Positions 1-53,592 of a stretch of DNA of 53,592 nucleotides are shown piece by piece (the first letter of the stretch is position 1; each line of letters starts with the position of its first letter). Origin of the DNA: a virus. Its lineage: Duplodnaviria > Caudoviricetes. The position numbers and the translations under genes are program-made. The stretch is taken from positions 1 through 53,592 of IMG/VR virus record IMGVR_UViG_3300043399_000721. The stretch is one strand, 5' to 3'. The notes beneath the pieces are model-generated. The model saw only the letters and a program-made list of their open reading frames with translations. It was not told the origin of the DNA and searched no databases.

Positions 1-1
1 T

Positions 2-184
2 CATGATTATTCTCGCTTGCCAAAGTATTCCGCATGGGAAATTATTTCCCTACGAAAGATGACTGAATGGAAAATTGAAAAGAAGTATCACAGTACCATC
101 CTCGATTTTCTTGAAGTCTCCTTACCAATCCTTTTCATCTTGATACCAGCGATGGTACTTGGTGATTGGAAAAGAAAAGATTAA
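2..184 (+). CDS. 3' end of hypothetical protein, truncated by window start (outer virus)
   Basis: Frame open from position 2 (HDYSRLPKY...GDWKRKD) to TAA at 182-184. Confidence 0.5.
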   Translation, partial: HDYSRLPKYSAWEIISLRKMTEWKIEKKYHSTILDFLEVSLPILFILIPAMVLGDWKRKD

Positions 185-229
185 CACCGTCATCAAAATG
201 GGTTTGATGACATTTTCTAGGAGATATTT

Positions 230-1030
230 ATGGGTAAAAACAAAGAAACAGCTACAGCTCCAGGACTCGCTTCTGAAGTCGTATCAGCTCTCACTGAAGG
301 TCAGAAAGCGATCCTCGGCTCTATGGATGCTGATGGTGTAGCAGAACTTTCAACTATGACAATCGAAGAAGTTCAGCAGACGCTTGACCTCATCGCTTCT
401 CTTGGTTCATCAGCTAATATGGCCGGTGATGTTGAGTTCGTTGACGCTAAGCCTGAGCGCGAAGACATTGCCATCCTCACTGCTGGCTCCGCTGCTCTTC
501 GTGCAGGCACAAAGATTCGCGCTTACCTTCTCGGGACTGTTCACATCTTCTCTAAGTCAATGAAAGAGAACTGGAAAGAGTTCAAGACTGAGAAGCAGCT
601 CTACTTCTACAATTCTTACTACAAGTTCCGTGACATGAACGGCAAAGAGTTTGGTATCTGGGCATCGCCTACTCTTCGCGTACTCGAGAAGATTCCTACT
701 CACGCTTCTACTCCGGCACTCGTTGCTCAAGACCCTCTGGTTGAAATTTCTTACTTCGGTAAGATCGAAGGCAAAGAGCGTCTGAAGCAGGAATTCGGAC
801 TCGAGCTTTCTAAGGGTAATGCGGCCCATGTGTTCACTGTGCGCGTTCCAGCGAACGTCAAAGTTCAGAACTACATCAAAGGTTCCATTAACTCTCTTAA
901 CTCTCCGGTTCCTGTTGAGTCTTCTGCTGATACTTCAGTATCACGCGAAGAAGCTACTCGTCAGAACTACGAGAAGCTCATGGCGCTTCAGGGCGGCGAC
1001 CAGGGCGTAGCAGGTATTCTCGCTCAGTAA
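230..1030 (+). CDS. Putative OB-fold ssDNA-binding protein (outer virus)
   Basis: 266 aa, AGGAG RBS, highly-expressed-type codon bias (GCT/CTT/AAG). Motifs FGIWASPTL, VEISYFGK and GNAAHVF resemble phage OB-fold proteins. Followed by a terminator. Function inferred. Confidence 0.4.
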   Translation: MGKNKETATAPGLASEVVSALTEGQKAILGSMDADGVAELSTMTIEEVQQTLDLIASLGSSANMAGDVEFVDAKPEREDIAILTAGSAALRAGTKIRAYLLGTVHIFSKSMKENWKEFKTEKQLYFYNSYYKFRDMNGKEFGIWASPTLRVLEKIPTHASTPALVAQDPLVEISYFGKIEGKERLKQEFGLELSKGNAAHVFTVRVPANVKVQNYIKGSINSLNSPVPVESSADTSVSREEATRQNYEKLMALQGGDQGVAGILAQ

Positions 1031-1038
1031 TTGAATTC

Positions 1039-1068
1039 AGGGGAAGGGGCGAATGCCTCTTCCCCTTT
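1039..1068 (+). terminator. Rho-independent terminator
   Basis: AGGGGAAGGGGC-GAAT-GCCTCTTCCCCT hairpin followed by T residues. Confidence 0.75.
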
Positions 1069-1157
1069 AAATAAAAATCAACTGTTTACACCTGCACAGT
1101 AAACAAAACAGAAAAGATCAGGGAATAGAGCAGCGGGTATTTTGGTATAATCAAAGG

Positions 1158-1379
1158 GTGAAAAGAAATTATGAAGTTTTTCTTTCTTATACCGGAGAAA
1201 TCATCATCAAGAACGGTGAATCAATTTTGATTTATCGTTTTGAGGGTGAGGAGCAGCTATGTGCCTTTGCCACTGACGTTGAGCTTCACGACATGCTTTT
1301 GTTTCCCTTAAAGGAAGTTCCGGTAAAAATATGGAAAAGACACAAGAAAAGAATAAAGAAGTTCTTCTCAGAGAACTAG
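1158..1379 (+). CDS. Hypothetical protein, possibly leaderless
   Basis: 73 aa ORF; GTG start 6 nt after a TATAAT box. Confidence 0.55.
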   Translation: MKRNYEVFLSYTGEIIIKNGESILIYRFEGEEQLCAFATDVELHDMLLFPLKEVPVKIWKRHKKRIKKFFSEN

Positions 1380-1561
1380 CCTCTCACCCAGCTACTGCTC
1401 TTTCATTTATGAGGACGATGTTTTCGGCCTTGGAAATGTGTCATGAAGTTTTATATGATCTGACTTGGGAGAGGGGCGGAAAGCTTGATCCGATACAAGA
1501 AGAGTACGTCGTTAAATTAAACAGAATTGTAAGTGAAATTTTAGAAAAGCAGGAGGATTAG
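1331..1561 (+). CDS. Hypothetical protein
   Basis: 76 aa ORF in a tightly packed operon. Confidence 0.55.
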   Translation: MEKTQEKNKEVLLRELASHPATALSFMRTMFSALEMCHEVLYDLTWERGGKLDPIQEEYVVKLNRIVSEILEKQED

Positions 1562-1562
1562 T

Positions 1563-2039
1563 ATGGATAGCAATATGAGAATTATCGAGAAGAGTAGGGA
1601 TATCTCAAGAAAATTAAGGTCTGCCACTGACATGACGCAAGCATCCACCATTTATGTTTCTTACTATGTGGCCGACAATGAATTGAAGTGGACGATCAGG
1701 CTCAACGGGATCGACAATAGAGTCAATGGTATTTCCCTAGGGGTGTGCTTTATGACTATTAAAGATGTTATGGCCAATCACAAGCTGTTATCCAAAAAGT
1801 CACTCGGCGTTCGCTGGCCTGGTATCCACGGATTAAACTCTTTGACAAAATTCATTGAAGGAGAGGTTTCTTCAAACTGGAAGGCCACAAATGAAGGCAT
1901 CATCGAAGTGGCAAAGAAATGGGAAGACAGGATTCGGACTCGTCTTAAAGATGAGGGCCAGATCAAAAATATTATTTTTAAGCCAGAAAACGCATTTCAA
2001 CCATTAACAGAAGGAGAGGTCCGTGAGTCACTTTTTTGA
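1563..2039 (+). CDS. Hypothetical protein
   Basis: 158 aa, AGGAGG RBS. Confidence 0.7.
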   Translation: MDSNMRIIEKSRDISRKLRSATDMTQASTIYVSYYVADNELKWTIRLNGIDNRVNGISLGVCFMTIKDVMANHKLLSKKSLGVRWPGIHGLNSLTKFIEGEVSSNWKATNEGIIEVAKKWEDRIRTRLKDEGQIKNIIFKPENAFQPLTEGEVRESLF

Positions 2040-2460
2040 TAAAGAATTTTGGATAGACGTATGGATTTGTCTTTCCGCTATGAGGAATGAGCTTCTGATA
2101 AACCTTATTGTCTCTATTTATATCTCCGTCGTAGCAAATCCATTTGCAGGCCTTGCCGTCGGAGTTTATATGAATTTGATGATTATCAATTTTGGTATTC
2201 ACAAGCTCCAGATCAACCAACTGGATACTCTCTCCAAGAAAGACAAGAACCTTAGACTTCTTTGCACTAAGATTCTTGATTCTATCCATGACGGAGTATC
2301 TGCGGCGCTGAAGAACCTTTCCACTAACCCTCAGGCCACAGAAACTTTTTTGATTATTATAAAAGAAAACCTGAACACTGTTCTTCATCAGATCAAGCTG
2401 GCAGAAAACGGTGTGACAAAAGAGGATTTCAAAAAGTTTACAGAAGAGAATAGCTTATGA
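2023..2460 (+). CDS. Hypothetical membrane protein
   Basis: 145 aa, GAGG RBS, hydrophobic N-terminal half. Confidence 0.65.
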   Translation: MSHFFDKEFWIDVWICLSAMRNELLINLIVSIYISVVANPFAGLAVGVYMNLMIINFGIHKLQINQLDTLSKKDKNLRLLCTKILDSIHDGVSAALKNLSTNPQATETFLIIIKENLNTVLHQIKLAENGVTKEDFKKFTEENSL

Positions 2461-2648
2461 TGTTTCAGGATATTCTTCAGCTAGTGATCTTCTTCTTTTC
2501 TCTTCTCTTGGTGGTTGCCGCAGTAATGATGGCCATACTTGGGATGGTCAATCGGAATCTCCTGATGTCGCTCATAACAGTGGCGCTGGTATGTGTCATT
2601 ATTTGGCTGCAAAGGATTTCTGCCTACCTAGATGGTGTGTCAAGATGA
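2457..2648 (+). CDS. Small two-TM membrane protein
   Basis: 63 aa, two hydrophobic segments, ATGA overlaps on both sides. Confidence 0.6.
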   Translation: MMFQDILQLVIFFFSLLLVVAAVMMAILGMVNRNLLMSLITVALVCVIIWLQRISAYLDGVSR

Positions 2649-2935
2649 GGACTAACAAGTGTGGCGTCACAGAGGTAGCGCATTTGAGAACCGACAAAGA
2701 GAAGTACGACCAGGGCTGGGACAGAATCTTTGGCCAGAGGAGTAAGAGTGAAGAAATCGTTATTGAAGCTGAAAATCCTTCCCATGAGGAGGATCAACGA
2801 ATTAAAGAGCTTGCCCGGAGATCTTATCAGTCGTTGGATTGTGGGCAAGATACTGAAGGCTTTCCGGAATCATCAAGCTACGTTTACGGCTTCATGGAAG
2901 GTTACAAAAAGGCCCTTGCCGAACAAAGAAAGTGA
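2645..2935 (+). CDS. Hypothetical phage protein
   Basis: ATGA-coupled start at 2645 (MRTNKC...); contains YDQGWDRIFG and GFMEGYKKA, motifs typical of small phage proteins. Confidence 0.6.
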   Translation: MRTNKCGVTEVAHLRTDKEKYDQGWDRIFGQRSKSEEIVIEAENPSHEEDQRIKELARRSYQSLDCGQDTEGFPESSSYVYGFMEGYKKALAEQRK

Positions 2936-2975
2936 GTAGTAAGTTTATATCCATCAAATAACCAAGGAGTAGATT

Positions 2976-3080
2976 ATGAATGGAATCGGATCAGTTTGTA
3001 TTAAAAAAGAAACAATTTTTATTATGATCGATGGTCAGCAAGTACCAGCTCAATGTGCTTGCGCCAAATGTGAGAAATAA
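2976..3080 (+). CDS. 34-aa Cys-containing small protein
   Basis: AAGGAG RBS; MNGIGSVC...QCACAKCEK; fills the operon gap; not in the ORF track. Confidence 0.5.
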   Translation: MNGIGSVCIKKETIFIMIDGQQVPAQCACAKCEK

Positions 3081-3081
3081 T

Positions 3082-3258
3082 ATGCTTATTCAATTTACGA
3101 TTGGCCTGGGGTTGTTGGAGTTTGCTTGTCATTTTGCAGCGGCGCTTTGTTATATGTGGATAGGCTTCGTGCTTAAAAATGACGACATTTCTCCCTTCTT
3201 GTTTGCGTCTGTTTTTGTTGCGGCGATTGTGCTCAATATTATCGGAGCAAGCTTATGA
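3082..3258 (+). CDS. Small two-TM membrane protein
   Basis: ATG immediately after the previous stop; two hydrophobic segments. Confidence 0.55.
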   Translation: MLIQFTIGLGLLEFACHFAAALCYMWIGFVLKNDDISPFLFASVFVAAIVLNIIGASL

Positions 3259-3491
3259 GCTGTCAGACTTCTAAGAATGTTCAGATTTGCCTTTTCCTTT
3301 GCTCTATGTCTTTTCTGTCAGGCATATACTTTGGGACTCAAGTGACTCTTGATCGCTTTCAGGATGAAAAAGCTCATAATGCAAAGATTCTGGAGAACTG
3401 CGTTCAGGTTATGACAGGTACTATTCCAAAACATCTTGATTTTTCTAAAAAGAAGAAGAAGAAGAAAGATGTGAAGATCGCAAAAAATTAA
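3255..3491 (+). CDS. Hypothetical membrane-anchored protein with Lys-rich tail
   Basis: 78 aa; its TAA stop forms the last 3 bases of the left target-site duplication. Confidence 0.6.
   Translation: MSCQTSKNVQICLFLCSMSFLSGIYFGTQVTLDRFQDEKAHNAKILENCVQVMTGTIPKHLDFSKKKKKKKDVKIAKN
3484..3491. repeat. Left copy of 8-bp target-site duplication AAAATTAA
   Basis: Directly precedes the first base of the 2,586-bp repeat; identical to 41491-41498. Confidence 0.8.
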
Positions 3492-3539
3492 GAGGAATAT
3501 TCTGGGTGTTGGGTTCTTTAAAGACCGATAAATAAATTT

Positions 3540-4262
3540 ATGAGGCACGAGATGGAGCATTGCAGTTGCTACGAGTATGGGTTTAATCTGTCACACATGG
3601 AGGCTAATCATGTTTCATGCGCTGACTGTGGTCGAATTGTTTACCGCAAATTGAACGCACTCTTTGTTGAGAAAGAAGGGGTTTATTCAAACCTCCCAAT
3701 GGTTGAAGCATGGGACATTGAAAGAAACGCAATGAATTGCAGGAATGAACTTCCCGCTGTTGCTCATCCCCCTTGTGAAAGATGGGGGCGGTACTGGTTC
3801 GGTGGCCCATCGGTAAAAGAACGGAAGAAACTTGGAGATGATGCCGGATGTTTTGCTTTTGCTCTCTGGTACGTTCGCACCTATGGCGGAATTTTAGAGC
3901 ATCCTGAAGCGTCTCATGCGTTTAAGTTTTTCGGTCTTCCGTTACCAGAAAGAAAAGGTGGATGGAGCTCGCCGGATATTTATGGCGGCCGTTCTTGTTG
4001 TGTTGAACAGGGGCACTATGGGCACCCGGCAAGAAAAGCTACTTGGCTTTATGCCGTGAAGACAGATTACCCGGACCTAATTTGGGGGCCATGCGAAGGA
4101 AAGATGAGAATGGACGAAGGTTTTCACTCAAAGGAGCAGGCCAAGGAAATGAGAGCTCGCCCTGACTATGTTCCGGTTAAAAGATTATCGGCATACGAGA
4201 GACTGGCAACACCAGTCGATTTCAGAGACTTACTAATTAATATTGCAAGAACGGCAAGGTAA
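3540..4262 (+). CDS. Divergent phage DNA (cytosine-5) methyltransferase-like protein, copy 1
   Basis: ALFV, VAHPPC (motif IV-like PC), GGILEHP (motif VI-like) and YGHPARKATWLY (motif VIII-like); Cys-rich N-terminus. Confidence 0.6.
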   Translation: MRHEMEHCSCYEYGFNLSHMEANHVSCADCGRIVYRKLNALFVEKEGVYSNLPMVEAWDIERNAMNCRNELPAVAHPPCERWGRYWFGGPSVKERKKLGDDAGCFAFALWYVRTYGGILEHPEASHAFKFFGLPLPERKGGWSSPDIYGGRSCCVEQGHYGHPARKATWLYAVKTDYPDLIWGPCEGKMRMDEGFHSKEQAKEMRARPDYVPVKRLSAYERLATPVDFRDLLINIARTAR

Positions 4263-4283
4263 ATAATCTTAGGTAACTATCCC

Positions 4284-4312
4284 TTGACGACAAGTAGGAA
4301 TTAGTTTATACT
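4284..4312 (+). promoter_or_regulatory. Sigma70-type promoter starting inside the IS left end
   Basis: TTGACG-17 nt-TATACT, then GAGG RBS before dcm; repeated at 39697-39725. Confidence 0.75.
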
Positions 4313-4331
4313 GATTACAGAGAGGTAGAGT

Positions 4332-5144
4332 ATGCGAATTTTAAGTCTTTTTGATGGAATATCTTGTGGGCAAATAGCCTTAAACAAAGCCGGAATTTCA
4401 AATTATGACTATCTGGCTTCGGAAATAAATCCTTATGCTATTAAAGTTACACAGCATAATTTTCCAAAAACTATACAGCTTGGAGATGTAACCAAGATTA
4501 AAGGGACGGAATTAGGTAAAGTTGATTTATTGATTGGTGGAAGTCCTTGCCAAGGGTTTAGCTTTGCTGGGAATCAACTTAACTTTGAGGACGAAAGGTC
4601 TAAATTATTCTTTGAATACGTTCGACTTCTTGAGGAGACAAGCCCTAAATATTTTCTTTTAGAGAATGTTAAAATGATTAGGGAGAGCGAAGACATAATA
4701 ACTAAAATGTTGGGCGTTAAGCCTATTAAAATAAATAGTTCTCTTGTATCTGCACAAAACAGAGAGAGGCTGTATTGGACTAACTTACCCCATCCTACAA
4801 TTCAGGACAGAGGATTGGTTTTAAAGGATGTTTACGAACCTATTTCTGGCACCCCGTTAAGTGATACAACCGCTTCCAGACCTAGAACTATTCGTAATTA
4901 TAGGGGGTTAAATCAAAAATCTTCTTGTCTCTTGGCTACTATGTATAAGCTCAGTCAGAGTAATGGAATGACGGTCATTCAAGACAATGGAAAGTTACGC
5001 TGTATTACCCCCTTAGAGTGTGAAAGACTTCAAACCGTTCCTGATAACTATACTTCAATACTATCCAATACTAGAAGATACGAAGTGTTAGGTAATGGTT
5101 GGACAGTTGACGTTATAGTTGAATTTTTTAAGGGGTTGGCATGA
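4332..5144 (+). CDS. dcm: DNA (cytosine-5) methyltransferase, IS passenger, copy 1
   Basis: LSLFDGISCG (I), GGSPCQGFS (IV), FLLENV (VI), QNRERLYW (VIII), ECERLQT (IX), LGNGW (X). Confidence 0.95.
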   Translation: MRILSLFDGISCGQIALNKAGISNYDYLASEINPYAIKVTQHNFPKTIQLGDVTKIKGTELGKVDLLIGGSPCQGFSFAGNQLNFEDERSKLFFEYVRLLEETSPKYFLLENVKMIRESEDIITKMLGVKPIKINSSLVSAQNRERLYWTNLPHPTIQDRGLVLKDVYEPISGTPLSDTTASRPRTIRNYRGLNQKSSCLLATMYKLSQSNGMTVIQDNGKLRCITPLECERLQTVPDNYTSILSNTRRYEVLGNGWTVDVIVEFFKGLA

Positions 5145-6022
5145 GGTACACTATCAAAAATTTCATCAAAGACTTTCCAGACGATAAGACTTGCCTAGCC
5201 TTCATCTTTAAAAACCGTTACCCAAATGGACTAACTTGCCCTAAATGTGAAAAGACTTCATTTCATCCGGTCGAAGGTCGTAAGTCCTATGCTTGTTCAT
5301 GCGGTTATCAAACCTATCCGACTGAAGGAACTATCTTTCATAAATCACCTACGCCATTAACTCTTTGGTTTCATGCTATTTTCCTCATGTCTCAATCCAA
5401 AAATGGGGTAGCCGCTAAGGAATTAGAAAGACAGCTTGGAGTCACATATAAAACGGCTTGGAGAATGGCGAAACAAATTCGGATGCTTATGGGACAAAAT
5501 CCAGACCCATTAGGCGGTAATGAAATCATTGAAGCCGATGAAGCGTATATTGGCGGTGTTCGCAAGGGTAAACGAGGGAGAGGTGCCGCTGGTAAAACTC
5601 CTGTATTTGGAGTTGTTGAAAGGCAAGGTGAAATCAAAACTCAAGTAGTTAAAGACGTTAGGCAAGCGACAATTATTCCATTGTTTTCAAACATGGTGCC
5701 AGCACAAGCCGTTATTGTTACGGATGAATCAAGCATCTATAACAAGGTAACTAAACTAGGGCATTTGCACGAAACTATTAACCATGGAAACGGTCAGTAC
5801 GGTCGAGGAGATGTTCACACCAATACTATTGAAGGCTTTTGGTCACAGTTTAAGCGTTCGGTTCACGGGACTTTCCACGCTGTTTCACCGAAGTATTTGC
5901 AGTCTTACCTTGACGAGTTTTCTTTTCGCTACAACCATCGGAAGTCTTCGCAGTCTTTGCCTGTTTTGATGTTTTCAAGGGTTGGGACGCTTTTACCAAA
6001 AGACGAAAAAATTGCTTCATAA
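5141..6022 (+). CDS. IS1595-family (ISXO2-like) DDE transposase, copy 1
   Basis: N-terminal Zn ribbon CPKC...CSC, HTH LERQLGVTYKTAWRM, IEADEAYIGG, IVTDE, HTNTIEGFWS, YLDEFSFRYN. Confidence 0.95.
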   Translation: MRYTIKNFIKDFPDDKTCLAFIFKNRYPNGLTCPKCEKTSFHPVEGRKSYACSCGYQTYPTEGTIFHKSPTPLTLWFHAIFLMSQSKNGVAAKELERQLGVTYKTAWRMAKQIRMLMGQNPDPLGGNEIIEADEAYIGGVRKGKRGRGAAGKTPVFGVVERQGEIKTQVVKDVRQATIIPLFSNMVPAQAVIVTDESSIYNKVTKLGHLHETINHGNGQYGRGDVHTNTIEGFWSQFKRSVHGTFHAVSPKYLQSYLDEFSFRYNHRKSSQSLPVLMFSRVGTLLPKDEKIAS

Positions 6023-6348
6023 GGATTTTTAATATGAATACGAAGGATGGTCAACTTGTCACTAAGGGATACTTACCTAAAGTTATGCGGGCAAGAAGCT
6101 ATGAGACCGGCTTATGTTATAACCATCTGCAAAGAAGCACTAAAAGAAGTGGAATAAGCGCGTCCGGTAAGCTCCATTCGGGATTTGGAATCGCTGACAG
6201 ACCGATTGTGCAACGTCTGTCTTCCATAATTATTCAATATACTGCATAATTAATCACAGAAAACATTCACAATACTCGATAAGAACTACCGCTGAAAAAC
6301 TTTCAATCTGAACTCCCCTGTACCGTTTGTGGACTCTCTCTTCCCGGG

Positions 6349-6570
6349 ATGGTTGCCTACCATCACGTCTACACTCGCAAGGCTTACCCTGAGCACACTG
6401 AGGAGAACTGGAACTTAATGCCCCTGTGCTCGCATCATCACGTTGAAACGCACCGGATCGGGACAGTCTCATTCTCTCGGAAGTATCCGCAAGCGCACAA
6501 CTGGCTGATAAGGAAAGGATGGGAGTTGCACTCCGGGAAATGGATTTATCCGCATCCGGGATCGGAATAA
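6349..6570 (+). CDS. Small HNH-like Zn-binding protein
   Basis: HHVYTR...NLMPLCSHHH. Frame is open upstream through CTVC, so the true start is probably near 6292. Confidence 0.6.
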   Translation: MVAYHHVYTRKAYPEHTEENWNLMPLCSHHHVETHRIGTVSFSRKYPQAHNWLIRKGWELHSGKWIYPHPGSE

Positions 6571-6803
6571 ATAATCTCCGGGATAACCTCGTTGTCTGGC
6601 GTGCCAAGCTCCGCAGGATGCTCAACTACTACAAGAAGAAATCAGACAGCGAAGACCTTGCGCTTGTCCTGTGCTCATTCCCGTCGACCTCTGTTTATAT
6701 TTACAGCGCAACACAACTCACGTTTGAGCAGTGGCTAATGGAAGCTGAGACAATCATGAGTCAATGCTATCAAGCGGGATATCAGTACAAGGGGATGCTA
6801 TGA
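6519..6803 (+). CDS. Hypothetical protein (start uncertain)
   Basis: 94 aa ORF overlapping the previous gene. Confidence 0.45.
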   Translation: MGVALREMDLSASGIGINNLRDNLVVWRAKLRRMLNYYKKKSDSEDLALVLCSFPSTSVYIYSATQLTFEQWLMEAETIMSQCYQAGYQYKGML

Positions 6804-6915
6804 AAACCCGTTGCTGACTAATTCCTAGACAGCCATTGTAATCTTTTCAACTCTTCACCTTGGTGCGTGTTGTTGGGTTATTATGCTCTCAGGACATTAA
6901 CCGCCGGGAGGCAAT

Positions 6916-7221
6916 ATGAACACCAGAGCAATAGCAAACAACGGAAAGCCAACAATCGACGAAGGAAACGAGCATTTTATTTGGTCTTATAATGAATCAA
7001 CTAAACAGGAAAATTTGCAAATAGCTACTCTTTACCTGTGCGACTCCTGCGGCACACCTTCGACAGTGAACTCGGTTTGGGTTCTAGTGGGTTATCAATT
7101 TCCAATAGGAGTTGGAGCTGCACTTAAACAAGCTAATGAAATAAAAGAAAAATTCGGTCTTTTAACCGAACTTGGAGCTAACGAAGATGGCGATGGTTTT
7201 TGCGAGAAATGCTATAAATGA
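6916..7221 (+). CDS. Hypothetical Zn-binding protein
   Basis: GGGAGG RBS; CDSC...CEKC pairs. Confidence 0.65.
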   Translation: MNTRAIANNGKPTIDEGNEHFIWSYNESTKQENLQIATLYLCDSCGTPSTVNSVWVLVGYQFPIGVGAALKQANEIKEKFGLLTELGANEDGDGFCEKCYK

Positions 7222-7400
7222 AATATATGATATTACTTATTTTGCTTTCCTGCGGGAAGAGTGAGAAGAGATGCGTTTCAATAGAAGAAGCGCGTCTTCG
7301 ATGCAAGGCCGATGTTGTCCGAGACTACTGGCCGGGAACAGCACCCGAGTCACTCATGAAACAGTGCGAGTACTACTACCCCGTAGAAGCATGTTATTGA
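7218..7400 (+). CDS. Small lipoprotein
   Basis: MKYMILLILLSC lipoprotein signal; additional Cys residues. Confidence 0.6.
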   Translation: MKYMILLILLSCGKSEKRCVSIEEARLRCKADVVRDYWPGTAPESLMKQCEYYYPVEACY

Positions 7401-7473
7401 CTCCCGATGTAAACACACTTTAAACTGAGGTTAAGAGTCGGTGACTCGAAACATTTAACTCAGTGAGTAACTT

Positions 7474-7656
7474 GTGGAAGAAATCGGCGCAATAAGCGCA
7501 TTGCTATCAGCAATTAAAACTCGTGTTGATGGCTCAGTCAGCATCACCCTCGAAGCAAATCCATCAGAGATCGAAGTGATAAACAAATTGTTGCAGTGCT
7601 ACCTGATCGACAAGCGCTTGTTCACTGTCGCGTTCATTAGGACTGACAATGAGTAA
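7474..7656 (+). CDS. Hypothetical protein, first gene of the packaging operon
   Basis: 60 aa ORF overlapping the terS start. Confidence 0.55.
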   Translation: MEEIGAISALLSAIKTRVDGSVSITLEANPSEIEVINKLLQCYLIDKRLFTVAFIRTDNE

Positions 7657-8077
7657 GATGGGAAGACCTCACGGATACGATCCGAAGCACGTAACCGAGA
7701 TGCTAGAGTTCTTTCAGAACTGGGAAGAGTTCCGAGAAGTCGAAAAAACTGTCATTGTCGGTGGTCGGGTAACAAAGATCAAGGAAAGACTCGCAAACTA
7801 TCCTCCGACTCTGAACAAGTACGCCATCAAGCTTGGCATTGACCGCCACACACTGAAGAGATGGGCCGAAGAAAATCCTGACTTTTATGCCACATATAAA
7901 GCTTGCAAGATAATCCAGGAGGAATGGCTCTCCGATCGTGCGACCACAGGAGAGTATCACGCAGGGTTCACTAAGCTCATGCTGGTGAATCATTCGGACA
8001 TCAAGGATAGGGTTACTCACGAAGTGCATGATGCAGCGATAAAAATAAATATCGACTCAAGCGACAGCAATTTATGA
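7649..8077 (+). CDS. terS: Terminase small subunit
   Basis: MGRP..YDP N-terminus, HTH ([15 protein letters not shown]), position upstream of terL. Confidence 0.8.
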
Positions 8078-8568
8078 GCGAGTCATGGAAAGCGTTGGAC
8101 GGGTTTGATTATGAAATATCAAGCAATGGCAGAGTAAGGCATTTTAAAAACGGCTTAAAGAAATTAAGCGTTCATAGAAATGGATACTCCTCGGTTTCGC
8201 TATGGAAAAATGGCAAAGAAAAAAGAGAGCTTATCCACAGGCTTGTTGCAAAAAAATTTCTCGGCAATATTGATGGAATGGAAATTAATCATAAAGATTT
8301 TAATAAACTCAATAACAGAGTTGAAAATTTAGAAATTGTAACCAAAAAGCAAAACACTATTCACGCAAAACACGGGAAAAGATTTACTGGAAATAGAAAT
8401 GTTTCAGGGTCAAAGAATCCTGCATCAAAAATAGATGAGGAACAAGTAAGAAAAATAAGAGCCATGAAAGATTCCGGCGCAAGATATAAAGAAATTATAG
8501 AGCAATTTGGTATTAAGAAATCACAGCTATGGAACATAATTTCTGGAAAATCATGGAAGAATGCATAA
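8074..8568 (+). CDS. NUMOD4/HNH homing endonuclease
   Basis: WK...[37 protein letters not shown]-terminal HTH. Confidence 0.9.
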
Positions 8569-9826
8569 GTTTACAAAAACAGAAAAACAAAATCAGGCGA
8601 TAAAAAAACTCTCTGGCATAGCAAGACACATCATGCTTTACGGAGGATCAAGGTCAGGAAAAACATTTATTTCTGTTTACGCAATAATAGTCAGAGCATG
8701 CAAAGTAAAATCAAGGCACGCTATCCTTCGCCTAAATTTCAACCACATCAAAACATCTATATGGCTTGATACTCTTCCTAAGGTTTTAAAAATTGCCTTT
8801 CCTGATCTTTCTGTTGAATGGAACAAAACAGACTACTACATAACATTTCCAAATGGGTCAGAGATATGGATCGCTGGCCTTGATGATGAAAAGAGAGTTG
8901 AAAAGATTCTTGGTAAGGAATACTCAACAATTTACTTTAACGAGTGTTCGCAGATTCCATACAAGTCTATTCAGATTGCTCTTACAAGACTTGCAGAAAA
9001 GAATGAATTAAGAAAGAAAGCATACTACGATGAGAACCCACCATCAAAAAAACATTGGTCTTATTGGCTGTTTATAAAAAAGCTTGATCCAATAGACAAC
9101 GTTCCCGTCGAAGATGATAAGTACGAATCAATTTTAATGAATCCTGGAGACAATCTACAGAATATTGACGAAGAGTACATTTCCGAAGTGCTAAACAATC
9201 TTTCAGAAGCACAAAAGAAAAGGTTCAGGGATGGCGAATTCGCCTCGGACGATGACGGAGTTGCTTACTATTCTTTCGACAGGGAAAAGCACGTTCAACA
9301 GATAGAAAACAAATTACTACTTGGACAAAGGCTTGTCGGAATGGATTTTAACGTCCAGCCCATGACTGCCGTTGTCGCTCATTACACAAGTGGCAGGTTT
9401 TATATTTTCCAGGAAGTGTTTTTAGAGAACTCGGATACATTTAAAATGTCAGATTTCCTTATTAAAAACGGACATAAGGGAGCCAGCATTTATCCAGATT
9501 CAACCGGGAAGAACAGAAAGACATCGGGGAAATCCGATCATCACATTTTACAAGAGTCAGGCTTTAGGGTTCAATATACAAGAAACCCAATGGTTATTGA
9601 TAGGGTTAATAATATAAACAGACTCCTCATGGACGGTAAGATTATTATTTCTCCTAACTGCAAAAAACTAATAAACGACTTGGAAAAGGTTTCCTGGAAA
9701 GATGGTCAACTCGATCAAAAGTCGGACAAGATGCTTACCCACATATCGGATGCGCTCGGTTATTTATGTTGGGCGATCGAACCGCTATTAGAAAAACAAC
9801 CAGAATCTAAATTTACTCAACTATAG
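8561..9826 (+). CDS. terL: Terminase large subunit (PBSX-like)
   Basis: Walker A GGSRSGKT, Walker B IYFNE, DENP coupling motif, nuclease GMDFN...HISDALGY. Confidence 0.95.
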
Positions 9827-9833
9827 GATCAAT

Positions 9834-11177
9834 ATGCTCAAGCAAAGAAGAAAGGAAATCATCGACTACGTTAAGGACAATGCTTCGTTCCTGAGAACCA
9901 ACACAGAGGCACTCGACATTTACGAGGGAAATCTTCGCCCATACGTTGATGACATTCTCCGCAAGAGTCTTTCTCCTACCTATTACGGATCAATCAAGGA
10001 CAGGATTCTCCCGATCAACATTCTTCAACGTTTCGTCGATAAGGTTGCTACAACATATGCCAAGCCGCCAATCAGACACAGCGACGACGCACGAACGCAG
10101 GACTTCGTTGAGTATTACGATAAAGCACTTGCGATCAACAACTCTGGTAACATTGCCGATGCCTACTCTCACCTGTTCAAAGGCTTTGCTTGGGAGCCAT
10201 ACATCAACAAGAATGGAAAACCTGCGCTGAGAGAGCTTCCGTTTAACTCTTTCCTTGTGATGTCCGACTCGATGGTCAACCCGGAGGAAGAGACAATCTT
10301 CATCAAGCTCATGGGCAAGAAAGGACAAGACGAAGATTCGATGCTTCTCTTTGTTTACACCGATCAAGAGTTCGATGCTTTTTATCTTAACGGCAACGAA
10401 GCATCCGAGTATCTGGTGGACAACGAAGGGATCAACGTCATCGGAACCATTCCGTTTGTTTACGGCAAGAGACAGAAGAACAGGTTAATGCCCGTGCTCG
10501 ATACCGATATGCTTGCGATCACGAAGTCTATTCCATGCATGCTGACCGATGCGTCTGGCGCACAAATGTATCAGGCGTTCTCAATCATTTACGGGATTGA
10601 TATTTCTGCAGAGAATTTGAAAATGTCACCGAACGCACTATGGTCTATCAAGTCAGATCGGGAGAGTGACAAGAATCCACAACTTGGAGTTCTCACTCCG
10701 TCCGCTGATACCGATAAGGTTCTCTCATTTATCACAACCACGTTTACGCTATGGCTCGAGACAAAAGGTGTTCGCACCGGATCAACAGGACAAACAAGCG
10801 GATCAAATCTTTCTTCTGGGATCGCGAAGATCATCGACGAGATGGACGTATGGGAACTAAAGAAGAAGTCACAAGCATGGTTCAAGCAAGACGAAGAAGA
10901 ACTCTGGAACGTGAAACTTCCTAAGATTCACAACTATTGGATCAAGTCTGGCATGATTTCTCCGGCCATGGTTCCACCAATTCAGCCAGAAGAGCTTGAT
11001 GTTGATGTGGTGTTTGAAGAACCAAAACCGATGATCTCAAGAGTAGAAGAAATTTCTAATATCCGGTCAGAGCTTGAACTCGGAACGATGACCATGAAAC
11101 AAGCTATTAAACAACTTCATCCAAACCTAGAGCACTACGAGATTGAAGAAGTAATGGCAAACAGAGTCATGATGTAA
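9834..11177 (+). CDS. Portal protein
   Basis: 447 aa directly after terL; SPP1-gp6-like motifs (IPFV, SSGIAK). Confidence 0.85.
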   Translation: MLKQRRKEIIDYVKDNASFLRTNTEALDIYEGNLRPYVDDILRKSLSPTYYGSIKDRILPINILQRFVDKVATTYAKPPIRHSDDARTQDFVEYYDKALAINNSGNIADAYSHLFKGFAWEPYINKNGKPALRELPFNSFLVMSDSMVNPEEETIFIKLMGKKGQDEDSMLLFVYTDQEFDAFYLNGNEASEYLVDNEGINVIGTIPFVYGKRQKNRLMPVLDTDMLAITKSIPCMLTDASGAQMYQAFSIIYGIDISAENLKMSPNALWSIKSDRESDKNPQLGVLTPSADTDKVLSFITTTFTLWLETKGVRTGSTGQTSGSNLSSGIAKIIDEMDVWELKKKSQAWFKQDEEELWNVKLPKIHNYWIKSGMISPAMVPPIQPEELDVDVVFEEPKPMISRVEEISNIRSELELGTMTMKQAIKQLHPNLEHYEIEEVMANRVMM

Positions 11178-11178
11178 G

Positions 11179-11700
11179 ATGGCAAAATATTCGGTTAAAA
11201 TTCCATTCACTAGATCGATCAAGGTTAAGGATAGGCAGAAGATTGCCGATGCTTTTTTGACTCACATCATAGGAAGGACGCTTGCTGGTTACGATAAAGA
11301 GAACGAGCGTTTTGCTGGTTACACTAAACAATATGCAGAGTTTAAAGGTGTAGGACGCAGGGATGTTGATCTTACCTTATCTGGTGAGATGCTTGATCAA
11401 TTAAAGGTTCTAAAGATAGATGCTCGTGGTGTCGAGATAGGTTATCGTGGCAGTAAAGAGCTTATCGGTAAGGTTGAGGGTAATATCCTTGGTACATATG
11501 GTCAGCCGGATCCAATTCCAGGTAAAGCTCGGGATTTTCTCGGAATTGATGACAACGATGCTGAAATGATTGTCGAAGCATACGCAGATGAAGACTTGTC
11601 AGAACTCACAGAAGAAGAACTAGATATTATTGCTCGTGAAGCTGCGCGTGAGATTCTGGGTGATATTGACTTCTTTGGAGATGATGATGGCGAAGCCTGA
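11179..11700 (+). CDS. Virion morphogenesis/neck-type protein
   Basis: FAGYTKQYAEFK...DLTLSGEML...RDFLGI resembles the phage virion morphogenesis (tail completion) family. Confidence 0.6.
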   Translation: MAKYSVKIPFTRSIKVKDRQKIADAFLTHIIGRTLAGYDKENERFAGYTKQYAEFKGVGRRDVDLTLSGEMLDQLKVLKIDARGVEIGYRGSKELIGKVEGNILGTYGQPDPIPGKARDFLGIDDNDAEMIVEAYADEDLSELTEEELDIIAREAAREILGDIDFFGDDDGEA

Positions 11701-12178
11701 GGATGTCCTGAAGAAGGTAGGAGATAGACTCAAGATCAAGATTCGTCTTGCTAAGAATGCTGCTGCCAGAGAGCTTGCTGGACTTATTCCAGAGCTAGTC
11801 AAGATTAGAACTCGTGGCGCAGGAGATGGTGTTAATGGCCCACTAAAAGATTTAGAAAGCTCCACCATCAAGTACCGTGAGCGATACGATGATAACCTTC
11901 ATCCCGAGACAACTCCTACAACATCGAACCTCACCGCCACTGGACAGTTACTTGACTCACTCAAGGGGCGGAACGTAGGATCAAAGGTAATAGTAGAGCC
12001 GAAAGGTAGGAGAACTCAGGAGCTTTCTGGTGAAAGATCAAGAAAGACAAATAAACAAGTTTTGAAATACGTCGAAGATGGTGGGCGAGTCTTTAATGAG
12101 CTTAACCATGGTGAGCGTGCCGAGATCATTGAGACTGCTACACAGATTATTAAGGATGAACTTAAGGGTGTCACTTGA
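11687..12178 (+). CDS. Virion morphogenesis/neck-type protein (paralogue)
   Basis: LKDLESSTIKYR...NLTATGQLL; GGAG RBS before 11687. Confidence 0.55.
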   Translation: MAKPEDVLKKVGDRLKIKIRLAKNAAARELAGLIPELVKIRTRGAGDGVNGPLKDLESSTIKYRERYDDNLHPETTPTTSNLTATGQLLDSLKGRNVGSKVIVEPKGRRTQELSGERSRKTNKQVLKYVEDGGRVFNELNHGERAEIIETATQIIKDELKGVT

Positions 12179-12207
12179 CACCAGTAATCAACAGGGAGAA
12201 TATATTT

Positions 12208-12798
12208 ATGTCGGATCAAGTGGTCAGTGACCAATCTCAAAGCAACGGTGTTGCTCCTGAGCCTAAGACGAGTGATGTTGTTAAGTATGAAACCTATAAA
12301 AGGGTTTTGTCCGAAGCAAAAATGCTCAAAGAGAAGGTAAGGGAGTACGAAACAACTCTCCAACAAACTCAAGAGCAAAAACTGAAAGAGCAGAATGAAT
12401 GGAAGGCACTCGCTGAGCAATACAAAGCGAAGCTAGATCAGACATCTAATGTTCTTCAGGAGCAGGAAAGAAGCATCGTCAACGGTCTTAAGTATCATGA
12501 ATTTGAGAAGCATCTGGGCGGAAAACTGAAGAATCAGGACTATGCCACATTTGTAGATTTTGATCGGATCGTATTGAACCCGGAGACTAAGAAAGTTGAT
12601 GAGGATTCAGCCAAGGCAGTGGCCGCAGACTTCGTTAAGAGACATTCCTCACTGGTAGAATTTGCCGGACAAGGAAGACTTCCCAACGATGCTCCTAAAG
12701 GTTTCTCTCCTGGCGAAAAATCCGTTAGCGACATGAAGGATCCAAAAGAAATTCAAAAACATATCCTTGAGCTTGCTGCACAAGGACTAATTAAATAG
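12208..12798 (+). CDS. Capsid scaffolding protein
   Basis: Coiled-coil (EQKLKEQNEWKALAE) directly upstream of the capsid gene; GGGAG RBS. Confidence 0.75.
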   Translation: MSDQVVSDQSQSNGVAPEPKTSDVVKYETYKRVLSEAKMLKEKVREYETTLQQTQEQKLKEQNEWKALAEQYKAKLDQTSNVLQEQERSIVNGLKYHEFEKHLGGKLKNQDYATFVDFDRIVLNPETKKVDEDSAKAVAADFVKRHSSLVEFAGQGRLPNDAPKGFSPGEKSVSDMKDPKEIQKHILELAAQGLIK

Positions 12799-12808
12799 GA
12801 GCTACTAA

Positions 12809-13663
12809 ATGGACGTTATCACAGGCAATACCCAGCTCGGGAATACAAAACAAGACCTAATTGCCGCAATGGTACAGCGTGAACTCGCTTTCCGTGCAAA
12901 ACTTCTTCCATTCTTCACTGACCTTTCTCCAATGGTTGGCAAAGGAATGCAATCTATCTCTATCCCTAAACTCTCCTCTTTCGCTGTCGCTGACCGTGCC
13001 GAAGGTGTTGCGGGTGAGATTTCTGCTCTCTCAACAGGTGTTGATAAACTTGAGCTTAACCAGAATCTTTATGTTTCTTGGTTGATCGACAGCATGACAG
13101 CAACTCAGTCTAACATTCCTGCTCAGCTTCTTTTCGCTCAGCGTGCTGCTGCTGCTCAAGCTCGCAAAATCGACGAGCTTATTATCGCTGAACTCGGTGC
13201 GATTGCTCATGCTTTCGTCAACGTAGGTGCTGATGCAAACGTAACTTACGCTAACCTCACTACTATGGTTCGTGAACTCGAAGAAAATGAAGCTATGATG
13301 GAAGATTGTGTATGGCTCGTTTCTCCTGCGCAGAAAGAAGCTATCTTCAATCTCGCTGAATTTAAGAACCAGTATCAGTTTGGTCAGGCAACACTCCCAA
13401 GTGGTGTTATCGGAACAATTCTTGGAATTCCAGTAGTCATGCACTCTGGTCTCGCCTCTGTTCAGGTTTACCTCGCTGAGAAGTCTGGTCTTGCTTACGC
13501 ATTTCAGAAGACTGCTTCTTACGCTGAAGAGAACGAAATTGCTTACGGTGTTGGCGCTAAACGTGCTGCCGTTGATCAACTCTTTGGTCTTAAGGGTATG
13601 CAGCTTGGCCAGAAAGGTGCTGCTGCAGGCAAGTCTCCACTGGTTATCGGTCTCAACGACTAG
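12809..13663 (+). CDS. Major capsid protein (HK97 fold)
   Basis: 284 aa, strong codon bias, GVIGTILGIPVV motif, follows scaffold, followed by terminator. Confidence 0.88.
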   Translation: MDVITGNTQLGNTKQDLIAAMVQRELAFRAKLLPFFTDLSPMVGKGMQSISIPKLSSFAVADRAEGVAGEISALSTGVDKLELNQNLYVSWLIDSMTATQSNIPAQLLFAQRAAAAQARKIDELIIAELGAIAHAFVNVGADANVTYANLTTMVRELEENEAMMEDCVWLVSPAQKEAIFNLAEFKNQYQFGQATLPSGVIGTILGIPVVMHSGLASVQVYLAEKSGLAYAFQKTASYAEENEIAYGVGAKRAAVDQLFGLKGMQLGQKGAAAGKSPLVIGLND

Positions 13664-13679
13664 TTTCAAAATCATTGAC

Positions 13680-13710
13680 GAGGGTGCGGTGAAAGCCGTA
13701 CCCTCTTATT
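13680..13710 (+). terminator. Rho-independent terminator after capsid gene
   Basis: GAGGGTGCGGT-GAAA-GCCGTACCCTC-TTATT. Confidence 0.75.
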
Positions 13711-13920
13711 ATGAATAAGAAACCATCGCACATAAAGCACTTCCTAAAGAGCAGAAGCCCGGAAATGCTCAAGGCGATGATGCTAAAGAATAGTGTTGAG
13801 AAAAGACACTATTTTGATTACTTCATTGTCCACGATGGACAGTTCTGGTTTGCTTGGTACGAGTGGGACACTGACTATACTACGGATGTGAATGATGAAA
13901 TCATCTCTGAAGGACCGTGA
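13711..13920 (+). CDS. Hypothetical protein
   Basis: 69 aa ORF in the structural operon. Confidence 0.55.
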   Translation: MNKKPSHIKHFLKSRSPEMLKAMMLKNSVEKRHYFDYFIVHDGQFWFAWYEWDTDYTTDVNDEIISEGP

Positions 13921-14158
13921 GTTTGATAAATTCCGTCCCGCCCCGAATGATAAATCCTCTATTTCAGTAACTGCCGACACACCCATACCGGTTGATTCAT
14001 CCGGCGTTTATTGGGATGAAATCACAACTACCTTTCCGTCTTCAACTCAGGAATTGTTTACTTATAAAAAAGATGCTGTAATTGTTCAAACTGTATTGGT
14101 AACGTATCAGGCAACGGACAAGAAAACGATAATCTCCATGGTTCGAGAGAGGTTCTAA
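13892..14158 (+). CDS. Hypothetical virion protein
   Basis: 88 aa ORF in the structural operon. Confidence 0.6.
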   Translation: MMKSSLKDREFDKFRPAPNDKSSISVTADTPIPVDSSGVYWDEITTTFPSSTQELFTYKKDAVIVQTVLVTYQATDKKTIISMVRERF

Positions 14159-14346
14159 TGCCTTGGCGTTTTGATCCTCAAGCTGTTGATCTTGTCTTCG
14201 TTAGCTTCGGAACACAACAAATAGTCTCTGGTGAGGTTAGCTTCGGTGAAGAGATTGGAAGTGACCTTTTACTTGATACCGGAGAAAGAACAAACGATAC
14301 GTCTATAGTCGACGGCGGTCTAAGGGTAATCGATGGCAGTATTTAA
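14158..14346 (+). CDS. Hypothetical virion protein
   Basis: 62 aa, TAATG-coupled, ends in a VDGG motif. Confidence 0.55.
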   Translation: MPWRFDPQAVDLVFVSFGTQQIVSGEVSFGEEIGSDLLLDTGERTNDTSIVDGGLRVIDGSI

Positions 14347-14713
14347 AGTCCCAAAAATTACTACAGCACAAAGAGAATCCTTGGTTCTTTCTGCGGCGGA
14401 GATAGTATTTGATACTGACTCTGCCGTCTACTTCGGAGGAAACGATGTATCGATGGGCGGTTTCCCTCTAGGTGCTAGTGGTGGAACATCAAACGTAGAA
14501 ACATTTATTCTTGATTCTCAAGATATTACAAATAAAAAAGTGATTTTATCATCCGAGCCTTTTTATCCATCATCGGTTCAACTTACTGTTGCTGGTGGTA
14601 TCCAGCAGATAAATGGGATTGATTTTGAGGTAGTTGGAACTGAATTAAGATGGGATGGTTTAGGGCTTGATAACTTTCTCGAAGTAAACGACACTTTAAT
14701 AATTCAATTCTAA
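14333..14713 (+). CDS. Fibre adaptor/docking protein
   Basis: N-terminal TTAQR...EIVFDTD fibre motif; C-terminal domain resembles the C-termini of the large fibres in this window. Confidence 0.6.
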   Translation: MAVFKVPKITTAQRESLVLSAAEIVFDTDSAVYFGGNDVSMGGFPLGASGGTSNVETFILDSQDITNKKVILSSEPFYPSSVQLTVAGGIQQINGIDFEVVGTELRWDGLGLDNFLEVNDTLIIQF

Positions 14714-14728
14714 CAATGGAGTGCATGG

Positions 14729-17320
14729 ATGGCGCAACTAATTAAAAAGAGATTTCTCTCAAGCGAGATTATTTCTTATTTCGACGATCAAATTGATTCG
14801 GTAGAGCAAGGACTTGCTCAGGAGCTTTTGGATAGGGCTTCCGGTGATGAGTCAACTCTTCAGGCAGCTAAAGATTATACAGACGCAGAAGTTCTTGCCG
14901 AAGCTGGTCTTCGTGCTTCTGGTGATGCTGCACTTGATACACGTATTACAACTCTCGAGGGTCAAGTCGGTGATGATCTCCAAGCGGCAATTGCTGCTCT
15001 TCAGGCAGTAGACTCTGGACTTCAGTCTCAGATTGATGCTCTTGAGGGCTTTGGTTATGACCAGGTAGTTTACGTAGCTAAGGGTGGTCTTGATACTAAC
15101 ACAGGAAAGCAGCACTCTCCTTTCTTGACTATTGCTGCTGCAATGAGCGCAATTACAGACGCTTCCCCTACAAAGCGTTATGTAATTAAACTTCAAGCAG
15201 GAACATACACAGAATCATCTTTAGCACTTAAGCCAAACGTCTTTGTTATCGGTGACAGCATGTATTCTACAAGAATTAGTGGCGCGGTATCGCTTCACAG
15301 TTCTTTTACTGGTTCTGCTGATAACAGGTCAGGTTTTGCTGGTGTTACAATCAACTCCGCTGTTGATTTTAACTGGGCAACAGTAACATCTGCTGCAGGT
15401 AAGATTTACTGCCGTGATGTTCAATTTGTTTCAACAGTGAACATGTATGGCCACAACAACGCTATTGCGCAAGCACAGTACACAAACTGTATTTTCTTTG
15501 GCGCACTTACAATCAGCGGTATTAATGTTGGCGTATTTAGTAACAACATCTGCTTTGGAAACATTACCCTTTCACAACATCCTAATGGTGGGATGGCGAC
15601 AATTCTCACAGCAACAGGCGGTTACTGTGCAGGAACAATTACTCAGACTGCCTCTGTAAATGACTTTAACAGAAGATCGGCATCGTTCCTTAGGGGCTTC
15701 AACTCTGAAAAGCTCGTTATCAACGGGCCATCGGCATACGCTGATGTAGACCTGATTTCTCAAGGCAAACAGACTCCTGACATCCTTAATGGGGCAAGCC
15801 TTGTCCCTATGACTCCATCTGTGAACTATAACCTTACAACGCAGATGATTGTTCCTAAGGCAACAAATTCTCACAACATGGGAGATTGGGGCAAGCAGTG
15901 GACTTGGAACTTTGGTTATGTCCACGCATCAACTGGCACTGATTTGTTACTTATTTCCTATCCGTCTTCTTATAGTCCCGACTCTGCCGGTAAATCCATC
16001 GGCATTTACACTGATGGCGCTGGCCTTCAGGAAAATGTAGACGGCGGTAGTATTGAACTCGCAACAGCGGCCGTTTCTGGAACTGGTGTGCGTGGGAAAA
16101 TCACTCTCGACGCAAGAGAAATTGACGTAACCAGTAAGCAAATTAAAAATCTTGCCGACGGTACTTTTGCAACGGATGCTGTAAACAAGGGACAACTCGA
16201 ATCTGCCATTGCAGCTATTCCTCCGGTAGACCTTTCTGGTTACTACACAAAGCCAGAAGTGGATGGTATCGAATCTGGTCTTCAGTCTCAGATTGACACA
16301 GAAAAGGGTCGAATTGATGCTATCCTTCTTGCATCGGATGCTGATAAAGACAGTTTCAAGGAAATCGTCGATATCATCAATTCTGTTGACACAGAAAACG
16401 ATGAAGCATTTGCTGGCTATGTTCTCTCTAACGACGCTCGGGTAACTGAAGTCGAAGGCAATCTTGCTCAGGAAGTATCTGACAGACAAGCAGCAATTTC
16501 AGCGGTTGAGCAATCAATCAGTGACCTTGCTTCTACAGCTACTCAAGAATTTGCAGACCTCCACGGTGCAGTTATTGTTACTACATCTGAAGGAGTAGCT
16601 CAGGGGCTTCAGTCTCAGCACTCCTACCTTTTCGTAGGCTCTCAGGCGCATACTCTTAAGCTGCCAGATTTTGCCGACCTTACAGTAGGTGAAATCTTTT
16701 ATGTAACTAACCGCTCGACTCAGTCTATTTCTGTAAAGCGTCACGATGAAGCTGTGTTCCCTGGTACGCCTATTTCTGCTTATCTGGTGGGCCCAGGACA
16801 AAGAGGGGCTTTCACTTATTTTGGCGGCGGCGGATTCGGTCTTGCTGCATCAATGGTCTTTGGTGTTGATGGGTCACAGAACGCATCCGGACTTAAGATT
16901 GTAAACCTTGGTGATGGTGTCGCCGCTGGTGACGCTGTAAACAAGGGTCAGCTTGATGCTCTTGAATCTTCTGCAGTTTCGGCCCTTGGTGCAATTCAAG
17001 ATGAGGTTGATGCTGTTGAGTTTAGTGTTTCGGCCATTGACTCTCGTGTGCAAGCACTTGAAGCGCAGGTTGATGGTCCTTCATTCTTTAATAGTTCTGC
17101 TGTAATTGGCGAAGAGCTTGCCTACCTTGATCTTGATCGTGAATACATTAAACTCATGTCTGTGGCCGTCGGAAGACTTGCCATCCACGAGGGAGAGGAC
17201 TTCACAGTGTCAGTTGTTGCTGGCAAAACTCGACTCACATGGATTGGATCACTTGCTAATCCAAGCGGAACAGAAAAGATGGAGAAAGGCGATAAAGTAT
17301 TTTGGGTCGGAGCTTACTAA
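14729..17320 (+). CDS. Large trimeric fibre/spike protein (head- or neck-associated)
   Basis: 863 aa: coiled coils, VYVAKGG...PFLTIAAAM beta-helix entry motif, two YadA-stalk-like necks (KNLADG...DAVNKGQL). Confidence 0.8.
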   Translation: MAQLIKKRFLSSEIISYFDDQIDSVEQGLAQELLDRASGDESTLQAAKDYTDAEVLAEAGLRASGDAALDTRITTLEGQVGDDLQAAIAALQAVDSGLQSQIDALEGFGYDQVVYVAKGGLDTNTGKQHSPFLTIAAAMSAITDASPTKRYVIKLQAGTYTESSLALKPNVFVIGDSMYSTRISGAVSLHSSFTGSADNRSGFAGVTINSAVDFNWATVTSAAGKIYCRDVQFVSTVNMYGHNNAIAQAQYTNCIFFGALTISGINVGVFSNNICFGNITLSQHPNGGMATILTATGGYCAGTITQTASVNDFNRRSASFLRGFNSEKLVINGPSAYADVDLISQGKQTPDILNGASLVPMTPSVNYNLTTQMIVPKATNSHNMGDWGKQWTWNFGYVHASTGTDLLLISYPSSYSPDSAGKSIGIYTDGAGLQENVDGGSIELATAAVSGTGVRGKITLDAREIDVTSKQIKNLADGTFATDAVNKGQLESAIAAIPPVDLSGYYTKPEVDGIESGLQSQIDTEKGRIDAILLASDADKDSFKEIVDIINSVDTENDEAFAGYVLSNDARVTEVEGNLAQEVSDRQAAISAVEQSISDLASTATQEFADLHGAVIVTTSEGVAQGLQSQHSYLFVGSQAHTLKLPDFADLTVGEIFYVTNRSTQSISVKRHDEAVFPGTPISAYLVGPGQRGAFTYFGGGGFGLAASMVFGVDGSQNASGLKIVNLGDGVAAGDAVNKGQLDALESSAVSALGAIQDEVDAVEFSVSAIDSRVQALEAQVDGPSFFNSSAVIGEELAYLDLDREYIKLMSVAVGRLAIHEGEDFTVSVVAGKTRLTWIGSLANPSGTEKMEKGDKVFWVGAY

Positions 17321-17330
17321 GGAGAATTTT

Positions 17331-17420
17331 ATGAATAAACCGCAACCGCCAATTCCACCAAGCAAACCAGAAAACCCACAACCAAAACCAGTTTCTGTAG
17401 AGCCAAGCGTAGAACCGTAG
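17331..17420 (+). CDS. 29-aa proline-rich peptide
   Basis: AAGGAG RBS, then MNKPQPPIPPSKPENPQPKPVSVEPSVEP, then a terminator. Confidence 0.5.
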   Translation: MNKPQPPIPPSKPENPQPKPVSVEPSVEP

Positions 17421-17427
17421 ACTAATC

Positions 17428-17456
17428 AGGGAGGGGAGAAATCTCCTCCCTTTCTT
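17428..17456 (+). terminator. Rho-independent terminator
   Basis: AGGGAGGGGA-GAAA-TCTCCTCCCT-TTCTT. Confidence 0.8.
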
Positions 17457-17467
17457 CAGGATGAACG

Positions 17468-18301
17468 ATGAATAAACGAGTTTTCTTTTCTGATAATGGA
17501 GTCCTCAGGGACTTCTCGGTAAATTTAAACAAGTATGATTCAACCGAATCAGTATTTGATTACAAAACAGGAGAAGATTACTTTTTTATCGGTTCACGTT
17601 TACCATTTAACCAACTTTATTTTAAGCTCGTCACACTAAATGAGCTACCGGCCAATATGTATGTAGAGGTATGGGACGGCTCACAATGGCAGTTTGTTAA
17701 TGAAGTCATTGATGAAACAGGCGCCTTCTCAGACTCTGGTTATATTACCTTCTACCCTGACCGTGATTATGGATGGGATCTTGCCGACACAGCAAGCACC
17801 GGTGAGGTAGTGGAAGGGCTTGAGTCAGTTAAGATTTACGATCGTTACTGGCTTAGACTTAGCTTTGACGCTGACCTAACAGAGGGTGTATCACTCTCGT
17901 GGCTTGGGAATATCTTTTCAGATGATGGTGACTTGGGTGCAGAGTATCCAGATCTCATTAAGACAAACGTGCTTTCCTCATTTAAGTCAGGCAAGACTAA
18001 CTGGGAGGAACAACACGTTCGTGCTGCTTATATCATTGAGCAGGACTTGATTATAAACAAAGTTGCAATATCCCCTGAGCAAATTCTTGATCGGGAAGAC
18101 TACAGACTTGCGTCAGTTCAGAAGACAGCGGAAATTATCTTTAATGCCTTCGGTGACGACTTTACTGATAATAAACAAAGAGCAAAAGAAGAGTATCAGC
18201 GCAGAATTTCTGCACCCAATAAGAAAATCGATCGTAATGCTAACGCTGTTGAAGACCGTTATGAGACTATGAATGAGTCTTCGGGTTGGTTACAAAGATG
18301 A
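17468..18301 (+). CDS. Putative head-tail adaptor with N-terminal beta-sandwich domain
   Basis: 277 aa; position before tail terminator and tube; helical C-terminal third. Confidence 0.5.
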   Translation: MNKRVFFSDNGVLRDFSVNLNKYDSTESVFDYKTGEDYFFIGSRLPFNQLYFKLVTLNELPANMYVEVWDGSQWQFVNEVIDETGAFSDSGYITFYPDRDYGWDLADTASTGEVVEGLESVKIYDRYWLRLSFDADLTEGVSLSWLGNIFSDDGDLGAEYPDLIKTNVLSSFKSGKTNWEEQHVRAAYIIEQDLIINKVAISPEQILDREDYRLASVQKTAEIIFNAFGDDFTDNKQRAKEEYQRRISAPNKKIDRNANAVEDRYETMNESSGWLQR

Positions 18302-18750
18302 GCAAGGTAAGCACAATATACGACAGGCTGTTGGTTGAGCTTGCTGCCTTATATCCTACCAAAACTAGAATCCCCTATGCCTACTCGCTGCCGGATAACA
18401 ATGCCAGGTTTCTGGTGGATGGCTATGGTCTAACCATTGGCCCTTCCAGTTTCGAGCAGTTCGAGTTTTGTGACTTTATGAATACTAGAGAGGTGAACGT
18501 GGTTCTCACTAAGGAAGTATTCAGAACAGACTCCGACGCATCTGTAATTGATTCAATTACTAAGGCAATATTAGAGAATGTGTACGAGGTGCAGAAACTA
18601 TTCTACTCTTATAATGAGCTTGGTATTCCAAACGATATTGCAAAGGTTGATATTGGTTCGGTTTCAGCAGTTGAGGAAGTCATCTCTGGGAAGCAATCTT
18701 TCTTGAGCATGACTGCATCGTTTAACTTTTATATTATAGAGAAACTTTAA
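18298..18750 (+). CDS. Putative tail terminator protein
   Basis: About 150 aa, directly upstream of the tail tube gene. Confidence 0.5.
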   Translation: MSKVSTIYDRLLVELAALYPTKTRIPYAYSLPDNNARFLVDGYGLTIGPSSFEQFEFCDFMNTREVNVVLTKEVFRTDSDASVIDSITKAILENVYEVQKLFYSYNELGIPNDIAKVDIGSVSAVEEVISGKQSFLSMTASFNFYIIEKL

Positions 18751-18759
18751 GGAGATATT

Positions 18760-20253
18760 ATGACTGTTGGATTGCAAAGAGCGACGGTGTTTGCTCTCAA
18801 AAAAGAAGTAAGCGCAGGCGACTATTTGCCACCAAGTGCAGGGAGTGACTTTGTTCCACTTCGTCCGGGTAATACTTTAAACTTTGCTCCCGAGCAGCTT
18901 GAGTCTGATGAGCTTCTTAATGATATTGGTGCAGCAAAGTCTTTCGTAGGTAAGGAAGCTGTTTCAGGATCACACTCTGCATACCTTCGTCATTCTGGTG
19001 TTGAAGGACAAGAGCCTGAACTTGGCGTTCTTTATGAGTCAATCATGGGAACAAAAGCAGTAGCAGGATCAGAGTTTGCTGCAGTAGCAGGGTCCACTAC
19101 AACAGTCGTAAAAGTTGCTGATGGTACTCAATTTGTTGTTGGCCAGTCGCTTCTTATCAAAGATGCCTCTGCCGGATACTCAATCCGTAACATTAAAAGT
19201 ATTTCAACCAATGATCTTGAGCTTAACTTTGCCCTTTCATCTGCTCCTGTTGCGGGGATTAATCTTGGAAAGTCAGTAACATATATTCCTGCCCCTCAAG
19301 GTCACCCTACATTCTCAACAACTAAATATCTTGGTAATGGACACGCTATTGAAGCATCTGCAGGGAATACTGTAACTGAGCTTTCTATTACTGCAGACGC
19401 AAACGGATTTGGTGAAGCAAGCTTCTCTTATGCAGGAACTAAATACTTCTTTAATCCAATCGTTGTTGATGCATCTTCTAAGTTTCTTGATCTGACCGAT
19501 GATACTGGAACACTTTCTGTTTCAGTTCCTGAGAAGATTTATAAAACTCCTATTGAACTTGCTGATGCACTTCAAACAGCACTTAATGATGCATCTACCG
19601 AGTCATACACAGTAACTTACTCAAACGTTTCAGGTAAATTTACTATTTCTTCAGGCTCTGACGTTCTTGATCTTCTCTGGGATTCTGGCTCAAATTCTGC
19701 AAATACTATCGGATCTAAGCTAGGATTTGATGTTTCTGCTGATGATACAGGGTCTGTTTCATATACATCCGATAATGCGCAATCATTTGCATCTGGAATT
19801 GCTCCGGAATACGATGCTGCAGATGCTATTATTATTAAGGGTGCTGAGCTTTTCATCGGAGATCAAGCAGACAATCTTTGTATCTGTGCTCAATCAGTGT
19901 CACTTACTATTTCTAAAACTGTCGAGGACGTTGACTGTATCTGCGAAGAAACAGGTGTTAAAGAGAAAATTCCTACTGCTAGAACCGCAGAGATGAGTGT
20001 AACAGCCGTTCTCAATAAATATGACGCAAGTCTTCTCGATGCGCTTCTGAAGAACAAAGGCATCTCTGCTATGCTTAATGCAGGACCTAAAGTTGGTGGT
20101 AACTGGGCAGCAGGAAAATGCTTTAATAGTTATCTTCAGAACTGTACTGTTGCATCATATACAACTGCTGGTGATAGCTTCATTCAAGCTGAAATCACAC
20201 TTCGTGGTTATGTAACAACAAGCTCTAAAGATATTTACCTCAATTTCGTGTAG
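18760..20253 (+). CDS. Major tail tube protein with inserted domains
   Basis: 497 aa, strong codon bias; precedes the frameshifted chaperone and tape measure; no sheath gene seen. Confidence 0.75.
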   Translation: MTVGLQRATVFALKKEVSAGDYLPPSAGSDFVPLRPGNTLNFAPEQLESDELLNDIGAAKSFVGKEAVSGSHSAYLRHSGVEGQEPELGVLYESIMGTKAVAGSEFAAVAGSTTTVVKVADGTQFVVGQSLLIKDASAGYSIRNIKSISTNDLELNFALSSAPVAGINLGKSVTYIPAPQGHPTFSTTKYLGNGHAIEASAGNTVTELSITADANGFGEASFSYAGTKYFFNPIVVDASSKFLDLTDDTGTLSVSVPEKIYKTPIELADALQTALNDASTESYTVTYSNVSGKFTISSGSDVLDLLWDSGSNSANTIGSKLGFDVSADDTGSVSYTSDNAQSFASGIAPEYDAADAIIIKGAELFIGDQADNLCICAQSVSLTISKTVEDVDCICEETGVKEKIPTARTAEMSVTAVLNKYDASLLDALLKNKGISAMLNAGPKVGGNWAAGKCFNSYLQNCTVASYTTAGDSFIQAEITLRGYVTTSSKDIYLNFV

Positions 20254-20261
20254 GTTATTTA

Positions 20262-20794
20262 ATGAAATGGCTCGAGAAAAAGACTGATAAAGGTGTGCTG
20301 AAGTATAGGATGCCGAACGTTGTTGAAGGATATGAGTTTCTATCTATGATTGAAGCTGCTACCGATGCGTCTGGATTTTTTCGTGCAAAAGCAAAATTTA
20401 TCGCTAATCTCGGGCCATTACTTGATTTCTCCGGGTGTGGATATTCTACCTATGGAGAACTTCTTGATGATAAAAAAGCAATGATGCACCCATTGTCTGA
20501 GATTTCACAAGAGGTCTTTGATGACATTACGGAAGCTTTGCAAAAAAAAACTTAATTACTGATGCTATATCTGCGGTTAAAAATAACCTACAGATTAATG
20601 ATCTTGAGAAGTTAATAGGTGATAAAAAACAAGCTCAAGATATAATGAAAGTAGTTAGGACTGTTCAAAAATATTGTTATTACGCAAACTCACTTGAGAT
20701 AGGTATAACATACAGACCAACGGATTTGAGTTTTAGTGAATCAATGCTGTTTTCTTGGATTAAGGATGGACTGAGCAATGGCAGAAAAACTTGA
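20262..20794 (+). CDS. Tail assembly chaperone G/GT pair with programmed -1 frameshift
   Basis: G ends at 20555; slippery A9-C run at 20542-20551; -1 frame open (KNLITDAISAV...LSNGRKT) to TGA at 20792-20794. Confidence 0.85.
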
Positions 20795-22703
20795 GTTTGA
20801 CCTAAAAGTAGGATCAAACGAACTACAAAAAGCTATCTCAGATGCAACTACTGGTTCTAAGAAGCTTGGCGACACAATCTCGACGGCACTTGGAACATTC
20901 GGTGGAAGCCTAGCATTAAAAGCATTTGGAGCGCTTGGAACTGCCATAAATAATGCCACTGGATTTATTGAAGATTCAGTAAAAGCGGCCGCAGAACAAG
21001 AATCTGCGTTCAATAAACTTGCTCAGTCATTGCGAATTACAGGTGAATACTCACAACAAGCAATTAATGACTTTGCTGCTTTCGCTTCACAGTTACAAAA
21101 AACATCAGTTTTCGGTGATGAAGTAGTTATCAGCCAGATCGCTATTGCTAAGTCTCTGGGAGCAACAAATGATCAAGCAAAGCAATTGGTTCAGGCAGCG
21201 GCCAACCTTTCCGCTACATTTGGTGGAACATTAGAAGAAAACGTATTCAAACTCGGTAAGACGCTTGGCGGTGTTGTATCTAAAGAGCTTAAAGTTGTAA
21301 TTCCAGAGCTTAAGTCACTTACTGATGAGGCAATTAAAGCTGGTGCAGCTATTCAGCTTGTAAATGATAAGTTTGCTGGTGCAGCAGCCGCAGAAATTAA
21401 CACGTATGCTGGTGGAACAACAGCTCTTAAAAATGCCTTTAGTGATCTTCAGGAAGAGATTGGTTCATTCATCACTAACTCATCAACTGTTAATACTCTC
21501 ATCAAGGGTTTAACTGGAATTTTCCAATCATTAACAAGTTCAGTATTTAACTTTAGAAAAGAATTTCAAGGAATTAATACAGAAACAGAAAAAAATCAGA
21601 AAAAACTATCTGACTTAGGATATGAATATAATCGACTCAAGGATGCAATTGATCAGGCAAGAAAGCCTGTTTTCGATCTAAATGCTGCCCTCGCTACCAA
21701 AGAAGCTCTGCAAGCATCTGGTGTAAAAAATATTCAGGAAGCAGAAATAAGGTTATCTCAAATCCTTCAGGAAAGACTTGCTCTTAGACAAAAGATTAAT
21801 GCAGAAGAATCTGTTACTCCAAAGGCAAAAGCAGTAGCAGACACATCAACTGCACAAGAGATTCAAAGGATCAAAGAGCTTGAAGCTCAGAAAACAATGA
21901 TCATTTCTCAGGCAGAACTTGATCGTCAAAACGCTTTGGTAGAAGCAGCTAATGTTAGAATAGCTAATGAACAAACAAGACAGGAAGCTGAACTTCAAAG
22001 ATCTCTTGCTTATGAAGAACAAAAAAGACAAATTGAACAAGATTTCGCCTTGGCAAAAGCTGATTTAATTCAAAATGATGCAGTAAGAGCTGCTGAAATT
22101 GAAAGAATTAATGCCGAGAATCAACTTAAGATTGTTCAGAATAAAAATAAATCAATCGTTGAAAGTGAAAAACTTCGTTACCAACAACTACAAGACTCAG
22201 CTTTTTATTTTAAAAAGTATGAAGATAAAACAAACAAAGAACGATTAACTGATCTTCAGTCTACATTTGGTCAAATCGCAACATTGTCTCAATCAGGAAA
22301 CAAAACGCTTTCTGCAATTGGTAAATCTGCTGCGATAGCAAATGCAACTATTGATGGGTATGCAGCAGTACAAAAAGCTCTTGCATCGGCACCGCCACCA
22401 GTAAACTTTGCTCTTGCAGCTGCAGTAGGCGCAGCAACAGCGGCAAACGTATCTAAAATTGCAGGAGTAAACTTTCAGGAAGGTGGATTTGTACCACCTC
22501 CGGGAGCATCAAAAGGACCTGACAATCAGCTTGCATCAATAAGAACAGGTGAAATGATCCTAAACGCAGAAGATCAAAGAACATTGCTCACCGCTATCAA
22601 GTCTGGCAATATGGGTATGGGTAATATCGTTATTGAAATTGATGGTAGGGAAATCGCAAAGGTAGTTAGAAACCAAGTTAGATCAGGATATCAAATCGCA
22701 TGA
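20778..22703 (+). CDS. Tape measure protein
   Basis: 641 aa, Ala/Gln/Lys-rich helical protein; C-terminal IEIDGREIAK motif. Confidence 0.9.
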   Translation: MAEKLEFDLKVGSNELQKAISDATTGSKKLGDTISTALGTFGGSLALKAFGALGTAINNATGFIEDSVKAAAEQESAFNKLAQSLRITGEYSQQAINDFAAFASQLQKTSVFGDEVVISQIAIAKSLGATNDQAKQLVQAAANLSATFGGTLEENVFKLGKTLGGVVSKELKVVIPELKSLTDEAIKAGAAIQLVNDKFAGAAAAEINTYAGGTTALKNAFSDLQEEIGSFITNSSTVNTLIKGLTGIFQSLTSSVFNFRKEFQGINTETEKNQKKLSDLGYEYNRLKDAIDQARKPVFDLNAALATKEALQASGVKNIQEAEIRLSQILQERLALRQKINAEESVTPKAKAVADTSTAQEIQRIKELEAQKTMIISQAELDRQNALVEAANVRIANEQTRQEAELQRSLAYEEQKRQIEQDFALAKADLIQNDAVRAAEIERINAENQLKIVQNKNKSIVESEKLRYQQLQDSAFYFKKYEDKTNKERLTDLQSTFGQIATLSQSGNKTLSAIGKSAAIANATIDGYAAVQKALASAPPPVNFALAAAVGAATAANVSKIAGVNFQEGGFVPPPGASKGPDNQLASIRTGEMILNAEDQRTLLTAIKSGNMGMGNIVIEIDGREIAKVVRNQVRSGYQIA

Positions 22704-23458
22704 ATGGATTCGAGATATATGCAAACAATCTGATTTACCAAGCTAAAATCACGGCATCGACTGAGAACGCTCAATTTCCAATATCAAACATTCTTGATCC
22801 ACGCACATCTAAGGTTTTCAGGACTATCGCATCAACTGGAACAATTATTTTCGATTTCAATGAGAAGTCTGAGATTGATTCGTTTTTTATCGTAGGCGAT
22901 AAGCGAAACGGTCTTGGCGTTCACACGATTACTCTTGAGTTCAATCATTTAAACGAATGGGTGACTCCTCCTGAATCTGTATCTGTAACCATAGATGCAG
23001 AGTACAATTCAGGGTTTATTGAGTTTACCAAAAAAGAATATCGCTTCTGCCGCATGGTTATTACATCAACACTTTCTTACTGCGAGATTGCAAATATCTT
23101 TCTTGGAAATAAGCTCGATCTTGGACGGTCAATTAACTTTAATTGGTCAATCAGGGATAATGAACTAAGCAATAAACAGACAAATAGATATGGTCAGGTG
23201 TTCTCGGATATTATTGGAAAGCAGCGCACGGTTAATGCTGGATTGTCTTTGCTCGACAAAGATCAGCTAGATAAAATCAATTATGTTATCGACTTCTATG
23301 GTGAGACACGACCGTTCTTTGTGCGGATCGGTTGTGATAACATGGTAAATAACAATCTAAGGTTCTCAGGATTTTATTACTTCAATGAAATTCCACAGAT
23401 TAGCAACTCATCATTTGGAAGATATAATCTTTCGATGACTCTTGTGGAGGCAACATGA
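22700..23458 (+). CDS. Distal tail (Dit)-like protein
   Basis: Directly follows TMP; N-terminal beta-sandwich, C-terminal YNLSMTLVE. Confidence 0.55.
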   Translation: MNGFEIYANNLIYQAKITASTENAQFPISNILDPRTSKVFRTIASTGTIIFDFNEKSEIDSFFIVGDKRNGLGVHTITLEFNHLNEWVTPPESVSVTIDAEYNSGFIEFTKKEYRFCRMVITSTLSYCEIANIFLGNKLDLGRSINFNWSIRDNELSNKQTNRYGQVFSDIIGKQRTVNAGLSLLDKDQLDKINYVIDFYGETRPFFVRIGCDNMVNNNLRFSGFYYFNEIPQISNSSFGRYNLSMTLVEAT

Positions 23459-23901
23459 GTGTTGTTCTTGTTGAAACACTTCAGGATGAACTTTCGCAAA
23501 ATATTTCGTTTACAGGCGAGGATAGAATTGAAATTGCTGCTTTTATCCCTTATCTCTACATTCATAATCTTTATGGTGCAACTTTCACCTTTGAGATTCT
23601 CAGAGATTCTGCCAGCATTTTCTCGCAGGATTTCACGTCAGAAGAAATAAACCAATCAATAAATGGGTACTATGCGCACATTTTTTACCCAATTGTTCCG
23701 TCAAATCCTGTTCAAATAGAGCCGGGAGACTACATTTTTAAGATAAAAAGAAAGTCAGGCTATTTTGCTGGTTCGAACTTCATCGGATGGTGTAAACAAT
23801 ATTATGATGTTCAAAATGAAATGAGTTACATCCCAAGTAGTGACGAAGAGAATACTTTTGCAATAAGATTTAAAATATACCGTGAAGGGATTAAACAATG
23901 A
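23455..23901 (+). CDS. Tail protein, hypothetical
   Basis: 148 aa, ATGA-coupled. Confidence 0.6.
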   Translation: MSVVLVETLQDELSQNISFTGEDRIEIAAFIPYLYIHNLYGATFTFEILRDSASIFSQDFTSEEINQSINGYYAHIFYPIVPSNPVQIEPGDYIFKIKRKSGYFAGSNFIGWCKQYYDVQNEMSYIPSSDEENTFAIRFKIYREGIKQ

Positions 23902-24317
23902 GAACAGTCACATTTGCAGACGGATTTGTTTCAACATCTGCACCAATAGTGGAAGGAATTGAGCAAGAAACATATCTAATTGAAAATAACCAATTGGCAA
24001 CTGACTTGTTTTCAATTGACGCCACACAATATAAGTCAGCTTTTATTGATTTCGAATTAAGCAGATCAGATGATGTTTCAAGTTATATCCAAACAGGATC
24101 ACTTGTTCTTTTTTACGATGGTACAAGTTGGAATTACTCAATTCTCATGACTCAAAACGATGACATTTTAGCAGAAACTATTGTTGAACCATATAATGTT
24201 GTCTTAACATTTACAACATCAGGAGATGTTGGCACTCTTAGATATGCAAGCGGATCAATGTTTTCCAGCTACACTGGTCAATTAAAAGCAATCGTTTCTA
24301 AGGTAAAGGTAGTTTAA
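23898..24317 (+). CDS. Tail/fibre-associated protein
   Basis: 139 aa beta-rich ORF, ATGA-coupled. Confidence 0.6.
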   Translation: MRTVTFADGFVSTSAPIVEGIEQETYLIENNQLATDLFSIDATQYKSAFIDFELSRSDDVSSYIQTGSLVLFYDGTSWNYSILMTQNDDILAETIVEPYNVVLTFTTSGDVGTLRYASGSMFSSYTGQLKAIVSKVKVV

Positions 24318-26906
24318 ATGAAGGCATTTATTCTCATTATTTTCTCACTTTTCTTATTTGATGCAACTTCACAGATTCCATACAACAAACTTGAAAAGCT
24401 TAAGGTTAGCGACATTGTAGCTAAAAAGCTTAGCGTTGAATCAACTACCATTGGTTCTATTCCATGCCCAGTGATGACAAATTCTCAAATGGAAGCAATT
24501 GGTCTCCCACTTTCAGGTTCATGTGTATTTAATACAAACACAGATAAGCTTCATGTTTATGATGGATCTGCTTGGGTTGAGGTTGGATCAGGTGGTGGGG
24601 CAGGTGGAGGAATTTCCAACTGGGAAACTGCAAAGCTTTATAAAGTTAATGACGTAGTAATTGAGTCATTAAAGATTTATCAATGTAATACAGAGCACAC
24701 ATCCGGAGTGTTTGCTACCGATATTGCGAAATGGGATCTTATCTCCGGTGTCACTCTTGGAGATGCAACAGGGCTTTTAGATGCTTCTAAGATCGGCTCC
24801 GCTGATGTTGATAACACAGAGTTTGGTTATCTTAATAACGTAACATCTTCCATTCAAACGCAACTCAATAGCAAAGAGCCAACAATCACAACTCTTCCGA
24901 TAGCAAAGGGTGGAACAAACTCATCAACTGCTCTTTCTGGTCAAACAATCATGGTTTCAGATGGAACAAAGATTGTTCAAGGACCAGCAGGAACTACAAG
25001 CACTGTTCTTCATGGAAATGCTTCTGGCGCACCATCATACTCTGCAGTCTCTCTTACTGGTGATGTGTCTGGTGTTCTTCCGCTTGCTAATGGTGGAACA
25101 AATAAGAACATGACTGCTGTCAACGGCGGTATTATTTACACTGACGCTGACTCGCAAGAAGTTCTTGCCGCCGGAGCTAACGGACAAGTTCTTCAATCAA
25201 ATGGCGCATCGCCACCTTCGTGGGTGAATAAATCAATTTCAGGTAAATCCGAAGAAAATACCTCTGTTTCAGTTGAGGAAATTCAAACACCAAACTGGCA
25301 GCTTACGAACACCGCCGATGGTAAATACTTAATTGAAACAGGAAATAGTAACCTTCTTAACAACCCATCATTTGAAGATAAGTTTTTTGATTCAGGGTGG
25401 ACACAAACAGTCGGATCACTTTCCGAAGAAACAACAATAAAAATTCATGGAAAAAAGTCATATAAAGCAACACTATCTTCACAGACACTAAATATCTATC
25501 AAGACTCTACGCTTTATGCTTCTCAGTTTGCTGACGGCGTTCAGGGTGTCGCATGGGTAAGGGTTAAAACGTCACTTTCTGGAATTTCAGTCTGTTCAAG
25601 AAACGCAGGTGTCACTTCAACCAACTGTGCAAGCGTAAACAATGACAACAAGTGGATGCTTTACAAGGTTCCGTTTGTTCTTGGTGGAACCTCTAACGGT
25701 ATTGCCATTGTTTCAAGCGGTTCCATCACAGGCGAGGTTATTATTGATGATGCTTATGTCGGAACGGATGCAGGAATTGCGGATGTTAGCACTTGCAACG
25801 ATGTAAACTGCGAAACTGAGTTTAGTTTACAAGCTTCAAATGCTGGTGCAGTTCTTTCTGAAAACTTAGACTGGATAGCAAGCTCATCCGTAACAGATAC
25901 ATCAAGGTACTCTTACACCTTTACTTCTGGAATATTTACTGTTGCACCTAGCTGTGTGGTTTCTGCCGAGCAAGGATCAACAACTGGAGCTTTGGCAAAA
26001 ATTGAATCAATAACAGCTACCGCCGTCACGGTTCGCTTATACAATTCCCCAAACACAAATCTTGCCAATCCTCATAAAATAATTTGTCAAAAACAGGGTG
26101 TTGATTATCTGAATGCTAAGGCAAGAGCAAGCGGTCAAGTCTTCGCCACAAACTGCGGAGCTAATTGTGAGAACGTATTTAGTGCAAAAGTTTCAATCAC
26201 TGGTGCTGTATCGAGTGAGAATTTAGATTTTATAAATAGCTGCTCATTGGCAACATCAACTTTTACATGCACTTTTAATAGTGGTGTATTTACTGTTCCT
26301 CCTGTTTGTAGTCTTGTTACAAACTCAGGGTCGGCCTCTGCGGTGAGGATAAATGCTGCAACAACATCATCCCAATTACAAGCGACTACATTTACAACCA
26401 CAACAGCCGCCGCAACTGCGTATGCTTTTGAAGTGATCTGCCAAAAACAAGGCGCAGACTACACATCATCTCGTCAGATTATCGGTTCATTTAAAGAAGT
26501 GGTAACTGCTCCGGGGATTAATAAGCCGAAGACTTGTTACGCATCTTACGGCGGAGCTAGTGCGACGCTGGCATCCCCAACTGTTTGCTCGACTGGAACC
26601 TGTGTTGAAGTAGAAGACACCTGTGGCGTATTTACTCCTCCATCGTTTACAGTCACGGGAAACTATAGTGGTCTAACCATAGCCAATGGAGCGTTTGCTA
26701 ATAATTCCTCAATAACTTGTGATTGTAAATCATTCTCAACAACCACAGGAATTGTAAGTCAGTGTGAAACTGCCTTCAAAACTTCTGGTCAAACGTGGTC
26801 AACAAACTCAAGCGGCGGCGGTGTTTGGGACATTTGGAGTTTTGGATCAACTGGCGGTTCGGCCAATAGTTATTTCAGAGTAAGATGCGAAGGACAAGCA
26901 CCATGA
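24318..26906 (+). CDS. Fibre/adhesin protein with signal-peptide-like N-terminus and Cys-paired C-terminal repeats
   Basis: LPIAKGGT and LPLANGGT fibre motifs; NLLNNPSFE CBM-like domain; two SENLD...FTV.P.C...ICQKQG.DY repeats. Confidence 0.75.
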   Translation: MKAFILIIFSLFLFDATSQIPYNKLEKLKVSDIVAKKLSVESTTIGSIPCPVMTNSQMEAIGLPLSGSCVFNTNTDKLHVYDGSAWVEVGSGGGAGGGISNWETAKLYKVNDVVIESLKIYQCNTEHTSGVFATDIAKWDLISGVTLGDATGLLDASKIGSADVDNTEFGYLNNVTSSIQTQLNSKEPTITTLPIAKGGTNSSTALSGQTIMVSDGTKIVQGPAGTTSTVLHGNASGAPSYSAVSLTGDVSGVLPLANGGTNKNMTAVNGGIIYTDADSQEVLAAGANGQVLQSNGASPPSWVNKSISGKSEENTSVSVEEIQTPNWQLTNTADGKYLIETGNSNLLNNPSFEDKFFDSGWTQTVGSLSEETTIKIHGKKSYKATLSSQTLNIYQDSTLYASQFADGVQGVAWVRVKTSLSGISVCSRNAGVTSTNCASVNNDNKWMLYKVPFVLGGTSNGIAIVSSGSITGEVIIDDAYVGTDAGIADVSTCNDVNCETEFSLQASNAGAVLSENLDWIASSSVTDTSRYSYTFTSGIFTVAPSCVVSAEQGSTTGALAKIESITATAVTVRLYNSPNTNLANPHKIICQKQGVDYLNAKARASGQVFATNCGANCENVFSAKVSITGAVSSENLDFINSCSLATSTFTCTFNSGVFTVPPVCSLVTNSGSASAVRINAATTSSQLQATTFTTTTAAATAYAFEVICQKQGADYTSSRQIIGSFKEVVTAPGINKPKTCYASYGGASATLASPTVCSTGTCVEVEDTCGVFTPPSFTVTGNYSGLTIANGAFANNSSITCDCKSFSTTTGIVSQCETAFKTSGQTWSTNSSGGGVWDIWSFGSTGGSANSYFRVRCEGQAP

Positions 26907-27400
26907 AAATAAAAGTATTAGTTAAAGAAAAGATCATTGTTTCTCCTTACGTTGCTCCGGTTCTAGCAGAAGACGGTTCAGTTATTACCGAAGAGTCAAA
27001 AGAAGTAGTTCAAGCAGGAAACAAGATTGACGAATCAGGCATACTTTCATCACAGCAGGAAGTGGATTTCTTTATCTCTCAACGTCCTCAATACGTTTGC
27101 GAAGTGGTTGACGCCTCCAATGAATACGCCGCTGCTCAAGGTCTTGAGTACGCTAAGAAGGCCATGGAATGTGGTAAGTCTGCTCAAGCACTCATGCTTG
27201 TTCGCAACGCTGCCAAGAACCTCACAACTGAGCAAGTAAAACAAATCGTCGCTACCTACGCACCAATCAAAGCACTCCTTGACACTGGTTCACTTCAATC
27301 GGCGGTGGAAGAGATTGGAAAGATTCAGGCCGACGGAGTTCTGGTGACAGAAGAAGATAAGGCAGCGATCACCGCTCACATCGGACAGTGTAAACCATGA
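26903..27400 (+). CDS. Putative fibre assembly chaperone
   Basis: ATGA-coupled behind the fibre gene; function inferred from position only. Confidence 0.45.
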   Translation: MKIKVLVKEKIIVSPYVAPVLAEDGSVITEESKEVVQAGNKIDESGILSSQQEVDFFISQRPQYVCEVVDASNEYAAAQGLEYAKKAMECGKSAQALMLVRNAAKNLTTEQVKQIVATYAPIKALLDTGSLQSAVEEIGKIQADGVLVTEEDKAAITAHIGQCKP

Positions 27401-27615
27401 AGAACGTCACCATCATTATCCTTGTTGTAACTGTCTTTGGCCTGATTGGCTGGGACATTTATGCAATGATATATGGTGGTCACGAAACAACAATAAGTAG
27501 TGTTGTTGTAAATTCTTCTTATACATTTCCTGCAATACCATTTGCTGCTGGGTTTCTTATGGGACACCTATTTTGGCGAATGAAGTCAAATAAAGATACA
27601 GATAAATCAGGATGA
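27397..27615 (+). CDS. Small two-TM membrane protein (holin-like)
   Basis: Two hydrophobic segments, GFLMGHLFW, basic tail. Confidence 0.55.
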   Translation: MKNVTIIILVVTVFGLIGWDIYAMIYGGHETTISSVVVNSSYTFPAIPFAAGFLMGHLFWRMKSNKDTDKSG

Positions 27616-27618
27616 TTT

Positions 27619-27786
27619 ATGAATAATGACCAAGAATGGCGAACTCATTTGTTTACTGAGATCAAAGAACTTAGAAAGGAAGTGGGAGAAATAAAGCAAG
27701 AGATGATTTCACTTAAGATCAAAGTTGCAAGCGTTAGCTCTGTTCTTGGTGCAATAGTTTCTTATGTTACCCATAAGCTAATGTGA
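27619..27786 (+). CDS. 55-aa coiled-coil plus C-terminal TM protein
   Basis: MNNDQEWR...LGAIVSYVTHKLM; stop overlaps the next GTG start; not in the ORF track. Confidence 0.55.
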   Translation: MNNDQEWRTHLFTEIKELRKEVGEIKQEMISLKIKVASVSSVLGAIVSYVTHKLM

Positions 27787-30335
27787 ATTATACACAAGCG
27801 TCTAATTTACCAAGTAGTGAAAAGATTTCTTTAGTAACATGTGATGCTAATCGCAGAGCGAAACTTTTTACATTATATTCAGGTAACACATATTTTGCAG
27901 AATATGATCAATTTTGCATTGGCGTGAAAAATAGTTCTACTGTCTTTGATGCTGGATCAAATAAAAATACACTTAATGTTAATGAGTTTTTTTACGATGC
28001 AAGCGCAAAAAGACTTTATATAAATTGTGGTGAAAATCCTGCTGAAAATGAAATTATCATCACTCATAGATTTTTCTTTTCAACTACTCCATTGATACTT
28101 CCATACGACCTTTTAAATGGAATTGATGTAGAATGGCAGCCGATTGTCTCTCAAATAGCATCTATCGGCCAGCAACTTGATGACGAAAACACCGGTATTG
28201 TTCTTGAGTCTCAGAGCAGTGTTACGTTTTTAAATAACCATGGATTCTTTGATTCAATATTTGATTCTCTTATATTCGAGAATCAACCAATTGTTTTTTA
28301 CTCTTGGTTTGGGGATCTTCCAAAGTCACAAATAAAGAAGATTTTTCAAGGAGTAATAGAATCAAAATCATTTAACTCCAATCAAGTCCGCTTTAACGTA
28401 AAAGATCAGGTTTATAAGCTAAGGTCATCTTTAAAGTCAGATACGTATTCAGGTGTTAATGTACCTGAAGATATGCGTGGTAAACCAAAAAGAAGAATCT
28501 ACGGTAAACTTAGGCAGCTTAAAACAGTTCCAACTGACATTATTGGATTGGGTTATCCTATTTCTGGAACAATTTCTGCAACAGTAGGGTCAAGTGTTTT
28601 AACTGGAACTGGTACTTCATTTTTAACTGATATTAAGCAGGAAGATGAATTGATTATTATAACAGATAATGGAGAAGTAAAATTCTCAATTGAATCTGTT
28701 TCATCAAACACGTCTGCAACAATTACAAGTGATTCAGAAGTTTCATTTATTTCTTATCCAGCTGTTCTTGTTCCGGGACATGGAAGCAGGTTAAAAAATA
28801 GAACGTGGAGCATTTGTGGACACAAAATAAGAAGATCAGAACAAAATATTCTTTCGGTTGTGAACGCTAGAACATTTGAGTTAGCTGATACTTCTGAATT
28901 TTATCCGGGAGACATTGTTTATATTACTAGTGTTTCTGGATCATTTACAGTTGCAAGAAAAAATTCAAATACCATCACATTGTCTCAGGATGTTTTTCCT
29001 ATTCCAGAAGTAGGAAATTTACTTTTTAGAGAAGCTGTTTCAAATGTGTATGCTGATACAAAAAAGCTTCTTATTAATAGAGACTATTTAGTTGTAACAT
29101 CTGACTATGAGTCATACATATTGCTTGATGAATATGCAGAGTTCAATGTAGCAAAAGAAACTAGATCGACAAATAACTTTGAGTTTAAAAACAACGATAG
29201 AGAAGTAAAGTCTTCAACTACTCCTGATTTAAGAACTATTGTAAACGTTGGTGATTTTATACGCCCAGAATCTCAGCCAACTCAATCACCAGAATACTTA
29301 AATTGGTATGAGGTTTCGTCTGTTTCTGAAAAGTCCATTTTATTAACTAGGCCGTATAATAATGGAACTGGAACAAACAGCAACCATATTTGCATTGTTC
29401 GTAGAATTGAAATAATTAATGACGATTCAAATGTGTTGGTTGATTGTTATGGAATGGATCGTGGAAACAAGTGGATTAAAACGGCATCTGACGCAGTTCT
29501 TGATTTGGTTGTAAACGATTCAGGATTTACAAACATAAATACAGATTCGTTTAACTTGGCGGATTCGGATTGTGACTATGTTTTATCAATGGCAATTCCT
29601 GATCTTGGTGAAGATATGCCAAAAGTAAGGGATGTTATTGAGAAAATAAATAATTCAGTATTTGGTTCACTATTCTTTGATATTGATCAAAACTTGTCAT
29701 ACTCAATCGTTAATACAAGAAAGCCAAATAATATAAAAGAAGTTAAGGATGACGATATTCTAAATTGGTCTGTTAATACAGAACAAAGAATAGTTAGCGA
29801 TATAGTCGCTAAGTATCGTCCTTATGTTGATGTTATAAGTGGTGATGATTCGTTTGAAACAATTTCATTTGGAAATCCATTCGTTGATGATCTTATTGGT
29901 ATTGATGAGGAGCAGAATACTACTCTTTATTTATACGACACCATCGACGCTGACACAGTAGTTAAGCGTCTTGCTCTTTATCGCTCTTTATCTGGATCAA
30001 TTATAAACATTTCTGGGAAAGCAAGCTTTTTTGATTCTTCTGTTAATGATATGGTGATGCTTGATCTTGACCGTATTTATCGCCGTTACGGTGGAGCATC
30101 ATACAAAAAAATTGGAATTATATCAGGTATAAAGAAATCTCAGTATGGGGCCGAGGTAAGCATTAATGACTTGGGCAATATCTTCAACAGATGCCCAGCT
30201 ATTGGACCATCTAATATGTCCGTGTTTACAGAATCTGAAGATAATGAAAAGATCAAGTACGGGTTTATTTTAGACTCAACTACTCTTATCCCGGGTGATG
30301 ACGAAAGCTATCTCGGGTCTGGGTTAATAGGTTAA
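27783..30335 (+). CDS. Tail tip/baseplate hub protein
   Basis: 850 aa; IFQGVI...FNVKD and KRRIYG hub-type motifs; inserted TGTGTSFL beta domains. Confidence 0.65.
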   Translation: MNYTQASNLPSSEKISLVTCDANRRAKLFTLYSGNTYFAEYDQFCIGVKNSSTVFDAGSNKNTLNVNEFFYDASAKRLYINCGENPAENEIIITHRFFFSTTPLILPYDLLNGIDVEWQPIVSQIASIGQQLDDENTGIVLESQSSVTFLNNHGFFDSIFDSLIFENQPIVFYSWFGDLPKSQIKKIFQGVIESKSFNSNQVRFNVKDQVYKLRSSLKSDTYSGVNVPEDMRGKPKRRIYGKLRQLKTVPTDIIGLGYPISGTISATVGSSVLTGTGTSFLTDIKQEDELIIITDNGEVKFSIESVSSNTSATITSDSEVSFISYPAVLVPGHGSRLKNRTWSICGHKIRRSEQNILSVVNARTFELADTSEFYPGDIVYITSVSGSFTVARKNSNTITLSQDVFPIPEVGNLLFREAVSNVYADTKKLLINRDYLVVTSDYESYILLDEYAEFNVAKETRSTNNFEFKNNDREVKSSTTPDLRTIVNVGDFIRPESQPTQSPEYLNWYEVSSVSEKSILLTRPYNNGTGTNSNHICIVRRIEIINDDSNVLVDCYGMDRGNKWIKTASDAVLDLVVNDSGFTNINTDSFNLADSDCDYVLSMAIPDLGEDMPKVRDVIEKINNSVFGSLFFDIDQNLSYSIVNTRKPNNIKEVKDDDILNWSVNTEQRIVSDIVAKYRPYVDVISGDDSFETISFGNPFVDDLIGIDEEQNTTLYLYDTIDADTVVKRLALYRSLSGSIINISGKASFFDSSVNDMVMLDLDRIYRRYGGASYKKIGIISGIKKSQYGAEVSINDLGNIFNRCPAIGPSNMSVFTESEDNEKIKYGFILDSTTLIPGDDESYLGSGLIG

Positions 30336-30339
30336 AACT

Positions 30340-30849
30340 ATGGCATTTTTAACAATTCCATCATCGGCAACAGACGTTGGTGCGCCGATTACAAAAGACC
30401 TTATGGATAAGCTCCGCACAAACGGAGAAGACCATGAAGTCAGAATTTCAGCAATGGAAGCAAATTCTTCAGTTGTTTATATTGTAAATGGCGACATGAG
30501 TTTTGCTGGATTTGATATAAGCAATCCGAATATATTTTATTACAAGGCAAAGACTTCAATTATTATTACTGATTTCCGAGTTCAACTGTTTTCAAAAGAT
30601 GGTATTTCTTCTGGGTTTTTATCGTTTGATCTTCAGAAATCTATAAATACAAATGATGTGAACTTTTCAACTATTCTTTCCAGTAATCTTTCTATTAACT
30701 TTGCTTCGGCGTCTGACTATAGTGAGTTTACGGCAACATTAGATGGATTAAAGACAACAATTGCAATCGGAAGTGTTCTCAGAATCAAGGTAACAGAATT
30801 ACCAACAGGTTTTCGTGGGCAAGTTCTTATTTCAGTAGGAGCGCAATAA
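30340..30849 (+). CDS. Tail tip protein
   Basis: 169 aa; VGAPITKDLMDKLRTN N-terminus resembles fibre-attachment segments. Confidence 0.55.
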   Translation: MAFLTIPSSATDVGAPITKDLMDKLRTNGEDHEVRISAMEANSSVVYIVNGDMSFAGFDISNPNIFYYKAKTSIIITDFRVQLFSKDGISSGFLSFDLQKSINTNDVNFSTILSSNLSINFASASDYSEFTATLDGLKTTIAIGSVLRIKVTELPTGFRGQVLISVGAQ

Positions 30850-31397
30850 TGTCATTTTTAAATCCATCGCTCAGCGGACAGTCTGTATTTAATCTTCCGA
30901 TTATATTTACTGCAACATACTCGTCACCATCTACAATTCTTTTAAATGGTGGCGGTGTTTTATCTGGTTTTTCTTCTACTCAGTTTGCTTCCTACAATGC
31001 GGTTAATGGTGTTGTTGATATTCTGCAAACAGGTAAGTATAGAGTAAGCATGGTTGCTTATGCCAAATGCAATATGGCGCACACTACTGGGTTTGGAAAT
31101 TTCTCATTTGTTGCAGGATCAACAATTCTTTACACTATACAAAAAAACTATACGGCAAACACATTTGCATCAAATACACTTCCACTTTGGTTTTGGTATA
31201 ATCGTTCTACGAGTACACTAGATAGAACTTCTCCTGTTGCTGCTGCAAACGCTGGTTACAATTTTGAAGGAACAATCATTCATTCATCTGAGCTTATTCT
31301 GAATAGGAATGATACAGTTTATCTTAACTGCACATTGACAGCTGGTACATTTACTGGCGCATTTGATGGTTATATTCAAGTAGAGCAACTTGCATGA
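30849..31397 (+). CDS. Putative receptor-binding protein (C1q/TNF-like jelly roll)
   Basis: GVVDILQTGKYRV...LILNRNDTVYL pattern. Confidence 0.5.
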   Translation: MSFLNPSLSGQSVFNLPIIFTATYSSPSTILLNGGGVLSGFSSTQFASYNAVNGVVDILQTGKYRVSMVAYAKCNMAHTTGFGNFSFVAGSTILYTIQKNYTANTFASNTLPLWFWYNRSTSTLDRTSPVAAANAGYNFEGTIIHSSELILNRNDTVYLNCTLTAGTFTGAFDGYIQVEQLA

Positions 31398-31780
31398 TCA
31401 CACTATCTGAATACCTCATGGGAAGAGATAAAGATTTCCCTCTCGATATGCTTCAAGCAAGAAATGCCGCTGAACTTTTATCTAGGGTAAATTGGCTTTT
31501 TGGTACTCTTGAAATTCATGCAAAGGTAAGCTCTGGTTATCGACCATCGTACATTAACAAAAAGATTGGTGGTGCTAAGATGAGCACTCACACTGTTTGC
31601 GCTGGCATTGATTTACACGATCACGATGGTATGCTTGCAGCAAGACTTCTCGATCATCTCGACCTTTTGGAAGCCGCTGGCCTCTGGATGGAAAATCCAG
31701 ACTACACGAAGAACAGCAACGGATCGGGATGGGTTCACTTAGACACAAAGCAAAGAAAAAACCGGGTGTTTATCCCTTAG
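31394..31780 (+). CDS. Endolysin, peptidase M15A family
   Basis: SSGYRP, GGAKMSTH...GID and WVHLD Zn-ligand motifs. Confidence 0.85.
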   Translation: MITLSEYLMGRDKDFPLDMLQARNAAELLSRVNWLFGTLEIHAKVSSGYRPSYINKKIGGAKMSTHTVCAGIDLHDHDGMLAARLLDHLDLLEAAGLWMENPDYTKNSNGSGWVHLDTKQRKNRVFIP

Positions 31781-31788
31781 GAGTTATC

Positions 31789-32022
31789 ATGGAAGAATTT
31801 ATCTTAAAAGTTTCTGAGTTTCTCACTTCTGCAATGGGAGCTTCTGCTACTGTTGCCGTCATTCTTGAGTTTGCTTTCCGCTTGCTCCCGTCTAAAAAGC
31901 CGCTGTCTATCCTTCACGTTGTTGGAAAGTTCGCTCGCGCTTGCGGAGAGATTCTTGTGAAGTGCGCTGACTTCCTCGACAAGGTTCTCCCTCAGGTCAT
32001 CAAGGAAGAAGAACAGAAGTGA
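31789..32022 (+). CDS. Putative holin/lysis protein
   Basis: AGGAG RBS; hydrophobic segment; directly follows the endolysin. Confidence 0.5.
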   Translation: MEEFILKVSEFLTSAMGASATVAVILEFAFRLLPSKKPLSILHVVGKFARACGEILVKCADFLDKVLPQVIKEEEQK

Positions 32023-32276
32023 AGATCATTTCCGCTGTCATCGCATTGGCCAAGGCAATCCCGATCATTGAAAAATGGTTGAGCTTGCTTATGGCCCAAT
32101 ACTATCAGTGGAAAAAAGAAGAAATTAAAAAACAAACTGCACAAAATGTTGACCTTGGAATCAAGGAACAAGACCAAAGGAAGATTGAAGATGAAACTCA
32201 TTCGGGAGTTTACTCAGGCCGCGGTGATATTCGTTCTTCTCTTCCTGATGTCTTGCGTGACAAGGAGAAGCATTAA
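32019..32276 (+). CDS. Putative i-spanin-like protein
   Basis: N-terminal hydrophobic region, charged C-terminus, overlapped by a lipoprotein gene. Confidence 0.4.
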   Translation: MKIISAVIALAKAIPIIEKWLSLLMAQYYQWKKEEIKKQTAQNVDLGIKEQDQRKIEDETHSGVYSGRGDIRSSLPDVLRDKEKH

Positions 32277-32469
32277 GGCCTATCTCTGGATAAACAATCT
32301 TCCTGCTCCTCCGGAAGTTTGCGAAAGAGAACCATTGCTCAAAGACTACGGATTATACAGAAGACTTAACAACGGGAACTTTGAGTTTCTTTCTGTGTGT
32401 GATCCTCGCATCAAAGAGTTCTATTCCATGCACAAGGACGATCTTGCAAGAATCCTGAGCGAGAAATGA
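32191..32469 (+). CDS. Lipoprotein, putative o-spanin
   Basis: VIFVLLFLMSC lipobox; overlaps the upstream gene as in Rz/Rz1 pairs. Confidence 0.5.
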   Translation: MKLIREFTQAAVIFVLLFLMSCVTRRSIKAYLWINNLPAPPEVCEREPLLKDYGLYRRLNNGNFEFLSVCDPRIKEFYSMHKDDLARILSEK

Positions 32470-32609
32470 AGAAGACCACTCCAAAAAACGTACAAGTTGA
32501 ATATTGGGTTGAGAAATATTTCCAAGCAAAGACAGACGGCGATCAGAAGAAAATGAAAATGTACGCTGATCTTATAAGAAAGCTCGGCGGTAAGGTTCCA
32601 AAGATTTAA
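32466..32609 (+). CDS. 47-aa basic hypothetical protein
   Basis: ATGA-coupled ORF MKKTTPKNVQVEYW...GGKVPKI; not in the ORF track. Confidence 0.45.
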   Translation: MKKTTPKNVQVEYWVEKYFQAKTDGDQKKMKMYADLIRKLGGKVPKI

Positions 32610-32976
32610 AAAGATCAAGCTGTTCCTCAACGATTGTCACCGAGTCAGCGATAAACGCAATCCCGTTATTCTTTCTTACCTTCGAGATAAAAAATCTCTG
32701 ATCTTCAGAAGCGAGCTTTGAAAGTTCCTCCTGTGTCCGGTGTTTAATGGTGTTGGTGCGCTTTGAGATATAAGGTTTTTTCACTTCAATGGCGATAAAC
32801 ACACCGTTGTAAATTCCGATTATGTCACTCACACCCTTGATGTGATGCGGATTGAAACTCTTGCGGTATATCCCTTTCGTCGGATCAAATATGCCTGTAC
32901 TCTGAACCTTGAAAACAAAAAAACCTTTCTTGTTCAGGAACGAGAGAATCTGATTCTCAATTTGCTTCTCAGTCAT
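32572..32976 (-). CDS. VRR-NUC / PD-(D/E)XK Holliday-junction resolvase-like nuclease
   Basis: MTEKQIENQI, GVSDIIG, FIAIEVK, SEDQRFF...GIAFIA. Confidence 0.85.
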   Translation of the reverse strand: MTEKQIENQILSFLNKKGFFVFKVQSTGIFDPTKGIYRKSFNPHHIKGVSDIIGIYNGVFIAIEVKKPYISKRTNTIKHRTQEELSKLASEDQRFFISKVRKNNGIAFIADSVTIVEEQLDLFKSLEPYRRAFL

Positions 32977-32977
32977 T

Positions 32978-33006
32978 TTGACACACCCTAAATTAATTCG
33001 GACAAT
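32978..33006 (+). promoter_or_regulatory. Sigma70-type promoter, antisense to the surrounding operon
   Basis: TTGACA-17 nt-GACAAT; near-identical to 36473-36501. Confidence 0.55.
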
Positions 33007-33077
33007 GAAGGTGAGGTTCCCATCTCAATTCTGTCGGGGCAAGGTGGAGTCATGGATGACTAAGTCTTGCCCTTTCT

Positions 33078-33512
33078 TTATCCGTAAATATCGCGAACGT
33101 ATCTCATGAACAGGTTGGCCGCTTTGTAGGGTACAGTGTTCAGGTTGTAAATGTTAGGACGATTACCCTTATGAGTAAAGCCAACAATGTGACAACTCTC
33201 ATGATACAAGTTCTGCACACGATCCATCAAAGATAAATCAAGTTTACGAGTGTTCACAAAAATCTTGTTTAACTCAGCGTAACCGATCGCCGCAGAGAAC
33301 GGGTTGAATGATTTGTATGGAACAATTGTCACGGTCATGGTTCGCATTGTCTCCGGGAGAATCTTGGAAATCTCTTTCGGAGAAAGAAGTGTGTGATTGA
33401 ACTTCTCTTGCTTGGCAACGCTTAAAAGAAACTCGCTGTCAGCGTAGTGTTTCATCACAATCGAAGCGGCCCTGCGAATTGTTTCGTCGTTAAGCTCAAC
33501 GTAAATTTTCAT
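33078..33512 (-). CDS. HExxH zinc metalloprotease-like protein
   Basis: LYHESCHIVGFTH; likely start MKIYVEL at 33512. Confidence 0.7.
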   Translation of the reverse strand: MKIYVELNDETIRRAASIVMKHYADSEFLLSVAKQEKFNHTLLSPKEISKILPETMRTMTVTIVPYKSFNPFSAAIGYAELNKIFVNTRKLDLSLMDRVQNLYHESCHIVGFTHKGNRPNIYNLNTVPYKAANLFMRYVRDIYG

Positions 33513-33895
33513 TAAACCATCCGATAAATTCAAAATTGTCCAACTGTACTGGTTCAATAAGTTTTTTGGTTTTATAATCAGGGTTGTGCCAAAGCAGGGT
33601 TCCGTATCCATGAGGGGTAACAAGAAATATTATCCCGGTTTCTTCGTGCATAAATATCATTTCATACTCCTAGTGGTGAATGGTAAGCAATCACGATGCT
33701 ACATATAAGAACAACGATGAAATAAACAAACATGATTATATTTTCTGCGCTCATCTTCTCAATACCTCCAAACAATTTTGAAGCTTCTGGTTGTTCATTT
33801 CCAAAGTGAAGCGAACCTGATCGCGGGTTTCCCGAGTGCCATTCATGAGTCCGATGTTGAACCCAGTAAAGAACATTGCTCCCGCAAGAAAGATT

Positions 33896-34162
33896 TTAAA
33901 GAACACCGCTCTCTCCTTTGAGGGACAGGACAAGTTGGCGATTGAATTCCCAAGCATCCATTAGTTCGCGCTTCTCTTTCTGCATCCGTCTAGCAATGTA
34001 CTGGTATTTGTTGTCAAGGATGCGAGAAGTAAGTGTTGAAACTTTTTCCTCGATTTCTTTCATGCGCGTTTCCGCAATGGAAATCAATTCTGGAGTAAGG
34101 TCTTTCTGTTTTTTTGGGGTTGGTTTGTCGGAAAGATAATTCTTGAATTGGTTGGCTTTCAT
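33896..34162 (-). CDS. Hypothetical coiled-coil protein
   Basis: 88 aa, AAGGA RBS. Confidence 0.55.
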   Translation of the reverse strand: MKANQFKNYLSDKPTPKKQKDLTPELISIAETRMKEIEEKVSTLTSRILDNKYQYIARRMQKEKRELMDAWEFNRQLVLSLKGESGVL

Positions 34163-34232
34163 TGAGTGGTGTCCTTTCAGATGAAGCTACGTCATCGGAA
34201 AGAACACCGAACACAGAGAATTTAGGAAAAAT

Positions 34233-34607
34233 TTAGAATATCCATTTTATCGGAGTCTTTGCATCCATTACCTCAAGGAGGTTGGAGTTGCTTGGCGATG
34301 CGTAGCGCACTCCGCCAAGCTCCCCGGCGAACTTGTATGTTGCTCCGTCAAGCGTGCAGAAGAGAGTCCCGATGTCTTTGAGGTCACCAAACTCCTGCAT
34401 GGTCACGCCCTCAATCCGGGCGGCGAAGACCTCAATCAGGCGCGGAAGAATCTCGGCGGGTGCGCGAAGATTGTGAATAAACTCTTCAAAAACTTTCTCC
34501 TCACTCTTGTAAGATAAAAGAGTGTCCTTTGCGCTGGTTGGATTTTTTTGAATTTGCTCTGCTAACTGGTAAAGCTCTCTTGTTTTCATTCGTGACTCCG
34601 TGGTCAA
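34233..34607 (-). CDS. Hypothetical protein (start probably MKTREL)
   Basis: ORF in the leftward early operon, GGAG RBS. Confidence 0.55.
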   Translation of the reverse strand: MTTESRMKTRELYQLAEQIQKNPTSAKDTLLSYKSEEKVFEEFIHNLRAPAEILPRLIEVFAARIEGVTMQEFGDLKDIGTLFCTLDGATYKFAGELGGVRYASPSNSNLLEVMDAKTPIKWIF

Positions 34608-35175
34608 GGTTGTATAAATCTTCCCGGGTTGTCCGAGAAAGAAAGCGTTTCATAATCGCAATGCAAGCGAGCGCGTCCGATCGTGCGTTGTGATGTTGAA
34701 GCTCGATACCCAAACTATCACACACCGCTGAGAGTGAAAGAGACTGTGAATTTATTTCGTGTTGGAAAAGTTTGCAGAGGGAGTGGGTTGAAAATGGTTT
34801 CACCCGGGCAATCGAATAGTACGCACTGGTTCCAAGGTTCAAGAGATTGATGCGCAGCACTGCCCAATCGTAATAGACAAGCTTGCCGAACATGACGGCG
34901 TTGCTGTGGCACCAAAACTCTGTGATTCTGTGCTCCTTAAACCACGCGATAATCTTCTCCGCCTCCTTCTCGAAACGAGGATACCGGGCGCACTCTTCCC
35001 TTGAGATTCCATGCACAGCATATGCTTCCTCTGAATAGCGGTATGGGTTGCACCTGATTTTAAGCTCACTCACTATTTCAAGATCGTCGTTCAATGCAAA
35101 GAATTGTGCATCCAAAATCTCTGCATCGAACACGTTCTTTGATGTTGTCTCAAAATCTGCAACACAAATCATCAC
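34501..35175 (-). CDS. DEDDh 3'-5' exonuclease (DnaQ-like)
   Basis: VADFETT, AYAVHGI, HHNARSDA. Confidence 0.85.
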   Translation of the reverse strand: MMICVADFETTSKNVFDAEILDAQFFALNDDLEIVSELKIRCNPYRYSEEAYAVHGISREECARYPRFEKEAEKIIAWFKEHRITEFWCHSNAVMFGKLVYYDWAVLRINLLNLGTSAYYSIARVKPFSTHSLCKLFQHEINSQSLSLSAVCDSLGIELQHHNARSDALACIAIMKRFLSRTTREDLYNLDHGVTNENKRALPVSRANSKKSNQRKGHSFILQE

Positions 35176-35699
35176 TGTCTCTTTGGTTGATTCTGCTCGA
35201 TCAGTTTAGAAGCTTCCGCCTTGCTGATATTCGCGGCGAATTTAATCCCCAGACGGGTGAGCAATCCTTTCTGTGCGTCAGATGCTAAAACCTGCACCTG
35301 AGCCGTTTCTGTGCGATTGGCTAACGGTTGAGAGGCATGGTTAGCATCGTCGTCTTCTTCTTTGGTGCTAATCCCAAGGAGAGCTTGCAACTGATAACGC
35401 TTGTAATACGATAAAAGAGAACCAAAACGCTGGGGGTCAGCAAGCTGCGGAAGGATCATTTCTGAGATCATTTCCTCACCTGATTCGTGGACTAGGCGCG
35501 TTATCAGAATGGTCTTGTCTCCCTCGACACGCATCGGTTGAAGAATCGCCAAGCCGTTCGCCGCGAGAATCGGACGAACCGCATCGAGTATCCCGGAGAG
35601 TGACAGGTAATCGCTCTTAAAAAAGGGGTTCTCTGAGTCCTTCGCTACGGGTTTAAGCTGTGCGTGAAACTTAACGAGTGCGCTGTTTAGTGCTTTCAT
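35172..35699 (-). CDS. erf: ERF-family single-strand annealing protein
   Basis: KDSENPFFKSDY, LVHESGE, GSLLSYYKRYQLQALLGI...DDDAN. Confidence 0.9.
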   Translation of the reverse strand: MKALNSALVKFHAQLKPVAKDSENPFFKSDYLSLSGILDAVRPILAANGLAILQPMRVEGDKTILITRLVHESGEEMISEMILPQLADPQRFGSLLSYYKRYQLQALLGISTKEEDDDANHASQPLANRTETAQVQVLASDAQKGLLTRLGIKFAANISKAEASKLIEQNQPKRQ

Positions 35700-36253
35700 A
35701 CTTCTCCATTTGGTTTAAAACCTTATCAAGTACCTTAACTTTGTTCTTATCCTCGCACCGACACTTTGTTGCGGCGACAACCTGATCGTCCTCATACAAC
35801 AAGGAATATTCTGCTTTGCAATAGTCGCATATCAGTATCTCTTCCATGTTTACCTCCGTTAGTGTCGATCTATTTACTACGCTATAACGTCAAGCGAAAG
35901 TATAATTTTTAGATAGTCAGTCGCAGATCAATATAAGATTTCGCTACATTAATTTAAACTTTAGCTTCCGTGTAATCTTTACTATACCTAAAGCACGGCC
36001 CTGCGGGATTGCCTATTCGCCGCTCACGTTGCCAACTGGAAAGGTCGTACATGGTTGCGTGCTCTACTCAGAATAGGCCTTGTAAACTTCGGCTCCGGAA
36101 AGCATACTAAGCTTTAAGGTTATAGAAGCGAACGAGGACAGGATAGATAAACCCTAAGTTAATTTCTTAAAGGTTGTTTCTATCTTACTTCTCTTCTTGT
36201 TCCTTCTTCCTAAAAGCATTTCATCCTTTCTAGTTAGTAAGTAATAGGAGCAG

Positions 36254-36466
36254 GTGATGAAGAAAATTGTTCAGTATCTTCATGTGAATAAGAGAATGGG
36301 TAAGTGGACAGTTCACAACTCCCGGGGATGCTTTCACTTCGATCATGTTGAGCTTAAAGTTCCATGTGAGACAGTTTACCAACCCCACAAGAAAACCAAC
36401 CCCAAGTTCTTTCTCAGGTGTAAGGGAACACTTGTCTTAAAGGGTGACATTGCCGAGATCATTTAG
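36254..36466 (+). CDS. Hypothetical protein
   Basis: 70 aa, AGGAG RBS. Confidence 0.6.
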   Translation: MMKKIVQYLHVNKRMGKWTVHNSRGCFHFDHVELKVPCETVYQPHKKTNPKFFLRCKGTLVLKGDIAEII

Positions 36467-36472
36467 GGCGAT

Positions 36473-36501
36473 TTGACACACACTAAATTTATTGAAACGA
36501 T
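36473..36501 (+). promoter_or_regulatory. Sigma70-type promoter for a probable leaderless transcript
   Basis: TTGACA-17 nt-AACGAT; ATG at 36508 has no RBS. Confidence 0.55.
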
Positions 36502-36507
36502 TTGGTC

Positions 36508-37476
36508 ATGGATAAAGTCACTTTCCACGATTTGGTTCAATCGTTAAAGAATCTCGCCAAGGAACTGGGAAGGACTCCTACTCTGCTCGAGTTTGCTAAC
36601 ATCCATTCCCGGCGACAAATCGACAAGTTTAAGTACAGTAAGATTGTTTCCGCTGCAGGTCTTGAACCAAACAAATACTCTCAGTCAACTGATCCGGTAG
36701 AAGTTGTTATTCGTCCTCCTAAGATTCTCGTGTTTGACTTGGAAGTCTCGACGAAGATTGTCCACACTTATCAGATGTACGATGTGAATCATTCTCCTGA
36801 TCACGTCATTCAAGACTTTTACATTCTTTCGTTTGCAGCGAAGTGGATCGGATCAGATGAAGTCATCTACATGGACATTCGGAACGCTCGCCCGAAGAAT
36901 AATGACCTTTCGCTCTTGAAGAAACTGCACGCCCTGATAGATGAAGCTGATTTCGTCGTCGGTCACAACATGGGACGATTTGATCTTCCCACGATTAAGT
37001 CGCGATTCATTATGAATGATCTTCCTCCAGTGAGGGATGTTCCGGTGATTGATACTCTGAGGATCGCCCGGAAGCACTTCAAGTTTACCTCGAACAAACT
37101 TTCTGAACTGGCGAAGTATCTCAAGTGTAAAAACGAGAAAGATTCACACTCAGAGTTTCCCGGAATAAGTCTTTTTACCGAGGCGATGAAAGGAAACAAG
37201 CGTGCTTTTGAGTCAATGGAGCACTACTGCAAAATGGATGTTGTAGTGACGGAGCAAATATTTCATAAGCTCGCTCCGTGGGAGAAGACCATCAACTTCC
37301 AATCGTTTTATCAGGAAGCTGTTTGTTCATGCGGCAATAAACAATTCTACAAGAACGGGCTGAAGTATCAGCGATCAGGAATTTTCCAAATATGGAGATG
37401 CTCGGTTTGTCAGAAGACGTTCATTGATAAACACAATCACCTAAACAAAGACATCAAGAAAGGGTTACTGAGTTAG
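36508..37476 (+). CDS. RNase H-like DEDD exonuclease with N-terminal helical repeat and C-terminal Zn ribbon
   Basis: LVFDLE, VGHNMGRFDLP, YCKMDV; LAKELGRTPT N-terminus; CSCG...CSVC. Confidence 0.85.
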   Translation: MDKVTFHDLVQSLKNLAKELGRTPTLLEFANIHSRRQIDKFKYSKIVSAAGLEPNKYSQSTDPVEVVIRPPKILVFDLEVSTKIVHTYQMYDVNHSPDHVIQDFYILSFAAKWIGSDEVIYMDIRNARPKNNDLSLLKKLHALIDEADFVVGHNMGRFDLPTIKSRFIMNDLPPVRDVPVIDTLRIARKHFKFTSNKLSELAKYLKCKNEKDSHSEFPGISLFTEAMKGNKRAFESMEHYCKMDVVVTEQIFHKLAPWEKTINFQSFYQEAVCSCGNKQFYKNGLKYQRSGIFQIWRCSVCQKTFIDKHNHLNKDIKKGLLS

Positions 37477-37525
37477 TAGGTCTTAAACTTCTCGCGTTCC
37501 TGAGCGTGCTTGTTACACTTTAGGT

Positions 37526-37828
37526 ATGAGAAGACTTCCTAAATTCGTTCACATTTTAGGCCGCAAAATTCCAGTTCGATTAGTTTCCAAGGCGGAACTT
37601 GATAAACTTTATCAGGGTGCGGGTGCGCTCTTTGATGCTGAGAAGAGATTGATCATGATCGACAAGGATGCCCCGATTGAGATACAGCGAATGTACCTCT
37701 TCCATGAAATGCACCATGCGATGCACTCGATCGTTGGGCTTGATCAGTTTATTCCCGGGGAGATTCTGGAAATACTCTGTCAGTCAGGAGCTTCCTTTCT
37801 GGAAGACTTCGAGAAGCACTTCCGGTGA
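37526..37828 (+). CDS. HExxH metallopeptidase-like protein (ImmA/IrrE-like)
   Basis: YLFHEMHHA...EILC. Confidence 0.7.
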   Translation: MRRLPKFVHILGRKIPVRLVSKAELDKLYQGAGALFDAEKRLIMIDKDAPIEIQRMYLFHEMHHAMHSIVGLDQFIPGEILEILCQSGASFLEDFEKHFR

Positions 37829-38064
37829 ACGGCAAGGTTCTCTTTATCAACACGCTTTACTTCCCGGATACCGAGGAAAGGGTACGCCTTCAAAAGCTGC
37901 AGGATCGGCTGAATAGCGCACGAATCGAGCTTACGTTTGCAACCCGTAACTATCCTCCGGGAGAACGCTTTCTCGCCTTTCAGCGTTATCACAATGGGTT
38001 CAGATATAAATGGCTAATTTATAACGGATTTAAAAAGAAAGATGAAAATTTAGATTCCCTATAG
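37825..38064 (+). CDS. Hypothetical protein
   Basis: 79 aa, GTGA-coupled. Confidence 0.5.
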   Translation: MNGKVLFINTLYFPDTEERVRLQKLQDRLNSARIELTFATRNYPPGERFLAFQRYHNGFRYKWLIYNGFKKKDENLDSL

Positions 38065-38119
38065 GAGATCAATAAAGATAAGTTTTCCTTCACAGCAATT
38101 TACTACAGGAGGAAAACAA

Positions 38120-38410
38120 ATGATTCGTAAATCAACTCACCTTGCCAAGTTCATGAAGGACAAGCGCGAAGCACTCGGACTCTCTCAGAAGCAACTTTCA
38201 GTTTCGATGGGATTCTCAAAAAACGGCGGTCCTCAGTATATCTCCAACACTGAGCGCGGAACTTGTCAGTTCCCGATCAAACACCTCCCGAAACTTTCCG
38301 CTGCACTCAGCACCGACCTTGATGAACTCAAGAAACTCATCGTGTCGGATTACGAGCTTTTTATTTCTCAAGCAATCGAGAAAAAAAATGAAGACACAAC
38401 AATCGCTTAG
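38120..38410 (+). CDS. XRE-family HTH transcriptional regulator
   Basis: KREALGLSQKQL...QYISNTERG; AGGAGG RBS. Confidence 0.88.
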   Translation: MIRKSTHLAKFMKDKREALGLSQKQLSVSMGFSKNGGPQYISNTERGTCQFPIKHLPKLSAALSTDLDELKKLIVSDYELFISQAIEKKNEDTTIA

Positions 38411-38753
38411 CACTCCTGAACTCTGGGTGACAGAGCGCGGGGAAGTGTATCTCAACAACGAGAAGAAAATAAACATCGTGGTCTTTCACGACTACGGGAT
38501 TCGCGGCCCAATCGTGAACTTCCGCAAAGGAAAGTCGGTGAGACAAGTATCAGTCTACCGCATGATGTATGAGGTGTTTGTTCTCGGAAGAAGACTCTCC
38601 CGGAGCGAGCATATCGAACCGATTGACGGGAACGATGGTAACTGTGAGATCACAAATCTCAGACTGAATCACGTTCGTTTCTCGGATCGCATCCGGGCAA
38701 CTAACGAAGAATCTTACTTTACATGGATGGGTATTGATGAAGTCTACTGTTAG
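38388..38753 (+). CDS. Degenerate HNH-endonuclease-like protein
   Basis: VYRMMYEVF...PIDGNDGNCEITNL; the catalytic His appears lost. Confidence 0.55.
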   Translation: MKTQQSLSTPELWVTERGEVYLNNEKKINIVVFHDYGIRGPIVNFRKGKSVRQVSVYRMMYEVFVLGRRLSRSEHIEPIDGNDGNCEITNLRLNHVRFSDRIRATNEESYFTWMGIDEVYC

Positions 38754-38934
38754 GCGAGCAGAGATGATTAGAATGGCATTAGCTTCATTAATGAAAGACT
38801 TGGGTGAGGAAGAGAAGCTCGACTTCCTCACTGAGGTTTTTCTGATCACAGAGGATATTCGGCACGAACTGTGTTATCCCGAGGAAGAGCTAACGGAAGA
38901 ACCCGAGGAATATTCTGGGTGTTGGGTTCTTTAA
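38734..38934 (+). CDS. Hypothetical acidic protein whose 3' end lies inside repeat copy 2
   Basis: Last codons (EEYSGCWVL-stop) are encoded by the first 30 bp of the repeat. Confidence 0.55.
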   Translation: MMKSTVRRAEMIRMALASLMKDLGEEEKLDFLTEVFLITEDIRHELCYPEEELTEEPEEYSGCWVL

Positions 38935-38952
38935 AGACCGATAAATAAATTT

Positions 38953-39675
38953 ATGAGGCACGAGATGGAGCATTGCAGTTGCTACGAGTATGGGTTTAAT
39001 CTGTCACACATGGAGGCTAATCATGTTTCATGCGCTGACTGTGGTCGAATTGTTTACCGCAAATTGAACGCACTCTTTGTTGAGAAAGAAGGGGTTTATT
39101 CAAACCTCCCAATGGTTGAAGCATGGGACATTGAAAGAAACGCAATGAATTGCAGGAATGAACTTCCCGCTGTTGCTCATCCCCCTTGTGAAAGATGGGG
39201 GCGGTACTGGTTCGGTGGCCCATCGGTAAAAGAACGGAAGAAACTTGGAGATGATGCCGGATGTTTTGCTTTTGCTCTCTGGTACGTTCGCACCTATGGC
39301 GGAATTTTAGAGCATCCTGAAGCGTCTCATGCGTTTAAGTTTTTCGGTCTTCCGTTACCAGAAAGAAAAGGTGGATGGAGCTCGCCGGATATTTATGGCG
39401 GCCGTTCTTGTTGTGTTGAACAGGGGCACTATGGGCACCCGGCAAGAAAAGCTACTTGGCTTTATGCCGTGAAGACAGATTACCCGGACCTAATTTGGGG
39501 GCCATGCGAAGGAAAGATGAGAATGGACGAAGGTTTTCACTCAAAGGAGCAGGCCAAGGAAATGAGAGCTCGCCCTGACTATGTTCCGGTTAAAAGATTA
39601 TCGGCATACGAGAGACTGGCAACACCAGTCGATTTCAGAGACTTACTAATTAATATTGCAAGAACGGCAAGGTAA
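38953..39675 (+). CDS. Divergent C5 methyltransferase-like protein, copy 2
   Basis: Identical translation to 3540-4262. Confidence 0.6.
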   Translation: MRHEMEHCSCYEYGFNLSHMEANHVSCADCGRIVYRKLNALFVEKEGVYSNLPMVEAWDIERNAMNCRNELPAVAHPPCERWGRYWFGGPSVKERKKLGDDAGCFAFALWYVRTYGGILEHPEASHAFKFFGLPLPERKGGWSSPDIYGGRSCCVEQGHYGHPARKATWLYAVKTDYPDLIWGPCEGKMRMDEGFHSKEQAKEMRARPDYVPVKRLSAYERLATPVDFRDLLINIARTAR

Positions 39676-39744
39676 ATAATCTTAGGTAACTATCCCTTGA
39701 CGACAAGTAGGAATTAGTTTATACTGATTACAGAGAGGTAGAGT

Positions 39745-40557
39745 ATGCGAATTTTAAGTCTTTTTGATGGAATATCTTGTGGGCAAATAGCCTTAAACAA
39801 AGCCGGAATTTCAAATTATGACTATCTGGCTTCGGAAATAAATCCTTATGCTATTAAAGTTACACAGCATAATTTTCCAAAAACTATACAGCTTGGAGAT
39901 GTAACCAAGATTAAAGGGACGGAATTAGGTAAAGTTGATTTATTGATTGGTGGAAGTCCTTGCCAAGGGTTTAGCTTTGCTGGGAATCAACTTAACTTTG
40001 AGGACGAAAGGTCTAAATTATTCTTTGAATACGTTCGACTTCTTGAGGAGACAAGCCCTAAATATTTTCTTTTAGAGAATGTTAAAATGATTAGGGAGAG
40101 CGAAGACATAATAACTAAAATGTTGGGCGTTAAGCCTATTAAAATAAATAGTTCTCTTGTATCTGCACAAAACAGAGAGAGGCTGTATTGGACTAACTTA
40201 CCCCATCCTACAATTCAGGACAGAGGATTGGTTTTAAAGGATGTTTACGAACCTATTTCTGGCACCCCGTTAAGTGATACAACCGCTTCCAGACCTAGAA
40301 CTATTCGTAATTATAGGGGGTTAAATCAAAAATCTTCTTGTCTCTTGGCTACTATGTATAAGCTCAGTCAGAGTAATGGAATGACGGTCATTCAAGACAA
40401 TGGAAAGTTACGCTGTATTACCCCCTTAGAGTGTGAAAGACTTCAAACCGTTCCTGATAACTATACTTCAATACTATCCAATACTAGAAGATACGAAGTG
40501 TTAGGTAATGGTTGGACAGTTGACGTTATAGTTGAATTTTTTAAGGGGTTGGCATGA
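39745..40557 (+). CDS. dcm: DNA (cytosine-5) methyltransferase, copy 2
   Basis: Identical translation to 4332-5144. Confidence 0.95.
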   Translation: MRILSLFDGISCGQIALNKAGISNYDYLASEINPYAIKVTQHNFPKTIQLGDVTKIKGTELGKVDLLIGGSPCQGFSFAGNQLNFEDERSKLFFEYVRLLEETSPKYFLLENVKMIRESEDIITKMLGVKPIKINSSLVSAQNRERLYWTNLPHPTIQDRGLVLKDVYEPISGTPLSDTTASRPRTIRNYRGLNQKSSCLLATMYKLSQSNGMTVIQDNGKLRCITPLECERLQTVPDNYTSILSNTRRYEVLGNGWTVDVIVEFFKGLA

Positions 40558-41435
40558 GGTACACTATCAAAAATTTCATCAAAGACTTTCCAGACGATAA
40601 GACTTGCCTAGCCTTCATCTTTAAAAACCGTTACCCAAATGGACTAACTTGCCCTAAATGTGAAAAGACTTCATTTCATCCGGTCGAAGGTCGTAAGTCC
40701 TATGCTTGTTCATGCGGTTATCAAACCTATCCGACTGAAGGAACTATCTTTCATAAATCACCTACGCCATTAACTCTTTGGTTTCATGCTATTTTCCTCA
40801 TGTCTCAATCCAAAAATGGGGTAGCCGCTAAGGAATTAGAAAGACAGCTTGGAGTCACATATAAAACGGCTTGGAGAATGGCGAAACAAATTCGGATGCT
40901 TATGGGACAAAATCCAGACCCATTAGGCGGTAATGAAATCATTGAAGCCGATGAAGCGTATATTGGCGGTGTTCGCAAGGGTAAACGAGGGAGAGGTGCC
41001 GCTGGTAAAACTCCTGTATTTGGAGTTGTTGAAAGGCAAGGTGAAATCAAAACTCAAGTAGTTAAAGACGTTAGGCAAGCGACAATTATTCCATTGTTTT
41101 CAAACATGGTGCCAGCACAAGCCGTTATTGTTACGGATGAATCAAGCATCTATAACAAGGTAACTAAACTAGGGCATTTGCACGAAACTATTAACCATGG
41201 AAACGGTCAGTACGGTCGAGGAGATGTTCACACCAATACTATTGAAGGCTTTTGGTCACAGTTTAAGCGTTCGGTTCACGGGACTTTCCACGCTGTTTCA
41301 CCGAAGTATTTGCAGTCTTACCTTGACGAGTTTTCTTTTCGCTACAACCATCGGAAGTCTTCGCAGTCTTTGCCTGTTTTGATGTTTTCAAGGGTTGGGA
41401 CGCTTTTACCAAAAGACGAAAAAATTGCTTCATAA
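40554..41435 (+). CDS. IS1595-family transposase, copy 2
   Basis: Identical translation to 5141-6022. Confidence 0.95.
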   Translation: MRYTIKNFIKDFPDDKTCLAFIFKNRYPNGLTCPKCEKTSFHPVEGRKSYACSCGYQTYPTEGTIFHKSPTPLTLWFHAIFLMSQSKNGVAAKELERQLGVTYKTAWRMAKQIRMLMGQNPDPLGGNEIIEADEAYIGGVRKGKRGRGAAGKTPVFGVVERQGEIKTQVVKDVRQATIIPLFSNMVPAQAVIVTDESSIYNKVTKLGHLHETINHGNGQYGRGDVHTNTIEGFWSQFKRSVHGTFHAVSPKYLQSYLDEFSFRYNHRKSSQSLPVLMFSRVGTLLPKDEKIAS

Positions 41436-41490
41436 GGATTTTTAATATGAATACGAAGGATGGTCAACTTGTCACTAAGGGATACTTACC

Positions 41491-41498
41491 AAAATTAA
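41491..41498. repeat. Right copy of 8-bp target-site duplication AAAATTAA
   Basis: Abuts the IS right end; identical to 3484-3491. Confidence 0.8.
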
Positions 41499-41512
41499 AC
41501 ATGGAGACCATT

Positions 41513-41887
41513 ATGAAACTTATTCTCATCGCCTTTGTTTTCGCCATTATGACTCTCTCATTTTCTCGGGCATCCTGTGACATTGAGACACTTAAAAAAG
41601 ACGCCCTGGTGCCATTTTCCATGCCCATGAAGGTTGATGGCTATTTCACGGGGACAGGGATCGCTACCTTTACCGATGTTATCTACCCGGACTACCCAGT
41701 AACGATCAAGGATGAGAGCTATCTCATTTTGGTTATGAAGGTGGACATCAAGTTTCCTCACGAGGAGAAACCCCTCAAGAGAAAATTCATGACGATCCGT
41801 CCAGTGGACATGGCATCCTGCACTCTGGGGCAATTTGAAATGGGTGATGTTTTTGGAAGCTCAGTAAGTGAAGAGAAATTGCCATAA
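41513..41887 (+). CDS. Secreted hypothetical protein (outer virus)
   Basis: GGAG RBS, then MKLILIAFVFAIMTLSFSRA signal peptide; two Cys. Confidence 0.7.
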   Translation: MKLILIAFVFAIMTLSFSRASCDIETLKKDALVPFSMPMKVDGYFTGTGIATFTDVIYPDYPVTIKDESYLILVMKVDIKFPHEEKPLKRKFMTIRPVDMASCTLGQFEMGDVFGSSVSEEKLP

Positions 41888-41897
41888 TTGATCATAC

Positions 41898-41972
41898 AGG
41901 GGTGTCGGCAAGTGGTAAGCCAACTGATTTTGATTCAGTCATACGCAGGTTCGATCCCTGCCTCCCCTACCA
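41898..41972 (+). tRNA. trnQ: tRNA-Gln(TTG)
   Basis: Acceptor AGGGGTG/CTCCCCT, D arm GGC-AAGTGGTAA-GCC, anticodon arm ACTGA-TTTTGAT-TCAGT, T arm GCAGG-TTCGATC-CCTGC, encoded CCA. Confidence 0.93.
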
Positions 41973-41991
41973 TTTAAAAAGGAGTAGAACC

Positions 41992-42153
41992 ATGAGAACA
42001 AGTGACATCATTCTTGTCATAATTTTATTTTTTGTCGCCTGTACGCTAGTCAAGGAGTCAAACGAAGACGTTTATGACTGCGATAGGGCCGGAGGAGTTC
42101 TTTCAAGAGGCGTCTGCATCAAGAAAGAGTCAATTATTAAAAATAGGGAGTAG
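41992..42153 (+). CDS. Small membrane protein/lipoprotein
   Basis: AAGGAG RBS; MRTSDIILVIILFFVAC. Confidence 0.65.
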   Translation: MRTSDIILVIILFFVACTLVKESNEDVYDCDRAGGVLSRGVCIKKESIIKNRE

Positions 42154-42155
42154 AT

Positions 42156-42368
42156 ATGAATCGAGAACTGGAAGGCGGTCATTATTTATCCCCAGACGGG
42201 TCAAAGATCGTTGAAATACGAAAAATCCGCGAGGGTCAGGATTACAAGTTTCAGCATAGATACATGTTCAATGCCGGATTTCTTCAAAGGGCCGAGTCAG
42301 AAGCTTGGATAAGACGGAATTTACGGGGCTGGATACGTTTAGATACTAAATCGGGAAAGCGAAGATAA
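42156..42368 (+). CDS. Hypothetical protein
   Basis: 70 aa, GGGAG RBS. Confidence 0.6.
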   Translation: MNRELEGGHYLSPDGSKIVEIRKIREGQDYKFQHRYMFNAGFLQRAESEAWIRRNLRGWIRLDTKSGKRR

Positions 42369-42369
42369 A

Positions 42370-42430
42370 GCATCCTTCGGATGCCAAAGGCGGATTCTCC
42401 GCCCAAAGAAGCCTCTCCGAGGCTTCCAAT
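42370..42430. repeat. Left triple-hairpin array with CAAA linkers
   Basis: GCATCC-TTC-GGATGC CAAA GGCGGA-TTC-TCCGCC CAAA GAAGCCTC-TCC-GAGGCTTC CAAT. Confidence 0.9.
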
Positions 42431-42444
42431 TCAGGAGAAATGAT

Positions 42445-42798
42445 ATGAAAGAGTTTAGCTCGCAAGTCTTTAAAGATTCAGTGAATTTGTCACAAACAAT
42501 CCTGAGAATGGTAGGAGCAATGGACAATACGCTAAAGTTTACGATTGGGCAGCAGATGATCCGTTCATCAGTATCAATCCCTTCTAATATATCAGAAGGA
42601 TTCGGAAGAAACTCGGATGCTCAAATATTAAACTTTCTCAATATTGCTCACGGCTCATGCTGTGAACTAATTTCTCAAATCATGATTATTGATGGCATGA
42701 TTATCGGAGATTCAACATTTGTTGCGGAAGAACTTATGAAAGATACTTTATCAATAAAAGATCAATTAAGGAGACTTTGTGTTCACTACAAGAAATAA
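42445..42798 (+). CDS. Four-helix-bundle protein (23S rRNA intervening-sequence protein family; Avd-like fold)
   Basis: QMIRSSVSIPSNISEGFGR...FLNIAHGSCCELISQ family signature; AGGAG RBS. Confidence 0.92.
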   Translation: MKEFSSQVFKDSVNLSQTILRMVGAMDNTLKFTIGQQMIRSSVSIPSNISEGFGRNSDAQILNFLNIAHGSCCELISQIMIIDGMIIGDSTFVAEELMKDTLSIKDQLRRLCVHYKK

Positions 42799-42810
42799 CT
42801 GTTATAATGG

Positions 42811-42865
42811 CTTGGCGGGCGCCGCCCGCTTTGGCGCCAAAGGCGCTTTGGACTCCGAAGGAGTC
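42811..42865. repeat. Right triple-hairpin array with TTTG linkers
   Basis: CTTG GCGGGC-GCC-GCCCGC TTTG GCGCC-AAA-GGCGC TTTG GACTCC-GAA-GGAGTC. Confidence 0.9.
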
Positions 42866-42869
42866 TTCT

Positions 42870-43283
42870 ATGAGTGAACAAGGGGTATTCCGCATGAACA
42901 ATTCAGAATTATTTGATCAGTTTTTTAAAAAGTTTATTGAAGAAAAATTTCCTGGGGTTGATCTTCAGGCACCAGGCCTGAAGCAAATGAAAGAATTTCT
43001 TCGCTTTGGATTTAAAGGTGCTTGTATCTTTAAGGACGATGAAGTGAAGGCCCTTAAAGAGGAAATCTCTCGTTTAGAAGTATCCGTGCATAATGAGCAG
43101 ACAAAGCTCATTGAAATGGAAGCTCAATATTGCAAAGACAAAGCACTTCTCATTAAAGGTCTCAAGTTTTACGCTGGCCAGAAGGGTCATGGTGCTTTTG
43201 AGCAAGATGGCTCCAAGAAGAGGGCGCTGGGTGAGTATGCTTCAACGATCTTGAAGAAGGTTGATGCTGGAGAGGATGCTTAA
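42870..43283 (+). CDS. Hypothetical coiled-coil phage protein
   Basis: Start at 42870 or 42894; LIKGLKFYA...D...GEYASTIL C-terminal motif. Confidence 0.6.
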   Translation: MSEQGVFRMNNSELFDQFFKKFIEEKFPGVDLQAPGLKQMKEFLRFGFKGACIFKDDEVKALKEEISRLEVSVHNEQTKLIEMEAQYCKDKALLIKGLKFYAGQKGHGAFEQDGSKKRALGEYASTILKKVDAGEDA

Positions 43284-43289
43284 TCAAGG

Positions 43290-43505
43290 TTAAGCGGATT
43301 TCTTAATGTTCAGATAAAAGTTTGTAGCATTGTTAGCAATAACGAGAACCCCTGAAAGAAGTAAAGCTGATTTCAGGGGTTTTTCATTTGTGCGCATGGA
43401 AGCATAGATAAGTAATGGCCCTAGAAAGAGGACATCAACGACTCGAAGAAATTGAGACTTCTGAATTTCGGTTAAGTTTGAGTTATTATCTATTTCTCGA
43501 AACAT
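43290..43505 (-). CDS. Small two-TM viral membrane protein
   Basis: QFLRVVDVLFLGPLLIY...IANNATNFY. Confidence 0.65.
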   Translation of the reverse strand: MFREIDNNSNLTEIQKSQFLRVVDVLFLGPLLIYASMRTNEKPLKSALLLSGVLVIANNATNFYLNIKKSA

Positions 43506-43511
43506 CTTCCC

Positions 43512-44156
43512 TCACTTCTTTTTTCTCGCCTTCTTGGTCGCTTTTCTGGCCGCTGCTGCGGCCTTTTTAGTATTCTTCACCCACTTGCCCATCTTGCCTT
43601 TTTTCTTCTTTCTTGTGGCCTCTTCTTCTTCTGGGTCGAGTTCTTCCCACGCTTCTTCTGGGAGGTAGCGATCTTTCTTTTTGCTGCCTGGGGCGTACTG
43701 CCACTTTGCCCTGGTCCATGTCGCCAGATCGTTATCAGCTCTCTTTGGCCCTAGATACTCTCCACCGCGATCCTTGTAGAGCTTTACTGCATATTGCATG
43801 GCCCTTGCGCTATGGCCACCCATTTTCTTAACAGCGTCTTTTTTTACTTTTTCCCAGAGCTTTTCGTCAGTACGAGTAGCAACCTTGCGAGGATTCTCTT
43901 TATGGATACGTGCCAGCTTGGAATAATAACGAGGGTCTTCGGCAAGATGATCCAAGGCGATCTCTTCTGCGATGTCCTCATCGTCAGTATGCTCCATCTC
44001 GACCTTGAGCCCTTTTTTGAATTCCTCCGGATCAACATCATCCGGATCAAGATCATCCCCCAGGCCACCAAGAAGTTTCTGATCACCTCGAAAAACAAAA
44101 TATCCTAAAGTGAGACCGAGTGAGACGAGAAGAATATTTTTAAGGACAGAATTCAT
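43512..44156 (-). CDS. Membrane-anchored basic protein with DUF5661-like and DUF5872-like segments
   Basis: N-terminal TM; GLKVEMEHT...IALDHLAEDPRYYSKL; LWEKVK...SARAMQYAVKLYKDRGGEY. Family names recalled, not searched. Confidence 0.7.
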   Translation of the reverse strand: MNSVLKNILLVSLGLTLGYFVFRGDQKLLGGLGDDLDPDDVDPEEFKKGLKVEMEHTDDEDIAEEIALDHLAEDPRYYSKLARIHKENPRKVATRTDEKLWEKVKKDAVKKMGGHSARAMQYAVKLYKDRGGEYLGPKRADNDLATWTRAKWQYAPGSKKKDRYLPEEAWEELDPEEEEATRKKKKGKMGKWVKNTKKAAAAARKATKKARKKK

Positions 44157-44689
44157 GCGATTCCTTTTGCCTTAATTATACCAAAAGAATCCACCGACAC
44201 CTCGTCTGCATGAAGAACTTTTTTCCCGTCGGTTGTAATAAACTGACTGGTCTTATAAGGATCGTAAGTCAGGAGTTTCCCGGAAATAGTGGACTTGGTA
44301 TCCACCAGCTCTCCCTCGATATAGGCATGGACGTTTTTTCTTCTGTCTTCTAAGACTTTCTTTCTCCCTCCCTGGTTCACCCGAAACCTGGCGTTTCTCA
44401 AACGAACTTTGTTTGGATGCGAGGTGATGCGCCAGCCCTTCTCCGTCTTTTCCTGCGCAGAAAAGGTGCCTGTGTTTACATTTCTGTAAACTCGGACGAG
44501 CTTCAGAGCCTTCTTCACCCTAGAAGGAGGGGATTTCTTCTTCTTCTTTGCCTTCCTAGAGCGTTTTCTGGCCGGAGATGGGTTGGGTGCAAGGGTAATG
44601 TCTCGAGAGCTATTATCGCCCGATACAAGGTACATAACAGCGCCAAGACCAAGAAGAATAAAGATGAGTTTAAAAGACTTCGCTTCCAT
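44153..44689 (-). CDS. Membrane-anchored basic phage protein
   Basis: N-terminal TM, NP motif, Lys/Arg linker, then VRVYRN...RRKNVHAYIEG domain. Confidence 0.7.
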   Translation of the reverse strand: MEAKSFKLIFILLGLGAVMYLVSGDNSSRDITLAPNPSPARKRSRKAKKKKKSPPSRVKKALKLVRVYRNVNTGTFSAQEKTEKGWRITSHPNKVRLRNARFRVNQGGRKKVLEDRRKNVHAYIEGELVDTKSTISGKLLTYDPYKTSQFITTDGKKVLHADEVSVDSFGIIKAKGIA

Positions 44690-44754
44690 AATCCCATGAT
44701 CTCATAAATTCGAGAGAGGAACTGGGAAAAATAAAGATTACCCGACTTTAGTTA

Positions 44755-45073
44755 TCACTTTAGAAGCTCTTTCACCTTATTAAGAAAGACTTCAAACTCA
44801 TTCAATTCTGGGCGTAAATGCTTGATCAATTTTTTCAAATCATTTATTCGATAAGTTTTAGACTTTGGATCAGCAATAACAAAAGGCTCAAACCCTCCCG
44901 ATAACTTACTCAATGTGGGGTAGATATATGAACTCGGGAGAGATACATTGAAATTTCTTATTACCCAAAGATCAATGTCTTTTCCCGAGCACGGACCTAA
45001 TTCTGCTAATGGCCACTAAAAACAATAACTCACCATACTGTCTTACGGCCTTTTTTGTGCTGAAAAAAATCAT
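44755..45073 (-). pseudogene. Frameshifted PadR-like winged-helix regulator
   Basis: GAGGAG RBS. MIFFSTKKAVRQYGELLFLVAI joins AELGPCSGKDI...SSYIYPTLSKL...VKELLK if one base near 45007 is removed. Confidence 0.6.
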
Positions 45074-45085
45074 ACATGCTCCTCT

Positions 45086-47722
45086 TTACACTTCTTCGCC
45101 GTTGTTCGGTGTCCCGAACGGTTCCATTCTTACAATTCCATTAACGGACCGGCTGTTAATCAAGCACGGCTGAGAGAAGAGAACAAAGTATCCTATCCCG
45201 TCGGCCAGAATGGACTGAATTTTTGTTTCGTATGTTGGACCTAAAACTTCTGTGCCCATGGATGATCCGCTAATATTAGGGTCTTGGTTAATAGGCACGG
45301 TTCTGGTCACTGAATTATCTCCCACACCGTAATAAGCAAGGTATGAAAAGCTTGCAGGCACACTAATGAGTCCAGCAATTTCATTCAGTGTCGGATTATA
45401 AGTCACATATCTAAAAATGTCAGTCGTTGTTGGCTGTGAAGGATCAATCGTCAATAAAGACTCATTTGAAATCTTTAAATATGATTTACCGTCAAACTGG
45501 AATGGTGATTCAAAAAATTGAAGGTTAGATGCCGGAAGGTCGGCCACTAGAATAATATTGTTGGAAGAAATTTGATAGGCCATGATTCGGCCATTAAAGC
45601 TTCCAGCAAAGCCCAGCGATGCAGCAGTTATAAATTCGCACGATGCTGGAGAGTTAAGATTCACTCTCATGAGCTGACTGGGAATGATGTCATTGCCTCT
45701 AATGACATTCGTGTAGATATAGTTTTCAGAAGAACTGATAAATACTGTTCTCCCAAGACCACCCGTAAAATTTTCAGCAAAAGACGGTTGAAAGCTTTGA
45801 TCAATGAGCTTGGTGTTAAGGTTAATGCGGCAAAGAATTGTGGGAAGATTGTATGATCCTGCGCTGTCAGTTATGGCCCATGTTGAACCAACGGCCCCTG
45901 TTCTTGCGACATAGAGCCATTCTCCTGAAATGAACATACATTCCATGGATTGATAAGCAAATGTGGGCCAGCCGGAATCTTGAACTCCGGTCGTAGCGCC
46001 CACCACATAAAGGTAATCATTCGATCCAGTCCCGGTCCACTTCCTTAAAAAAAGCTTATTTGGGACAAGTGGAGAGCTAAGAAGAGGATGAGGACATTCT
46101 GCGCCTACGATTGGATCAATATTACTAACTATTGAAGTGAGTTCTCTGGTCGATTTATCAATAGTCGCAATACCCTTGGCGAATTTAGTCGTAAGGGGTG
46201 TCTTTATATTTATGACTTGAGCAAACACTTGCGGATAGTTTCCGGCCTGCCCTCTATATGCCAGTCCATGAGCAGAAAGGAGATTATCGACAATTTCAAT
46301 AAGACGGCATTCAGTACCGAGTATGAATCCTAAAAATAATAGGTCTTCAGAGCCATTTGAAGCGTTTACTTTAGAAATAACTCCGCCTGTCTTCACATAG
46401 TAAACATTTGTATTAGTTGCTACAAATAGTTCGCCAGTGGTGTTGGTCACTGTGAACGCTAGATCGCGAACAATAGAATAGTTAAACTTTTTAATTTGTC
46501 CTTGATGGGTGACATACAGGGCATCAGATGATGTTGCCATGTTGCCGATGGAGGTTGCGCCAAACCCACAATCAATGGGTGATACCCATGAATTTGTTGA
46601 TGCCTCCCATTTTGAGATAAAACACTGTCCATTGTAATATTGAATAAAGATCGTAGATTTATCTGGAGATATGGCCCATTGTCCATTAACAAAGGGCGCA
46701 CCGGGAAGAACTGGTGTTGAAGGAAATGAAGCAGGAATCCCTGTGAGCTTATTGATCTTTAAAATTTCTCCATTTGGATAGCTTGTTCCAGCGTAAGAAT
46801 AAGCAAATGTCACCACATGGCCAGCGTCAAAATCTTCCATTCTTAAACCAGCATAGTTAGATACTGAATTATTCCAAAGCTCAGTATTAGAACTTATTGA
46901 GTAGCCTGAGCATACGCCGAGACCAATAAAGATTGCGGTATTTGACGCTTCATCAATAACCATCCCGTCAAACTGATAGGTTCCCGCATTTGGATTGACA
47001 GAAAACTTAGTGTCGCAAAGCCATGTGACATTTCCTGTAGCGGCGTCGATCTCCACAAGACGTTGAGGATTTGCTGGATATCCAGGGCCCACGGTTATAG
47101 GCGGAAGAGTATATCCCATGAATGCTGTACCGTAAGAACCTATGGCCCAAACTTTTGACTTATCTTCCTTGATCTTGAAGAAAGATGTTTTCCAGTTACT
47201 AATTTTTGTGTTTATGCTTTCGGGAAATTGTCCTGTATCAGTTGTAACTATTGCTTGAAATGAAGATGGGGAGCCATAGTAAGTCGAACTTTCTTCAGAA
47301 ATGTAGAGATTGTCCGGAGATACACCAAGCTGATAATTTGAGAATCCGGCGAGAAGTGGGAAAAAAGAGTTATCAACAGAAAAAACCAGCGTGTAGTTAT
47401 TTACATCAGGAATCTGATCTCTTTCGAGCCTATATCTTCCATATTGCTGATCATAAATTGAAATGTTGGCCAGGATGAATCTTCTTCTAGCAAGTTCAGC
47501 AAAAAAGCCTTGCCCTGATATTGTTTCATTTCCGTCCGGGATGAGAGGAATAAGACAAATTTCATTTGAAACAGCACTAACATAAGTCAGAATGACTCTA
47601 TTCCAGTTCGCAATATTTTTAAAGAATGGCTGAGTGACCAGAGCGATCAAGTCAGTTGTGTTGAGTTGATATGTCTGGGAGATCCCTCTGGCGGGTGTAC
47701 TGGGAATGGTAATTAGTGCCAT
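45086..47722 (-). CDS. Large beta-propeller-like spike/receptor-binding protein
   Basis: AGGAG RBS before MALITIP. Repeated hydrophobic-strand...G..D..F blades. N-terminal ~115 aa shared with 47808-48629. Confidence 0.7.
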   Translation of the reverse strand: MALITIPSTPARGISQTYQLNTTDLIALVTQPFFKNIANWNRVILTYVSAVSNEICLIPLIPDGNETISGQGFFAELARRRFILANISIYDQQYGRYRLERDQIPDVNNYTLVFSVDNSFFPLLAGFSNYQLGVSPDNLYISEESSTYYGSPSSFQAIVTTDTGQFPESINTKISNWKTSFFKIKEDKSKVWAIGSYGTAFMGYTLPPITVGPGYPANPQRLVEIDAATGNVTWLCDTKFSVNPNAGTYQFDGMVIDEASNTAIFIGLGVCSGYSISSNTELWNNSVSNYAGLRMEDFDAGHVVTFAYSYAGTSYPNGEILKINKLTGIPASFPSTPVLPGAPFVNGQWAISPDKSTIFIQYYNGQCFISKWEASTNSWVSPIDCGFGATSIGNMATSSDALYVTHQGQIKKFNYSIVRDLAFTVTNTTGELFVATNTNVYYVKTGGVISKVNASNGSEDLLFLGFILGTECRLIEIVDNLLSAHGLAYRGQAGNYPQVFAQVINIKTPLTTKFAKGIATIDKSTRELTSIVSNIDPIVGAECPHPLLSSPLVPNKLFLRKWTGTGSNDYLYVVGATTGVQDSGWPTFAYQSMECMFISGEWLYVARTGAVGSTWAITDSAGSYNLPTILCRINLNTKLIDQSFQPSFAENFTGGLGRTVFISSSENYIYTNVIRGNDIIPSQLMRVNLNSPASCEFITAASLGFAGSFNGRIMAYQISSNNIILVADLPASNLQFFESPFQFDGKSYLKISNESLLTIDPSQPTTTDIFRYVTYNPTLNEIAGLISVPASFSYLAYYGVGDNSVTRTVPINQDPNISGSSMGTEVLGPTYETKIQSILADGIGYFVLFSQPCLINSRSVNGIVRMEPFGTPNNGEEV

Positions 47723-47740
47723 TATTAAGCTCCTGAAATT

Positions 47741-47767
47741 AAAAAGGGGAGGGTTTCCCCTCCCCTT
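47741..47767 (-). terminator. Rho-independent terminator
   Basis: Minus strand AAGGGGAGGG-GAAA-CCCTCCCCTT-TTT. Confidence 0.8.
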
Positions 47768-47807
47768 GAATTGTACCATCAATAATAGCTTCGTGAAAGC
47801 TTGTCTA

Positions 47808-48629
47808 TTAGCTTACTCTGACGGTGTTAATAACTGTTCCTGCAAGCCTCACACACGCATAAATTGTTCCGGAATTCGTCCATGTATTATGGAGGGTTTC
47901 ATTAACATAGAAGGATATGGTGCTTCCTGTGCGTGAAAACGTGTAAGTATTGAGTCCTGCTGGGGCGGTGAATCCAGAACCACCAGGAATATTAAACGGC
48001 GCAAAGGATGTTGATCCATCTCCTGAGATATAATAAACCTGTACTGGATCGCTCGGATCATATTCTGGCAACGGGCTAAAGCCAAAAGAAAACAAACTCA
48101 GCAGTTGAGAGCTATCAAATTTATAATAAAACTCAAAATCCCCAGTAAGGGCCTCTCCTTTAGCATAGTATTCCTGCGGGTATGGAGCATTTCTCTCCAG
48201 GCCACCATTATCTAAGGTTGTATAGGGTATATCGTTGTAGGTCGGAAGCCATATCCAGAAGTCACCCACTGGAGGAACTACTCCAAATGAAATGTCGTAA
48301 GATGCTACCGACGGAATCTCGGCCCTACTAAAGATGAGTCTTCCGTTCTGCTTATCGTAGATCGTAATATTTGAAACTTGAAAGTTATCCCTTGCCTCTG
48401 GTGAGAAAAATCCTGGAGCAACAGAAATATCTCCCGAAATATTAGGCACAAAGCTAATCATCGAGAGCTGGTTTGAAACGGAGCTAACATAAGTCAGAAG
48501 AACTTTCTTCCAATTATTCTTGTCCTGAAAATATTCGTCGCTAATGAGAGCGACGAGTGCGGCCTGATCAAGAGAGTAGTTTTGTAACTCATCTTTTGCA
48601 GGTGCTACTGGTAAAGTTAAAAGAGACAT
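47808..48629 (-). CDS. Spike protein with lectin-like beta-sandwich head
   Basis: Shared N-terminal domain; C-terminal LTGDFEF...RTGSTISFYVN ConA/SPRY-like pattern. Confidence 0.65.
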   Translation of the reverse strand: MSLLTLPVAPAKDELQNYSLDQAALVALISDEYFQDKNNWKKVLLTYVSSVSNQLSMISFVPNISGDISVAPGFFSPEARDNFQVSNITIYDKQNGRLIFSRAEIPSVASYDISFGVVPPVGDFWIWLPTYNDIPYTTLDNGGLERNAPYPQEYYAKGEALTGDFEFYYKFDSSQLLSLFSFGFSPLPEYDPSDPVQVYYISGDGSTSFAPFNIPGGSGFTAPAGLNTYTFSRTGSTISFYVNETLHNTWTNSGTIYACVRLAGTVINTVRVS

Positions 48630-48643
48630 AATTTTCCTTTGGT

Positions 48644-48672
48644 AAAAAAGAGGGGAGAAAACTCTCCCCTTT
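48644..48672 (-). terminator. Rho-independent terminator
   Basis: AGGGGAGA stem with a T-run on the minus strand. Confidence 0.75.
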
Positions 48673-48683
48673 CGTCATCAAAC

Positions 48684-51677
48684 TTACGCTTTAACGTAGT
48701 TAAAATAAATAATCTGATCTTGCTCCAGAGGAGAAGCCCCTGCTGACGCTGATGGCCCTTGGAAGATGAGGCGAGTGACTGATCCAGAGTTATCCTGCTG
48801 GAAGTCAGCGTCAGCGTCAGCACCAAGAACCACGATCAAGTTTACGCGATCAGAAGAACAGATGACTGATCCAAGGCTTGCCTTGAAAGAAAGATCAATA
48901 TACTGGTTTGAAATATCGGCAGCAGAAAGGACAACTTTCTGAACTTCATAATCAGTACCAGCAGCGATTCTTGAATCAACGTATGCCTTAGTAGCAGCGT
49001 CTTGAGCAAGAGATGGATCAGCAAGATTAGAAATCTTGGCATTAAGCATATCGACTGAACCATCAATCTGTCTGAAGGCCGGACGGATTTCAAGATCAAC
49101 TTCGCCACGGAAGGCCGGAGATTCAATTCCAAGGCTTTCAACCATGTACTGAACACCATTAACAGCAGCACCAGAATCAGAACCGAATGAAGAAGTTAAA
49201 ACTTGTTCAGAAGGACTCTGAGGGCCTACGTTAAGGCCTGAGACAGTAAGGAGCTTAAATCTTGGAAGCTCAGGGTGAGCTACTGGCTCCTGACCAAAGT
49301 AAACGATACACTTCTGTCCTACTGCTGGAGAAGCACCGTCAAATCCAGAGTAAACCTGACGTGATTTAGCAAAGCCTGGGATTGCGTCGCCAGAGCCAGT
49401 TGGTACTGTATAGACTGCTAGAATCGGAGATCGTACAACATCAAAAGTCATCACTGCGTAAGCAGAGAAGTCTCCAAGTGTAATATTCGCCTGGTTTAGA
49501 CCATCGAAGAAATACCAGTTAATCTTCTGGCCAGCAACAGAGTTCTTGTAATACCAACCATGACGAGGATTAGTCGATGAAGTTGGGTCAAGCTGTCCTG
49601 GTTGTCCGTCAGCATAAACAGAGGCAAAGCTATTGTATGCACTAGCAGCAATTATTTCGCTTCTCTCTTCAAGAACGATAACTTCTGCTTGAATAGCATC
49701 CATTTCCGACTCAAGGGTATCAACTCTTCCATCAAGAGAGATAATATCTGCTTGAGCTTGATCCATTTCAGATTCAAGAGTAGAGACTTTAGGCTCAAGA
49801 ATATCAAGTCTGCCATCAAGAGAAATAATGCTTGCTTGAGCAGCATCCATTTCTGATTCAAGAGTAGAAACCTTTGGCTCAAGAATATCAAGTCGTCCAT
49901 CGAGAGATAAAATGTCTGATTGAGCTTGAGACATTTGAGGAATGAGAACATTCACATCTGTCTGAAGCGCTAGGATCGCTGATTGAGCGGCATCCATTTC
50001 AGATTCAAGAGTATCAACTCTACCATCGAGAGAAATAATATCTGCTTGGGCCGTATCCATTTCAGATTCAAGAGTAGAAATTCTGCTTATAACAGCAGGA
50101 GCAACTTGAAGTTGGTTAGAGCCATTGATTGAAATGGTTGAGCTATCAACGAGAGCGTTTACTTCACCAGAAGAAATGGAGATCGCGTCACCTCCAACGA
50201 GGCCAGCGCCAGAAATCTGTGCATCTACATAGGCCTTAGATGCCGCATCTTGTGGATCAGTAGGATCAGCGATATCAACGATCTTATTTGATTGCATATC
50301 AAGCTGAGAGTTGATTTCTACGATCCGTGAAGAAAGGGCAATTTTACCACGAACGCCAGTACCAGAAACTGCCGCTGTTTCAAGAGAAATATCACCACCG
50401 TTTACATTAGATTGAAGGCCATAGGCATCAGACTGGATAAAGATGGATTTACCTGTAGTGTCTCCGGCAGGATCGTATGATGCTGCGACAGACGCCAGGT
50501 ACATGTCAGTACCGGAAGACGCATGAACGTAAGCGAAATTGAAGAACCATTGAGTTCCCCAGTCACCGCTGTTATGAGCATTAGTGGTCTTCGGCTTGAT
50601 CATTTGAGTTGAGAGGTCTTGAGAAAGCTTAGGAATCAGAGGAACAAGGTTTCCGCCGTTAGGATTCTGCGCTCCCTGCTTAGAGCCGGATACAAGATCA
50701 AAGTCGGCATAAGAAGAAGGACCATCAACGATCAGGTTTTCAGACTGGAAGCTTCTCAGGAAGGATGCGCAACGTCTTCCGAAGTCATTAACAGTAGTCG
50801 TCTGGGTTAAGTTTGTGCAATATCCGCCTGTAGCATTAAGAATTGTGGCCATACCACCATTAGGATGCTGGTTCAGGTTGATGTTGCTATAACAAATGTT
50901 ATTAGAGAAGACACCGACGTTAATACCTGAAATGGTGATGGCACCAAAGAAGATTGTTCCATCAAACTGCGCTTGAGCAATAGCATTGTTGTAACCATAC
51001 ATGTTCAACGTAGAAACAAACTGACAGCGGCTAAAGTAAAGTTTACCAGCAGCAGAGGTTACAGTTGTCCAGTTGAAGTTAGCGGCAGAAAGGAAAGTCA
51101 CTTCCACAGCACCCGATCTGTTATCAAAGCTGCTGTTAGCCGAGAACGACGCATCCATGGATACTGCGCCTGTGATACGAACTGACTCACGGCTTTGTCC
51201 AATAAGATAGACGTTTGGCTTAATAGATACTGATGCTTCTGTATAATTTCCGGCCTGGATTAGGATGGCGTATCTCTTTGACGGAGAGTTGTCCGAAATA
51301 GCTGCCATGGCCGCTGAAACTGTGAGAAATGGATTGTGTTGTGACCCATCCCCGGTCAGATCATTTCCTGATTTAGCAACATAGATTTCCTGGGCATAGT
51401 CAAAAGTCTCCAGGGCGTCAAGACGGGCATCAAGTGCTGTCTGGATAGCATCTACTTGTTGCTTTGATACGGCCTGAAGTGCTTCGACAGCATCACCCGG
51501 AAGGTATGGCTGCTTGAGAAGCTGAAGCTGGTTAGAGGAATCAAGCTTAAGAAGGTCTTGGCTTGAAAGCCCGTCAGCAGCTTTTGATTTAAGAGCTAGA
51601 TTGTTTTCAAGGTCAATCTGAACCGAGCCTACTTGGTCCGTTCCGATATACTTTTTAGAAAGTTTAGTCTCTGACAT
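48684..51677 (-). CDS. Large trimeric fibre/spike protein (outer virus)
   Basis: 997 aa: beta-helix-type domain homologous to 14729-17320, DAA.KAYVD necks, long heptad repeat. Confidence 0.85.
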   Translation of the reverse strand: MSETKLSKKYIGTDQVGSVQIDLENNLALKSKAADGLSSQDLLKLDSSNQLQLLKQPYLPGDAVEALQAVSKQQVDAIQTALDARLDALETFDYAQEIYVAKSGNDLTGDGSQHNPFLTVSAAMAAISDNSPSKRYAILIQAGNYTEASVSIKPNVYLIGQSRESVRITGAVSMDASFSANSSFDNRSGAVEVTFLSAANFNWTTVTSAAGKLYFSRCQFVSTLNMYGYNNAIAQAQFDGTIFFGAITISGINVGVFSNNICYSNINLNQHPNGGMATILNATGGYCTNLTQTTTVNDFGRRCASFLRSFQSENLIVDGPSSYADFDLVSGSKQGAQNPNGGNLVPLIPKLSQDLSTQMIKPKTTNAHNSGDWGTQWFFNFAYVHASSGTDMYLASVAASYDPAGDTTGKSIFIQSDAYGLQSNVNGGDISLETAAVSGTGVRGKIALSSRIVEINSQLDMQSNKIVDIADPTDPQDAASKAYVDAQISGAGLVGGDAISISSGEVNALVDSSTISINGSNQLQVAPAVISRISTLESEMDTAQADIISLDGRVDTLESEMDAAQSAILALQTDVNVLIPQMSQAQSDILSLDGRLDILEPKVSTLESEMDAAQASIISLDGRLDILEPKVSTLESEMDQAQADIISLDGRVDTLESEMDAIQAEVIVLEERSEIIAASAYNSFASVYADGQPGQLDPTSSTNPRHGWYYKNSVAGQKINWYFFDGLNQANITLGDFSAYAVMTFDVVRSPILAVYTVPTGSGDAIPGFAKSRQVYSGFDGASPAVGQKCIVYFGQEPVAHPELPRFKLLTVSGLNVGPQSPSEQVLTSSFGSDSGAAVNGVQYMVESLGIESPAFRGEVDLEIRPAFRQIDGSVDMLNAKISNLADPSLAQDAATKAYVDSRIAAGTDYEVQKVVLSAADISNQYIDLSFKASLGSVICSSDRVNLIVVLGADADADFQQDNSGSVTRLIFQGPSASAGASPLEQDQIIYFNYVKA
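49680..50085 (-). repeat. Intragenic heptad coiled-coil repeats
   Basis: TLESEMD.AQ..I.SLDGR recurs several times; DNA motif TCCATTTCAGATTCAAGAGT recurs. Confidence 0.85.
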
Positions 51678-51693
51678 ATTTTCTCCTCTTGAG

Positions 51694-51721
51694 AAAAAGA
51701 GAGGGGCACATGGCCCCTCTC
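51694..51721 (-). terminator. Rho-independent terminator
   Basis: Minus strand GAGAGGGGC stem followed by TTTTT. Confidence 0.75.
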
Positions 51722-51773
51722 AGTAAGTGATAAATATGGCCAGACGATTAACGCCTGGCCGGAGGGAAACAAA

Positions 51774-53591
51774 TTAGTCGATCACACACTGGATATAGAG
51801 GGTCTGACCTGCTTCAAGGGCCTCTGCTCCAGCGGAAGCAGAAGGTCCACCGGGGATGAAAGTGATACGAGTCATACCACCTGCACCACCAGTAAGATCA
51901 ACACTGTAATCCAGACCTTCCCAGAGCCATACTCGCTGACTTACACCGATCTGACAAGATTGAGCAAGAGCTACAACCGAAAGATCAACGTACTGGTTAG
52001 TAATGTCACCAGCAGAAAGCGTGATAGCTTGCTTGTGGAAATCTGTACCAGCAGAAATCTGAGCATCTACGTAGGCCTTTGTCGCTGCATCTTGTGCTGC
52101 AACAGGATCAGCAAGATCAATGATCTTGTTAGACTGCATATCAAGCTGAGAGTTGATTTCAACAATGCGAGAAGTAATAGCGATCTTACCACGCACACCT
52201 GAAACAACTGAACCAGTCGAAATGAAAATGTCTCCAGATGCTCCTGAGCCAGCATTGTTACCAGTTTGAATATTTACAAGTCCAGTAGCGGCAAAAGAAG
52301 CAGCATTGGTGATAGCACCAGAAGTAACCACTGCATTACCAGTAGCACCTGTTCCGGAGTTCTGACCTGAAGTAAGAATGGCAAGGCCTGAAGCAAAGCT
52401 TCCTGTTCCCGCACCAGAGCTAACAACAACTGAACCAGACACAGCAGCAGACTGAGGAGCGGTAGCAAATGCAAATGCTCCTGTTCCAATTGGCCCTGAC
52501 TTCAGGGAAACAATGCTTACACCGGCAGGAATAGCTGTGGTTTCAAGGTTGTCAAGGTTAGTGTTTGCCTTACCTTCAAAGGCCGTGATCGCCTGACCGA
52601 GAGGAATTGCATCAGAGAGTTCAGAAGCTTCACCAACACCTGTGATTCTCTGGCCGCTCATATCCAGAACACCTGTCATTGGACGAGTGCCATCAAGCTT
52701 CAGGAAGGTGAGGTCTTCAGCTTCAAGCGCAGTAATATCACTTTCAGCAGTATCCATGCGTCCTTCGAGGGCATTGATGTCGCTTTCAGCAGTATCCATA
52801 CGGCCCTCAAGGGCGATGATGTCTGCCTGAGCAGTATCCATCTCGGACTCAAGTGTGCCAATTCTTCCCATGACTGCTGGATCAACACGAAGCTGATTGC
52901 TACCATCAAGAGAAATAGTCGTATTGTCGTATCTGACGTTAAATTCAGTACCGTCAAGTGAGAGGCCATCACCAGCGGTGTATGTACCAGCTCCGGAGAA
53001 CTGAACAAACTGAACTGGATCAGTACCAACAACAGCTACAACATCAATTTCAACCCATCCAGTATCAGCATACTGAGTACCATCTTGAACGAATACAAAG
53101 TCACCGCCGGCCATTTCGGCTGGGGTATTGTAGTCCAGGGCGCGGGTGAAGACTGTGCCGAGGGAGCCGTTAGAGCCAACAGTATAAATACCGTTATGGG
53201 CCTTATTGACCTGACCGTTGACGATTACTCGGTCGCCAGCGATGAATGTGTAGCCATCATAAGCTGTGAGTGCAACGGAGAGAGTCAGTGTAGCACCAAC
53301 ACCATCAGCGCCGTTATCGTAGCTGACTGTACCGCCTGAAGCAGACTCGAGGGTTTGGTTAATGATGACTTTTGCTGGAGCATGAACGTGAAGACCTTCT
53401 GCTACTGCGTCCACGTATTGCTTATTGGCCGCATCACGAGCATCAACAGGATCAGCAAGGCCAGTGATCTTGTGGTGAACGCCGATAGAAGGCATCATGC
53501 TGAGATCACCTGTCATGGCGCGAGAACCGTCGAGCTTAACAAATGTCAGGTCTTCGGCCTGAAGATCAGAAATGTCGGACTCAACCGCATC
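51774..53591 (-). CDS. Trimeric fibre protein, 5' end beyond the window
   Basis: Frame open to window end; DAANKQYVD, GQVNKAHNGIY, FVQFSGAGTYTAGDGL fibre motifs; heptad repeats. Confidence 0.85.
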   Translation of the reverse strand, partial: DAVESDISDLQAEDLTFVKLDGSRAMTGDLSMMPSIGVHHKITGLADPVDARDAANKQYVDAVAEGLHVHAPAKVIINQTLESASGGTVSYDNGADGVGATLTLSVALTAYDGYTFIAGDRVIVNGQVNKAHNGIYTVGSNGSLGTVFTRALDYNTPAEMAGGDFVFVQDGTQYADTGWVEIDVVAVVGTDPVQFVQFSGAGTYTAGDGLSLDGTEFNVRYDNTTISLDGSNQLRVDPAVMGRIGTLESEMDTAQADIIALEGRMDTAESDINALEGRMDTAESDITALEAEDLTFLKLDGTRPMTGVLDMSGQRITGVGEASELSDAIPLGQAITAFEGKANTNLDNLETTAIPAGVSIVSLKSGPIGTGAFAFATAPQSAAVSGSVVVSSGAGTGSFASGLAILTSGQNSGTGATGNAVVTSGAITNAASFAATGLVNIQTGNNAGSGASGDIFISTGSVVSGVRGKIAITSRIVEINSQLDMQSNKIIDLADPVAAQDAATKAYVDAQISAGTDFHKQAITLSAGDITNQYVDLSVVALAQSCQIGVSQRVWLWEGLDYSVDLTGGAGGMTRITFIPGGPSASAGAEALEAGQTLYIQCVID

Positions 53592-53592
53592 C

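Follow-up and report, generated by a model that had tools for sequence, protein, structure and literature searches.

A phage gene and an adjoining IS1595-family element repeated at both junctions of two phage genomes in one viral contig

The window, i.e. the whole stretch of 53,592 bp analyzed here, holds a phage genome bounded by two copies of a 2,586-bp unit and flanked by the two arms of another, phage-like sequence (Table 1). The copies at 3492-6077 and 38905-41490 agree in all 2,586 bp (100% identity, direct repeat, offset 35,413), and identity is lost sharply beyond either end. The unit is composed of a 780-bp phage gene segment and a 1,806-bp IS1595-family insertion sequence (IS). A pair of AAAATTAA abuts the two copies on their outer sides (3484-3491 and 41491-41498), the chance of an identical 8-mer being 1.9e-5 in general and 5.7e-5 for the AT-rich AAAATTAA at the base composition of the window. 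When the insert and one 8-mer are removed in silico, the TAA of ORF 3255-3491 (ending in ...KKDVKIAKN) lies 21 nt 5' of the ATG at 41513, from which a protein starting with MKLILIAFVF is read, and GGAG stands between this TAA and this ATG. A sequence-only reading of the window had proposed the order flank, unit, phage, unit and flank, an 8-bp duplication around the unit, and a stop, ribosome-binding site and start restored by excision; the first is borne out by the 100% identity, the second by AAAATTAA outside both copies and the third by TAA, GGAG and ATG 41513 found in that order. Where the unit borders the inner phage, AAGAACCC versus TAAAGTTA, no duplication is found, and a donor duplication is not split between them.

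Table 1. Coordinates of the features in the window
Feature	Coordinates	Strand	Remarks
Outer left arm	1-3483	+	small ORFs, the last being ORF 3255-3491
Target-site duplication copy 1	3484-3491	.	AAAATTAA; contains TAA stop of ORF 3255-3491
Captured non-IS segment copy 1	3492-4271	+	ORF1 3540-4262, 240 aa
IS1595-family IS copy 1	4272-6077	+	1,806 bp; inverted repeats, Pfam
IRL	4272-4295		IS copy 1
C5 DNA methyltransferase	4332-5144	+	IS copy 1; PF00145
Transposase	5141-6022	+	IS copy 1; PF12762, PF12760
IRR	6054-6077		IS copy 1
Inner phage genome	6078-38904	+	profile matches; closed gene order in relatives
TerS	7649-8077		inner phage
HNH	8074-8568		inner phage
TerL	8561-9826		inner phage
Major head	12809-13663		inner phage
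Fibre	14729-17320		inner phage
Tape measure	20778-22703		inner phage
Endolysin	31394-31780		inner phage
Exonuclease	34501-35175	-	inner phage
Erf	35172-35699	-	inner phage
Exonuclease	36502-37476		inner phage
HTH regulator (HTH_3)	38120-38410		inner phage
Captured segment copy 2	38905-39684	+	ORF1 38953-39675; runs on from the inner phage's own left flank
IS1595-family IS copy 2	39685-41490	+	methyltransferase 39745-40557, transposase 40554-41435, IRR 41467-41490
Target-site duplication copy 2	41491-41498	.	AAAATTAA
Outer right arm	41499-53592	.	profile matches, tRNA
ORF 41513-41887	41513-41887		outer right arm
tRNA-Gln	41898-41972		outer right arm
Avd-like	42445-42798		outer right arm
L5 gp82-like	44153-44689	-	outer right arm
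Fibre-like genes	45086-53516	-	outer right arm

The transposase, third ORF of the unit (293 aa), matches PF12762 (DDE_Tnp_IS1595, ISXO2-like; E 4.7e-43, residues 128-265) and carries an N-terminal zinc ribbon (PF12760, E 8.2e-09), in agreement with its earlier assignment to the IS1595 family. The inverted-repeat arms stand at 4263-4295 and 6054-6086, their 24-bp termini being alike at 20/24, and the 24-nt end consensus GGTAACTATCCCTTGACGACAAGT recurs at both ends of related elements in IMG/VR and MAG contigs. Across the window, a PWM of IS ends yields only four high-scoring ends, all belonging to the two IS copies, and an independent contig from the unrelated run X3 terminates exactly at 6077. 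The repeated unit had previously been taken for the IS itself; this cannot be kept, as IRL lies 780 bp inside the left edge of the unit. For the IS proper within the inner phage, the flanks TAATCTTA and TAAAGTTA match at 6/8 only. Relatives of the transposase are found at 27 IMG/VR loci, on uncultivated viral contigs, and in 3 of 50,697 GenBank phage records, all at ≤35% identity. Of 14 distinct related elements for which both ends could be located, 4 (L091, L094, L096 and L181) are surrounded by perfect 8-bp AT-rich duplications, which supports the earlier statement that IS1595 elements make duplications of this length. The IS1595 family includes passenger-gene subgroups of the ISNwi1/ISSod11 type with known end motifs. 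The present element shares with them the ISXO2-like DDE domain and zinc ribbon, inverted repeats starting with GG..A.TAT, 8-bp duplications in its relatives and a passenger, here a methyltransferase, inside the inverted repeats, whereas its clade comes from uncultivated viral contigs (the 27 loci above).

The 780-bp segment sits outside the inverted repeats of the IS. Its ORF1 has no Pfam match and resembles clusters annotated as phage "hypothetical protein", a similarity to methyltransferases being faintly apparent; its 94 relatives in IMG/VR include none above 62% identity. No ORF1 homologue occurs at any of the 27 transposase loci and no transposase at any of 80 ORF1 loci, and ORF1 is a widespread phage gene and not a cargo of the IS. 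ORF 38734-38934 extends 30 nt into copy 2 of the segment. A native origin of ORF1 in the inner phage is plausible and no more, because the gene is missing from the closest inner-phage relatives and its homologues usually lie in replication modules (six of ten checked, against one of ten with a terminase downstream). The left end at 3492 is barely like an inverted repeat: its score falls within the best 16% of positions in the window when 24 nt are compared, and within the best 1.4% when the initial 12 nt are.

The inner segment has genes for packaging, head, tail, lysis and recombination. In four relatives of the inner phage (L111, L112, L113 and L120), homologues of 38319-38753, then of 6349-6570, then TerS and TerL are adjacent, with neither IS nor ORF1; three of them (L112, L113 and L120) are on contigs of 22.6-37.7 kb. 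Because the four relatives keep the gene order closed across the junction, the inner genome is a complete replicon, and its 32.8 kb together with one unit (about 35.4 kb) make up a whole phage genome in circularly permuted form. The gene set from packaging to lysis and the closed relatives thus agree with the former view of the segment as a whole tailed phage. That view also included the lack of a recognizable integrase, and no integrase family was detected in the 36 longer inner ORFs, which were scanned with PHROGs and Pfam.

In the outer genome, the left-arm ORFs scanned have no Pfam or PHROG match. The flank matches obtained, to Phage_T7_tail, Phage_L5_gp82 and tail-fibre PHROGs, fit the viral look ascribed to the flanks, and the outer part is an incomplete phage-like genome. 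A search for its relatives returned none, hence no empty site to compare.

Independent contigs were taken from Logan, where runs X1 and X2 derive from one freshwater sample and each contig has a single mean k-mer value as its depth. In both runs, the unit is a separate node of the assembly graph with two entries and two exits, and forms its own 2,586-bp contig with a depth of 58.5 in X1 and 88.6 in X2. The outer-left/unit junction is present in an X2 contig of 5,482 bp (depth 36.2) that covers 1-3521 and runs 1,961 bp past the window start; the unit/outer-right junction, in a 12,071-bp contig joined to the right end of the IS (26.8 in X1, 39 in X2). The unit/inner-right junction is carried by an X1 contig (6048-6614), and the inner-left/unit junction appears in both runs as a loose end at 3492 with the inner left flank. 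No independent contig of X1 or X2 spans the whole unit. Outer contigs have depths of 26.8 (X1) and of 36.2 and 39 (X2), inner contigs of 39-44 (X1) and 39-63 (X2), so that the depth of the unit is about the sum of outer and inner. Such a sum fits fused and separate forms alike. The inner/outer ratio is 1.1-1.7 in X1 and X2, inner exceeding outer in every comparison, although a second inner-like strain (bubbles at 10628-10991) may inflate the inner depth. Unequal depth had been put forward, along with resolved junctions supported by reads, as what would refute a physical cointegrate, and an inner phage at 1.1-1.7 times the outer speaks against a pure one; the depths would still allow a fused share of as much as about 60-90% of the inner copies.

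The order outer, unit, inner, unit, outer is expected from an unresolved cointegrate, and equally from a circular and a linear genome with a common repeat. Such a repeat makes a two-edge loop in the graph, which SPAdes-type assemblers can walk once. Given the greater depth of the inner phage, the record is most likely such an assembly path; any true cointegrate would then be a minor or transient form. Had long reads entered the assembly of the record, its path would be read-supported. With moderate confidence, it is proposed that ORF1 and the IS moved as one unit from the inner to the outer phage by a single transposase event, the inner phage being free and circular. An IS1595-family IS would have stood beside ORF1 in the inner phage of about 35.4 kb. 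In a cell with both phages, the transposase would have combined the true right end (6077/41490) with a left end that is non-canonical and lies 780 bp upstream of IRL, and joined the unit to the intergenic AAAATTAA of the outer phage by the 8-bp staggered cut of the family, an ISEcp1-like capture of flanking DNA. The assembler would then have walked the outer genome carrying the unit and the free circular inner phage as one path. A non-canonical left end is needed since the repeat consists of the 780-bp segment plus the IS, and the use of a surrogate end by the transposase is inferred accordingly; the direction was presumably from inner to outer because the duplication is on the outer side only. 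The sequence-only reading had a plain IS cointegrate or a recombination between IS copies, neither of which yields the segment plus the IS as the repeat. Its further point, that the duplication still marks a recent inter-phage transposition even if the contig is an assembly product, is upheld: however the contig arose, the duplication is the record of a recent transfer between two phages.

In the account of ISEcp1 (IS1380 family) in PMC6061673, a unit has 5-bp repeats beside IRL and a deduced IRR1. The present unit resembles the units described there by one true IS end (IRR) and a family-length duplication round the whole, and possibly by a surrogate end past adjacent DNA, whose likeness to the inverted repeat is weak. 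It has IS1595-type domains instead of an IS1380 transposase, and is perhaps ISEcp1-like in its working, not a member; it also differs by a capture on the IRL side rather than on the IRR side, by a duplication of 8 bp instead of 5 bp, and by its cargo, a phage gene moving between phages in place of a resistance gene.

That the contig is a true molecule, the product of an IS1595-family transposase that joined the complete siphovirus-like genome of a phage with no integrase into the genome of another phage, is possible but doubtful. Its fuller form, rather unlikely, supposes replicative transposition from the circular inner phage, or recombination over 2.6 kb between the outer genome carrying the unit and the inner phage, with fused molecules as a substantial share and the extra inner depth due to free or replicating inner phage. 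The structural fit is exact, with two identical direct copies at both replicon junctions and the target duplication outside, an arrangement matching the textbook description of IS6/IS26 replicon fusion by replicative transposition in a review (PMC7986276). Here, however, the transposase is of the IS1595 family, the repeated unit extends 780 bp past the left inverted repeat of the IS and so does not equal the element defined by its own ends, no donor duplication exists on the inner flanks and the physical fusion is putative. Inner and outer depths within 1.1-1.7-fold in both runs would look as if most copies were linked, whereas the inner depth is always the higher and no independent contig spans the unit. 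The Erf and exonucleases of the inner phage would favor such recombination, but would also resolve a fusion fast, and a 38-kb insert would be unlikely to fit the capsid of the outer phage. IS1 forms cointegrates. IS1595 is reportedly related to IS1 (Siguier et al. 2009); the transposition pathway of IS1595 itself is not established, and a literature search on IS1595 and cointegrates gave nothing on point among the papers listed.

It is improbable that the unit is the integration module of an integrase-less phage, stable in host-borne outer DNA as an IS-bounded transposable prophage, with the inner excess reflecting low-level induction. The principle is known from the IScream phages (Nature 2025), IS30-bounded prophages that their authors liken to a composite transposon (PMC12823448). 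In both cases, a whole integrase-less phage genome is bounded by IS elements, and here the duplication lies outside, an HTH_3 regulator is present and the inner/outer ratio of 1.1-1.7 is comparable with the range of 1-3x given there for induction. The IScream prophages described have, in contrast, one intact outward-facing and one decayed IS30 copy, in a bacterial chromosome and with long-read and PCR support, whereas two identical direct IS1595 copies stand here between phage-like flanks known from contigs only. Besides, the left end is not the IRL of the IS and has the look of a single accident, not of a module shaped by evolution, the IS is missing from the closest inner relatives, and neither unit junction is found elsewhere in IMG/VR.

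A single phage genome of about 48 kb with two unit copies and no second phage is highly improbable. GC content is similar (inner 0.415, outer 0.436), the inner-outer tetranucleotide correlation is 0.89 against 0.93 within the inner part, homologous fibre genes occur in both parts (66.8% identity over 802 nt) and CheckV gives 100% completeness; but the inner relatives, three of them on the 22.6-37.7-kb contigs, keep the two ends adjacent and lack outer genes apart from the fibre homology, the outer arms rejoin as a clean stop/RBS/start with an 8-bp duplication, and the depths of both parts differ. Just as improbable is a chance or microhomology match of the 8-mers, with the unit held in common through homologous or illegitimate recombination and no transposition into the outer genome, since a left boundary without a convincing inverted repeat and the commonness of AT-rich 8-mers are outweighed by a probability of about 2-6e-5 at the single place required, a right boundary at the exact conserved IRR tip and a length equal to the duplications of related elements.

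Phages are considered to tolerate IS elements poorly (Leclercq, Gilbert and Cordaux 2012, PMC3429520), and a link has been drawn between inter-phage gene flow and transposase-carrying phages (PMC8136500). The unit offers a junction-level example in which a phage-dwelling IS1595-family element would have put a neighboring phage gene into an unrelated phage with a clean 8-bp duplication, and capture with transposition would be a direct route to phage mosaicism without need of homology. It also carries a caution, as a repeat common to a circular and a linear genome can give a "phage within phage" contig that CheckV rates 100% complete, as it does this record. If the contig were a true molecule, it would be a natural phage-phage cointegrate with the captured gene and the IS doubled at both junctions; transposases would then make phage mosaics in one step, and such fusion might provide an improvised means of integration.

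The record, a linear sequence of 53,592 bp with a CheckV value of 100%, contains one 2,586-bp unit twice, at 3492-6077 and 38905-41490, as identical copies offset by 35,413. The 8-mer AAAATTAA lies directly outside both copies (3484-3491 and 41491-41498). That this match arose by chance is very improbable: given the base composition of the window, the same 8-mer would occur at this single position with a probability of 1.9e-5 in general and of 5.7e-5 for AAAATTAA. Without the insert and one 8-mer, the TAA stop of ORF 3255-3491 precedes the ATG at 41513 by 21 nt, and a GGAG lies in the interval; the sequence-only reading had described the repeat, the outside 8-mer, and this rejoined stop, RBS, and start correctly. 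The inner flanks, AAGAACCC and TAAAGTTA, show no duplication. The 8-bp duplication adjoins outer DNA at either end, which marks the outer genome as the target. In copy 2, the left part of the unit continues from inner-phage sequence, ORF 38734-38934 extending 30 nt into the unit. Exact searches of IMG/VR with a 30-mer from the inner left flank and a 25-mer from the left end of the unit returned no match. Wrap-around of a circular 35.4-kb genome was ruled out, as only the 2,586 bp recur at the offset. Terminal direct repeats of the inner phage were rejected too, since the sequence runs on past each copy and the junction is closed in relatives with no unit present.

Within the unit, positions 4263-4295 pair with 6054-6086 as an inverted repeat, whose 24-nt core GGTAACTATCCCTTGACGACAAGT begins at 4272 and agrees at 20 of 24 positions with a partner ending at 6077. 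The same core is found at element ends of transposase relatives on IMG/VR contigs and in three MAG contigs. A PWM for IS ends, built from 24 such ends of related elements, scored strongly at just four window positions (4272, 39685, 6077, and 41490). These ends place the IS proper at 4272-6077 (1,806 bp); the methyltransferase is its passenger, and the 780 bp at the start of the repeat, including ORF1, fall outside it.

Features of the repeated unit, the inner phage, and the outer arms
Feature	Coordinates	Strand	Part	Remarks
ORF1	3540-4262; 38953-39675		unit	240 aa, no Pfam family
C5 DNA methyltransferase	4332-5144		unit	PF00145, 3e-46
IS1595-type transposase	5141-6022		unit	PF12762, 4.7e-43; PF12760, 8.2e-09
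TerS	7649-8077		inner	
HNH endonuclease	8074-8568		inner	
TerL	8561-9826		inner	
Fibre	14729-17320	+	inner	
Small ORFs			outer left arm	no matches
tRNA-Gln (TTG)	41898-41972		outer right arm	
Avd-like / 23S-rRNA-intervening-sequence protein	42445-42798		outer	PF05635, 1.8e-21
L5 gp82-like protein			outer	
Fibre-like proteins	45086-53516	-	outer	T7 tail-fibre N-terminal domain

Relatives of the transposase occur on 27 IMG/VR contigs, with at most 82% identity over the full length and at most 87% on partial matches. Both ends were located for 14 distinct related elements, and four of these have a perfect AT-rich 8-bp duplication (AAAAAGAT in L091, TTTTATAT in L094, TTGTCAAT in L096, and AAAAAGAA in L181), which supports the 8-bp rule for this IS clade. 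Even a distant transposase relative is present in only 3 of 50,697 GenBank phage records. The nearest matches in prokaryote genomes (GTDB, 73-77%) have the same inverted repeats as the window IS and stand on 2.8-8-kb contigs of three MAGs (L180-L182) labelled Rhabdochlamydiaceae, Pseudomonadales, and Promethearchaeota, which are unrelated phyla; the contigs are probably of viral origin and entered the MAGs through binning. One phage contig (L093) carries four right-end inverted repeats of the clade within 3 kb (5419, 6330, 7421, and 8218) and a partial second transposase piece at 6316-6504; solo ends arranged as an array, or MITE-like derivatives, may account for them.

ORF1 is a member of a large family of phage genes for which Pfam has no model, its 94 IMG/VR relatives all showing at most 62% identity. 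The protein atlas groups it with phage clusters annotated 'hypothetical' and shows a faint resemblance to C5 methyltransferase clusters (model pTM 0.84), and it adjoins, just upstream, the methyltransferase of the IS. The transposase is absent from all 80 ORF1 loci kept and ORF1 from all 27 transposase loci, so that, across these loci, the pairing is unique to this window. Homologues of ORF1 mostly reside within replication modules: downstream of them, among 10 loci checked, primase, helicase, or polymerase genes were found at six, a terminase at one, and no match at three. A native place of ORF1 in the inner phage, prompted by the terminase downstream of its homologue in L011 and L075, is weakened by these counts, which come from other loci (6/10 replication genes, 1/10 terminase). 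ORF1 is also absent from the closest inner-phage relatives (L111, L112, L113, and L120).

Had the IS moved by canonical transposition, or had two plain IS copies recombined, the left inverted repeat (IRL) would stand beside AAAATTAA; in fact, 780 bp of inner-phage DNA separate the two. The simplest account is one transposase event in which the right inverted repeat (IRR) was paired with a non-canonical left end, at 3492, and by which the unit would have passed from the inner phage into the outer genome as target. The weakness of this account is the putative surrogate end: its PWM signal is weak, placing 3492 within the top 16% when 24 nt are scored and the top 1.4% for 12 nt, and it scarcely resembles the inverted repeat. 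ISEcp1, as PMC6061673 describes it, moves flanking genes via a deduced alternative end with the duplication around the whole unit; the window unit may work alike, but belongs to the IS1595 family. In the literature searched on the IS1595 transposition pathway, no paper addressed the pathway by its title or the start of its abstract, and in PMC7986276, IS1595 appears in the reference list only.

The inner part encodes TerS, an HNH endonuclease, TerL, a major head protein, a fibre, a minor tail protein, a tape measure, an endolysin, Erf, two exonucleases, and an HTH regulator. The inner ORFs scanned included no integrase, as the first reading had held. TerL has 57 relatives in IMG/VR; its closest cultured matches are from Synechococcus phages (46% over 59% of the query). 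Four contigs with TerL at 76-86% (L112, 37.7 kb; L120, 37.1 kb; L113, 22.6 kb; L111, 11.4 kb) carry homologues of 38319-38753, 6349-6570, TerS, and TerL in succession, with IS and ORF1 absent. Because these relatives close the gene order across the junction, 6078-38904 and one unit together make up a complete genome of 35,413 bp, circularly permuted so that it opens at the unit. L110, from another IMG dataset (97.65% identity over 4,986 nt), starts within the IS 3' end and continues into the inner right flank; the IS therefore occupies the same site in a near-identical phage elsewhere. The HNH gene lies between TerS and TerL, also in L111-L113, and TerS abuts TerL directly in another relative (L115); the gene is a packaging-associated HNH or else a mobile insert.

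The outer part is phage-like (tRNA-Gln, L5 gp82-like protein, T7-type fibre-like proteins); the sequence-only reading had likewise called the flanks viral-looking. Despite the CheckV value, which probably reflects inner relatives of about 36 kb, it is incomplete, because an independent contig extends past position 1 of the window by 1,961 bp and the final fibre gene is still open at 53592, where the window ends. No outer relative was found by megablast of both arms against 50,697 phage records, by an exact left-arm 38-mer or the protein of 41513-41887 in IMG/VR and metagenome contigs (JGI for the 38-mer), or by an 898-aa outer protein against GenBank phages. The gp82-like protein occurs at 13 loci, each sharing only that gene with the outer part, and in all 257 loci examined the outer-part homologues are only this gene and one fibre gene. 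Base composition is close to that of the inner part, and one segment of the outer fibre genes is homologous, at 66.8% over 802 nt, to part of the inner fibre gene on the opposite strand; both are consistent with a host common to the two phages. The outer fibre genes have 63/84-nt periodic repeats at 49685-50078, and the fibre of an inner relative (L114) shares 52% identity with outer ORF 48684-51677 over about 510 aa. The tRNA-Gln neighbours the Avd-like gene; no reverse transcriptase was found among the outer ORFs scanned.

Logan contigs of X1 and X2, two runs from the same sample that contain 98-99% of sampled words, bear on the physical form. Each of the four junctions occurs in them. The outer-left junction with the unit lies in an X2 contig over 1-3521, the inner-right one in X1 (6048-6614), and the outer-right one is a joint with a 12,071-bp contig in both runs; the inner-left junction is a loose end at 3492 in both. 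The unit is a separate 2,586-bp contig that no contig spans. Depths, which are rough (mean k-mer depth, one value per contig, one sample, with a second inner-like strain as a further caveat), are 58.5 for the unit, 26.8 for the outer part, and 39-44 for the inner part in X1, and 88.6, 36.2 and 39, and 39-63 in X2. Unit depth is about outer plus inner, as expected for fused and separate forms equally. Unequal depth had been proposed as a test of the cointegrate: the inner part is about 1.1- to 1.7-fold deeper than the outer, so a share of inner genomes is unfused, and at most about 60-90% could be fused. At the portal gene (10628-10991), both runs hold alternative contigs with clustered differences, at depths of 15-32 beside 34-42; at least two inner-phage strains are present.

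The graph is a two-edge loop, from the unit through the inner arc and back to the unit. SPAdes-type assemblers would be expected to walk such a loop once at depths near 1:1. An outer genome carrying one unit, together with a free circular inner phage, would therefore give exactly this record, and such an assembly path is, by a cautious judgement, the reading we favour. A real physical cointegrate is possible but rather doubtful: inner depth exceeds outer and no contig spans the unit, although the architecture matches IS6/IS26 replicon fusion as described in PMC7986276, where, differing from the window, the unit is the element itself and a donor duplication is present. An integration module like that of the IScream phages, likewise IS-bounded and integrase-less, has little probability; these involve IS30, bacterial chromosomes, and read support (PMC12823448), unlike the window. 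That the record is a single genome, or that the 8-mer match is due to chance, likewise has little probability.

The window differs from the full-depth X1/X2 contigs by single bases at 128, 2264, and 7322, so that X1 and X2 may represent a sister data set and not the source itself. In X1, 1-3335 is without cover among Logan contigs, a hole that carries no evidential weight. Nine further runs (X4-X12) contain small shares of sampled words, and X4 gave only three short pieces at 90-95%; these were given no weight. Three joints with short sides (2510->17364, 6641->7248, and 2193..8206 in a record of run X3) were taken as unrelated.

The first observation is confirmed and its overall interpretation partly supported: transposase-made transfer between phages stands, the unit is more than a single IS, and a whole phage inside another virus is unproven, the assembly path being more likely. 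Firmly established is that a transposase recently transferred a phage gene and an IS between two co-occurring phages. Phages are reported to tolerate IS poorly (PMC3429520); the IS clade of the window is nevertheless carried on 27 IMG/VR contigs.

Follow-up and report, generated by a model that had tools for sequence, protein, structure and literature searches.

The intervening sequences (IVSs) in the 23S rRNA of Coxiella burnetii (helix 45) and of Leptospira carry an open reading frame of the PF05635/S23p family between terminal inverted repeats. These rRNA IVSs are sporadically distributed and suspected of horizontal transfer, their mobility is an old suggestion, and the protein family, first met in such sequences, has been described ever since as having no characterised function (PMC4990558). 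Our literature searches returned no account of flanking arrays outside rRNA.

Here we analyse a relative of these elements in a tailed phage. The window, which is the whole 53,592-nt stretch of DNA under study, is a complete tailed-phage genome (the record is rated 100% complete), and it very probably contains an IVS-type gene cassette, in which one PF05635 gene has an inverted arm at either end. In each arm a single oriented unit, 5'-(C/T)TTG followed by a GC mini-hairpin-3', is repeated in a short tandem row that reads outward from the gene on both sides. The arms are a natural variant of those found across the family: the CTTTG/CAAAG core and the mirror layout are retained, and in every unit the usual spacer of 2-3 nt is replaced by a perfect hairpin of 13-19 nt. 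A reading of this DNA made from the letters alone (the sequence-only reading) had proposed a candidate undescribed element; that label calls for a qualification, the element being a variant of the IVS-type cassette already known from 23S rRNA.

The cassette gene and its arms

The features of the cassette are collected in Table 1. Read outward from the gene, on the minus strand, the left arm consists of ATTG, TTTG and TTTG, each followed by a hairpin, with loops GGA, GAA and GAA. Together with the right arm this makes 3 + 3 outward-reading units of 17-23 nt (core plus hairpin), so that the gene lies between two mirror-oriented tandem arrays of a single unit. The six hairpins, the CAAA/TTTG linkers, the loops, the differing stems and the shared outer core of the sequence-only reading all stand on re-reading, as does the tight fit between the neighbouring genes: hp1 begins 1-2 nt past the upstream stop codon, with 4 nt between hp6 and the downstream ATG. 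The core common to hp1 and hp6 is TCCTTCGGA/TCCGAAGGA, and these 9 nt and the linkers make up the entire complementarity between the arms, the stems of left and right being different.

Table 1. Features of the cassette and its borders, in window positions
Feature	Position	Strand	Details
Upstream neighbour, 70-aa ORFan	42156..42368	+	left cassette boundary
Left arm, three units	42370..42430	.	hairpin + CAAA/CAAA/CAAT
hp1	42370-42384		GCATCC-TTC-GGATGC, then CAAA
hp2	42389-42403		GGCGGA-TTC-TCCGCC, then CAAA
hp3	42408-42426		GAAGCCTC-TCC-GAGGCTTC, then CAAT
Shine-Dalgarno-like AGGAGA	42433..42438	+	6 nt upstream of the gene's ATG, outside the hairpins
Four-helix-bundle gene, PF05635/TIGR02436	42445..42798	+	117 aa; sole copy in the contig
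TGTTATAAT, extended -10-like	42800..42808	+	consensus match only; immediately 5' of the right arm
Right arm, three units	42811..42865	.	CTTG/TTTG/TTTG + hairpin; plus-strand loops GCC, AAA, GAA
hp4	42815-42829		GCGGGC-GCC-GCCCGC, CTTG before
hp5	42834-42846		GCGCC-AAA-GGCGC, TTTG before
hp6	42851-42865		GACTCC-GAA-GGAGTC, TTTG before
AAGGAG, Shine-Dalgarno of downstream ORF	42858-42863	+	part of hp6 (3' arm); the ATG at 42870 follows after 6 nt
Downstream neighbour, 137-aa ORFan	42870..43283	+	right cassette boundary

The arrays have a GC content of 60% and 71%, against 35% in the gene and 42% in the window. Counting triloop hairpins with a GC content of 60% or more, we found 20 in the window with stems of at least 5 bp; all five with stems of at least 6 bp lie within the two arrays, and none occurs in any other intergenic region of the phage. 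The chance expectation for the latter class, from 200 first-order shuffles of the window, is a mean of 1.39 per 53.6 kb with a maximum of 6. Arrays of at least three units occurred only beside a PF05635 gene in the 751,896 nt scanned. Neither viral_contigs nor genome_contigs contains the exact 22-mer made up of hp6 and its linkers, and an exact 25-mer array motif had no match elsewhere.

The encoded protein scores 76.8 bits against PF05635 (cut-off 33.8) and 81.9 bits against TIGR02436 (cut-off 24). Its AlphaFold2 model is a confident bundle of four helices (pLDDT 94.4), which Foldseek matches to the solved family members 2GSC (2gsc, TM 0.85) and 2RLD (2rld, TM 0.80). The four-helix bundle with an Avd-like fold was correctly anticipated from the sequence, the match to Avd having a TM score of 0.73 but an E value of 0.2. 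The nearest solved relatives have five chains per deposition. A fold of four copies, the maximum that we folded, gave an ipSAE of 0.69 versus 0.00 for the best of three controls, with contact agreement of at least 92%, partner pLDDT of at least 84 and two distinct faces per subunit; in the benchmark, 20 of 30 solved homo-pairs passed this mark, as did 1 of 23 single chains. Self-association is supported by this model, though the score may reflect memory of the solved five-chain relatives.

A tblastn search of 50,697 GenBank phage records recovered no homologue of the protein; matches to GenBank phages were restricted to the tRNA, and terminase matches stayed below 60% identity. Searches of viral_contigs with the 137-aa and 70-aa neighbours, a DNA polymerase subunit and the IVP protein and profile returned no phage relative, and a 177-aa neighbour found 13 distant loci, none with arrays of at least three units. 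At gathering thresholds, Rfam reports tRNA-Gln alone in the window. The phage also encodes an IS1595 transposase, whose best matches (73-77%) lie on short contigs of unrelated MAGs that have the transposase alone in common with it.

Arms of the relatives and traces of gain and loss

The three closest homologues that could be retrieved share 59% (L094) and 56% (L095/L096) protein identity with the cassette protein; L095 and L096 are two records of one cassette, which leaves two independent relatives of the hairpin type. All of them carry hairpin-CAAAG units upstream and CTTTG-hairpin units downstream, three to five per side and of the same polarity. The proposal that gene and arrays form a conserved unit is borne out here, as the plan is the same while the stems differ from those of the window and the neighbouring genes are unrelated. 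PHROGs profiles gave nothing informative on the neighbours in L094 and L096, the one borderline match being to a family of unknown function (E 0.00093). L094 contains two exact copies of hp6, its arms are unequal (4 vs 5 units), and its innermost units form a perfect inverted repeat of 20-21 nt. In L096, TTGACA...TATAAT stands immediately upstream of the left arm. Searching genome_contigs yielded no member of the phage-type clade; all 23 loci there have at most 54% identity.

The stems of the 20 hairpin units comprise 110 Watson-Crick pairs, one G.T pair and no mismatches, as collected by a unit finder that tolerates up to one non-Watson-Crick pair per stem. The lone exception reads A.C on the sense strand, where the hairpins contain no G.U. 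Loops are similarly uniform: on the outward strand, GAA occupies 11 of the 20 units and TTC none, and the GAA loop is closed as C-GAA-G in 10 of the 11 cases.

Inverted tandem arms extend across the family. An exact inverted match of at least 9 nt between the flanks is present in 64 of 98 loci, compared with 4/98 and 6/98 in displaced controls, and one of at least 12 nt in 35 of 98, compared with 0 and 1. Tandem repeats were detected in 87 and 83 of 114 arms versus 22 and 21 in controls, with a period of 7, 14, 21 or 28 in 58 of the 87 upstream arms. The family unit is about 7 nt long, with a conserved core of 4-5 nt and 2-3 variable bases, and hairpin-free CAAAG/CTTTG cores frame relatives in Flavobacteriaceae and Balneola. 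Self-folding arms were seen in the window's clade only, which makes the hairpin a replaceable spacer. The expected covariation of hairpin-CAAA...TTTG-hairpin flanks is seen in the three closest homologues, and most others have plain inverted tandem repeats in place of hairpins. A strict hairpin scan, which misses short stems and plain repeats, revealed no enrichment among distant homologues (72 of 80 loci evaluable).

The junction between gmk and nadD in Flavobacterium records the history of such blocks. The gene is present there in 9 of 30 species, with inverted arms in all eight evaluable cases; junctions that have no gene keep inverted arrays in 13 of 20 cases versus 4 of 28 controls, and the closest relative has neither gene nor arms. 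Blocks of gene plus arms are gained and lost at this junction, and decay to gene-less arrays. The Flavobacterium indel replaces the intergenic segment as a whole, and we found no target-site duplication, empty site or excision joint there. Paralogues that share a genome are old, with a maximum identity of 48-60%, and there is therefore no sign of recent transposition bursts. The window cassette likewise showed no target-site duplication. An empty or excised form of it, which the sequence-only reading proposed to look for, was not found: the contigs from two runs of one freshwater sample (possibly the source of this DNA), assemblies that drop rare variants, contain no such joint, one contig of 12,071 nt spans positions 41461-43900 without differences, and no phage relatives were found.

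Possible workings of the arms

The whole is best explained, at a probability that we put at roughly 0.45, by an IVS-type cassette whose arms serve as its ends at the DNA level, probably in single-stranded form and perhaps bound by the cassette's own protein. For the working of the arms taken separately, at the DNA level and not through an mRNA stem, with single-stranded cores and protein binding, our case is tentative and somewhat short of even odds. Mini-hairpins of the C-GAA-G type are stable in DNA. Whenever an arm became single-stranded in replication, recombination or repair, each unit would snap into such a mini-hairpin, and this folding would bring the spacing of the CTTTG cores roughly back to that of plain heptamer arms. 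Both ends would then display the same regular row of cores, the two rows lying on opposite strands. Such a row could be the platform for a multi-subunit binder, for which the putatively ring-forming protein encoded between the arms is the candidate, and two end complexes might then keep gene and arms joined in a single block that can be inherited and transferred. Exchanging a spacer for a hairpin would leave the geometry unchanged only in a single-stranded arm.

Lying in a co-directional gene row with both neighbours, the cassette is surely transcribed. RNA-level roles are conceivable because of this transcription, because hp6 covers the next ribosome-binding site and because of the TTGACA...TATAAT sequence in L096. 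The strongest rival, which we consider unlikely but deserving of attention, is an analogue of the rRNA IVS at the RNA level: the arms would pair in the operon transcript, RNase III would cut, and a stable, hairpin-capped monocistronic mRNA would be freed with the neighbours' mRNAs intact. There is a precedent: in rRNA IVSs with this ORF, the bordering inverted repeats form a stem of 28 bp that RNase III cuts (PMC4990558). The co-directional arrangement, the perfect innermost repeat of L094 and the minimum free energy fold of positions 42360-42880, in which hp1 is paired with hp6 and a CAAAG with a CUUUG (z = -3.44), point the same way. Against this, the window arms have limited complementarity and differing stems, local hairpins dominate, and the gain from pairing arm to arm (-5.7, -21.3 and -9.9 kcal/mol for cognate arms) overlaps that of non-cognate controls (0 to -10.8 kcal/mol). 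The signature of an RNA stem is also absent: arm mismatches in 94 loci are compatible with sense-strand G.U in 111 cases vs A.C in 127 (p = 0.33), a comparison that is weak for tandem repeats able to pair in several registers, and the single non-Watson-Crick pair of the hairpin units is the A.C noted above. Finally, the preference for GAA loops in the left arm sits on the antisense strand, where a sense transcript cannot use it.

Less probable still is that the hairpins are ordinary phage punctuation around a moron, acting to stabilise mRNA, as weak terminators or insulators, and as a brake on translation, with no relation to the protein or to mobility. Several details suit this reading. The downstream ORF's AAGGAG lies within hp6, which would sequester this ribosome-binding site in RNA, and the TGTTATAAT motif precedes the right arm. 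The claim that no hairpin has a U-tract is right for the left array read on its sense strand, where CAAA follows rather than the tail of an intrinsic terminator, but needs qualifying for the right array, whose hairpins are each trailed by TTTG or TTCT (UUUG/UUCU in RNA); hp1 is terminator-like on the minus strand only, with the tail TTTATCTT, in a terminator consensus scan. T-runs of 3 are nevertheless short for intrinsic termination. The TGTTATAAT motif comes without a -35 element and was not called by the promoter scan, which found no more than shuffles do (4 against 4.1 expected). Such hairpins are missing from the other intergenic regions of the phage, and the mirrored unit was found only around homologues of the gene, in unrelated contexts; because inverted tandem arms occur family-wide, the frame belongs to the gene.

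The sequence-only reading had suggested a ladder of four-way junctions, in which the left CAAA and right TTTG linkers pair, the gene is looped out and a circular or deleted, self-excised form results; the linkers are indeed exact reverse complements, kept in all three relatives, but this is very improbable, given that 4-bp A/U rungs are weak, that the energy model never returned the ladder and drew its inter-arm pairs from opened hairpins, that the cognate gains quoted above overlap the non-cognate values, that the rungs cannot all be matched because the L094 arms hold 4 vs 5 units, and that no joint skipping the cassette appeared in the contigs of the two runs, rare variants being dropped from these.

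Comparison with known systems

No Rfam family, Gut-1 (RF01706) included, reaches its cut-off at positions 42300-42930 of the window; the sole hit at E up to 10 is RAGATH-25 with 12.5 bits (cut-off 49, E 3.5), and on L094 the best is tfoR with 18.9 bits, below its cut-off of 70. REPs are imperfect palindromes of 20-40 nt with a GTAG head, dispersed in hundreds of copies; REP/BIME elements are believed to serve an HUH enzyme (RAYT transposases) as hairpins in single-stranded DNA, and also stabilise mRNA. The window resembles them in its clustered, small, GC-rich extragenic palindromes between genes. Its palindromes, however, are perfect, 13-19 nt long and confined to one locus with one gene, and the cassette has no transposase. 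IS200/IS605 elements encode an HUH enzyme (TnpA) and have their end hairpins on the same strand. An element of this type was rejected, as PF05635 alone is encoded, without an HUH gene, and the units at the two ends mirror each other on opposite strands.

Avd acts as a pentamer on nucleic acid. The window protein shares with Avd (PDB 4DWL; DGR RNP 8UB7) the four-helix-bundle fold (TM 0.73/0.77 to 4dwl_C), though it matches only weakly (E 0.2, 6% identity). A diversity-generating retroelement is ruled out: a search of the whole 100%-complete record for reverse transcriptases gave 0 PF00078 matches. TRAP is a ring protein that reads regularly spaced (G/U)AG repeats on a single strand. By analogy, the cassette family would offer its putative ring protein a comparable ligand, a short core with 2-3 variable spacer bases repeated three to six or more times; here, in contrast to the TRAP target, the cores that one strand bears in its two arms are complementary rather than identical.

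It is a speculative extension, which we regard as improbable though worth stating, that the arms of IVP cassettes generally act as single-stranded DNA whose rows of cores are read by the cassette's own ring protein. Such cassettes might then form an unrecognised class of small mobile cassette without a conventional transposase, with the end complex as machinery and phages as vehicles, from which both rRNA IVSs and intergenic short-period inverted repeats would derive. The window locus shows that a PF05635 cassette can be carried in a complete phage genome.

Like the 23S rRNA IVS, the window cassette places a protein of this family between terminal inverted repeats. It differs in residing in a phage among protein-coding ORFs, outside any rRNA gene, and in having, in place of a continuous 28-bp stem, arms that are rows of self-folding mini-hairpins on cores of 4-5 nt. 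In layout it also resembles the heptamer-armed cassettes, whose gene likewise sits between tandem arrays that mirror each other, whose arms come and go with the gene, and which have gene-less arrays as well. Compared with these, the window unit measures 17-23 nt instead of about 7 nt, its arms fold on themselves and not with each other, and its carrier is a virus.

The cassette and its phage genome

The arms consist of exactly what the sequence-only reading had described: three perfect triloop hairpins on either side of a gene, with CAAA/CAAA/CAAT linkers on the left (hp1 to hp3) and CTTG/TTTG/TTTG linkers on the right (hp4 to hp6). They are tightly packed between neighbouring genes: hp1 starts 2 nt after the stop codon of a 70-aa ORF, and the ATG of a 137-aa ORF lies 4 nt past the end of hp6. 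The whole window contains 20 triloop hairpins with a stem of at least 5 bp and at least 60% GC. Five have a stem of at least 6 bp, all of them inside the two arrays, against 1.39 expected anywhere in the window from 200 first-order shuffles. The GC content is 60% and 71% in the arrays, 35% in the enclosed gene and 42% in the genome. Two features had escaped the earlier reading: the AAGGAG of the 137-aa ORF sits within the 3' arm of hp6, and the motif TGTTATAAT lies directly upstream of the right array. Notwithstanding this motif, a promoter scan gave no signal exceeding shuffles.

Features of the cassette and its surroundings
Feature	Position	Location	Description
hp1	42370-42384	left array	perfect hairpin, 3-nt loop, then CAAA
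hp2	42389-42403	left array	perfect hairpin, 3-nt loop, then CAAA
hp3	42408-42426	left array	perfect hairpin, 3-nt loop, then CAAT
enclosed ORF	42445-42798	between left and right arrays	117 aa
hp4	42815-42829	right array	perfect hairpin, 3-nt loop, CTTG before
hp5	42834-42846	right array	perfect hairpin, 3-nt loop, TTTG before
hp6	42851-42865	right array	perfect hairpin, 3-nt loop, TTTG before
tRNA-Gln	41898-41972	between 2.6-kb repeat and cassette	anticodon TTG; single tRNA of the window
exact 2.6-kb direct repeat	3478-6095 and 38891-41508	second copy stops 0.9 kb upstream of cassette	

The enclosed ORF is assigned to PF05635/TIGR02436. Its predicted structure is a four-helix bundle (pLDDT 94.4), closest to the solved structures 2GSC (TM 0.85) and 2RLD (TM 0.80). 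The proposed kinship with Avd shows as a resemblance in fold (TM 0.73), but the match has an E-value of only 0.2. The record contains no reverse transcriptase and is rated 100% complete, so the cassette is not a DGR. In a four-copy prediction each subunit would associate via two distinct faces (ipSAE 0.69, best control 0.00); this may merely echo the solved relatives, each deposited with five chains.

The window is the complete record of a virus contig and encodes a terminase, a major head protein, a tail-fibre-like protein and a DNA polymerase subunit; searches of viral contigs and GenBank phages retrieved no phage relatives. An 83-aa ORF (41902-42153) overlapping the tRNA gene is probably spurious. 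Both copies of the direct repeat are real, since in the source sample it forms its own 2,586-nt contig, covered about twice as deeply as the flanking one. It carries a 240-aa ORF (phrog_12600) and genes for a C-5 cytosine DNA methyltransferase and an IS1595-family transposase. The transposase is most similar (73-77% identity) to relatives in L119, L120 and L121, which lie on contigs of 2.8-8 kb binned with Rhabdochlamydiaceae, Pseudomonadales and Promethearchaeota MAGs, a scatter suggesting mobile or viral DNA in the wrong bins. On the minus strand (48684-53516), ORFs of 997 and 580 aa carry in-frame tandem repeats of 42, 63 and 84 nt and have 67-155-nt repeats in common; their products resemble repetitive proteins of a fibre-like or coiled-coil type.

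Close homologues and the oriented unit

A protein search recovered a close clade (P0002-P0010) with 48-66% identity to the window's protein. Metagenomes yielded the close-type loci L094 (59%) and L095/L096 (56%), the latter two records of one cassette and the independent relatives therefore two. Both cassettes share the anticipated hairpin-CAAAG ... CTTTG-hairpin layout, with 3-4 units upstream and 3-5 downstream. Stem sequences vary among the three cassettes, with two exact copies of hp6 present in L094. The neighbouring ORFs are unrelated to those of the window and to one another; in PHROG those of L094 and L096 gave nothing informative beyond one borderline match of unknown function (E 0.00093). 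Across 751,896 nt scanned, arrays of at least three units were found only beside a PF05635 gene.

Read outward, the 20 units comprise 110 Watson-Crick pairs, one G.T pair and no mismatches, with a finder that tolerated at most one non-Watson-Crick pair per stem and a set that includes one 3-bp unit, probably spurious. The loop is GAA in 11 units and TTC in none, and 10 of the 11 GAA loops are closed as C-GAA-G. The pairing and loop bias in this orientation define the unit as an oriented module, 5'-TTTG + hairpin(GAA)-3', which faces away from the gene at both sides.

L094 also carries a (GGGAAC)6 run between the left arm and the gene, and an inverted partial copy, (GTTCCC)2, 690 nt upstream, extended by about 13 further matching bases (1632-1661 and 2337-2390). 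These repeats form a second inverted pair around the upstream 200-aa ORF and the left arm.

An inverted tandem frame across the family

In distant cellular homologues (30-56% identity; 72 of 80 loci evaluable), hairpins by strict criteria occur at background level. The linker motif alone is enriched around the gene with the correct polarity: per 150 nt in 99 loci, CAAAG and CTTTG reach 0.55 and 0.08 upstream and 0.22 and 0.44 downstream, against a background of 0.21. In relatives from Flavobacteriaceae and Balneola, CAAAG...CTTTG repeats occur with no hairpins.

For an unbiased test of the arms in 98 loci, the 120 nt before each gene were matched to the reverse complement of the 120 nt after it; the set is redundant, with, for example, seven Balneola loci. 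Exact inverted matches of at least 9 nt occur in 64 loci (4 and 6 in displaced controls), and of at least 12 nt in 35 (0 and 1). The matches are tandem repeats of lineage-specific units, e.g. GAGTCGA, AGTCTGG, GGGCTAA, GTATTGA and AGATTGC. Of the 114 unique loci analysed with TRF, 87 have a tandem repeat in the upstream arm and 83 in the downstream arm, compared with 22 and 21 of the control windows. Among the 87 upstream arms, 58 have a period of 7, 14, 21 or 28, and 16 one of 8, 16 or 24. Five genomes carry 6-11 gene copies each. Their paralogues are old (maximum identity 48-60% in four genomes), and each has a private repeat unit, yet its own two arms match each other. Small GC hairpins number 0.49/0.51 per arm against 0.52/0.63 in controls: self-folding arms are not general to the family. 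The window's arrays are thus one variant of a family-wide inverted tandem frame, in which the unit's 2-3 variable bases have become a mini-hairpin.

Acidobacteriota arm units (L021, L023, L035, L036, L042, L055, L065, L067 and L068) all contain GAGTC, with GACTC in the opposite arm. This pentamer is also the stem of hp6, which may be coincidence.

Contigs of two runs holding the phage contained no joint skipping the cassette. As a proxy we used the gmk-nadD junction of the Flavobacterium locus L018 in 30 species. The gene is present in nine, the other copies being 68-73% identical to that of L018, and all eight evaluable gene-bearing junctions have inverted arms of TAGTNNT heptads. Gene-less junctions retain an inverted array with abutting arms in 13 of 20 cases, built of CACAAAG/CTTTGTG or TAGT-type units, against 4 of 28 equal-length coding controls at the same score. 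In the nearest relative, whose NadD is 96% identical, both gene and arms are missing; the intergenic segment is different throughout and shows no target-site duplication. The comparison indicates that gene and arms act as one block, able to decay to gene-less hairpins. Gene-less arrays span 65-114 nt and fill the spacer in L257, L258, L259, L261, L264, L265, L269, L278 and L280; several are built of CACAAAG/CTTTGTG units, which have the core of the window's linkers.

Level of action and known systems

Replacing a 2-3-nt spacer by a hairpin would keep the distance between cores only if the arm is single-stranded; in duplex form the hairpin would put an extra 13-19 bp between them. This fits a DNA-level single-stranded platform. 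Once single-stranded, the arms would present a row of evenly spaced cores at both cassette ends, to be read by a multimeric binder, for which the enclosed, predicted ring-forming protein would be the natural candidate.

The arms may have roles as RNA: the cassette is part of a row of co-directional genes, the ribosome-binding site of the gene that follows is masked by hp6, and in L096 a near-consensus promoter precedes the left arm. A selected RNA stem is expected to favour G.U pairs, and sense-strand arm mismatches at 94 loci are G.U-compatible no more often than A.C (111 versus 127, p = 0.33). The GAA-loop unit is mirrored on opposite strands of the two arms, and a sense transcript would carry UUC in the left-arm loops. 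The C-GAA-G DNA mini-hairpin is exceptionally stable; we know of no special stability of UUC loops.

Besides the single-stranded platform, we considered the suggestion that linkers pair into a ladder of four-way junctions looping out the gene. It was not borne out: cognate pairing gains -5.7 (window), -21.3 (L094) and -9.9 kcal/mol (L096), non-cognate pairing 0 to -10.8, and the L094 value is owed to a perfect 20-bp innermost repeat. The predicted inter-arm pairs arise by opening the hairpins.

Tests of defining features rejected a REP/BIME and an IS200/IS605-type element as the cassette's identity, and a terminator pair is unlikely. A DGR was likewise rejected, as was the Gut-1 RNA; no Rfam family matches the window's arrays.

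Real, conserved and informative, the cassette has its closest described counterpart in the ORF-bearing 23S rRNA intervening sequence, in which terminal inverted repeats likewise enclose a member of this protein family and which is cut by RNase III (PMC4990558). Unlike it, the phage cassette is not in rRNA and has no single continuous stem, and it does not keep the period of the operon cassettes repeating at about 7 nt.
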